This document shows positions 1 through 32,000 of a stretch of 32,000 nt of DNA, in pieces. Both the position numbers and the translations under genes were made by a program. How positions within the stretch are numbered: the first letter of the stretch is position 1; every line of letters starts with the position of its first letter. The notes under the pieces are model-generated. The model did not search any database. It was not told where the DNA came from and saw only the letters and a program-made list of their open reading frames with translations. Origin of the DNA: Gemmata obscuriglobus (lineage in GTDB: Bacteria > Planctomycetota > Planctomycetia > Gemmatales > Gemmataceae); NCBI RefSeq assembly GCF_008065095.1, contig NZ_CP042911.1:6900001-6932000 (forward strand). The letters run 5' to 3'.

Positions 1-125
1 TCGAGCGCATAGGCGCGGCTCCAGAGGGTGCGTGCCGGACGGCAGAGAGCATCCTACCAGACGGCACCGCGCGTCAGAAAGATTGTTCGCGCTCCGGGGC
101 CGGCTCACGCCCCAGAAGGGGCGGA

Positions 126-1283
126 TCACTTCTTGGGGGCGGGTGGCGGCGGGGCCACCGATTCCTTGCGCAGTCTCTCCAGTTCGATCTTCTGGCGCTC
201 GCGCTCCAGCTTCTCGCTGAACAGCTCGTTGGCCTGCTCCTTGCTCGTGATCAGGTACACGCTACCTTTGCGCACGACACGCAGGTCGCACTGGATCGCG
301 AGCAACTCGATGGCCCGGTCGGCTGGCGCGTTCAGCAGTCGGGCGTTGACCGGCAAAAACCTCGCTTCACCGGCTTGGGGCGAAACGACCACGGTGAGGT
401 CGTACGTTTCGGCGAGCCGCGCGACCGTGTCGTTCAGCGCCTTCTCTTTGACGACCATCGACACCAGCGGCTCCTTGAGCCGCGGGCGCCCGCCGTTGTC
501 GGAAATCGCTGACGTATCGAGGGGCGATTTCGCCACGACCGCCGCGTGCCGCACAGGCACGATCTCGATGACACCGTTCTTCACGAGATACGTTGCCCCG
601 AAGCTTTCGAGGATCATGCTCAGGTGCTGGTGGAGGGACTGCCCCCGTAGCGCGGTGGTTATGACAGTCGGCTTTACGTCTCGGATGTTCGGGAACCCCT
701 CGGCGTTAAACGCGCTCTCGTTGACGGCGAACACCAACGAATACTTCTTCGACAGGAACCCGAGCATCTCGAACAGCGGGGTTTCGTTCAGGTTCTTGTT
801 TTCGAGATCAACCTCCGTACTCGCGAGGGTCGTCAGCAGTTGCTCGACCGGATCACCTTTCTTTGCGGGGGCTACGTCCGCTCGAACCGCGCGGAGTGGG
901 ATCACCTCAATGTACTCAGGGCGCAGTTGGTACGTCGCGCCCAGACCCGGCAGCCACGCGCCGAGGAACTCGGCGACCGTGAGCCCGTCCGCGCCCAGGC
1001 TCTTAACCACCGACACCTTGTCCTTGATGTTGACCACCTGCTGCGCTTTGAACTCGTTTTCCAGGAGCACGAAGCTGATGTCGTGGCTCCTGGCGATTTC
1101 GCCGAGCACTTCGGCGAGCGTTTTGGCGCCGACCTTGGAGCCGTCGATCTTGACCTTTTGCTTGAGGCGAGCCGTGAGTGCGTCGGCCGCCCGGTTCTGG
1201 TTGGGTAGGGTCTTGGTGTCGTTGGCGAATCCGGGCGCGAGCACGAGCCCGCACGCGATCACGAGCCACACGAGCCGGGACAT
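126..1283 (-). CDS. Secreted protein with three internal alpha/beta modules (STN/secretin-N-like, tentative) and a coiled C-terminus
   Basis: 385-aa ORF with ATG at 1283. The N-terminal signal peptide is MSRLVWLVIACGLVLAPGFA. Three similar ~90-100 aa modules end in ...ATYQLRPEYIEVIP, ...ATYLVKNGVIEIVP and ...DLRVVRKGSVYLITS. The tail is Glu/Lys/Arg-rich (EKLERERQKIELERLRKE) and ends PPPPAPKK. Amino-acid composition looks like a real protein, unlike the overlapping shadow ORF 28..1302. I recognised no catalytic motif. Confidence 0.7.
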   Translation of the reverse strand: MSRLVWLVIACGLVLAPGFANDTKTLPNQNRAADALTARLKQKVKIDGSKVGAKTLAEVLGEIARSHDISFVLLENEFKAQQVVNIKDKVSVVKSLGADGLTVAEFLGAWLPGLGATYQLRPEYIEVIPLRAVRADVAPAKKGDPVEQLLTTLASTEVDLENKNLNETPLFEMLGFLSKKYSLVFAVNESAFNAEGFPNIRDVKPTVITTALRGQSLHQHLSMILESFGATYLVKNGVIEIVPVRHAAVVAKSPLDTSAISDNGGRPRLKEPLVSMVVKEKALNDTVARLAETYDLTVVVSPQAGEARFLPVNARLLNAPADRAIELLAIQCDLRVVRKGSVYLITSKEQANELFSEKLERERQKIELERLRKESVAPPPPAPKK

Positions 1284-1430
1284 GGAGACCCCCAGGTTTT
1301 AGTTCGGGACGTGGCGCGCCGGCGCTCGGTTGTGCCGGCCGAGGCGTAACGGGGTGGGGCGCTCGGCGTTGGCGGCCCGGGAGGGAATTCGGGGCGCGAG
1401 GGCCGGGGCGGTCCCGCACGCCCCGCCGGG

Positions 1431-4400
1431 TCACGGCCGCGGCTGTGCCTTCTCCAGGAACATGGTTCCGCCGGCCGCTTTGTACGCCTCTTCCAGCGGC
1501 GGGGTGGCTTTGATCAGCTCGTGGTAGCGGTTCCGCACTTCCGGCTGCCACTCCGCGGGGGCGATTCGCTTCTCGATGTCGGCGCACTTCCGCGCGACGT
1601 CGGCGTACGTCTTTTGCAAGTTCGCGGCCTGGGCCGGCCCGCTCCGGAGCTGCTGGTTCGCCACCACGACGCACCGCTGGACGTCGAAGAACGCGTCCGC
1701 GAACGCGTTCCGCGCGTCGACGAGCGCCTGCGGGTCGGACCCCTTTTGTTGCTGCAAGTTGCCGAGCCGGGCGTTCTGGATCTGGAACAGCGTGTTCCAC
1801 TGCTTCACCGCCAGCCCCCACTCCGCGCTCGCCTTTTTCAGGTCCGGTTCGGCCGCCCCCTTGGCCTCGTGCAGTTCGGCCAGGGCCTTGCGGAAGTACA
1901 GCCGGCCGGCGCCCCACCCCGGTTTCTCGTTGGTGCCGACGATCTCGTTGAGCGCCTTTTCGGCGTCGGCGAACTGCTTCAGATCGATGCGGGCCTGGAT
2001 GACGGTGTGCTGGGCGATCGCGTAGTCGCGGATCTGGTTCGTCACCTTGCCGCGCTCCTCCTGCGGGATCTCGTCGGCTTTTTTCTTGTCCCAGTCCTTG
2101 TAGGTCGGGGCCGGGACCGATTTGAGCGTTTCGATGGCGTCCGCCGACTTGCCGATCGACTGGAGCGTCTGGCCGACGAACAGGGTCATCGGGACCGTCA
2201 GCGTCTTCACGCTGCGGATCTTGTCCAGCAGCACGCCGAGCCCGGCGCCGAGGGCCTTGGCCTCGTCGGCCTTGCCCTCTTTCTGGCGGGCGACCATGAG
2301 CGCGGCCAGCTCGCGGGCGACCGGCTCGAGCAGCGGCAGGCTCTCCTCGATCGAGCCGCCGGCCCGGGCCAGCAGGTCCAACATCTTGGCGGCCTCGGGC
2401 GCCTTGCCCTGGCGCACCTGCGTGCGGAACCCGGCCAGGATCACGTCCACGCGGCCCTTGTCGATCGCGGCGGCGAGCTGCGCGACCCGGGCCTTCTGCC
2501 GGTCCTCGGCGCTCGCGCCGCCGCCCAGCCCGGCCCACCCGCGCACCTCCGCGGTCATCAGCGGCCCGTTGGCCGCCACCTGGTCGAGGGTCGGCTTGAT
2601 GAGCGCCATCGAGCCGTCGAACTGCCCGTTGTTGGTCATCGCCCGGGCACGGAGGTAGAGCGCCCGGGTGTACGTATCGAGGGCCAGGTGGTTCAGCTCC
2701 AGCCCGTCGAGGTTGAGCTTCTTGTCCGGGTCCGCGAGGCTCTCGAACGTGGGCACCTCGGCCAGGATCTCTTCGGACAGGAAGAGGGCCCGGTTGAACC
2801 CGGCGTCCCGGGCCTCGGTCTCCGGGTCGGCGCGGTTCTGGGCGAGCATCATGGACGCGAGCCTGCACCGGGCCGACAGGTACCCGCGGACCTCGTCCTC
2901 GGCCGCGATGAGCGCCGGCTTCGGCACCTTCGCCAGCTCGCCGGTGGCCCGGCGGAACAGGTCGGCCTTCTGCTCCTTGGACAGCTTCGAGTCCAGCGGC
3001 GCCACCAGTTGCGAGACGACGTACCCCTGGAGCAGGCGGGCGCCGGTGAGCTGGGCGTACCCGGGCCGCACCCTCACCAGCACCTCGTAGGCCTCCATGA
3101 GCTTGTTCTCGTCGGCGAGCAGCCCCGCGAGCCGGTGCCGGGCGGCGTCGGTGGCGGCGTCGTTGGGGTACCGCTCGTCGAGGAACCGGGCCAGCGCGAC
3201 GGCCCGGTCGCGGTCGGTCCGGCGGGCGGCGCCGATGGCCTCCGGGCTGTCCCCGCGGGCGGCGCGGCTGGCGCTGACGTACCCGCCGATCGCGAGCAGC
3301 CCGGCGATGGCCGGCTTGCCCCCGGTGCTCTTGACGGTGTGGGCCACGTGGTCGCCCAGCACCGCGGCCTGGTAGAACTGGTCGTTTTGCAGGTAGTAGT
3401 AGATCAGCCGCAGTTGCACGTCGGTCACGTCGGCCGGGGCGTCCTGCGGGGTGACCAGCTCGCGGGCGCGCTCGAGCAGGGCGATCACCCGGTCCCGGAC
3501 CCGCTTCACCTCGGCCCGGGCCGCGTCGCGGGCCGCCGGGGCCGCCTTCGGGTCGCCGAGCGCCTGCTGCTCCTTGTCCTCGGCGGCGGTCAGCTTGCCG
3601 AGCTGGATGAGGGACGCCATCTGGGCCTTCTCGAAGGTCGCGTAGGCGAGCGGGTTCTGGTCCGCCTCGCCGAGCAGCCGCCGCACCGCGCTCACGCGGT
3701 ACCGGGCCGCCCGGGCGGTGTACTCGTGGTCGCTCTGGGCCAGCTTGCGGTAGATCCGCTCGGCCTCCTCGTACAGCCGGCGGGCGGTCTCGCTCGGGAC
3801 GACGGCGGTGGCCGGGGGCTTGGGCGGCGGGGTGATCGCGTCGGCCTGGAAGTGGAGCGTGCGGGCCAGGAAGTAGTTGACCGCGAACACCTCGGGCGTC
3901 GGCCGGCGGGCGCTCCCGTACTGCCGCAGCCACTCCCGCATCTCGCCGACGCTGGCGCTGATCTTGGCCGCCGAGCGCTCCGTCAGCGCGGCCCGCGCGT
4001 TGCGCCGCAACTGGAAGAACCGGGCCAGCCGCTTGCCGTCCTCGGCCTCGGCCAGGTTCGAGCGGAGCACGGCGTTGACCTCGGCGGCGGCCGCGGCGGC
4101 GTCGCTCTGCTCGTACATCACTTCGGCGTGCCACGCTCGCGCCACCCACACCGCGCGGTTGGTCTGCGCGCCCTTGCTGAGCCGGTTGAACGTCTCCTTG
4201 GCGACGCCCAGGAACTTAGCCCGTTCCGTCTTCTGTGGGCCGGTGAGGGCCTCGTCGGGCATGTACGTTTCGGCGATGTTGAACTGGTTGATGCCGCTCG
4301 CCAGCTCGGCCTCGAACGCCTCGCGCTCCAGTACCCGGCGGGGGCCGGCGTCGAGCGCCTTGTCCTCGATCTGGGTTTTGAACCGCGCGGACGCCTCGGC

Positions 4401-4934
4401 GAACCGCTTGGACGCGAGCTGGAACAGCGGCCGCGCCCGGGCGGCCTCGGCCGCCTGCTTCTGGACCGCCTGCTCGCGGTTGCGGCCCTCGGCCGCGTCG
4501 TCGCCCGCCGGGGGCACCTCCATTTTCCGGGCGCGGCTCAAAATCTCCTTGGCGTCAAGCGACGTGAGCCGCGCCACCGACAGGAGCCCTTCGACCGCCC
4601 GCGGGTGCTTCGGGTGGTTCTGGACGAACGCGTTCAGCCCCTCCTTCGCCTGCGCGATCATGCCCTGCCGGGTGCCCTCGTCGGGCTCTTCCTCGGACGC
4701 TTCGAGCAGGCACTTGGACCGCTCCAGCAGCAGCGCGGCCTTGTCGTCCCCGGACAGCGGCTTGCCCTCGATCTCCTTGAGGTACTCGACGGCCAGGTCG
4801 AGTTGGCCGTTCTCGCGCAGCCCGCGGGCCAGTTCGAGCGGCCCCGGCGGCTGTGCGGCGGCCGGGCTGGTGAGCGCCGCCGCGAGCGCGACGGCCCCGA
4901 GCCACGGTCGAAGGGAGAGGGTGCGTAATGGCAT
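1431..4934 (-). CDS. Large secreted helical-repeat (TPR/Sel1-like) protein, function unknown
   Basis: The ORF is open to 5276, but the ATG at 4934 gives a classical signal peptide, MPLRTLSLRPWLGAVALAAALTSPAAAQPP. The ~1167-aa product has Ala/Leu/Glu/Arg-rich, all-helical repeat composition. It lies 147 nt upstream of, and co-directional with, the 126..1283 gene. The overlapping long ORFs 1003..4149(-) and 1521..4928(+) are Arg/Pro/Gly-rich shadows. Confidence 0.75.
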   Translation of the reverse strand: MPLRTLSLRPWLGAVALAAALTSPAAAQPPGPLELARGLRENGQLDLAVEYLKEIEGKPLSGDDKAALLLERSKCLLEASEEEPDEGTRQGMIAQAKEGLNAFVQNHPKHPRAVEGLLSVARLTSLDAKEILSRARKMEVPPAGDDAAEGRNREQAVQKQAAEAARARPLFQLASKRFAEASARFKTQIEDKALDAGPRRVLEREAFEAELASGINQFNIAETYMPDEALTGPQKTERAKFLGVAKETFNRLSKGAQTNRAVWVARAWHAEVMYEQSDAAAAAAEVNAVLRSNLAEAEDGKRLARFFQLRRNARAALTERSAAKISASVGEMREWLRQYGSARRPTPEVFAVNYFLARTLHFQADAITPPPKPPATAVVPSETARRLYEEAERIYRKLAQSDHEYTARAARYRVSAVRRLLGEADQNPLAYATFEKAQMASLIQLGKLTAAEDKEQQALGDPKAAPAARDAARAEVKRVRDRVIALLERARELVTPQDAPADVTDVQLRLIYYYLQNDQFYQAAVLGDHVAHTVKSTGGKPAIAGLLAIGGYVSASRAARGDSPEAIGAARRTDRDRAVALARFLDERYPNDAATDAARHRLAGLLADENKLMEAYEVLVRVRPGYAQLTGARLLQGYVVSQLVAPLDSKLSKEQKADLFRRATGELAKVPKPALIAAEDEVRGYLSARCRLASMMLAQNRADPETEARDAGFNRALFLSEEILAEVPTFESLADPDKKLNLDGLELNHLALDTYTRALYLRARAMTNNGQFDGSMALIKPTLDQVAANGPLMTAEVRGWAGLGGGASAEDRQKARVAQLAAAIDKGRVDVILAGFRTQVRQGKAPEAAKMLDLLARAGGSIEESLPLLEPVARELAALMVARQKEGKADEAKALGAGLGVLLDKIRSVKTLTVPMTLFVGQTLQSIGKSADAIETLKSVPAPTYKDWDKKKADEIPQEERGKVTNQIRDYAIAQHTVIQARIDLKQFADAEKALNEIVGTNEKPGWGAGRLYFRKALAELHEAKGAAEPDLKKASAEWGLAVKQWNTLFQIQNARLGNLQQQKGSDPQALVDARNAFADAFFDVQRCVVVANQQLRSGPAQAANLQKTYADVARKCADIEKRIAPAEWQPEVRNRYHELIKATPPLEEAYKAAGGTMFLEKAQPRP

Positions 4935-5190
4935 GACGGCTTCCGGTTCGTCGGGTGTGCGAGCGAGAAGTGGGTCTACCGGTGTTGGACGGGCGCGGGA
5001 CCGGTTGAGTTCCCAGACCTGAATTGTGCCCGCTCGGCGCGCCGCGGGCAAGTGCCGGGCGCCGGCGGCGCGTTTTCGCGTTCCTGAGATGGTGGGCCGG
5101 GCGCGGGGGCCGCTTCTGACGAGCCGCGAACGCCGGTCACGTGTACGAGAACGGGCGGCTTTTTGCGGCCCGTGCGGGGCACAGGTTTCG

Positions 5191-5287
5191 GAAGGCCATT
5201 TTTGACAGGATCGACAGGACGAACAGGATGAAGACTGACCGATTTTAAATCCTGTTCGTCCTGTCGATCCTGTCAAAAATGGCCTTC
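5191..5287. repeat. Perfect 39-bp inverted repeat with a 19-nt spacer (large hairpin or palindromic repeat element)
   Basis: Left arm 5191-5229, gaaggccatttttgacaggatcgacaggacgaacaggat, is the exact reverse complement of right arm 5249-5287. Each arm carries three ACAGGA-containing 9-bp sub-repeats (gacaggat / cgacaggac / gaacaggat). The spacer is AT-rich (gattttaa). The element is intergenic, 164 nt downstream of the sppA stop and ~257 nt upstream of the 4934 start. Confidence 0.9.
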
Positions 5288-5451
5288 ATCCCACCGCGTT
5301 CGTGTCCCGTTCCGGGCGGGTCGGGGCCGTCAAGAAATGCGACACGACCACCGGGCACGTTTCTAAGTTGGTGGGCCGGGCGAGTGGAACCGGTGCGTTC
5401 GCCGGGTGGTCGCGGGCGGCGCGGCTCCGGGCCGGGGCCGCGCCGCCGGGA

Positions 5452-6537
5452 CTATTTCCCGCCCAGCCTTTCCATGGTGAGTTCGGGCTGCCACACGCTC
5501 AGGAAGGTCGGCAGTTTCGCGCGGTCGATCCCGGGCACCGACGGGAACAGCCCGGCCCCCTGGAGGGGGATGTTGGCCGTGACAGCGTACACCGAGCGGG
5601 CGGGGTCGTTGGTCCGCCGGTACATCACCACGCCGGGCCGCGCGGGGCCGCCGGGGCACCCCATCTGGGCCGCGACGCTTATGGCGTCGTCGAGGCTGCC
5701 GACCGCGTCCACCAGGTTCCGCGCCTTGGCCTGTTCCGCGGTGAGGATGCGTCCGTCGAAGGTGCGGCCGCGGTCCAGATTCCAGCCGAACATCGACCCC
5801 TCGAACGGCGTCTCGAGCCGCTCCACCACACCGGGCCGGCTCCGCCGGATGTCCGCGGCCAGCCGGTCGCGGAACTCGTCCGCCATCGCCTGGAGCAGCT
5901 CGCGCTCGCCATCGGTGAGCCGCCGCGCGGAGGTGCCGATGTCGGTCCGCTCGCCGGATTTAATGAGCTGCGGGCGGACGTTCACCATGCCCATCAAGTC
6001 CTGCAGGTTGAACAGGTTCAGGACGACGCCGAGGCCGCCGGTGACCGTCGCCGGCCCCGCGACGATGTGGTCCGCGGCGGAGGCGAGGTAATACGCCCCG
6101 CCGGTCGCGGTATCCATCAGGCACGCGACCACCGGGAGCCGGGTGCGGGCCTTGAACTGTTCGAGGTCGTGGCGCATCGCGATGCACGCCGCGACCCCGC
6201 CCCCGGGGCTGTTGATCCGTAGAACAACCGCTTTCGCGCACGGGTCGCACGCGACCGCTTCGAGCTTCTCGCGAAACAGGGCCACCGGGTTCTCGCCCAC
6301 CGAGAGCGGCCCCACGAACGGCGTGTTGAGGATCAGGCCGTCCACGTCGACCAGGGCGATGCGGGGCGCCCCGCCCTGGACGAGGACCGGCTTTACGTGC
6401 CCGGCGCTCGGGCTCACGGGCGGGGTGTCGAGACGCGTCTCGACGTTCCCGGCGACCCGGGTTTTGAGCTGGAACCGCTCGTTGTTGCACCCGATCGCGA
6501 GTGGGACTGTGAGGAGCGTGAGGAGAATGACGCGCAT
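5452..6537 (-). CDS. sppA: Signal peptide peptidase SppA-type (peptidase family S49) lipoprotein
   Basis: 361-aa ORF. The N-terminus MRVILLTLLTVPLAIGC carries a lipobox-like LAIGC. S49/ClpP-fold motifs are present: VVLRINSPGGGVAA, TGGAYYLASAADHIVAGPATVTGGLGVV and LIKSGERTD. Confidence 0.8.
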   Translation of the reverse strand: MRVILLTLLTVPLAIGCNNERFQLKTRVAGNVETRLDTPPVSPSAGHVKPVLVQGGAPRIALVDVDGLILNTPFVGPLSVGENPVALFREKLEAVACDPCAKAVVLRINSPGGGVAACIAMRHDLEQFKARTRLPVVACLMDTATGGAYYLASAADHIVAGPATVTGGLGVVLNLFNLQDLMGMVNVRPQLIKSGERTDIGTSARRLTDGERELLQAMADEFRDRLAADIRRSRPGVVERLETPFEGSMFGWNLDRGRTFDGRILTAEQAKARNLVDAVGSLDDAISVAAQMGCPGGPARPGVVMYRRTNDPARSVYAVTANIPLQGAGLFPSVPGIDRAKLPTFLSVWQPELTMERLGGK

Positions 6538-6877
6538 GTGCCGTCCCTTGCTCGGAGCCCGTGGACTGTCGAATTACTCGGTGTTATCGGCACCGCCGGA
6601 CTTACCGAATCAGCCCAATTTCGGCATAACACATGCACTCCCTACAACCCGCCGTTTCGGACAGATCGTGCTGTTCCCGAAAGCAGATTACAGTTTGCTT
6701 CTAAGTCTCAATGTGCCATAGCTCTCCACGTTGCCCAATTTGCCAAACCGACTCTGACTTCCGATACTGACGGTTGAGACGCGAGCGGCGGCCCGACGCT
6801 CGCGCGGATTGATGTCGGGAACGTGACCCGACTTCGAGACATTCCGGACACGGAGGTCGAAGCCCTCGAGGCGAGTA

Positions 6878-9800
6878 ATGGAATCGCGCGACATCATCGT
6901 TCTTTCTCCTTCGGGTGCCGCCGATCCGTCGCTCGCTATCGCCGCCTGCCGGGCGGGCGCGTGCGGGGTGCTGGATCTCGAGTTCGCCACCCGCGCCGCG
7001 GCCGAGCCGGCACTGGCCAAACTGGCAAAGTTCGCAACCGGGTTCGGCGTCCAGCTCCGTGCCGACGCCGCCGACCTGTTCGACCTCGTGGCCGGGTTCA
7101 AGCCCGCGGTGGTGATCCTGGCCGGCGCGGACTCGCCCGCGCTCATTTCCCGCATCAACGACCTGAAGCGACAAAATGTGGCGGTCCTGCGCGAGGCGGT
7201 CAGCGTCGCGGAAGCCGCGCGCGCGGTCGAACTCGGCGCGGCGGGCGTCGTGCTGAAGGGCCACGAGGCCGGCGGGCGGGTCGGCGCGGACACGTCGTTC
7301 GTGCTGATCCAGAAGTGGCGGCACCGGTCCGAGAAGAGCGGCACCGATATCCCGTTCTGGGTGCGCGGCGGGGCCGGCACGCACACGGCGGCGGCGTGCC
7401 TCGCCGGCGGCGCGCGGGGGCTGGTTCTCGACTCGCAGGTCCTGCTCACGCGCGAATCGGCCGTGTCGGACGGGCTCCGCAAACGCATCGGCGGGCTGGA
7501 CGGGGGCGAGGCCCTCGTGCTCGGGTCGCGGCTCGGCGAGGCGTACCGGATTTACGCCCGCCCGGACTGCGCCGGCGCACAGGAGCTGGCGAAGGACGAC
7601 GAGCGGCTTCAGCACGCCGCGCTTTCGGCCGAAGAGAAGCTGACCGCGTGGCGCGACGCGGTTCGCGCCCGGGTCGCGGCCGATCCGGCGGACGGCGTGT
7701 GGCTGGTCGGGCAGGACGTCGTGACCGCGGCGCCGCTGGCGGCGAAGGGCGTGACCGTCGCCGGTGTGGTGCAGCTCCTGTGCGAGCGCGCCGGTAAGGC
7801 GCTGGAATCGGCGAAGCGGCTGGGGCACCTGCGGCCCGACGCGCCGCTCGCGAAGGCGCACGGGACGAAGTACCCGATCCTGCAAGGCCCGATGACCCGC
7901 GTCAGCGACACCGCCGCGTTCGCCGCGAGCGTCGCGGGCGGCGGGGCGCTGCCGTTCCTCGCCCTGGCCCTTCTCCGCAAGGCAGAAACCGAAAAGCTCC
8001 TCGCGGAAACGAAGGCGAAGCTCGGCAACCGGCCGTGGGGCGTCGGCATCCTCGGGTTCGCCCCGAACGAGATCCGGGCCGAGCAGCTCGAAGCGATCCG
8101 CGCGTACAAGCCGCCGTTCGCGATCATCGCGGGCGGGCGCCCGGACCAGGCGCGTCAGCTCGAAGCGATGGGCACGCCGACGTACCTGCACGTGCCGGCG
8201 CCCGGCCTGCTGAAGATGTTCCTCAAGGACGGCGCGAAGCGGTTCATCTTCGAGGGGCAGGAGTGCGGCGGGCACATCGGCCCGCGGACCAGTTTCGCGC
8301 TTTGGGAGGCGATGGTCGAGGTGCTGCTGGAGCACATCGGGATGCGCCCGGCCGACGACCTGCACGTCGTATTCGCCGGCGGCATCCACGACGCGCGCTC
8401 GGCGAGCATGGTGGCCGCGCTGAGCGCACCGCTGGCCGAGAAGGGCGTGAAGGTCGGGGTGCTGCTCGGCACCGCGTACCTGTTCACCGAGGAGGCCGTG
8501 AAGGGCGGGGCGATCACCGCGCGGTTTCAAAAGGAAGCGCTCGCGTGCGGCGACACGGTGCTGCTGGAGACCGGCCCGGGGCACGCGATCCGCTGCATCC
8601 CGACGCCCTATGCCGACACATTCGAGGTCGAAAAGCGCAAGCTCCGCGCCGAGGGCAAATCGCCGCTGGAGGTGGGAATCGCGCTGGAGCGGATGAACCT
8701 CGGGCGGCTGCGGGTGGCGAGCAAGGGCGTGGACCGCGCCGCGTCGGTCAACGGCAACGGCAGCGGGCTCGCGGACGTGAGCGGGGACGACCAGTTCCAG
8801 CGCGGCATGTACATGATCGGCCAGGTGGCCGCGCTGTGGGACCGCGTCACCACCATCCCCGAGCTGCACGCGAACGTCTGCGACAGCGTCGTCCTCCCGG
8901 AGTCGGCGCTGAGTTCCCTCCACATCGAGCCCGAAGCGCCCCCGCCGTGCGACGTCGCGATCGTCGGGCTGTCGTGCTTCTACCCCGGCTCCACGTCGCT
9001 GTGGGGGTACTGGGAGAACATCCTCGCGAAGACCAACGCGGTCATCGAGATCCCGCCGAGTCACTGGGACTGGCGCCCGTACTACGACCCGGACCCCCGC
9101 GCCCGCGACAAGATGGTGTCGAAGTGGGGCGGGTTCATGTCGGACATCACGTTCGACCCGCTCAAGTACGGCATCACGCCGAAGAGCATCCCGAACATCG
9201 AGCCGCTCCAGCTCCTGCTGCTCGAAGCGGTCAACCAGGCGCTGGGCGACGCCGGCTACCTGGAGCGGCCGTTCAGCCGCGAGCGAACGTGCGCGATCCT
9301 GGGCGTGGGCGGCGGCGGGATGCCGCTGTCGGTGGCCTACGGGTTCCGCGCCTGTATGCCGCTGCTCGACTCGATCCCCGGCGTGCCGGTGAAGTCGCAG
9401 CAGATCGTCGACCTGGGCGAGGGAATGCTCCCCGAGTGGACCGAGGACTCGTTCCCGGGCATCCTGCTGAACGTCGCCGCGGGCCGGGTCGCGAACCGGT
9501 TCAACCTGGGCGGCCCGAACATGGCGATCGACGCCGCGTGCGGCTCGTCGCTGGCCGCGCTCTACGCCGGGGTGCGCGAGCTTCAGGACAACACCAGCGA
9601 TGTCGCCATCGTGATGGGCGGCGACGCGGTCCAGACCCCCTACGCCTACGTCGCGTTCTCCAAGACGCACGCGCTCAGCCCGAAGGGCCGGTGCCGCCCG
9701 TTCGACGCCGACGCCGACGGCATCGCGCTGGCCGAAGGGGTCGGCGTCGCGGTGCTGAAGCGGCTCGCGGACGCGGAGCGCGACGGCGACCGGATTTACG

Positions 9801-12800
9801 CGGTCATCAAGGGCGTGGGCGCGTCCAGCGACGGCCGCGACAAGGGGCTGACCGCGCCGCGGGCCGAGGGGCAACTGCGGGCGCTGCACCGGGCGTACGC
9901 GCAGGCCCGGGTGAACCCCTCCAAGGTCGCGCTCGTCGAGGCGCACGGCACCGGGACAGTGGTGGGCGACCAGACCGAAGCCCGCGCGATCGGCCAACTG
10001 ATGCGCGACGCCGGCGGGGCCGCGCAGACGTGCGCGATCGGCTCCGTGAAGTCGATGATCGGGCACAGCAAGTGCGCCGCCGGGCTCGCGGGGCTCATCA
10101 AGACCGCGTTCGCCCTGCACCACAAGGTGCTGCCGCCGACGCAGGTGGAGAAGCCGAACCCGAAGGCGAACCTGGACGGCGGGCCGCTGTACCTGAACAC
10201 CGAGGCGAAGCCGTGGGTCCACGGCGCCGATCACCCGCGCACCGCCGGGGTCAGCGCGTTCGGGTTCGGCGGCACCAACTTCCACACGGTGCTCGAGGAG
10301 TACACCGGCGACTTCCTGAACCGCCCCGAAACCGGGCTGCGGCAGTGGCCGGCGGAACTGTTCGTGTGGCGCCGCGCGGACAAGGCCGCGGTCCTCGATT
10401 CGGTCAAGAAGGTGCGCGACGCCCTGGCCGCCGGGGCACAACCGACGCCGGCCGATCTCGCGGCCAGCGTGTGGCACAGCAGCAAGTCGGCCGCCGCGGG
10501 CGCTCCGGTGCTGGCGGTGGTCGCGACCTCGCTCGCGGACCTGAAGGACAAGCTCGGCACCGCCCTGGAGGCGCTGCCGAAGGCGACCGACGCCCACACC
10601 GACCCGCGCGGCGTGTACTTCTCCGCGAAACCGGCCGCGGGCAAGGTCGCGTTCCTGTTCCCGGGCCAGGGGTCGCAGTACCCCGACATGCTCGCGCAGG
10701 TGGCGATGGCGTTCGGCGAGGTGCGCGAGGTGCTCGACCGCGCCGAGGGGACGCTCGCGGGCGACCTCGACCGGCCGCTCGGCAAGCTGATCTACCCGCC
10801 GTCGCCGTTCACCCCCGAGCAGGACGCCGCGAACCGCGACGCGCTCCGGCGCACCGAGGTCGCGCAGTCCAGCATTGGGGCGACGAGCCTCGGCATGTAC
10901 CGGCTGCTGTCGGCGCTGGGCGTCGAAGCCGACATGTTCGCCGGGCACAGCTACGGCGAGTACACCGCGCTCGCGGCGGCGGGCGCGCTGCCCGAAGACG
11001 ACCTGATGCGGCTGTCGTTCAAGCGGGGCCGCGCGATCCGCGAGGCCGCCGCGACGGCGCCCGGCGGGATGATCGCCGCGGACACCACCGCCGAGGCCAT
11101 CGAGCCGGTGCTGAAGGGCCTGCCCGAGGTCTGGATCGCGAACCACAACTCGCCCACCCAGACGGTGATCGCGGGCACCGAAGCCGGCGTGAAGCGTGCC
11201 GCCGAGAAGCTCCAGGCGGCCGGCATCCGGTCGCAGCGGATCGCGGTGGCGTGCGGGTTCCACTCGCCGCTGATCGCCGGCGCGAAGCCGCCGCTCGCGG
11301 AGGCGCTTGGGCAGGCCAAGTTCGGTGCGCCGAAGAAGCCGGTGTTCTCGAACACCAGCGCCGCCCCGCACCCCGCCGACGGGGCCGCGATCGCCGCGCA
11401 GCTCGCGGAGCACCTGGTTTCCCCGGTGCGGTTCGCGGACGAAGTGCGGGCCATGCACGCGGCCGGCGCGCGGGTGTTCGTGGAGGTCGGCCCGCAGGCG
11501 GTGCTCACGGGCCTCACGGGCCAGATCCTCGCCGGCAAGCCGCACGTCGCGCTCGCGACGGACGCGAAGTCGCGCCCGGGGCTGGTGCAACTGGCCCACG
11601 TCCTCGGCCAACTGCTGACGGCCGGCGTGGGCGCGAACCTCGACCGGCTGTTCGTGGGCCGTGCGGTTCAGCCGTTCGACCTCGCGAAGCTCAGCGCCGA
11701 CACCGGCAAGCCGAAGCACCCGGCCACCGCGTGGGTGGTGAACGGGGTGCGCAGCCGGCCGATCAACGGGCCGGAGCCGCGGCTGCTGGGCCAGGCCTTG
11801 CCCGCGGGTGCGGCCGCCGCTGCTGCGGCCAAACCTGCCCCCGCGGCTGCACAATCGGCGCCCGCGCCTGCTCCTTCCGTGCCGGCCGCTCCTGCCCACG
11901 GGGCACCTCGTGGGTCGGCTGAAACCAAGGCGGCGAAAAGCACTCCGCCCGCGCCGCAAGTGAACGCGCCTGCGCGTTCCCCGGTGCAAACGACTTCTGC
12001 GCCTGCGGCCGCTCCGGTTCGCGGGGCTCCGGCCCCCCGCTCGCCCGGAACTGCCGCACCCTTTCCCTCTACCGCTGCCGTCACCACGCCCTCACGAGCG
12101 ATGATGCACAACACCGATACACCGCCCGCCCTCCCCGTTCCGTCGGCGAACGGGAACGGCTACGCGCACGCCAGCACCCCGGCGCCGGACGGCGCGGCCG
12201 CCGTGATGATGCACTTCCAGGATGTGATGGCCAAGTTCCTGGACACGCAGAAGTCGGTGATGCTCGGGTTCCTCGGCGCGCCCGCGGCAGCCCCGGCCCC
12301 GGCCGCGCCGGCGAACGGGCACGCGACCTACGCCGCGGTGCCGTACACCAACGGCCACGCGTACACGAACGGTAACGGTAACGGCAACGGTCACGCATAC
12401 ACGAACGGCAACGGTCACGCGGCCACCGCCCCGCGGCCGGTGGCGGCCCCGGTCAACCGCGTCGCGCCGCAAACGGTCGCCCGACCGGCAGCACCGGTCG
12501 TTGCTCCGGCTGCGCCCGCCAACGGGCGCAACGGGAAGCACGAGACGAACGGGGCGCACGCTCCCACCCCGGCTCCGGCCCCCGCTCCCACTCCCGCCCC
12601 GGTCGTGGTTGCGGAAGTGGTCGCGAAGAAGCCCGGTCAGGTTCTGGACCGGGACGCGCTGCTCGCCCAACTCCTCGAACTCGTCAGCGAACGCACCGGA
12701 TACCCGAAGGAAGCGCTCAGCATCGACCTCGACCTTGAGGCCGACCTGGGGGTCGATTCGATCAAGCGCGTGGAAGTGCTCGGCGCCCTCGCCGAGAGCA

Positions 12801-14659
12801 TTGAGGCCGGCGCCGACGGCAAGCAGCCGAACCTCGAAATGGAAAAGCTCAGCGTCATCAAGACGCTGCGCGGGATCGCGGACTACGTGATGGGCGCGCT
12901 GAACGAGGCGGCCCCCGCGGCGGCTCCTTCTACGAACGGCAAGCACGAACCGGCGGCGCTGCCGGCCGCGCCCGCGGCGGGCACGAGCGGCGACCTGCAC
13001 CCCGGGGCGCGCCAGGGCGACGTGCAGCGGCTCGTGGTGCGGCTGATCGACGCGCCGCTCCCGATCCGGCCCACGTTCAAGCCGCCGACCGGTGCCATCG
13101 TCATCACCGACGACGGTCAGGGCACCGCGCGGGAGCTGGCCGACCGGCTCGCGGAACTGGACATCAAGACCGCGCTCGTGCGGCACGGCGGCGGGGACGG
13201 GTTCACGGCCGACCTCACCGACCCGGACGAGGTGAGCGACCTGCTCAAGATCCTGCGGTCGAAGGTCGGCCCGGTGTCCGGGCTGATCCACCTGCTCCCG
13301 CTGGCCGAGCCGCCCGCGGGCGAGTCCGCCGAGCAGCGGATGCGGCGCGAGGTGAAGTCGCTGTACCTGCTGGCCCGCGGGCTCGAAGGTGACATCCGCG
13401 AGGCCGGCAAGGGCGGCTCCGCGGTGCTGCTCGCGGTCACCGCGCTGGGCGGCACGATGGGGTACGGGCGCGACCTGCCCGACGACTTCTTCGCGGGGCA
13501 CGGCGGCATCGCCGGGTTCACGAAGTGCCTCGGGTACGAGTGGCCGGAGGTGACCGTTCGCGCGGTCGACGTGAGCGCCGACGCGCCCGCGCCGCGGCTC
13601 GCGGAACAACTGCTCGGCGAACTCGGCGACCCGGACGGACCGTTCGAGGTCGGCCGCGACGGCGAGTTCCGGAAGACGTGGCAGGTCGATCCGGGGCCGC
13701 TCGCCAAAGAGACGGCGGCGATCGAACTCGACGCGAACTCCACCGTTCTCGTGACGGGCGGCGCGCGGGGCATCACCGCGAAGATCGCGCTGGAGATCGC
13801 GACGCGGTACAAGTCGCGCCTGGTGCTGGTCGGCAGCTCGCCGGTGCCGGTCGCGGAGCACCCGGACACGACCCCGCTGACGGCGCCCGCGGACCTGAAG
13901 GCCGCGCTGATGAAGCTCCTTCAGGCCGAAGGGAAGTCGGCCGCGCCCGCGGCGGTCGAGCAGGCGTACAAGCGGCTCCTGAAGGACCGCGAGATCCGGC
14001 AGAACCTGGACGCCATCCGCCACGCCGGGAGCGAGGTCGAGTACCGGTGCGTGGACGTGCGCGACGCCGCGGCGTTCGGCGCGCTCATCGCCGGGCTGAA
14101 CGCGACCACGGGCATCACGGGCGTGATCCACGGCGCCGGGGTGATCGAGGACAAGCTGCTGCGGGACAAGACGCCCGAGTCGTTCGACCGCGTGTTCGGG
14201 ACGAAGGTGGACAGCGCGCTGACGCTGGCCCGCAAGCTGGACCCGGCGAAGCTGAAGTTCTTCGCGCTGTTCGCGTCGATCACGAGCCGGTACGGGAACC
14301 GCGGCCAGTCCGACTACGCCGCGGCCAACGAGGTGCTCAGCAAACTGGCGTGCCAGCTCGACCGCAAGTGGCCGGGGCGGGTGGTGTCGGTGGCGTGGGG
14401 GCCGTGGGCCGAGGTGGGCATGGTGGCGGACCTCGCGAAGCACCTCGTCGCCCGCGGGCTGAAGCTGATCGAGCCGGGCGTGGGGGCCGGGTTCGCGGTC
14501 GACGAGTTCGTGTTCGGGACGAAGGGCGAGCCCGAGGTGCTGGTGGCCGGCGGGACCGAGTCCGCGCCCAAGCCGGCGCGGCCGAGCGCCCCGGGCGAGT
14601 CGTCGCCGGTCCCGACGGGGCCGAACGGCTACCCGATCGCGTCCGGCGCGGGCGGCTGA
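6878..14659 (+). CDS. Multidomain PUFA-synthase-like type I PKS/FAS subunit: NMO/ER-like 1, NMO/ER-like 2 (PfaD-like), KS, AT, Pro/Ala linker, ACP, KR
   Basis: 2593-aa ORF. ER-like 1 has [12 protein letters not shown] (7250-7285) and [24 protein letters not shown]. ER-like 2 has [13 protein letters not shown] (7871-7909) and [11 protein letters not shown] (8249-8281). KS has [13 protein letters not shown] (~8950), [36 protein letters not shown] (Cys codon 9539-9541), EAHGTGT (His 9944-9946) and GHSKCAAG (His 10064-10066). AT has GQGSQ (10664-10678) and GHSYGE (Ser codon 10949-10951). A low-complexity Pro/Ala/Asn-Gly linker spans ~11760-12640. ACP has [10 protein letters not shown] (Ser codon 12758-12760). 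KR has TGGARGIT (13754-13777) and SDYAAAN (Tyr codon 14315-14317). Confidence 0.93.
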   Translation: [2593 protein letters not shown]

Positions 14660-14664
14660 TGTCG

Positions 14665-14779
14665 GCGCCGGGGCGCGGGCCTCTGGCCCGCCGGTAGGAG
14701 TGTGCGGGGCGTCCGCGAAGAGTCGTGTCGCCGCACGGATTCGTTAGCGTCAGCGGGCCAGAGGCCCGCGCTCCGGCGC
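14665..14779. repeat. GC-rich stem-loop: 27-bp inverted repeat (1 mismatch) with a nested small hairpin
   Basis: gcgccggggcgcgggcctctggcccgc (14665-14691) pairs with gcgggccagaggcccgcgctccggcgc (14753-14779). An inner pair is gtgcgg (14702-14707) with ccgcac (14731-14736). The structure starts 6 nt after the PKS1 stop codon. Confidence 0.8.
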
Positions 14780-14794
14780 TGGGACACCGAAAGG

Positions 14795-14962
14795 GGCACA
14801 GGGCTCCCGCCCTGTGCTACGCCCGCCGGCCCCTCCGGGGCGGAAAGACAAGTTCAAAGGCAACAGGATTGCACCTCTTTTGCCTTTGCACTTTCCTCTT
14901 TTGCCTTGGTTTTGCACCCCGGAGGGGTCGTCGGACGTAGCACAGGGTGGGAGCCCTGTGCC
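14795..14962. repeat. MITE-like palindromic element: 46-bp imperfect inverted repeats flanking a 76-nt lower-GC core
   Basis: Left arm 14795-14840 is ggcacagggctcccgccctgtgctacgcccgccggcccctccgggg. The reverse complement of right arm 14917-14962 differs from it at 4 of 46 positions. Each arm contains its own small palindrome (cacaggg...ccctgtg). The core carries repeated ttttgcctt(t/g)g motifs. Confidence 0.8.
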
Positions 14963-14996
14963 GCCGGCGCCCGGCGCTTCTTCAACCTGATCTGGC

Positions 14997-17900
14997 ATGA
15001 CCAACACCCTCACCGACTCGCCGCTCCCCGCCACGCCGCCCGCGACCGGGTGGGATACGGTGCTCTTCGTGCTGCGGGGCGCCGATCGCGCCGAGTTGCG
15101 CGCCCGCGCGCTCGCGCTGGTCGCCGACCTGGAGCGCCGGCCCGACGCCGAACTCGTTCCCCTGGCGGCGGCGCTCGCGGCGGAACTCCAGCCCGGCGGC
15201 GCGCGGCTCGCGGTGGTCGCCGGCTCGCGCGCCGACCTGCTCGCGCGGCTGACCCGCGCCGCGGACCGGCTCGGCGACCCGAAGGTCAAGCAGATCCGCG
15301 ACTCCAACGGGGCCTACTACTTCTCCGAACCGCTCGCGGAGCAGGGCACGGTGGCGCTGCTGTTTCCCGGTGAGGGGGCGCAGTACCTGAACATGCTCGC
15401 CGACCTGTGCGGCGTGTTCCCGGAGGTCGAAGACACGTTCGCGTGGTCCGACCAACTGTCCGCGGAGGCGGGGCGGCCGGAGGCCTCGCTGCGCCGGATG
15501 CTGCACCTCCCACCGAGCGCGACCGCCGAGGAAAAGGCCGCCGCGGAAGCGGAGCTGCGGGGGCTGGGGCCGTCCATCTTCGGCGTGCTGCTCGCGGACC
15601 AGGCCATCTACCGCGTGATCGAGCACCTCAAGGTGCCCGTGGCCGCGATGGCGGGGCACAGCGCCGGGGAGCTCGGCGCGCTGCTGGCGAGCGGGGCAAT
15701 GGACACGCGCGAGTCGCACGGCTCGCGGCTGCCCGACATCATGGAGGTGATGCAGCGCCAGGAGGCCGACGCCGGCGGCCCCGATGTGGCGCTGCTCGCC
15801 GTGGGCGCCAGCAAACAGACCATCACCGAGGTCGCCGAGGCGGTCGCGGGCGGGGCGGTGATCGTCGCGATGGACAACTGCCCGCACCAGTGCGTGGCGG
15901 TCGGGCCGACGCACCTCGTCGCCGCGGTGGAATCGGCGCTGGCGGAAAAGGGCGTGATCGCGGAGCGGCTCCCGTTCAAGCGGCCGTACCACACGCCGCT
16001 GTTCGAGCCGTACATGGGGGCGTTCCGCGAGCTGTTCGCGGCCGTCCCGTTCGGCGGCCAGCACACGCCCATTTACAGTTGCTCGACCGGCGCGCTGTTC
16101 CCTTCGGACCCGGACGCGATGCGGGAACTGGCCGTGAACCACTGGGTTCACCCCGTCGAGTTCACGCGGCTGATCGAGAACATGCACGCCGACGGGGTGA
16201 GACTGTTCGTAGAGTGCGGCCCGCGCGGGAACCTGTCCGCCTTCGTGGAAGACATCCTGCGCGGCAAGCCCTTCGCCGCGATCCCGGCCAACGTCCCCCG
16301 CAAGAGCGGCCCGACGCAGATCAACCACATGGTCGCACAACTCGTGGCACACGGCGTCGAACTCAACTTGGGTCACCTGTTCGGGGCGCGGGACGAAGAC
16401 CCGGCACCCGGTCCCCTCACCGTTCTCGTAGCCCCGGCCAATGGAGCTTCTGTGGGTCAGCGGGAAGGGAGTGGGAGTTCCGCCGACCCGCGCCAATCTC
16501 CGCCGATCGGACCGCCGGGCGAGCGGAGAGGGGCGATGGGTCGGTCCGACTTTGCCGTACACGACTACCTGCGCGTGATGGGGCAGTTCCTCGACACCCA
16601 GCGCGAGGTGATGTCGGCGTTCCTCGGGAGCCCGTTCGTTCCTTCGGCGCCGGCGCCCGCTGCTGATCGGCTCGTTTCGACCGAGCCCTTACCGGCTCTG
16701 GAGCCAGAGGCGCTTCCGCCCTTCTGTCTCGTCGAGACGGTGGTTCATCACGAACCCGGGCGCGAGATCGTGTTCCGGCGCGTTCTGGACGAGCGCGAGG
16801 ACCGGTACGCGTCCGATCACACCTTGGGCGGGCGCGGGGTGAGCCGCGAAGACCCGGGGCAGAACGGGCTGCCCGTGCTGCCCATGACGTTCAGCCTCGA
16901 AGCGATGGCCGAGGCCGCGTCGCTGCTCGTACCGGGCAAAGTGGTGATCGGGCTGCGCAACATCCGGCTGTTCCGGTGGCTCCCGCTCGACCCCGAAACG
17001 ACCACGCTCGAGGTGCGGGCGACGGTCGCCGTGGTCGATCCCGGGACCGGCGCCGTCGAAGTCCGGGCGGACGTGCGCGACCTCGGCAACTCGTTCCTAC
17101 GCGACGGCGCCGGCAAGGCGTCCGCGGAGGCGGTGGTGCTCCTCGCCGACCGCTACCCGGACCCGCCGGCGCCGCTGCCGTTCGAACTGACCGGCGCGGT
17201 GCCGTGCAAGAGCACGGTCGAGGACCTGCGCCGGAACATGTTCCACGGGCCGGTGTTCCAGATGATCCGCACGCTCGACACCACCGGGCGCGAGGGGATC
17301 GAGGGGACGCTGGAGGTGCAGTCGCGGGAAACGTGGTTCCGCTCGAACCCCGACCCGCAGTTCGCCCTCGACCCCGTCCTGATGGATGCGGCGATGCACA
17401 TCCTGGGGGCGTGGCACCTCGAGCAGCCGGACTGGACCGGCCGCATCCTGCTGCCGTTCGAGGTGCAGAAGGTCGAGTACTTCGGCCCGACGCCGCAGGT
17501 CGGCGCGCACGTCCTGGTGCGCGGGCACAACGAGCAGGAGTCGGCCCGGCACTTCCGGCACGGCCTCGAAGTGTTCGACGAGACCGGTAACGTGTGGCTG
17601 CGGCTCACCGGCGCGGGCTACTGGCGGTTCTACCTGCCGTTCGGGCACGTCAACTTCTTCGGGCCGAAGGACGAGTACTACCTGAGCCGCGAGTGGGCGG
17701 AAGCCGCTGCGGGAAATGCGGAATTCGGAACGCGGAATTCGGAACAGAAGACACAAGGCAATTCGACTCCGCACTCCGCATTTGCAAAGTGCTACTTCCT
17801 GGAACCGCCCGCGGACCTGAAGCAGCCGGTGCTGCGTGCCGCCGGGGCGCGCGTGACGATGACGCCGGCCGAACTGGACGTGTTCGGCACCTGGACGGGC

Positions 17901-18383
17901 ACCGACGCCGAACTGAACGACTGGTTCTTCGGGCGGATGCTCGCGAAGGACGCGGTTCGCAGCGCGTGGTCGCAGAAGCACGGCGAAGCGATGTTCCCCG
18001 CCGACATGGAAACGGAAACCGCCGACGGGCGGATCGTGTGTCGGCCGCGCGGCGCTGCCAAGAGTGAGGCGTTCCCGAACGTGGCGGTCGCTGTTGCGGA
18101 CGGGAAGGTGGCGGCGTTCGCGGCGTTCGCCGAGTGGGTCGGGATCGCCCTTCAAACGGTTCCCAAGAACGCGACGCCGGAAGCCGACGCCGAGGCCCGG
18201 AAAGCGGTCGCATGCGGGGCCGTTGCCGACGCCCTGGGCGTTCCGCGCGAGGGCTGCACCCTACAATCACTCGACGCGAACACCGGCGCCGCGCGGGTGA
18301 CCGCGGGCGGGGCCGCGTTCCGCGTTCAGACGGCCCGTAACAAAGACGCGGTCGTCGCGACCACCCTGTGCGAGCCGGCCTGA
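14997..18383 (+). CDS. PKS subunit: PfaB-like acyltransferase, PKS-type double-hotdog dehydratase, and a degenerate PPTase-like C-terminal domain
   Basis: 1128-aa ORF with ATG at 14997. AT motifs are LLFPGEGAQY, GHSAGELG (Ser codon 15660-15662), MDNCPHQCVAVG and RPYHTPLF. DH has the His codon 16818-16820 in SDHTLGG...LPVLPMT and a second hotdog motif DPVLMDAAMH (17370-17399). The tail (~17790-18383) aligns at motif level to Sfp/AcpS-type PPTases (see findings). The stop overlaps the next start as TGATG. Confidence 0.9.
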   Translation: MTNTLTDSPLPATPPATGWDTVLFVLRGADRAELRARALALVADLERRPDAELVPLAAALAAELQPGGARLAVVAGSRADLLARLTRAADRLGDPKVKQIRDSNGAYYFSEPLAEQGTVALLFPGEGAQYLNMLADLCGVFPEVEDTFAWSDQLSAEAGRPEASLRRMLHLPPSATAEEKAAAEAELRGLGPSIFGVLLADQAIYRVIEHLKVPVAAMAGHSAGELGALLASGAMDTRESHGSRLPDIMEVMQRQEADAGGPDVALLAVGASKQTITEVAEAVAGGAVIVAMDNCPHQCVAVGPTHLVAAVESALAEKGVIAERLPFKRPYHTPLFEPYMGAFRELFAAVPFGGQHTPIYSCSTGALFPSDPDAMRELAVNHWVHPVEFTRLIENMHADGVRLFVECGPRGNLSAFVEDILRGKPFAAIPANVPRKSGPTQINHMVAQLVAHGVELNLGHLFGARDEDPAPGPLTVLVAPANGASVGQREGSGSSADPRQSPPIGPPGERRGAMGRSDFAVHDYLRVMGQFLDTQREVMSAFLGSPFVPSAPAPAADRLVSTEPLPALEPEALPPFCLVETVVHHEPGREIVFRRVLDEREDRYASDHTLGGRGVSREDPGQNGLPVLPMTFSLEAMAEAASLLVPGKVVIGLRNIRLFRWLPLDPETTTLEVRATVAVVDPGTGAVEVRADVRDLGNSFLRDGAGKASAEAVVLLADRYPDPPAPLPFELTGAVPCKSTVEDLRRNMFHGPVFQMIRTLDTTGREGIEGTLEVQSRETWFRSNPDPQFALDPVLMDAAMHILGAWHLEQPDWTGRILLPFEVQKVEYFGPTPQVGAHVLVRGHNEQESARHFRHGLEVFDETGNVWLRLTGAGYWRFYLPFGHVNFFGPKDEYYLSREWAEAAAGNAEFGTRNSEQKTQGNSTPHSAFAKCYFLEPPADLKQPVLRAAGARVTMTPAELDVFGTWTGTDAELNDWFFGRMLAKDAVRSAWSQKHGEAMFPADMETETADGRIVCRPRGAAKSEAFPNVAVAVADGKVAAFAAFAEWVGIALQTVPKNATPEADAEARKAVACGAVADALGVPREGCTLQSLDANTGAARVTAGGAAFRVQTARNKDAVVATTLCEPA
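17713..17785. repeat. Small palindromic, tandem-repeat-bearing element lying in frame inside the PKS2 coding sequence
   Basis: A tandem 14-mer gcggaattcggaac occurs twice (17718-17731 and 17732-17745). An imperfect inverted repeat pairs gaaatgcggaattcgga (17713-17729) with tccgcactccgcatttgc (17768-17785). The segment is visibly lower in G+C than the flanks. It encodes the linker GNAEFGTRNSEQKTQGNSTPHSAFAKC between the DH and the C-terminal domain. Confidence 0.7.
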
Positions 18384-18655
18384 TGCGAACTGCCGACGAA
18401 GTCCTCTCCGCGCTGAGCGACGTGGTACGCCAGACGTTCCCCGACCGCGACTTTCCCGACGCGGTCGATGCGTCCACCCGCGCCTTCGGCGATCTGGGGC
18501 TGGCGTCCATCGACCTCGTCGTGCTGGCCGAGCGGCTGGACGCCCACTTCGGGCGCCGCTTGCCCTTCGGATCGTTCCTGAAGGGACTGCGCGACCGGGC
18601 CGCGGACGACCTCGAACTCGGTGATCTCGTCGCCTTCCTGCAACAACACGTCTGA
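18383..18655 (+). CDS. Discrete acyl carrier protein (phosphopantetheine-binding)
   Basis: 90-aa product starting at the ATG at 18383, which overlaps the PKS2 stop (TGATG, implying translational coupling). The carrier-protein motif is FGDLGLASIDLVVLAERL (Ser in LASID). Size is typical for an ACP. The ORF-track start at 18368 is an upstream GTG. Confidence 0.8.
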   Translation: MRTADEVLSALSDVVRQTFPDRDFPDAVDASTRAFGDLGLASIDLVVLAERLDAHFGRRLPFGSFLKGLRDRAADDLELGDLVAFLQQHV

Positions 18656-18682
18656 TACCGGGCGAAGAGGGAGGGAGCAAAG

Positions 18683-18943
18683 GCAACCTACCCCCCGGCC
18701 CCCTCCCTGAAGGGAGGGGGCCGGGCACGATGGTCCCGAAGCAGAAGGAACGCGCCAAACTTCGCGTTCGCCCGTGTCTTCCTCCCCTCACTTCAGGGAG
18801 GGGGGCCGGGGGTGGGTCCGCTCCGCGCCCCCCTCTCGCGCCGGGACCACTCCTCTCGGCGCCACCCCCTCCCTTCCGCCGGCCCACGGAAGCTCCGCTG
18901 ACCGGGCCGGCGAGCACGGTGAGGGAGCCGGGGGGTAGGTTGC
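18683..18943. repeat. MITE-like ~261-bp element bounded by perfect 17-bp inverted repeats, with GGGAGGGGG hairpins inside
   Basis: gcaacctaccccccggc (18683-18699) is the exact reverse complement of gccggggggtaggttgc (18927-18943). gagggagc directly precedes both ends (18671-18678 and 18921-18928). A degenerate second copy of the cccctccct..agggagggggccgg hairpin lies at ~18781-18812. Confidence 0.7.
18695..18724 (+). terminator. Perfect 13-bp stem, 4-nt loop GC hairpin downstream of the ACP gene (terminator-like, no U-tract)
   Basis: ccggccccctccc (18695-18707), loop tgaa, then gggagggggccgg (18712-18724). It lies 40 nt after the ACP stop. There is no following T-run, so it may only be part of the repeat element. 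Confidence 0.35.
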
Positions 18944-19443
18944 TCCGCGGGGCTCGCGCGGGTTACAACCGCACGGCACCACCTCGACTCGGGCCGCGGC
19001 GTGTTCGGCTGCCATCAGGTTAGTATGGTAGCGCGCCGCGTCGCGCGGGCAACGCGACCAATCCCCTCCGGGCAGCGGGCCTTTCCCGCTCGCGATGTGT
19101 AACGGGGGGGTACAGTGGGGCTAGCGGCAATCGACGGGGGCACAACCGGACGTTCGCGGGTACTTTCGCTGCCGATTCGCTACCCGTTCGCTGGCCGATC
19201 GCTACCACCGAACGGCGCCCGCAAAACCCGGATAATGCTCCCCGGTGAACGAGAGACGGTTTCGGATTTGCTCGGAAATTTCGCTGCAAGACAATGGAAA
19301 ATAAGCACTTGCAGCAAGTTTGGATTTGAGAGGTTTTCGCCCCACGGATAGGGAATCGGCGCCGGTGGTTCTTTCAGAAGCCGTTGGAGCTTCCAGAAGT
19401 GCCGCAACAGACCGGATTGGTACCACACCGCACGTGAGCAGTC

Positions 19444-20280
19444 ATGCCCGAAGTCGAAGTTAACGGCACGCGCCTCTTCTACCAGCAGGACGGCACGGGG
19501 CCGGACGTGGTACTCATCCACGCCGTCACCAGCAACCAGGCCGTGTGGGTGCTGAGCGGGTTGCCCGAGGCGCTCGCGACCGAGTACCGCGTCACCACCT
19601 ACGACATGCGCGGCCACGGAGCCAGCGCCCGGCCCGCCACCGGGTACACGTCCGCGGTGATGGTCGAGGACTTCCGCCAGCTCCACGCCGCACTCGGGCT
19701 CAAGCCCGCGGTGCTGGTCGGTCACAGCTTCGGCGGGGTGGTGGCGATGCACGCCGCGGCCGTCGCGCCCGAGTGCGTCGCCGGCGTGGTCCTCTCGGAT
19801 TCGTTCTTCCCGGGGCTGAAGCACGTCGAACCGAACTTCGGAAAGATGAGCATCTGGGTCGATCTGCGCGAGCAGTTCGCCAAGGTGGGCGTCGAACTCG
19901 GCGAGACGGTGGACTTCTCCCGGCTGTTCCGCGAAACCGCCGCCCTGAGTTCCGCGAAGTTGAAGGAGCTGGAAGACATCTTCGGTCCGTTCGGGCGCGG
20001 GTGGCTGCGTCAGCTCCCGAAGCTCGCGGAAACGACGTGCGGCGAAGAGGTGCTGACCGAGGCTGGGCTGACCGCCGACGTTCTGGCCGGCATCCGTAAA
20101 CCGGTGGTCGCTCTGTACGACGAATTCTCCCCCTTCCTTGCAACGTCGCGTTGGCTAGAACAACACCTTTCGGGGTGTACGGCCGAGATCATTCCGGCCG
20201 CGAAGCACCTCGCGATGTTCGATAACACCGCAGGCTTCACCGATGCCGTCCGACGGCATCTGAAACGCCTGAGCCAATGA
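19444..20280 (+). CDS. Alpha/beta-fold hydrolase (candidate thioesterase or lipase-type release enzyme)
   Basis: 278-aa ORF. The oxyanion-region-like segment is VVLIHAVTSN, the nucleophile elbow is GHSFGG, and a C-terminal His lies in AAKHLAMFDN. It is co-directional with the PKS genes. Confidence 0.8.
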   Translation: MPEVEVNGTRLFYQQDGTGPDVVLIHAVTSNQAVWVLSGLPEALATEYRVTTYDMRGHGASARPATGYTSAVMVEDFRQLHAALGLKPAVLVGHSFGGVVAMHAAAVAPECVAGVVLSDSFFPGLKHVEPNFGKMSIWVDLREQFAKVGVELGETVDFSRLFRETAALSSAKLKELEDIFGPFGRGWLRQLPKLAETTCGEEVLTEAGLTADVLAGIRKPVVALYDEFSPFLATSRWLEQHLSGCTAEIIPAAKHLAMFDNTAGFTDAVRRHLKRLSQ

Positions 20281-20327
20281 GATGAACGGAACTCGTTCAA
20301 CAGGGTGGTGGAGCGGCCCCCCTTTTT

Positions 20328-21062
20328 GTGGGCGTAACCAGTTTCGCACTGGGCTGTTTCACAGTATTCGTCGGCCTGTGGGCGGTGGGCACGTTTCGGA
20401 CGGTTGAGCGGGTCGTTGAGGTTGAGCGAGTGGTCGAGGTCGAGCGGGTCGTCGAGAAGTTGGTCGAGCCGCCGCCCAGCCCAAGCTACGCCGATTTAGT
20501 CGTCACGCTCCGAAACGCGCCAATGGTTTTGGACGGTGATTTTGGTAATTACTTTGTGGAGGAAACGCGCAAAATCCCGGGCGTCGCGCAAGTGTCAGAG
20601 GGTGTCGTCGGCTTGGTGCACGAGATGCGCAGCAACGGAAATGTCAATGATACCCCCTTTATGATCCAGGGATGGCAACCGGATAACTTCTGGTACGGCG
20701 ATCTGAAGGTCACTGCCGGTCGGCGGTTGGAAACCAAGGACCGACACAAAGTGCTGTTGGGCCAAAAGTTGGCCGAAAATCTTCGGAAGGAAGTTGGTGA
20801 CAAAGTCGTCTTCGTCGCCGATCCCGAGCAACCGTATGAAGTGGTCGGCATTTGCAACAGCCTGGACCGTTCCGAAAACTACAGCGCAATCGTTTCGCTT
20901 GCCGACGGACAGGCCCTCACGGGCAAGCGTATAACCGGGTTTAGCGTTCGAGTCGCGGCTGGCATGGCCGACATTGACGCCGTGAAGCAAGCGATCGAGG
21001 CGCTCCGTGACCCGCGTGACACGAACGCACGACTTGAGGCCTTCCGTCCCAACCGGCGCTGA
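20328..21062 (+). CDS. Truncated MacB/FtsX-type permease paralogue: one TM helix plus the periplasmic core domain only, no FtsX TM bundle
   Basis: 244-aa ORF with a GTG start. It has an N-terminal hydrophobic helix (SFALGCFTVFVGLWAVG). The rest aligns residue by residue with the periplasmic domain of the next gene (e.g. VSEGVVGLV.. / VSEGVVSTA.., QGWQPDNF / QGWKPDNF, VADPEQPYEVVG / VADPEHPYTVVA, ADGQALTGKRITGFSVRV / ADGQALTGKRVTGFSIRV, LRDPRDTNARLEA / LRDPKDPTARLDA). It stops exactly where TM2 would begin. Confidence 0.65.
   Translation: MGVTSFALGCFTVFVGLWAVGTFRTVERVVEVERVVEVERVVEKLVEPPPSPSYADLVVTLRNAPMVLDGDFGNYFVEETRKIPGVAQVSEGVVGLVHEMRSNGNVNDTPFMIQGWQPDNFWYGDLKVTAGRRLETKDRHKVLLGQKLAENLRKEVGDKVVFVADPEQPYEVVGICNSLDRSENYSAIVSLADGQALTGKRITGFSVRVAAGMADIDAVKQAIEALRDPRDTNARLEAFRPNRR
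20403..20456 (+). repeat. Codon-aligned 18-bp tandem repeat x3 encoding (VERVVE)x3
   Basis: The units are gttgagcgggtcgttgag, gttgagcgagtggtcgag and gtcgagcgggtcgtcgag, followed by a partial unit aagttggtcgag. The single-copy homologous position in the downstream paralogue reads NVERSVESAF. Confidence 0.9.
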
Positions 21063-21104
21063 ACGGCTCGTTACCCCGCGGCATTATCCCACCGGCTTGT
21101 AGGC

Positions 21105-22274
21105 ATGTATTTCGCAGCTTTTATCCTGAAGAACCTCACGCGGCGCCCCGTCCGCACCGCGCTCACGGTGCTCGGGCTGGCGGTCACCGTCGGGAGCATG
21201 ATCGCGCTGCTCGCCGTCAGCCACAACGTCGAGCGGTCGGTGGAGTCGGCGTTCGACACGCGCCGGGTGGACCTCGTCGTGCTCCAGGCGAACAAGCCGC
21301 TGGGGCTCGACAGCGATTTCCGCGAGTACATGGTCGAGCAGGTGCGGTCCTGGACCGACGTGGTGGACCGGGTGTCGGAGGGGGTCGTCAGCACCGCCAA
21401 CACGATCCGCGACAGCGGGTCGGTGAACGAGAACACGTTCTTGGTCCAGGGCTGGAAGCCGGACAACTTCGGGTTCGAGGACATGGCCCTCCTGTCCGGC
21501 GAGATGCTGAAGGCGGAGGACACACACAAGATCATGCTCGGGGAGAAGCGGGCGAGCGCGATGGGCAAAAAGGTCGGCGACACGGTCACTTTCGTGGCCG
21601 ATCCGGAGCACCCGTACACGGTGGTGGCCGTCTACAAAAGCCCCGTGGTCTTTGAAGACGGCGGGGCGATTGTTCCGTTCGCGGACGGTCAGGCGCTGAC
21701 CGGCAAGCGGGTCACCGGGTTCTCGATCCGGGTCAAGCGCGGCACCGCGGACGGGGCGGCCGAGATCGCCGCCGTGCAGCAGCGGGTCGCCGACCTGCGC
21801 GACCCCAAAGACCCCACGGCTCGGCTCGACGCACAACCGCCCGACAAGTACGTTCAGTCGGTTTCGCAGCTCAAGCTGATCAAGGCCGTGTCGTGGCTGG
21901 TGTCCGCGATCGCGTTCGCGGTCGGCACGATCACCATGCTGAACACGATGGCGATGTCGGTGCTGGAGCGCACGCACGAGATCGGCATCCTGCGGGCGGT
22001 CGGCTGGCCCCGGTCCCGGGTCATCCGCATGATTCTGGGTGAGGCCGCCATGATCGCCTTGGGCGCGACCACGGCAGGGCTGCTGATCGCGTTCGTGGGG
22101 ATGCAGTCGCTCACCCTCTCGCCCAAGGTGAACGGGTTCATCGAGCCGGACCTGTCCCTCATGGTGATCCTGGAGGGGGCGGCGATCACCCTCTTGATCG
22201 GGTTAATCGGCGGCGCGTACCCCGCGTACCGGGCGGCCCGGCTCCTGCCGACGGAGGCGCTGCGCCATGACTGA
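21105..22274 (+). CDS. ABC transporter permease, MacB/LolCE/DevC-type (periplasmic core domain plus FtsX domain)
   Basis: 389-aa ORF. The N-terminus FILKNLTRRPVRTALTVLGLAVTVGSMIAL is TM1. A ~210-aa periplasmic domain follows. The C-terminal FtsX-type three-helix bundle includes LNTMAMSVLERTHEIGILRAVGWPRSRV and ...GGAYPAYRAARLLPTEALRHD. Confidence 0.88.
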   Translation: MYFAAFILKNLTRRPVRTALTVLGLAVTVGSMIALLAVSHNVERSVESAFDTRRVDLVVLQANKPLGLDSDFREYMVEQVRSWTDVVDRVSEGVVSTANTIRDSGSVNENTFLVQGWKPDNFGFEDMALLSGEMLKAEDTHKIMLGEKRASAMGKKVGDTVTFVADPEHPYTVVAVYKSPVVFEDGGAIVPFADGQALTGKRVTGFSIRVKRGTADGAAEIAAVQQRVADLRDPKDPTARLDAQPPDKYVQSVSQLKLIKAVSWLVSAIAFAVGTITMLNTMAMSVLERTHEIGILRAVGWPRSRVIRMILGEAAMIALGATTAGLLIAFVGMQSLTLSPKVNGFIEPDLSLMVILEGAAITLLIGLIGGAYPAYRAARLLPTEALRHD

Positions 22275-22989
22275 CCGCCCCGCCGACTACCTACTCTACG
22301 GCGAGCAACTCGCGAAGACGTACCCCGATGGCGACGTGCGCGCGCTGAACGGCGTAACGCTGGGTGTGCGCGCCGGGCAGCACGTGGCGATCACCGGCCC
22401 GTCCGGGTGCGGCAAATCGACGCTCCTGAACCTGCTCGGGGTGCTCGACACGCCCGTCGCGGGGGAGGTGTACTACCGCGGGGAGCCGCTCTCGAAGTGC
22501 CCGAACCTGAACCACTTCCGCGCCCGGCAGATCGGTTTCGTGTTCCAGTCGTTCTTCCTGATCCCGACGCTGACGGCGAAGGAGAACGTGCAGGTGCCGA
22601 TGTTCGAGGGGCCGGCCCTTTCCGCCCGGGCGCGGGCGAAGAAGGCCGAGGAACTGCTCGAACTGGTCGGGATGAGCAAGCGGGCGAACCACCTGCCGGT
22701 TCAGCTCTCGGTGGGCGAGCGGCAGCGGGTGGCGCTGGCCCGGTCCCTGGCGAACGACCCCGCGATACTGCTGGCCGACGAGCCCACCGGTAACCTCGAC
22801 TCCGACAACGCCGTCAAGGTGCTCGACCTGTTCGCGTCGCTCCAGAAGGCGCGCAACCTCGCGCTCCTGGTGGTCACCCACAGCGACGAGGTGGCCCAGC
22901 GGGCCGACCGCGTGATCCGCATGAAAGACGGGCGCGTGGTGAGCGACTCCGCGAACGGCCGCGCCGCGCCGGCCGGCGGGCCGGGCTGA
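22267..22989 (+). CDS. ABC transporter ATP-binding protein, MacB/LolD/DevA-type
   Basis: 240-aa ORF overlapping the permease stop by 8 nt. Motifs: Walker A GPSGCGKST, Q-loop FVFQSF, signature LSVGERQRVALARSL, Walker B ILLADEPTGNLD, H-loop VVTHS. Confidence 0.92.
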   Translation: MTDRPADYLLYGEQLAKTYPDGDVRALNGVTLGVRAGQHVAITGPSGCGKSTLLNLLGVLDTPVAGEVYYRGEPLSKCPNLNHFRARQIGFVFQSFFLIPTLTAKENVQVPMFEGPALSARARAKKAEELLELVGMSKRANHLPVQLSVGERQRVALARSLANDPAILLADEPTGNLDSDNAVKVLDLFASLQKARNLALLVVTHSDEVAQRADRVIRMKDGRVVSDSANGRAAPAGGPG

Positions 22990-23068
22990 CGGCCGGCGCG
23001 GTTCGCCTTGTCCGCTGGCGGTTGTGGGTTTAATCTCCGGGCGCTCGACGGACCCGGAGGTGAGCCCG

Positions 23069-23830
23069 ATGCGCGTCGCGATTGTGATTCCGGCCCGGTT
23101 CGCGTCCTCGCGACTGCCCGGCAAGCCCCTGCTGAGGGACACCGGCAAGTACCTGATCCAGCACGTTTACGAGCGGGCGTGCGAGGCTAGGTGCGCCGAC
23201 ACGGTGGTCGTGGCGACCGACCACGAAGACATCCGTGCCGCGGTGGCCAGTTTTGGCGGGCGGGTCGCGATGACCCGCGCCGACCACCCGTCCGGCACCG
23301 ACCGCGTGGCGGAGGTCGCCGCGACCCTCACGGCGGACGTGGTCATTAACGTACAGGGGGACGAACCCCAACTGGAACCGGACGCGATCGATCTGCTGGC
23401 CGACCTGATGCGTGACGGGTCCGACATGGCCACCCTGGCGGTGCCCATTCCAGACCTCGAAGCGTATCGCAACCCCAACGTGGTGAAGGTGGTGTGCGAC
23501 GACCGCGGGCGGGCGCTGTACTTCTCACGCTCGCCGATCCCGGCGGTGCGGGACGACGAGCCGGATTTCGCCGCGCGCCCGGCCCGGTTCCTCCAACACC
23601 TCGGTGTGTACGCATACCGCCGCGAGTTCCTGCCGCGAATCGCCGCGACGCCGGCGCACCCGCTGGAACAGTCGGAGAAGCTGGAGCAACTCCGCGTGCT
23701 CGGCACCGGTGGTACGATCAGCGTCGGGGTGGTGGCGCACGCGCACCGCGGGGTCGATACCCCCGCGGACTACGCCGCGTTCGTGCGGTGGTACCGCTCG
23801 GCCGACGGTAGCGCCCGGCGCGCCGCCTGA
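23069..23830 (+). CDS. kdsB: 3-deoxy-manno-octulosonate cytidylyltransferase (CMP-Kdo synthetase)
   Basis: The product is collinear with E. coli KdsB along its length: MRVAIVIPARFASSRLPGKPL, VVATDHEDI, MTRADHPSGTDRVAEV, INVQGDEP, YFSRSPIP, LQHLGVYAYR, LEQLRVL, GVDTPADY. The ATG at 23069 is preceded by ggagg (23056-23060). The ORF-track start at 23024 is an upstream extension. Confidence 0.93.
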   Translation: MRVAIVIPARFASSRLPGKPLLRDTGKYLIQHVYERACEARCADTVVVATDHEDIRAAVASFGGRVAMTRADHPSGTDRVAEVAATLTADVVINVQGDEPQLEPDAIDLLADLMRDGSDMATLAVPIPDLEAYRNPNVVKVVCDDRGRALYFSRSPIPAVRDDEPDFAARPARFLQHLGVYAYRREFLPRIAATPAHPLEQSEKLEQLRVLGTGGTISVGVVAHAHRGVDTPADYAAFVRWYRSADGSARRAA

Positions 23831-23874
23831 CCGCGTGGCCGATCCGTCGGCGGGCGCATAAGTCAGATTCGTCT

Positions 23875-24042
23875 CGACAGGTTCGTGCCGGCGTGCGGCG
23901 CGACGAAAAGGGAAGCCGGTGCGATTCCGGCGCAGGGCCGCTGCTGTGTTCGGCCAGGGTTCGGGCACCCGCCACTGTGATTCGTCATGGGAAGGCCGCC
24001 CGCTGCCCGCTACGAGCCGTAAGCCAGAAGACCTGCCTGTCG
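23875..24042 (+). promoter_or_regulatory. Cobalamin (B12) riboswitch aptamer
   Basis: P1 pairs gacagg (23876-23881) with cctgtc (24036-24041). The conserved core is aaagggaagccggtgcgattccggcgc (~23907-23933). The invariant GCCACTG is at 23971-23977. The B12 box is agccagaagacctgcc (24022-24037). It lies directly upstream of a co-directional three-gene operon, with a ~130-nt expression platform before the aaggag SD (24162-24167). Confidence 0.85.
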
Positions 24043-24173
24043 TTCACCCGTTCGGTGCCTCGGAACCAGGCGACCGGCCGACAGGCGCTCCGTGCGCGTG
24101 CGCACCCGTTTGTCCGCTTTGGCCCCCTCCGCAGGCACCCGGTTCGCCCGTCCCGGCGAACAAGGAGCCGTGC

Positions 24174-24716
24174 GTGTCTATCGACTACCCGTCCCGTTTG
24201 CCGCGTGTTCTTCTGCTGATGTCGCTGGTTGCGGCCGCGGCCCTTGTACGCCAGCTTCCGCACCCGCAGAACTTCACGCCGGTCGGGGCTCTGGCGATCT
24301 TCGCCGGGGCGTGCTTTGCCGACCGGCGGCTCGCGGTTCTGGTTCCACTCGCCGCTTTGGTTCCCGGCGACCTCACTGCCGGGATGCACGTGCTCGTGCC
24401 GGCCGTGTACGGGAGCCTCGCGCTGAACGTGTTACTGGCACGCCGGCTCCGGCTCCGGCGGACGGCGGCCTCGACCGCGGCGGTCACGCTCCTCGGGGCG
24501 GTCCAGTTTTTCGTCACCACCAACTTTGCCACCTGGCTGGTTTTTTACCCGCACACGCTCGGCGAGTTGGTGTCGTGCTACGTCGCCGCGGTCCCGTACT
24601 TCCGCAACACCCTGCTCGGGGACGCTACGTTCGTGGCGCTGCTTTTCGGCGCGCTGGCTCTGGCCGAGCGCGCGCTCCCGGCCGTCCGCGAGCCCGTGCC
24701 CGCGGCGGCGAACTGA
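24174..24716 (+). CDS. Small polytopic membrane protein (~180 aa, about 6 TM helices); putative vitamin or corrinoid transporter component (DUF6580/ECF-S-like from memory)
   Basis: The GTG at 24174 lies 6 nt after aaggag. The product is almost entirely hydrophobic helices (VLLLMSLVAAAALV, NFTPVGALAIFAGACF, LAVLVPLAALVPGDL, VLVPAVYGSLALNVLLA, AAVTLLGAVQFFVTTNFATWL, TFVALLFGALALA). The ORF-track start at 23919 would read through the riboswitch and is rejected. The family assignment is recollection only. Confidence 0.7.
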   Translation: MSIDYPSRLPRVLLLMSLVAAAALVRQLPHPQNFTPVGALAIFAGACFADRRLAVLVPLAALVPGDLTAGMHVLVPAVYGSLALNVLLARRLRLRRTAASTAAVTLLGAVQFFVTTNFATWLVFYPHTLGELVSCYVAAVPYFRNTLLGDATFVALLFGALALAERALPAVREPVPAAAN

Positions 24717-24727
24717 CGGAGGCGGTC

Positions 24728-25675
24728 GTGCGAATCGTGTCCCTGCTCCCCAGCGCCACCGAGATCGTTTGCGAACTCGGGCTCGGCGATGCGCTCGTGG
24801 GGGTGACTCATGAGTGCGACTATCCGGCGTTCGTGACCGCGCTTCCCAAAGTGACCCGCACGCTGATCCCGCACGATGCCATCAGCCGTGAGATCGACGC
24901 CCTGGTGCGCGAGCGACTGCAAACGCAACGGGCGCTCTACACACTTGACCTGCCGACGCTGGAGCGTTTGGAGCCGGATTTGATTGTGACCCAGGCGCTG
25001 TGCGACGTGTGCGCGGTGGCCGAAGCCGAGGTGACCGCGGCGGCCTGTACGCTGCCCGGCCGGCCGCGGGTCGTGAACCTCGAACCGACCTCGTTGGGGG
25101 ACGTGTTCGACACGTTGCACTTGGTCGCCGACGCGGCGGGCGTGCCCGCACGGGCGGACCTCGCCGTGGCCGCGCTGCGTGAACGGATCGGGACGGTCGC
25201 TAAGCGTTCGGAGCAGGTGACCGCTCGCCCCCGGGTGGTCGTGTTGGAATGGCTCGACCCGCCGTTCAGTTGCGGGCACTGGACCCCGGAACTGGTTCGA
25301 CTGGCCGGGGGCGACGAGGTGCTCGGCGTGTCCGGCGGGCCGTCGCGCACGCTCGCCTGGGCGGACGTAGTCGCGGCGCGGCCGGACGTGCTATTGGTTG
25401 CGTGCTGTGGCTTCTCGCTGGAGCGGACGCTCGTCGATCTTCCGGCGCTCCGGGACTGCCCGGGATGGGAGGCGCTTCCGGCGGTTCGTTCCGGGCGAGT
25501 GTACGTCACCGACGGTAATGCGTACTTCAGTCGGCCCGGGCCGCGCCTCGTGGACAGCGCCGAGATCGTCGCTCACGCGCTCCACCCGGCCCTTCACCCG
25601 CTCCCGCCGGGACTGCCCACCGCCCGACGGCTGACGCGCGAAGAGATCGGGAACGCGCGGCCGGTGACCGTATGA
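24728..25675 (+). CDS. BtuF-like (Peripla_BP_2 / class III) cobalamin or siderophore-type binding protein without a signal peptide
   Basis: The GTG at 24728 lies 5 nt after ggagg (24718-24722). The product begins directly with the first beta-strand, RIVSLLPSATEIVCELGLGDALVGVTHECDYP. Further family-typical segments are LEPDLIVTQ, VVVLEWLDPPFSCGHWTPELV, PDVLLVACCGF, VRSGRVYVTDGNAYFSRPGPR. The long upstream ORF part (24092-24727) is an Arg-rich out-of-frame overlap of the membrane gene. Confidence 0.8.
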   Translation: MRIVSLLPSATEIVCELGLGDALVGVTHECDYPAFVTALPKVTRTLIPHDAISREIDALVRERLQTQRALYTLDLPTLERLEPDLIVTQALCDVCAVAEAEVTAAACTLPGRPRVVNLEPTSLGDVFDTLHLVADAAGVPARADLAVAALRERIGTVAKRSEQVTARPRVVVLEWLDPPFSCGHWTPELVRLAGGDEVLGVSGGPSRTLAWADVVAARPDVLLVACCGFSLERTLVDLPALRDCPGWEALPAVRSGRVYVTDGNAYFSRPGPRLVDSAEIVAHALHPALHPLPPGLPTARRLTREEIGNARPVTV

Positions 25676-26355
25676 GGCCGAAGGTGCTGCTGTCGTGGAG
25701 TTCGGGCAAGGACTCCGCCTGGGCGTTGCACGTTCTGCGACAGCGCGGTGAGGTAGAGATTGTTGGGCTGGTGACCACCCTGAACGAGGCGTTCGGGCGG
25801 GTCGCGATGCACGGCGTTCGGGCCGAACTGGTCCGCGCGCAGGCCGAGGCCGCCGGGTTGCCACTGTGGGCGGTCCCGTTGCCGTGGCCGTGCTCGAACG
25901 ACCAGTACGAGAGCCGGATGCGCGGGCTCGTAGAACGGGCGAGAGCCGCGGGCGTCAGCGGGCTCGCGTTCGGTGACCTGTTCCTGGCCGATGTCCGCGC
26001 CTACCGCGAGCGGCAGTTGGCCGGGTCCGGGATTGAGCCGCTGTTCCCGCTGTGGGGTTCTCCGGCGGACACGCCCGCGCTGGCGCGGGAGATGATCGGC
26101 GCAGGGCTCCGGGCTACGCTGTCGTGCGTCGATCCGAAGCAACTCACCCGGCAGTTGGTCGGTCGGGAGTTCGACGCGCGGCTTTTGGCCGAACTGACGC
26201 CGGGCGCCGATCCGTGTGGGGAGAACGGTGAGTTTCACACCTTCTGTTACGCCGGCCCGATGTTCGATCGGCCGATCCCGATGCGGGTCGGCGACACGAT
26301 CGAACGGGACGGGTTCTGCTTCGCGGACCTGCTGCCGGGCGCCGCACCAGAGTGA
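25672..26355 (+). CDS. PP-loop ATP pyrophosphatase of the Dph6/MJ0570 (DUF71) adenine-nucleotide alpha-hydrolase family
   Basis: 227-aa ORF whose ATG overlaps the preceding stop (ATGA). The PP-loop is LLSWSSGKDSAWAL. A C-terminal segment typical for this family is GENGEFHTFCYAGPMF. Confidence 0.75.
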   Translation: MRPKVLLSWSSGKDSAWALHVLRQRGEVEIVGLVTTLNEAFGRVAMHGVRAELVRAQAEAAGLPLWAVPLPWPCSNDQYESRMRGLVERARAAGVSGLAFGDLFLADVRAYRERQLAGSGIEPLFPLWGSPADTPALAREMIGAGLRATLSCVDPKQLTRQLVGREFDARLLAELTPGADPCGENGEFHTFCYAGPMFDRPIPMRVGDTIERDGFCFADLLPGAAPE

Positions 26356-26471
26356 ACCGCCACATTTGCAGATGTTGCGGGTGGCACGTTCCAGGCGACC
26401 CCGTTCACTTTTCGGAACAACGATTCGCACCGGAAACGCGGGAGGCTCGGTTCGCGCGCCCGTGGGGCCGT

Positions 26472-27934
26472 GGGTGCCCCTCTGGATTTTGGCCCGTTAT
26501 TGGTTTTCCCAAAACCCCTTCCACTCCGGCCCCGCTGCTAATGCCCCCAGTTCGACAAACGGTGCCACATGCCCCAGATTCCATCTCGCCCCAGTTTGTT
26601 TCATTCTGATGTTGAGCAATTGCTTAACCGTTCCCTCCACCAACCCGCTTCCAATCGACTGCCCCCGCCGCAAACGCACCGCATAATTCAACCGCCCCTG
26701 TTGGCCACAAAAGTAATTCAATACGCCGCCCAAGGCGGCTCCGTCGCCTCCGGCGGGCATCTGCCCGGTCAGTTCTCCGATCCAGTCCACCAACCCGGGA
26801 TATCCGTCTTCCAGCAGCTTCGACTTGCCCCGGACAAACGCCGTCGCGGCTTGGACCCCGGGACCGAACACCGCCTTCGCCCCGCTGGCGAGGTACTCCG
26901 CCCCATGCCAGAAGTCGAGGACCTGGGTCGCGTCACGGAAGTGCTGCTCGGACACGTTCCACAACCACTCGGCCCCATCCCCCAGTACCGTCATTTGGCT
27001 CGAATCGGTCCACTCCAGTCGCGTGGCCTCGTCGTGACACCGCTTCCCGAACAGGCTCGCCTCCTCCACGGCCGCGATCACCGACCGCGCCAACGGGGTT
27101 GGCAGGTCGCGTCCCTCCCAGTCCATCGCCGTGGTCGGCGCACTTCGCTCGCGCCGGGCAAAAACGGCCATCTTGAGATCCCGCCAACCGTCCTCCACAG
27201 TGTTGACCTTGCCCGCGTCGATGTGCAACTCGCTGTCCACCGGCCGCTCGGTCCTGGCCGCGGCTTGGGCTCGGGTGAAGACTTCAGCGGTCGAGCGGTG
27301 TTGCCGGGTGGCGGTGGCCTGGGCCGCCGTGGCGTGGCAGAGTTGCCGGATGGTGTTGTCGTCCAATTCCCAGCCGACCACCTCGGCCAGAGTCACTTCG
27401 GCTTTGGCGAAGGACTGTTGGACGCCCAGCAAGACGGCCATCCGACAGGCGCCCGGGGTGACGTAGCCGCTGAGGCCCAGCCCGCGATCGGCTCCGAACT
27501 CGCCTTGCCCGCAAGTGGGGCAGTGGAAATACCTCCGCTCCAGCTCAATCGGACCAACGGCGGTCACAACCGTTCGGGTGTGCGGTCCTTTGGAGCGCCC
27601 GGGGTGCGTCTTCGCGCAGGTGCGGGCGCGCCCCCTTTTTGCTCGTCCTTCTCGATCCGTGAACCCAAGGCGGCACCGAGTGTGGTCCGCAACAGTTTGC
27701 GCCCTTGATCGAGTGCATGCTTCTCGCAGGCGGCCAGGACCGTGCCGTCGGGAGCTTCTTGGGCCAGACGATTCAGGTCCGTGAAATAGCCCAGCAGTTG
27801 TTCCAAGGCCAACCGTTCGGATTCGGTACTGTATTCTATAGTCAGCGTCGGCATCAGTATCCCTCCCAGATTGCCACGGCTTCCCCAGCCGGCTCCCATA
27901 CCGTTCACAAATGCCAAAATCCAGAGGGGCACCC
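26472..27934. mobile_element. Complete 1463-bp insertion sequence (ISKra4-like family, tentative) with 22-bp perfect TIRs and a 9-bp target-site duplication
   Basis: Left end gggtgcccctctggattttggc (26472-26493) is the exact reverse complement of the right end (27913-27934). The direct repeat tggggccgt flanks the element at 26463-26471 and 27935-27943. It encodes one transposase on the minus strand. Confidence 0.9.
26497..27854 (-). pseudogene. IS transposase (ISKra4-like), split over two frames by a -1 frameshift
   Basis: The N-terminal ~75-95 aa are [24 protein letters not shown]...IEKDEQKGG (ATG at 27854, gggaggg SD, this frame stops at 27564). The rest, ...GPIELERRYFHCPTCGQGEFGADRGLG... 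through a DDE-type body, is in the -1 frame down to 26497. The frames overlap around a homopolymer run A5G5 (C5T5 on the plus strand, 27631-27640). Confidence 0.75.
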
Positions 27935-28018
27935 TGGGGCCGTTCCGCTGATTGTTCCCGTCCCGGCGGGCGATATACTGATAGTTTGGTACCGTCGCAC
28001 TCCAGGAACCGTTGCTCG

Positions 28019-29653
28019 ATGACCAAACACATCTTCGTGACCGGGGGCGTCGTAAGCTCACTCGGGAAGGGTTTAACATCGGCATCGATCGGCCTCTTGT
28101 TGGAGGAACGCGGATTGCGGGTGCGGCTTCAGAAGCTCGATCCGTATTTGAACGTGGATCCCGGTACGATGTCGCCGTACCAGCACGGCGAGGTGTACGT
28201 GCTCGACGACGGCACCGAGACCGATCTCGACCTGGGGCACTACGAGCGGTTCACCCACGCCACCCTGAACAAAGACTGTAACTACACCACCGGCAAGATC
28301 TACCTCTCGGTGATCGAAAAGGAACGCCGCGGCGACTACAAGGGCAAAACGGTTCAGGTGATCCCGCACGTCACGGACGAGATCAAGTCCTGCATCCGGA
28401 AGATGGTCGCGCCGGACGTTGATGTGGTCATCACGGAGATCGGCGGGACCGTCGGCGACATTGAGGGCATGCCCTACTTCGAGGCGATCCGGCAGTTCGC
28501 GCTGGACGTCGGCAAGCACAACTGCCTGTTCGTCCACCTCACACTCGTCCCGTATTTGAAAGCGGCGGGTGAACTGAAGACCAAGCCGACGCAGCGCAGC
28601 GTCCGCGACCTGCGCGAGATCGGCATCCAGCCCGACATCCTGATCTGCCGCACCGAGCGCGACATTCCGAAGGACGAGTGCGAGAAGATCGCGCTGTTCT
28701 GCAACGTCGAGCGCAATGCGGTGATCGAGGAGAAGGACAAGGAATTCAGCATCTACGAGGTGCCGCTGAGCCTCGCCGACAACAAGCTCGACGAGTTGGT
28801 GGTGGAAAAGCTCGCGCTGACTCAGGCGAGGCCGCTGGACATGAGCGCCTGGCGGACGATGCTCGACCGGATGCGCGCACCGGCCCACGAGGTAACCATC
28901 GGGTTCGTGGGTAAGTATGTGAAGCACCGCGACGCGTACAAGAGCGTGTACGAGTCGATCGACCACGCCGGCATTGCCAACAACGCGAAGGTGCGGGTGG
29001 TCCGGATCGAGTCCGACAAACTCGCCGAAGAGGGCGCGGCCCAGGCGCTCGCGGGCGTCGACGGGCTGCTCGTCCCCGGCGGGTTCGACAAGCGCGGGAT
29101 CGAGGGCAAGATCGATGCCATCCGGTTCGCGCGCGAGACGGGGCTGCCGTTCTTCGGCATTTGCCTCGGGCTCCAGTGCGCGACGATCGAGTTCGCGCGG
29201 AATGTGGCGGGCCTGGATGGGGCCAACAGCACCGAGTTCGATAAGGTGTCGCCGCATCCCGTGGTGTGCCTGCTCGAGGAACAGGTGAACGTCACGAACT
29301 TGGGCGGGACGCAGCGCCTGGGCGCGTACCCCTGCCACCTAGTGCCCGGCACGAAGGCGCGCGCCGCGTACGGCGTGGACGTGGTTAGCGAGCGGCACCG
29401 GCACCGGTACGAGGTCAACAACGCCTACCGCGAAAAGCTCTCCGCCGCCGGGTTGGTGTTCTCGGGCACGAGCCCGTCCGGCGATCTGGTAGAGGCGATC
29501 GAACTACCGAACCACCCGTGGTTCGTGGCCGTGCAGGCGCACCCGGAGTTCCTCTCCAAGCCGACCAAATCGCACCCACTGTTCCGCGACTTCGTCGGCG
29601 CCAGTTTGGCCCGCCGGCTCGGTAAGAAGCCCGTCGCGGTGGTTATGAAATAG
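28019..29653 (+). CDS. pyrG: CTP synthase
   Basis: The start [59 protein letters not shown] and the glutaminase-domain motifs GICLGLQ and HRHRYEVN identify it. The ATG at 28019 is used; the ORF-track start at 27911 lies inside the IS end. Confidence 0.95.
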
Positions 29654-29656
29654 AGC

Positions 29657-29700
29657 AAGTAGATGAGCCACGAAGGATCGCAAGGGTTCATCTGCTTTGG
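29657..29700 (+). terminator. Possible intrinsic terminator after pyrG
   Basis: An imperfect ~12-bp stem (aagtagatgagcc with gggttcatctgctt, including G-U pairs) is followed by cuuugg, starting 4 nt after the pyrG stop. The signal is weak. Confidence 0.3.
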
Positions 29701-29710
29701 CCTCTTAACC

Positions 29711-30835
29711 CTCAGGTTATGCCACAAGTTGGGGTTGACCCGTCGTGTCGGCACGGTTGACGTGTAAGTCCGGCAAGGAGGGCCATGATGACCGATACAT
29801 TTCCGGCGGCGGGGTTTGGGTCGATTCATTTTGGTAATGTCGATCTGGGCGACGCGCGGGTGAACCGGCGGTTGGCGACGTTGGCCGACCTGTTGGTGGC
29901 CAGCGGAGCCGAGAGTCTGCCGGACAAGTTCGCCGACCCGGCCGATTACCGGGCGTTCAACCGCCTCGTGGGCCGTCCCGAGGCGACCCACGAGGCGGTC
30001 ACCGCACCGCACCGGGCGCACACGCGAAATCGCATGCGCGCCCATACGGGTGCGGTGCTGGTGCTGCACGACACCACCGAACTGGATTACTCGGGCCGGG
30101 CGTTGCCGCGCATGGGGCCGATCGGCAACGGGCACGGCACCGGTTGGGAGTGCCACAACAGCCTGGCCGTGGACGCGGGCTCCGGGGCGGTCCTGGGGTT
30201 GGCCGCCCAGATCCTGCACCGGCGCCCGCCGACCCGATCCAACCGGGGCGAGACCAAAGCCCAGAGGCGTCAGCGGCAGGACCGCGAGAGCCGACTGTGG
30301 GTGACGGGGTTAGAGGCCGTGGGCCCGGCCCCGGACGGGCGGCACTGGGTGCATGTGAGCGATCGTGGGTCGGACACGTTCGAGTACCTATCGGCGCTGG
30401 TCACCGGGGGGCACCGGTTCGTGGTCCGGTCCCGGCACGACCGGGTGCGATCGGATGAGGCCACATTGCACGCCCACCTGCGGGCGTTGTCGGCGGTGAG
30501 CGCCTGGTCTGGGGAGGTGCGGTGTGGCCCGCACGGGGGCTCGACCCGCACCGCGGACCTGTCGGCGGCCGGGGTGCGCGTCGAGTTGCCGGACCCGTCC
30601 GGTTCGGCCCCGGCGTTGGGGGTGTGGGCGTTGCGGGTGTGGGAACCGAACCCGCCGGACGGTGTCGACCCGGTGGAGTGGTTCCTGCTCACCGATCGGG
30701 CCCTGGACACGGCCGCGGGGTTACGTGAGGTGGCCGGTTGGTATTGTCAACGGCCGATCATTGAGGAGTATCACAAGGCTCTCAAGAGCGGGTGCGGCGT
30801 GGAGGAGTTGGGGCACCGCACTCCGGAGACGTACT
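29711..30835 (+). mobile_element. Partial IS4-family (Tn5/IS50-like) element, 3' part displaced by an IS66-family insertion
   Basis: The putative left end ctcaggttatgccacaagt (29711-29729) resembles the Tn5 outside end ctgactcttatacacaagt. The transposase gene follows. The right boundary is only approximate (30805-30838). Confidence 0.6.
29785..30835 (+). pseudogene. Tn5-like IS4-family DDE transposase, C-terminally truncated
   Basis: The product is collinear with Tn5 Tnp: LGDARVNRRLA (DNA-binding N-terminus), LHDTTELDYS (first D), HVSDRGSD (second D), FVVRSRHDR, WFLLTD, RPIIEEYHKALKSGCGVEE (E of the DDE plus the YREK-like region). About 100 C-terminal residues are missing. The ORF tail 30836-30906 is read-through into the IS66 element. 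ATGs at 29785 and 29788 follow aaggagg. Confidence 0.8.
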
Positions 30836-30838
30836 TGT

Positions 30839-32000
30839 TTAGCGCGCCGGTAGTAGCACAGGGCGAGGTAGGAGCCGGTTGCCGAACCATCGCAACGTTT
30901 GGCTGATGTGATCCACGACCGAGAGGGTCCGGCGGCGGCACGTCTCGAACACGGACATCAACACGCCTTGCGCCTTCGCGCCCGCGGCGGTCCGGTTCCC
31001 GCCCCACACCTTGCGGTTCACAACCGCGGGGCGAATCGCCTGCTCGGCCTTCCAGTTGGTGGGCTCGACCCGCGGGTCGAACACGAATGTAAACCACTGC
31101 TCGAAATGGTTCCACAGGTGCTTCGCCAGCGTCACGTACGCCGGCACCGCCCGCGGTCGCGTCACCAGTTCCAGCAGGCGGTCGTCGAACTGCGACCGTG
31201 CGCGTCCCGTTGGTCGTCGGTCCACGTCCCCGGCGCGTACTCATTCCGCCAGTGGATCGCCTCGGTGAACCGCGCGATCACCTGGCGCGGGAACCGCACG
31301 GCCCCGCGGGTCCCCCGCTCCAGCAGTTCCCGCGCGCGGCGGAGCACATGGGCCAGGCACTGCTGGTGGATCGCCCCCTCGAATCGCTCGTAGGAGGCGA
31401 ACCCGTCGTGGCTCAGGACGCCCGACCAGTCCGCCCCGATCACCCGCTCCAGGGCGTCGGCACTGCGTTTCGAGTCGACGCCGTAAGCCGTGGCCCGGTC
31501 GGCGACCCACGCGTGGAGCCAGGCCGGGTGCCCTCCGATCCGCCAACCCGTCTCGTCGGCCGCAATCTGCTCGGACGCCCGCACCTCGCCGAGGATCAGG
31601 TGGTAGTCCGGCTCCAGCCGCGTGGCGGCCCGTAGGCCGATCTGGGCGCTGGCCCCGCGCGTCAGCGTGATGCCGAACAGGGTCTCGAAGACCGACGCGA
31701 CCTTGCCGTGCGACAGCCCCATCTGGGTGTGCAGGAGCGCCGCCGCGGTCTGAGCGTCCGGGCCGACCTGGCTGGCCGCCGCGCCCAGGGCGTCGGACGT
31801 CTGGAGCGGGTGCCGGCCCTGGGTCCGCTTCCCGCACGCCTCACAGTGCCCGATGTGGATACGGAACTTGCGGATCAGCGGCTGGCGTGGGATCTCGGTC
31901 TGGAACTGTTCGGCCGTGCCGGTCTCGACGAGCCGGCCCCGGCAGTGCGGGCACGCGTCGGGGAGGTCGGCCTCGTGGCACTCGGCGACCTGTTCGGGTG
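30839..32000 (-). pseudogene. IS66-family transposase (partial at window edge, with an internal frameshift), marking an IS66-family element inserted into the IS4 element
   Basis: My manual minus-strand translation from the window end gives ...CPHCRGRLVETGTAEQFQTEIPRQPLIRKFRIHIGHCEACGKRTQGRHPLQTSDALG...MGLSHGKVASVFETLFGITLTRG...AADETGWRIGG...SHDGFASYERF...HQQCLAHVLRRA, i.e. an IS66 zinc-finger plus DDE layout. The C-terminus ...EPTNWKAEQAIRPAVVNRKVWGGNRTAAGAKAQGVLMSV... is in another frame (30839-31225), so there is a frameshift between ~31162 and 31225. Confidence 0.8.

Follow-up and report, generated by a model that had tools for sequence, protein, structure and literature searches.

The locus at 6878-22989 of the window, the 32-kb stretch of Gemmata obscuriglobus DNA analyzed here, contains six genes (ORF1, ORF2, a discrete ACP, a hydrolase, a permease and an ATPase) that on sequence grounds are an operon. 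We consider the chances about even that this operon encodes a self-sufficient type I FAS/PKS, iterative and belonging to the Pfa ("secondary lipid") family, with a fully reduced very-long-chain product and a MacB-type pump. As the product itself we tentatively favor the (omega-1)-hydroxy C28-C35 fatty acids known from planctomycetes. The first-pass annotation had proposed an iterative FAS-like synthase making a reduced long-chain secondary lipid rather than a PUFA, and this is reasonable because the domain order, the reductive loop, the missing CLF and FabA-type DH, and the ACP count were all confirmed. The features of the locus are as follows:

5452..6537, minus strand: S49 (SppA-like) peptidase, divergent neighbor (Peptidase_S49 7e-28)
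6878..14659, plus strand: ORF1, 2593 aa; ER1 (probable pseudo-ER)-ER2-KS-AT(MAT)-Ala/Pro linker-ACP-KR by Pfam and NCBIfam
6878..7807, plus strand: ER1, FabK/NMO-like, EAGGRVG
7823..8797, plus strand: ER2, FabK/PfaD-type FMN enoyl reductase; ECGGHIG, QGPM; Pfam NMO
8930..10447, plus strand: KS, Cys-His-His triad in DAACGSS, EAHGTGT and IGHSKCAAG
10625..11677, plus strand: AT1, malonyl-type acyltransferase; GQGSQ, GHSYGE, GFHS, Arg 25 residues past the Ser
12590..12862, plus strand: in-line ACP, LGVDSIKRVE; PP-binding 6.7e-5
12995..14467, plus strand: KR, structural and catalytic halves; GGARGIT, YAAAN; KR 3.3e-34, adh_short
14660..14996, strand not applicable: ORF1-ORF2 spacer packed with long inverted repeats
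14997..18383, plus strand: ORF2, 1128 aa; AT2-DH-PPTase
14997..16406, plus strand: AT2, second acyltransferase; GEGAQ, GHSAGE, PYHT
16674..17696, plus strand: DH, PKS-type double-hotdog dehydratase; H608 in HTLGG...P, D797xxxH801
17769..18380, plus strand: PPTase-fold domain, Sfp-type fold with divergent motifs
18383..18655, plus strand: discrete ACP, 90 aa; PP-binding 19.8 bits
19444..20280, plus strand: alpha/beta hydrolase, cytoplasmic; Abhydrolase_6/_1 ~1e-22; GHSFGG
20328..21062, plus strand: extra ORF, one TM segment and a MacB periplasmic core domain only; MacB_PCD 1.1e-13
21105..22274, plus strand: ABC permease, MacB/FtsX-type; MacB_PCD and FtsX (Pfam)
22267..22989, plus strand: ABC ATPase, ABC_tran 6.6e-34; start overlaps the permease stop

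Gene content and domain architecture

All genes listed in the first-pass annotation lie within 6878-22989 on the plus strand with gene-like codon-position GC (GC3 0.84-0.93), and stop/start overlaps between genes support the operon structure. Identity to G. algarum JC673 is 97-99%, or 96-99% for the locus with the ORF1-ORF2 spacer set aside. The spacer between ORF1 and ORF2, whose inverted repeats have 65-nt arms (83% complementary) and 27-nt arms (96% complementary), fails to align with JC673, unlike the rest of the locus. The divergent S49 peptidase probably lies outside the lipid system; it adjoins 27 of the 47 loci with the full ORF1 architecture (49 had sufficient upstream flank), being kept in Gemmatales and Isosphaerales and missing from most Pirellulales loci.

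Pfam, NCBIfam and a structure model agree on the proposed domain order of ER-like, ER-like, KS, AT, ACP and KR in ORF1, AT, DH and a PPTase-like domain in ORF2, and a separate ACP. ORF1 scored 1125 bits against the NCBIfam PfaA subfamily model TIGR02813 (curated cut-off 1010), placing its KS-AT in the PfaA family, as had been suggested for the KS. Two ER copies are present at the ORF1 N-terminus as described, but one is probably non-catalytic. Pfam NMO covers two stretches of ORF1, and the N-terminal 320 aa by themselves score 36.9 bits (cut-off 28). ER1 aligns to T. maritima FabK (5gvh, E 1.7e-12) with an Arg facing the His of ESGGHIG, and the motif E[AS]GGR[VI]G occurs in ~45 orthologues with the His-to-Arg change invariant. 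Because the His of the FabK GGH motif is invariantly Arg, ER1 is a probable pseudo-enzyme. ER2 retains this His, its motif is conserved among orthologues, and it matches the FabK equivalog model at 3.3e-33 and PDB FabK entries at ~8e-15. The KS matches ketoacyl-synt (1.4e-60), Ketoacyl-synt_C (5.9e-38) and KAsynt_C_assoc in Pfam; AT1 matches Acyl_transf_1 in Pfam (6.6e-41) and the NCBIfam FabD model (3.4e-51). The in-line ACP follows an Ala/Pro-rich linker of ~300 aa, and each full-length ORF1 orthologue has one ACP motif, the exception being a stray match within the ER1 region of locus L027. One in-line and one free ACP were thus found, as originally read.

In ORF2, AT2 matches Acyl_transf_1 weakly in Pfam, the NCBIfam FabD model at 2e-24 and the PfaB family at just 18.8 bits; against the PDB, FabD was matched at ~6e-21 and PfaB at 2e-7. 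Its GHSAGE motif is invariant in the orthologue alignment, and AT2 is a candidate starter loader or PfaB-like terminal transferase. The DH matches PS-DH (6.6e-16) and PKS_DH_N (1.4e-4), and its catalytic residues are invariant across 30 sequences. The NMO-like and DH domains, for which a Pfam check had been proposed, are supported, and KR, PKS-type DH and FabK/PfaD-type ER together make up the full reductive loop that had been claimed. The C-terminal 204 aa of ORF2 gave neither a Pfam match at E<=10 nor a sequence match in the PDB. The AlphaFold (AF2) model of this domain (pLDDT 92.3) resembles the Sfp-type PPTases PcpS, AASDHPPT and PptT by Foldseek (E 2.5e-6 to 1e-4, probability 1.0), so that the PPTase-like reading stands at the level of fold. 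Its first half contains the invariants D16 and K60-D61-xx-R64, its second half lacks the canonical Sfp acidic residues, and Pfam ACPS occupies the same position in more distant ORF2 relatives. Alternatively, this could be a non-catalytic ACP-docking domain.

Pfa-type synthases (pfaABCDE; Shulse and Allen 2011 Types A-T) share with this locus a PfaA-family KS-MAT-ACP-KR subunit, a PfaD/FabK-type FMN enoyl reductase, an associated Sfp-type PPTase, a PfaB-like second AT and an Ala/Pro-rich ACP linker. In contrast, the ER here is doubled and fused N-terminally to the KS subunit with copy 1 probably inactive, the ACP is single rather than in 3-9 copies, the KS-CLF subunit is missing, the DH is PKS-type rather than FabA-type, the PPTase is fused after AT-DH, and the operon includes a free ACP, hydrolase and MacB pump. 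In agreement with the first-pass annotation, neither a second KS/CLF nor a FabA-type DH was found in the 32-kb window, nor was an ACP array, and the locus is for these reasons not a PUFA synthase. Of the Pfa types, Type J of Planctomyces limnophilus, an ER plus KS-MAT-ACP3-KR described as "apparently partial" (Shulse and Allen 2011), comes especially close as described.

Conservation, downstream genes and transport

ORF2 has 690 relatives in the database, and at least 331 GTDB species genomes, in Gemmatales, Isosphaerales, Pirellulales and Planctomycetales, encode one. The PPT-ACP-hydrolase-MacB-ABC order is retained in 44 of the 52 loci with sufficient flank and the ER1-ER2-KS-AT-ACP-KR architecture in 47 of the 49 with sufficient upstream flank, answering the suggestion to check the gene neighborhood across Planctomycetota. 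Since the order is kept across four planctomycete orders while protein identity drops from 97% to ~35%, the conservation resembles that of a housekeeping lipid system passed on vertically and not that of a sporadic antibiotic cluster. The architecture had been treated as peculiar to this locus; it is instead a phylum-wide operon with relatives beyond the phylum, where a related cassette has an additional KS' and lacks the MacB pair. A literature search found no paper characterizing the cluster.

The discrete ACP begins at the ATG at 18383, overlapping the ORF2 TGA (TGATG; ccggccTGATGcga), which bears out the coupling first proposed. It sits right behind ORF2 in nearly all loci, and the Ser of DLGxASID is kept in 74 orthologues. 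The GHSFGG and His of the hydrolase are conserved among orthologues, and in non-planctomycete cassettes a hydrolase also follows the ACP, either directly (L083) or past a Phosphodiest gene (L085, L086). It is a candidate release or transfer enzyme. Its PDB relatives are generic esterases, haloperoxidases and epoxide hydrolases, and this generic identity counts against the synthase-and-pump model.

The permease matches MacB (~5e-12) and LolC (5e-7) in the PDB and falls under every NCBIfam cut-off (lolCE 49, cut-off 362; MacB 51, cut-off 966). The ATPase is likewise below cut-off for LolD (214 bits, cut-off 308) and DevA (179 bits, cut-off 296), and no DevC match and no DevB/HlyD-type adaptor gene were found at the locus. 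The earlier "DevCA-like" label is therefore not upheld, and LolD/LolCE are no better as names. The substrates of MacB/LolCDE mechanotransmission pumps, which are lipids, lipoproteins or macrolides, are drawn from the inner membrane at its outer face. These type VII ABC pumps share with the pair a separate LolD-like ATPase and an FtsX-type permease that has four TM segments and a periplasmic core domain; they differ in that here there is one permease gene, no adaptor or LolA-like partner nearby and no specific model above cut-off. That the pump fits no specific exporter family and lacks an adaptor gene counts against the synthase-and-pump model. Its conserved synteny argues that it belongs to the synthase system and does not address its substrate. 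The extra ORF ahead of the permease, not noted previously, is 47% identical to permease aa 35-248, has a GC3 of 0.69 and is missing from G. algarum JC673.

Candidate product and competing explanations

The (omega-1)-hydroxy C28-C35 fatty acids come from acid hydrolysates of Gemmatales and Pirellulales (PMC7534041, PMC7397252, PMC6995999). The operon is present in the genome of Frigoriglobus tundricola (L001), which contains (omega-1)OH-C28:0, 28:1 and 30:1 (PMC7534041 Table 1), and Fimbriiglobus ruber, which encodes an ORF2 orthologue (P0054), contains (omega-1)OH-C28:0 and C30:1 (PMC7397252 Table 2). Limnoglobus roseus has (omega-1)OH-C28:1 and Telmatocola sphagniphila C30:1 and C32:1 (PMC7397252 Table 2); in Pirellulales, Lacipirellula parvula has (omega-1)OH C28-C35 (PMC6995999 Table 1). 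In a comparison without a negative control, these orphan lipids match the distribution of the operon. Three points count against this product. The window is from Gemmata, and Gemmata obscuriglobus has omega-OH-C24 and no (omega-1)OH acids (PMC7534041 Table 1). The reported acids are mostly mono-unsaturated or mid-chain cyclopropanated, for which the gene set offers no explanation. No acyltransferase, glycosyltransferase or thioester reductase gene is linked to the operon, leaving the final lipid undefined.

There are precedents for such a product. The hgl islands, with HgdBC/DevBCA, encode a Pfa-related iterative PKS whose C26-C32 products bear hydroxyl or keto groups at set positions, alongside an ABC transporter for placing the lipid beyond the cytoplasmic membrane (PMC11804610), and serve as a working analogy for a PKS-derived omega-1 hydroxyl. 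The present locus differs in having no HglC-type KS-CLF-AT, thioester reductase, glycosyltransferase or DevB/HgdB-type membrane-fusion gene and an ATPase under the DevA cut-off. The rhizobial AcpXL/FabF-XL/FabZ-XL/LpxXL system, which has a dedicated discrete ACP, supplies lipid A with acids of the same chemical class (27-OH-C28:0, 25-OH-C26, 29-OH-C30), and its product strengthens the outer membrane (PMC5613085). However, its enzymes are dissociated type II proteins rather than a megasynthase, its cluster includes the LpxXL acyltransferase with no counterpart here, and sequence kinship is limited to generic ACP and KS folds. PfaB acts as a terminal acyltransferase (PMC12895367).

In the proposed pathway, the ORF2 PPTase domain, judging by its fold and invariant residues, would convert the in-line and free ACPs to the holo form. 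AT1 would load malonyl for condensation by the KS, as PfaA-family membership and intact motifs suggest. From fold, conserved residues and synteny, KR (in cis), ER2 and, in trans from ORF2, the DH would then carry out repeated full reduction, with ER1 as a non-catalytic partner providing a dimer-like environment for ER2. AT2 and/or the hydrolase may shift the finished chain to the free ACP or an acceptor, or hydrolyze it, and the MacB-type permease/ATPase may pull the lipid out of the cytoplasmic membrane in the direction of the outer envelope. We speculate that the omega-1 hydroxyl would be an undehydrated beta-hydroxyl from the first elongation round, as in heterocyte-glycolipid aglycones.

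For a saturated very-long-chain product, the best functional precedent is ArsA/ArsD of Azotobacter vinelandii, whose architecture is putatively homologous to that of ORF1/ORF2. This two-protein Pfa-like synthase makes ACP-bound saturated C22-C26 fatty acids that go from ArsA straight to type III PKSs (PMC6274091), with PPTase function supplied by ArsD (PMC4824345; Shulse and Allen Type P). It raises the possibility, which we regard as unlikely, that the present locus makes plain saturated very-long-chain acyls that stay carrier-bound and pass, with the free ACP as a shuttle, to a pathway encoded elsewhere, such as ArsB/ArsC-like type III PKS alkylresorcinol synthesis, or wax, ether or ornithine-type lipids. 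The full reductive loop, free ACP, second AT and megasynthase without a release domain would suit this arrangement, and 70% of planctomycete type strains have type III PKS genes (PMC10896814). However, two type III PKS genes lie within the ars operon, which lacks an ABC pump, whereas neither a type III PKS nor another consumer is present in the window or its conserved neighborhood, and planctomycete type III PKSs in a heterologous host gave C15/C17 alkylresorcinols from ordinary C16/C18 acyl-CoA (PMC10896814). Because the conserved partner is instead an ABC exporter, the product itself is suggested to be an envelope lipid.

Distinctly unlikely, in our judgment, is a specialized-metabolite PKS whose product is a bioactive reduced polyketide or lipid, with the ABC pair acting in secretion or self-resistance. 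Planctomycete genome papers list such loci merely as "type I PKS" clusters, and tailoring is suggested by the radical-SAM, methyltransferase, SDR or sulfate-activation genes that adjoin relatives in other phyla (L085, L086). NCBI names one relative "enediyne polyketide synthase", and the KS'-bearing ORF2 relatives carry this label or "acyl transferase/phosphopantetheinyl transferase" (NCBI, JGI). Without the ER pair and AT2, ORF1 and ORF2 together follow the order of the single-polypeptide enediyne PKSE (KS-AT-ACP-KR-DH-PPTase), including its rare integrated C-terminal PPTase. In contrast to PKSE, which lacks an enoyl reductase and makes a polyene, here there are two proteins with an ER and an extra AT, the partner is an alpha/beta hydrolase and not a hot-dog thioesterase, and PfaA, not an enediyne model, ranks top in NCBIfam. 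Moreover, the planctomycete operon has no tailoring genes, a plain alkyl chain is what one KS with a complete KR-DH-ER loop should produce, and near-universal syntenic, apparently vertical conservation would be unusual for an antibiotic cluster.

Finally, a PUFA synthase supplying the polyunsaturated acyl precursor of the planctomycete n-C31:9 alkene is highly improbable: the KS-AT is in the PfaA family, n-C31:9 occurs in all Gemmataceae and Lacipirellula (PMC7534041, PMC7397252, PMC6995999) and pfa-like clusters are tied to ole-dependent hydrocarbons (Shulse and Allen), but the KS-CLF pair and FabA-type DH/isomerase are absent, there is one in-line ACP, ole genes were not found nearby, and a distinct, canonical Type I pfa cluster that includes a pfaBC fusion is known from Gemmata obscuriglobus (PMC3098273).

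Gene and domain content of the operon

Genes in the window (GC 62-73%) were chosen by codon-position GC combined with family searches, yielding the following features.

126-1283, minus strand, gene without a Pfam match at E ≤ 0.001 (385 aa, GC3 0.84)
1431-5276, minus strand, gene without a Pfam match at E ≤ 0.001 (1281 aa, GC3 0.92)
5452-6537, minus strand, S49 peptidase, divergent from ORF1
6878-14659, plus strand, ORF1 (megasynthase)
14997-18383, plus strand, ORF2
18383-18655, plus strand, free ACP
19444-20280, plus strand, alpha/beta hydrolase
20328-21062, plus strand, ORF with a MacB_PCD domain only
21105-22274, plus strand, MacB_PCD and FtsX permease
22267-22989, plus strand, ABC ATPase
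23024-23830, plus strand, KdsB-type cytidylyltransferase (CMP-Kdo synthetase), directly 3' of the ABC ATPase
23863-24054, plus strand, cobalamin riboswitch (Rfam RF00174, 101 bits), 5' of the next two genes
23919-24716 (ORF frame), DUF6580 gene, downstream of the riboswitch
24092-25675 (ORF frame), periplasmic-binding-protein gene, downstream of the riboswitch
25672-26355, plus strand, diphthamide-synthase-like gene
26497-28032, minus strand, IS-type gene (weak UPF0236 match, GC3 0.71)
27911-29653, plus strand, CTP synthase (PyrG)
29785-30906, plus strand, transposase with a Tnp_DNA_bind domain, 3' of pyrG

Overlapping ORFs at 14702-15373, 18730-19023 and elsewhere were rejected as non-coding on codon-position GC and the lack of family matches. 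The riboswitch, DUF6580 and periplasmic-binding-protein genes are probably a B12 uptake unit with no relation to the synthase.

Every domain that the first-pass annotation had named in the operon is present, which confirms its observation; the locus is real and was correctly read. In ORF1, Pfam recovers NMO in two stretches, KS (1.4e-60), AT (6.6e-41), PP-binding and KR (3.3e-34) as claimed. The KS had been called PfaA-style, and ORF1 indeed scores 1125.3 bits against the NCBIfam PfaA subfamily model TIGR02813 (curated cut-off 1010.1), with its best stretch at aa 691-1559. AT1 has every malonyl-type motif. The single in-line ACP was borne out by one PP-binding match, and exactly one LGxDS[IL] carrier motif was found in the window and in each full-length orthologue, the exception being one stray match within the ER1 region of a relative's locus (L027).

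The two enoyl-reductase-like domains are real, since the N-terminal 320 residues of ORF1 alone score 36.9 against NMO (cut-off 28) and align to FabK structures at 1.7e-12, with ER2 aligning at 8e-15. ER2 carries the motif ECGGH[IV]G, resembling the ESGGHIG of FabK. ER1 reads E[AS]GGR[VI]G in the window and approximately 45 orthologues, and its QGPM motif is missing. The His of the FabK GGH motif is the proposed catalytic residue; as this position is Arg in ER1, the domain is most simply read from its sequence as a conserved pseudo-enzyme. FabK/PfaD-type reductases function as dimers, from which we infer that ER1 is a structural partner for ER2. Thraustochytrid ER heterodimers have reportedly been described in a 2026 paper.

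ORF2 contains the expected AT (FabD model, 2e-24) with an invariant GHSAGE motif; it is unlike AT1 in having GEGAQ and PYHT, and its similarity to PfaB is faint. Its DH proved to be of the PKS double-hotdog type (PS-DH, 6.6e-16), and neither the His (HTLGG...P) nor the Asp/His (DAAMH) varies across 30 sequences. The C-terminus, described as PPTase-like, has no Pfam match even at E ≤ 10 (ACPS included) and no PDB sequence match, yet its predicted fold is that of an Sfp-type PPTase. The AlphaFold2 model, built on 40 homologues (pLDDT 92.3, pTM 0.88), has two pseudo-symmetric alpha/beta halves, and Foldseek matches it to PcpS (7bcz, 2.5e-6), human AASDHPPT and PptT, each at probability 1.0, while AcpS matches one half. 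More distant ORF2 relatives have a Pfam ACPS match at this position and carry the JGI name "acyl transferase .../phosphopantetheinyl transferase". All invariant charged residues (D16, E35, K60-D61-xx-R64 and D79) lie in the first half, which aligns, with E to D and K to R changes, to the AcpS region FTxxE...RFAAKEAxxKA. In the second half, VGIAL stands in place of the Sfp-type GxDxE and the canonical acidic residues are replaced. Because K-D-xx-R is kept in the first half and the acidic residues are replaced in the second, the modelled domain's activity is plausible but not canonical. The discrete ACP downstream starts, as had been noted, at the ATG of the TGATG overlap and has a conserved carrier Ser.

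The DNA of the window is 96-99% identical to that of Gemmata algarum JC673 across most of the locus, and ORF2 is 97% identical to the Gemmata sp./G. algarum JC673 protein. Two spacers are unusually long, that between ORF1 and ORF2 (14660-14996, ~338 bp) and that between the ACP and hydrolase (18656-19443, 788 bp); in most other genomes they span ~10-150 bp. Both are packed with inverted repeats rich in GC, whose arms measure 27-65 nt and are 78-96% complementary. No alignment is possible between the ORF1-ORF2 spacer and that of JC673 (positions 9670-10000 of its locus, L003), and both contain palindromes. These repeats may be strain-specific REP/MITE-like insertions within the operon. Also relative to JC673, the IS-like gene is an insertion (26472-27935) between the diphthamide-synthase-like gene and pyrG. 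The region of the genes at 1431-5276 and 126-1283 has no synteny to the Frigoriglobus or CJuql4 loci.

Conservation of the operon and its exporter

The operon is not unique to the window. The protein database contains 690 ORF2 relatives, the best 120 of which are 55-97% identical along their full length. When one genome per GTDB species was scanned by pattern, at least 331 genomes proved to have a relative, a lower bound given that the scan used two exact peptides. The 80 loci listed belong to Gemmataceae, Isosphaeraceae, Pirellulales and Planctomycetales, with some evidently mislabelled MAGs and one Chloroflexia. Conservation of the neighbourhood had been suggested as a check, and synteny was scored by tblastn with 16 domain and gene queries, counting matches per locus. 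ORF2 is preceded by ER1-ER2-KS-AT-ACP-KR in 47 of the 49 loci with enough upstream flank, and on the downstream side PPT-ACP-hydrolase-MacB-ABC is present in 44 of 52 with enough flank. The six genes also appear in the called genes and precomputed Pfam annotation of Frigoriglobus tundricola (L001), a Gemmataceae isolate (L002) and a metagenome contig (L087). Among the 47 loci with the full ORF1 architecture, 27 also retain the divergent S49 peptidase. Protein identity drops smoothly with taxonomic distance, from 97% to ~35%, so that on sequence grounds the operon looks like a vertically inherited core function.

Beyond the phylum, Actinomycetota, Acidobacteriota, Chloroflexota, Nitrospirota/Nitrospinota, Gemmatimonadota and others also carry the ER1-ER2-KS N-terminus, with matches of 45-55% identity whose coverage is 95% or more. 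Many ORF2 relatives (cluster representatives) are 1500-2000 aa long, with an extra ~480-aa domain 5' of the AT that is of KS type in two non-planctomycete loci, L085 and L086. The cassette of these loci reads [NMO-KS-AT-ACP-KR] + [KS'-AT-DH-PPT] + ACP + (phosphodiesterase-family gene) + alpha/beta hydrolase. As the hydrolase follows the free ACP here too, it is an old part of the cassette. The non-planctomycete cassettes (L083, at 10001-23609, L085 and L086) have differing tailoring genes and no MacB pair. The planctomycete variant is set apart by having lost KS' and acquired the MacB pump.

The L085 cassette (10001-24767) lies beside radical-SAM, B12-radical-SAM, methyltransferase and SDR genes, that of L086 (1-20220) beside ATP-sulfurylase/APS-kinase, TauE and MFS genes, and PEP-CTERM proteins also occur in the vicinity. 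Such neighbours suggest that the non-planctomycete cassettes make long-chain lipids that are tailored, possibly by sulfation or methylation. A Chloroflexia MAG (L082, 1-16323) encodes ER1 (W for R)-ER2-KS-AT-ACP-KR and AT-DH with no PPTase-domain match or MacB pair; among the 80 listed loci it is the only non-planctomycete-labelled one with clearly different content.

The exporter had been labelled DevCA-like. Against PDB structures the permease matches MacB at ~5e-12 and LolC at 5e-7. The ATPase is closest to the LolD, YbbA, MacB and DevA models but falls under every curated cut-off, scoring 179.1 bits against DevA (TIGR02982, cut-off 295.8) and 214.5 against LolD (cut-off 307.75). The lolCE score is 48.9 (cut-off 362.45), and there is a single permease gene. 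Pfam found no HlyD/BSH-type domain, as in the membrane-fusion protein DevB/HgdB, in any ORF of the window, nor was one present among the called genes of L001, L002 and L087. With the ATPase under the DevA cut-off and no adaptor gene, the label does not hold as a family and is an analogy. Membership of both DevCA and LolCDE is rejected on the curated cut-offs and missing partner genes.

The window has an extra 834-bp segment (20271-21104) relative to the otherwise 96-99% identical JC673 locus. It encodes a TM segment and a MacB periplasmic-core-domain-only protein with 47% identity to permease aa 35-248 (GC3 0.69); a similar ORF lies 5' of the permease in another relative's locus (L012). The part of the permease gene coding for the periplasmic domain has only 67-78% nucleotide identity to JC673 (within 20271-22000). 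In the 20271-22000 interval, a tract limited to the pump's periplasmic domain seems to have been locally replaced or recombined.

Comparison with known lipid synthases

ORF1 shares with Pfa-type PUFA synthases the PfaA-type KS-MAT module and a PfaD/FabK-type FMN enoyl reductase, the latter in a non-canonical arrangement, fused and duplicated. The synthase nevertheless departs from them in three features. Pfa-type enzymes have 3-9 tandem ACPs where ORF1 has one; there is no KS-CLF pair, as the annotation had stated, the real ORFs of the 32-kb window yielding a single ketoacyl-synt match in all; and its claim of no FabA-type DH also stands, the DH matching only PF14765 PS-DH and PF21089 PKS_DH_N. 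Lacking the CLF, FabA-type DH/isomerase and ACP array, the operon is rejected as a PUFA synthase or source of the C31:9 precursor. The n-C31:9 alkene is better explained by another cluster, the canonical Type I pfa cluster of Gemmata obscuriglobus (PMC3098273). The non-planctomycete relatives do have KS' before AT-DH-PPT.

The hgl island encodes an HglC-type KS-CLF-AT, a thioester reductase and a glycosyltransferase, none of which Pfam detects in the window, and the hgl/DevBCA system has a DevA-family ATPase and a DevB/HgdB membrane-fusion gene, whereas the operon has neither. LolCDE differs in that the operon's pump, with one permease gene, does not reach the LolD and LolC/LolE equivalog scores. 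The enediyne PKSE is a single KS-AT-ACP-KR-DH-PPTase polypeptide without an ER, while the operon encodes two polypeptides with two ER-type domains and an extra AT; a C-terminal PPTase is common to PKSE and ORF2 (in ORF2 by predicted fold).

Shulse and Allen defined 20 "secondary lipid synthase" types (PMC3098273). Planctomycetes figure in just two of them, Gemmata with its full pfa cluster in Type I and P. limnophilus in Type J, the latter being [ER]+[KS-MAT-ACP3-KR] and described as partial. The operon falls among the Pfa-like secondary-lipid synthases, as a strongly conserved variant whose exporter is lineage-specific, and does not represent a new kind of system. In planctomycete genome papers "type I PKS" clusters are tallied without products being assigned, and the locus is listed there as no more than an anonymous "type I PKS"; a search of the full-text literature found no paper characterising the operon or giving genes for planctomycete (omega-1)-hydroxy acids. 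The ER/pseudo-ER tandem fused to a KS should be useful for understanding and engineering Pfa-like synthases, as should a PPTase-fold domain with its conserved residues in the "wrong" pseudo-dimer half.

Candidate product

With one active KS, a malonyl AT, one ACP and KR, DH and ER activities, ORF1 and ORF2 should act as an iterative synthase making a fully reduced chain, judging by their domains. Since the operon has its own PPTase domain and private ACP and comes with a hydrolase and a MacB-type pump, its lipid would be expected to be set free or passed on at the membrane and then moved outward.

Planctomycetes contain (omega-1)-hydroxy C28-C35 acids that are freed by acid hydrolysis only. 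They are present in F. tundricola (PMC7534041), whose genome carries the operon, in Fimbriiglobus ruber (PMC7397252), which has an ORF2 orthologue, in Limnoglobus roseus and Telmatocola sphagniphila (PMC7397252), and in Lacipirellula parvula of the Pirellulales (PMC6995999). Rhizobia make the same acid class for lipid A with a dedicated ACP (PMC5613085), and heterocyte-glycolipid aglycones are PKS-made C26-C32 chains whose islands include an ABC transporter (PMC11804610). By analogy with the PKS logic read for these aglycones, the omega-1 hydroxyl could be the beta-hydroxyl of the first extension, kept undehydrated.

We tentatively propose that the operon makes and exports the (omega-1)-hydroxy C28-C35 very-long-chain fatty acids of Planctomycetia. 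The Pfa-like megasynthase, working with its ER/pseudo-ER tandem and built-in non-canonical PPTase, would skip the first-round dehydration and so fix the omega-1 hydroxyl; the chain would pass to the private ACP and feed the MacB-type pump, which would bring the lipid to the outer membrane. This assignment is more doubtful than probable because the co-occurrence of lipid and operon lacks a negative control and G. obscuriglobus has omega-OH-C24 in place of (omega-1)-hydroxy acids (PMC7534041). Among the named matches listed, G. obscuriglobus does not occur, though many entries carry no species name. Our confidence is likewise low because the proposal does not account for the mid-chain unsaturation or cyclopropane seen in most species, and no acceptor-specific transferase is linked. 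As a candidate for an orphan class of envelope lipid in planctomycetes, the operon is nonetheless a good one and open to direct testing. Planctomycete envelopes are unusual, and it offers a concrete candidate for building and placing a structural lipid in them. If the proposal is true, the rhizobial AcpXL/LpxXL lipid A system would have in the operon a counterpart that is type I and follows PKS logic, and if the lipid link holds, metagenomes could be used to read lipids. Were the product an ordinary saturated chain for another pathway, the operon would be a routine addition to the secondary-lipid synthase types.

The KdsB-type gene adjoins the ABC ATPase gene in the window and its close Gemmata relatives (L003, L004 and L008) only, other families being without it, and this adjacency hints weakly at a connection with LPS/outer-membrane biogenesis.

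Follow-up and report, generated by a model that had tools for sequence, protein, structure and literature searches.

The window, namely the whole 32,000-nucleotide stretch of Gemmata obscuriglobus DNA that was analyzed, carried a cobalamin riboswitch followed by three tightly packed genes, encoding a DUF6580 membrane protein, a BtuF-like binding protein, and a DUF71 PP-loop enzyme. The locus probably serves a B12-dependent Gemmata, with neither B12 synthesis nor loop rebuilding, as a B12-repressed operon for uptake and processing, in which DUF6580 would account for import, the BtuF-like protein for holding, and DUF71 for processing.

Riboswitch, gene organization and conservation

The riboswitch, the operon, and its flank displayed the following features:

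23863..24054, + strand: cobalamin riboswitch aptamer (RF00174), full length (cmscan 101.4 bits, E = 1.7e-24, model positions 1-189)
24055..24173, + strand: leader/expression platform, with AAGGAG Shine-Dalgarno at 24162-24167 as read from the sequence
24174..24716, + strand: DUF6580 membrane protein, 180 aa (GTG start; AAGGAG Shine-Dalgarno 6 nt upstream; PF20221, 164 bits)
24728..25675, + strand: BtuF-like class III binding protein, 315 aa (GTG start; PF01497, 62 bits)
25672..26355, + strand: DUF71 PP-loop ATP pyrophosphatase, 227 aa (ATG start; PF01902, 90 bits)
26464..26489, + strand: terminator-like hairpin plus T-run (pattern scan; such sites were no more numerous than in shuffles)

The aptamer included the GCCACUG core and the B12 box AGCCAGAAGACCUGCC, and its covariance score exceeded the RF00174 gathering score of 31.5 bits, which confirmed the earlier note's reading of a genuine B12 riboswitch ahead of the operon; the match began 12 nt 5' of the start given there, and the same element was recovered in the whole-genome search. 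The terminator/promoter scan found no intrinsic terminator in the leader and nothing above background, and the fold energy of the leader was no different from that of shuffles (z = -1.07); control through the leader may be translational. The DUF6580 and BtuF-like genes were separated by an 11-nt gap with GGAGG inside, the BtuF-like and DUF71 genes overlapped by ATGA, and the hairpin plus T-run, located 109 nt past the DUF71 stop codon, possibly marks the operon end. All three Pfam families guessed from the translations (PF20221, PF01497, and PF01902) were recovered as profile matches. The operon neighbors were a KdsB-like gene, MacB-type ABC genes, and a UPF0236/IS-like transposase, and thus no BtuCD/BtuB stood beside the operon, as had been read before.

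A scan of 185,579 species-representative genomes yielded at least 593 DUF6580 relatives, mostly in B12 contexts. A gene-neighborhood sample of 80 DUF6580 loci from many phyla contained a B12 marker in 69 loci, DUF71 within 3.5 kb in 46, a leaderless BtuF-like gene in 30 (together with DUF71 in 26), a same-strand riboswitch upstream in 36, a TonB-dependent receptor in 22, BtuJ/DUF4465 in seven, and a FecCD cluster in none. The triplet was thus kept behind B12 riboswitches in many phyla, as the proposal of the earlier note required. About 20 loci had DUF71 but no BtuF-like gene, and three to four had the BtuF-like gene but no DUF71; the three genes can thus be separated as modules, and a fixed three-protein relay is not required. 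In every sampled planctomycete genome where DUF71 and DUF6580 occurred together, the two were adjacent. An operon serving as a B12-independent bypass (e.g., queuine salvage avoiding the B12-dependent QueG) was considered and rejected, since the module recurs with BtuB-type receptors, BtuJ/DUF4465 binders, and BtuR.

B12 metabolism of the host and the DUF6580 membrane protein

The complete genome to which the window belongs (99.5% complete) contained none of CbiB, CobS, CobU, and CbiZ, while it encoded a PduO-type adenosyltransferase as well as proteins with B12-binding domains, one of them a 1204-aa open frame the size of MetH, and nrdAB was preceded by a riboswitch. The host is B12-dependent and unable to make B12 or to rebuild the nucleotide loop, and cobyric acid would be a dead end in it because CbiB, CobS, and CobU are absent. 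For a BtuCD permease, the genome-wide search gave no more than two FecCD matches, both weak (34 and 32 bits); one of them, as read, resembled a Mn/Zn-type permease and had a cation-diffusion-facilitator gene close by. An orphan CbiQ/EcfT gene plus a CbiO/EcfA-type ATPase gene were located at C1:6333838-6335387, with no S-component adjacent.

The AF2 model of DUF6580 had six helices (pLDDT 94.4), and its best real Foldseek matches were RibU, ThiT, and FolT (TM 0.57-0.62); with 5EDL included, the top membrane-protein matches spanned TM 0.53-0.62, with probabilities up to 0.99 yet weak E-values of 0.4-3. Searches of DUF6580 against PDB chains, BtuM and CbrT included, by phmmer and by profile gave nothing at E <= 10, so that kinship with BtuM is not demonstrable by sequence. 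A PHPxNF loop and C135 were conserved in the family, for which the full-text literature search with 'DUF6580' returned no paper. The B12 contexts of DUF6580 comprised BtuB-type receptors, BtuJ/DUF4465, and riboswitches, without BtuCD. From its modelled fold and these contexts, DUF6580 is a candidate inner-membrane corrinoid importer, which most likely would take over the role of BtuCD by carrying complete cobamides through the cytoplasmic membrane. Cobalt, cobinamide, and the lower base were each tried as its cargo and rejected, the host being unable to use any of them for B12.

The closest parallel was BtuM of Thiobacillus denitrificans (PDB 6FFV; Rempel et al. 2018, PMC6072759), likewise a six-helix S-component-like membrane protein of about 20 kDa, found in B12 gene contexts, often with BtuB, and in hosts without BtuCD. 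BtuM and DUF6580 both adjoin a cytoplasmic ATP-using B12 enzyme that could trap the vitamin: BtuR for BtuM and DUF71 for DUF6580. The two nevertheless differed in that (i) no sequence similarity was detectable and BtuM lay outside the top Foldseek matches, (ii) the conserved motifs were PHPxNF and C135 in DUF6580 but Cys80 in BtuM, and (iii) BtuM hosts are without ECF modules (PMC6072759), while the present genome has an EcfT-EcfA pair. ECF-CbrT (PMC5997447) offers the other comparison, namely an S-component fold for B12 uptake that DUF6580 perhaps shares, possibly together with a shared EcfT-EcfA; unlike CbrT, DUF6580 constitutes a separate Pfam family, and about half of its carrier genomes show no EcfT.

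DUF6580 would act alone like BtuM or, given that the genome has the orphan EcfT-EcfA pair, may dock on this module. That DUF6580 is an ordinary S-component needing shared EcfT-EcfA, as in ECF-CbrT, and no solitary BtuM-like facilitator, is somewhat unlikely: its S-component-like fold, the orphan pair, and the finding of EcfT in 12/12 Gemmataceae-type genomes with the operon favor it, but no EcfT was detected in 24 of the 46 genomes with DUF6580 plus DUF71 loci, of which 41 yielded the MetH control, and the DUF6580 family is thus not ECF-dependent in general; moreover, CbiQ/CbiO may belong to Co/Ni transporters. Of the solitary ECF-S/BtuM-like importer proposed by the earlier note, the importer part gained ground from the fold and from the B12 contexts without BtuCD, while the word solitary was weakened by the orphan EcfT-EcfA in the genome.

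The leaderless BtuF-like protein

The conserved MRIVS start was preceded, in at least 10 of the homologous loci, by an in-frame stop codon at a distance of just 1-7 codons, and in the AF2 model (pLDDT 92.5) the first beta-strand was formed by residues 3-5; the reading that the BtuF-like protein has no signal peptide accordingly held, and a Sec, Tat, or lipoprotein signal is excluded because the stops lie so close upstream in many loci. No other Peripla_BP_2 gene was present in the genome, and homologues of the protein carried the NCBI label 'cobalamin-binding protein'. The invariant residues were H28-x-C30, C92-x-x-C95, G183-H184-W185, and C227, and the proteins of this family had five to nine cysteines, several of them invariant.

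Heme-binding proteins and BtuF came on top in Foldseek, with RhuT as the best match in both Foldseek and phmmer, and the matches 5YSC and 1N4A had E-values of 1e-15 to 1e-11. The BtuF-like protein shared the class III (helical backbone) fold of BtuF (Escherichia coli and Vibrio cholerae; PDB 1N4A and 5YSC) and of RhuT, ShuT, and PhuT (target-normalized TM 0.78-0.83), but it differed from BtuF in having no signal peptide, no BtuCD partner, an insertion of about 26 residues, and the invariant His/Cys cluster. It did not reach the BtuF equivalog NF002894 (34.2 bits versus a cut-off of 234). The fold does not distinguish BtuF from heme binders, and the Cys/His cluster could hold a metal instead.

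The search for fusions of DUF71 or the BtuF-like protein recovered only those with the small Cys-rich DUF5522/CWC and one with DUF362, by which the reaction was not identified, and none with a glutamine amidotransferase. These fusions of relatives, the resemblance of H28-x-C30, C92-x-x-C95, and C227 to a metal or cluster site, the best match to the heme binder RhuT, and the low equivalog score would also fit a cytoplasmic metal/heme binder with a His/Cys site, or a redox partner serving DUF71, with no corrinoid binding. Such a role is distinctly unlikely, given that the BtuF-like family always occurs in B12 riboswitch operons, that its GHW motif is common to V. cholerae BtuF, and that H28 and C30 flank what we take to be the position of the B12-contacting Tyr in the cleft of E. 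coli BtuF. Ligation of cobalt by cysteine has a precedent in BtuM (PMC6072759), which also argues against it.

As to location, class III binding proteins are normally extracytoplasmic and the gene directly follows that of the membrane protein, and a BtuF-like protein exported non-classically might feed DUF6580 from outside the membrane. This arrangement is very improbable, since no Sec, Tat, or lipoprotein signal is possible, the number and invariance of the cysteines are typical of a reducing compartment, and ECF S-components bind their substrate directly and use no binding proteins. In the preferred reading, the leaderless Cys/His-rich protein would receive the corrinoid at the cytoplasmic face, serving both as a sink that gives uptake its direction and as a substrate holder.

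The DUF71 enzyme and its substrate

The DUF71 translation contained the SGGKDS-type PP-loop SSGKDS at residues 10-15 and the motif GENGEFHTF, the latter corresponding to the ENGEF/YH signature of the DUF71-B12 subgroup (PMC3541065). This subgroup was defined by de Crécy-Lagard, Forouhar, Brochier-Armanet, Tong, and Hunt (2012, Biol Direct 7:32; PMC3541065), who predicted a role in B12 salvage, and the only full-text literature matches for 'DUF71-B12' were that paper and a review. The members described there are bacterial, share the PF01902 fold, PP-loop, and ENGEF/YH motif of the present DUF71, and are likewise clustered with B12 uptake genes; the family was reported from three of six Planctomycetes genomes (PMC3541065). 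On its PP-loop, its ENGEF/YH motif, and its clustering with B12 genes, the present protein is placed in the DUF71-B12 subgroup, and the link of DUF71 to B12, taken as new in the earlier note, had thus been predicted in 2012. The 2012 work connected the subgroup to BtuCDF and CbiB (PMC3541065), while the present partners are DUF6580 and the leaderless BtuF-like protein.

DUF71 and Dph6 (diphthine-ammonia ligase; PDB 3RJZ family) have the same fold and ATP-pyrophosphatase core but differ in the substrate-side residues: the EGGE/DxE motif of Dph6 is replaced by ENGEFH in DUF71, and the catalytic Glu of Dph6 is a His. The Dph6 equivalog TIGR03679 was not reached (61.7 bits versus a cut-off of 197.3), and to our knowledge diphthamide is absent from bacteria. 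The reaction proposed for DUF71 has its chemical precedent in Dph6, where adenylation of a carboxylate is followed by its amidation. From the PP-loop and this precedent, we infer a carboxylate/amidation chemistry for DUF71.

The role suggested in 2012 was that of a CbiZ analogue, in which DUF71-B12 opens cobamides such as pseudo-B12 to give adenosylcobyric acid, or provides another entry to it, and CbiB plus CobS rebuild cobalamin with the preferred lower ligand. Of 102 DUF71-B12 genes, 75 adjoined B12 transporter genes and 18 cbiB, and DUF71-B12 and CbiZ were strictly anticorrelated in bacteria (PMC3541065); the present genome indeed has no CbiZ, and one planctomycete locus (G039) has cbiB about 2 kb from DUF71. 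The same genome is, however, devoid of CbiB, CobS, and CobU as well. Among the 46 genomes with DUF6580 plus DUF71 loci, CbiB was found in three and CobS in four versus MetH in 41, counts that are affected by MAG incompleteness and mis-binning, and about 93% of module-carrying genomes were without CbiB and CobS; for the DUF71-positive Planctomycetota, CbiB was found in two of 33 genomes. The nucleotide loop is not rebuildable in these hosts, and therefore CbiZ-like remodelling fits poorly and is hardly probable here, while the substrate of DUF71 would be a complete cobamide. What is new here is the absence of CbiB, CobS, CobU, and CbiZ from a complete genome together with the 46-genome counts.

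In the uptake-and-processing reading, DUF71 would adenylate, with ATP, a carboxylate on the bound complete cobamide, and amidation would then most likely restore a deamidated side chain, ahead of adenosylation by PduO and use. Side-chain re-amidation by DUF71 is plausible, and it gains plausibility because the present genome and about 93% of the module genomes lack CbiB and CobS; we know of no enzyme for re-amidating deamidated cobamides. A more specific version would be a new route for B12 auxotrophs, in which DUF6580 is a widespread importer family, the His/Cys cluster of the BtuF-like protein ligates cobalt and pulls the vitamin off the transporter, and DUF71 re-amidates scavenged monocarboxylic-acid cobamides with ATP; taken as a whole, this version is rather unlikely. 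Gemmata is a cultured genus, and therefore the predictions are testable in a real organism.

BtuCDF occurs in only about half of B12-auxotrophic bacteria (PMC6072759), and passage of B12 across the inner membrane in the remaining auxotrophs is largely unexplained; DUF6580 would be a strong candidate for part of this gap. DUF71-B12 has been a named "missing function" since 2012, and its occurrence mainly in genomes without CbiB or CobS argues against the leading hypothesis and would narrow its substrate to complete cobamides.

A conserved B12 regulon unit

The window belongs to a complete, single-contig genome (9.0 Mb, 67% G+C); the three operon proteins were 95-97% identical to their counterparts in Gemmata algarum JC673, and Gemmata strains were the closest relatives. 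The operon was composed of the following:

23863-24054 (+), full-length cobalamin riboswitch (RF00174; cmscan 101.4 bits, gathering score 31.5, E = 1.7e-24)
24174-24716 (+), DUF6580 gene with GTG start (Pfam 164 bits; AAGGAG 6 nt upstream)
24728-25675 (+), BtuF-like Peripla_BP_2 gene with GTG start (Pfam 62 bits; 11-nt spacer with GGAGG)
25672-26355 (+), Diphthami_syn_2/DUF71 gene with ATG start (Pfam 90 bits; ATGA overlap)

The riboswitch, scoring well over threshold, contained the GCCACUG core and B12 box quoted by the earlier note, whose three Pfam family guesses were all right. Its statement that BtuCD and BtuB do not accompany the operon also held: none were found among the window's flanking genes. 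Upstream lay MacB-type ABC genes and one for a KdsB-like cytidylyltransferase; on the downstream side, a UPF0236/IS-type transposase gene convergent with the operon was followed by pyrG. The transposase-like ORF (511 aa, 26497-28032, minus strand) began about 140 nt past the DUF71 stop, separates the operon from pyrG (about 28017-29653), and is possibly a recent insertion.

Content of the best 80 of at least 593 DUF6580 loci (scan with one genome per species; 3.5-kb flanks)
DUF71: 46/80
Leaderless BtuF-like gene (>= 40% identity): 30/80
DUF71 and BtuF-like gene together: 26/80
RF00174 anywhere: 43/80
RF00174 upstream, same strand: 36/80
TonB-dependent receptor: 22/80
DUF4465 (BtuJ, a B12 binder characterised by experiment; PMC13616437): 7/80
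DUF1559: 6/80
One or more of the four B12 markers riboswitch, DUF71, BtuF-like gene, and TonB-dependent receptor: 69/80
FecCD/BtuC cluster: 0/80

The triplet is conserved behind B12 riboswitches (both partners in 26 and an upstream riboswitch in 36 of these loci). The exact order riboswitch–DUF6580–BtuF-like–DUF71 was found in Gemmataceae and on contigs labelled Pirellula, Blastopirellula, Zixibacteria, Armatimonadota, and Acidobacteriota, and the order DUF71–DUF6580–BtuF-like in Acidobacteriota, Alpha- and Gammaproteobacteria, and Verrucomicrobiota. Four MAG contigs (L012, L015, L019, and L043) were labelled Alcaligenaceae, Microthrixaceae, or Bifidobacteriaceae and carried operon proteins 60-77% identical to Gemmataceae or Verrucomicrobia proteins; they were probably mis-binned, and thus phylum counts from titles are approximate. 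Every pair of the three genes was found without the third, and the genes are modules of one regulon, not an obligate complex. The operon, a variant of known riboswitch-controlled B12 uptake operons, forms a real and conserved B12 regulon unit.

The window's genome had four B12 riboswitches: that of the operon, two ahead of DUF1559 genes, and one ahead of nrdAB. The two DUF1559/N_methyl pseudopilin-like genes (C1:1322683-1323832 and C1:1324193-1325410, loci L003 and L002, outside the window) were each led by one of the genome's two other 'uptake-type' riboswitches. Orthologous DUF1559 genes of relatives lay within the same operon, between riboswitch and DUF6580 (other DUF1559 positions: L007:2319-3434, L059:244-1385, L079:422-1776, and L080:800-2004), and the Pirellulales order was riboswitch–DUF1559–DUF4465(BtuJ)–(DUF71)–DUF6580. 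These arrangements suggest a DUF1559 subfamily that is specific to B12 and serves outer capture.

B12 requirement and the DUF71 enzyme

The complete genome encoded a PduO-type adenosyltransferase together with proteins bearing B12-binding domains, one of them a 1204-aa open frame comparable to MetH in size; no CbiB, CobS, CobU, or CbiZ was found in it. Its fourth riboswitch (C1:1970388-1970597, minus strand) led class I nrdA–nrdB, downstream to about 1966285; such repression of a B12-independent isozyme is usual and implies a B12-dependent RNR. Judged by this gene content, the Gemmata host is a B12 auxotroph, with neither B12 synthesis nor nucleotide-loop rebuilding. It had only one Peripla_BP_2 gene, only one DUF71 gene, and only weak FecCD matches, one of which resembled a Mn/Zn-type permease and lay close to a cation-diffusion-facilitator gene.

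The window DUF71 protein harbored a GENGEFHTF motif and an SSGKDS PP-loop and thus belongs to the DUF71-B12 subgroup. DUF71 was previously divided into Dph6 and DUF71-B12, the latter marked by ENGEF/YH replacing EGGE/DxE; B12 transporters adjoined 75 and cbiB 18 of 102 DUF71-B12 members, the subgroup was anticorrelated with bacterial CbiZ, and a CbiZ-like role in pseudo-B12 salvage was proposed (de Crécy-Lagard et al. 2012, PMC3541065). This component is therefore already predicted in print; the earlier note was aware of no characterised DUF71 role in B12 metabolism, and a literature search found no experimental work on DUF71-B12 after 2012.

The 2012 mechanism would yield cobyric acid, from which CbiB and CobS would rebuild cobalamin. 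The pattern seen in the window's genome was general: across the 46 genomes with DUF6580 plus DUF71 loci, CbiB was present in 3, CobS in 4, and the MetH activation domain, used as a positive control both of B12 use and of assembly completeness, in 41, these counts coming from non-independent samples with related genomes and MAGs of unknown completeness. Among 33 Planctomycetota genomes that had DUF71 and a completeness of at least 90%, 2 carried CbiB. A cobyric-acid-type product would be useless in hosts devoid of loop assembly; the 2012 mechanism thus does not account for this module, and the DUF71 enzyme must accept and return a complete cobamide.

Two further DUF71 arrangements were observed in planctomycetes: (i) in several genomes without DUF6580 (L097:4833-7835 and L101:4878-7921), DUF71 was divergent to a conserved pair composed of a ~450-aa protein without Pfam match and a fused ABC ATPase-MlaE-like permease, which may be another transporter partner of DUF71, and no riboswitch was detected there by nhmmer; and (ii) two genomes (L089 in G090:C8 and L091 in G121:C1) had two DUF71 paralogues flanking DUF6580, in contrast to the single copy of the Gemmata operon.

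The BtuF-like and DUF6580 proteins

No stop closes the frame 5' of the BtuF-like start, and the window sequence alone therefore leaves room for a longer N-terminus. In 12 homologous loci (L006, L007, L008, L009, L012, L013, L018, L023, L024, L027, L045, and L078), an in-frame stop was located 1-7 codons ahead of the conserved MRIVS (or M-x3-RIVS) start, an ATG with GGAG-type Shine-Dalgarno sequence; the 120 closest database homologues were nearly all 305-316 aa; and the AF2 model (pLDDT 92.5) placed the first beta-strand at residues 3-5. Sec, Tat, and lipoprotein signals are thus absent from the family, which bears out the earlier reading of the protein as leaderless.

Foldseek assigned the model to tetrapyrrole-binding class III binding proteins, with RhuT, V. 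cholerae BtuF, ShuT, PhuT, and E. coli BtuF among the top matches (E = 1e-15 to 1e-11, TM 0.78-0.83 on target). Relative to canonical members, the protein had an extra insertion of ~26 residues. Invariant residues were H28-E-C30 (THECDYP), C92-x-x-C95, G183-H184-W185, and C227, and the GHW motif was shared with V. cholerae BtuF. THECDYP presumably aligns with SSYSDYP of E. coli BtuF, whose Tyr contacts B12; if so, H28 and C30 would lie within the ligand cleft, which is a lead. One gammaproteobacterial MAG had DUF5522 (small, Cys-rich, with CWC) fused to its leaderless BtuF-like protein, two other proteins joined DUF5522 to DUF71, and this shared partner connects BtuF-like and DUF71; one BtuF-like homologue was fused to DUF362 (fusions at L036:4055-5275 and in proteins P0177, P0240, and P0354), and a stand-alone DUF5522 copy lay in the window's genome (C1:260149-260304, minus strand) without B12 context.

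DUF6580 and the BtuF-like 'cobalamin-binding protein' are unpublished, yet database-annotated, the former as 'DUF6580 family putative transport protein' or 'ECF transporter S component'; no papers on DUF6580 were found by literature search and no PDB relatives by sequence or profile search. Its AF2 model (84 sequences; pLDDT 94.4, pTM 0.88) had six helices, and the coherent Foldseek matches were ECF S-components only, all with weak E-values (0.4-3): TmRibU (TM 0.57-0.62, probability 0.99), ThiT (TM 0.57-0.58), FolT, and 5EDL. H30 and N33 (PHPxNF loop past helix 1), Y79, F112, N117, and W121 were invariant, and C135 nearly so. A second DUF6580 paralogue (C1:950453-951121, 106 bits), followed by a YciI-like gene (C1:950453-951408 together), had neither PHPxNF nor a riboswitch and probably has a different substrate.

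A small B12 transporter of S-component-like type has its precedent in BtuM, whose gene accompanies btuB and btuR in bacteria without BtuCD and for which 'metabolic trapping' by a neighbouring enzyme was proposed (PMC6072759). The window's genome also had an orphan CbiQ/EcfT-like gene followed by a CbiO/EcfA-type ATPase gene (VFQNPDDQLF motif; C1:6333838-6335387), with no adjoining S-component or CbiM/N; this pair may serve as an energising module of ECF type that is shared. All 12 Gemmataceae-type genomes carrying the operon had EcfT; of the 46 genomes with DUF6580 plus DUF71 loci, 22 had it and in 24 no EcfT was found. DUF6580 may act alone, as the earlier note suggested, or together with an ECF module.

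Proposed uptake and cytoplasmic processing

We somewhat favour a model of uptake plus cytoplasmic processing: DUF6580 would bring complete cobamides in, and the cytoplasmic BtuF-like protein would take and present them as substrate, lending direction to a carrier that may be un-energised. Like Dph6 and other PP-loop enzymes, DUF71-B12 would adenylate a carboxylate; deamidated side chains are the sole carboxylates of a complete cobamide, and hence ATP-dependent re-amidation (repair), the earlier note's suggestion, would be the simplest chemistry, an assignment we hold as speculative and rather doubtful. The new constraint is that the DUF71 enzyme operates in cells without nucleotide-loop assembly.
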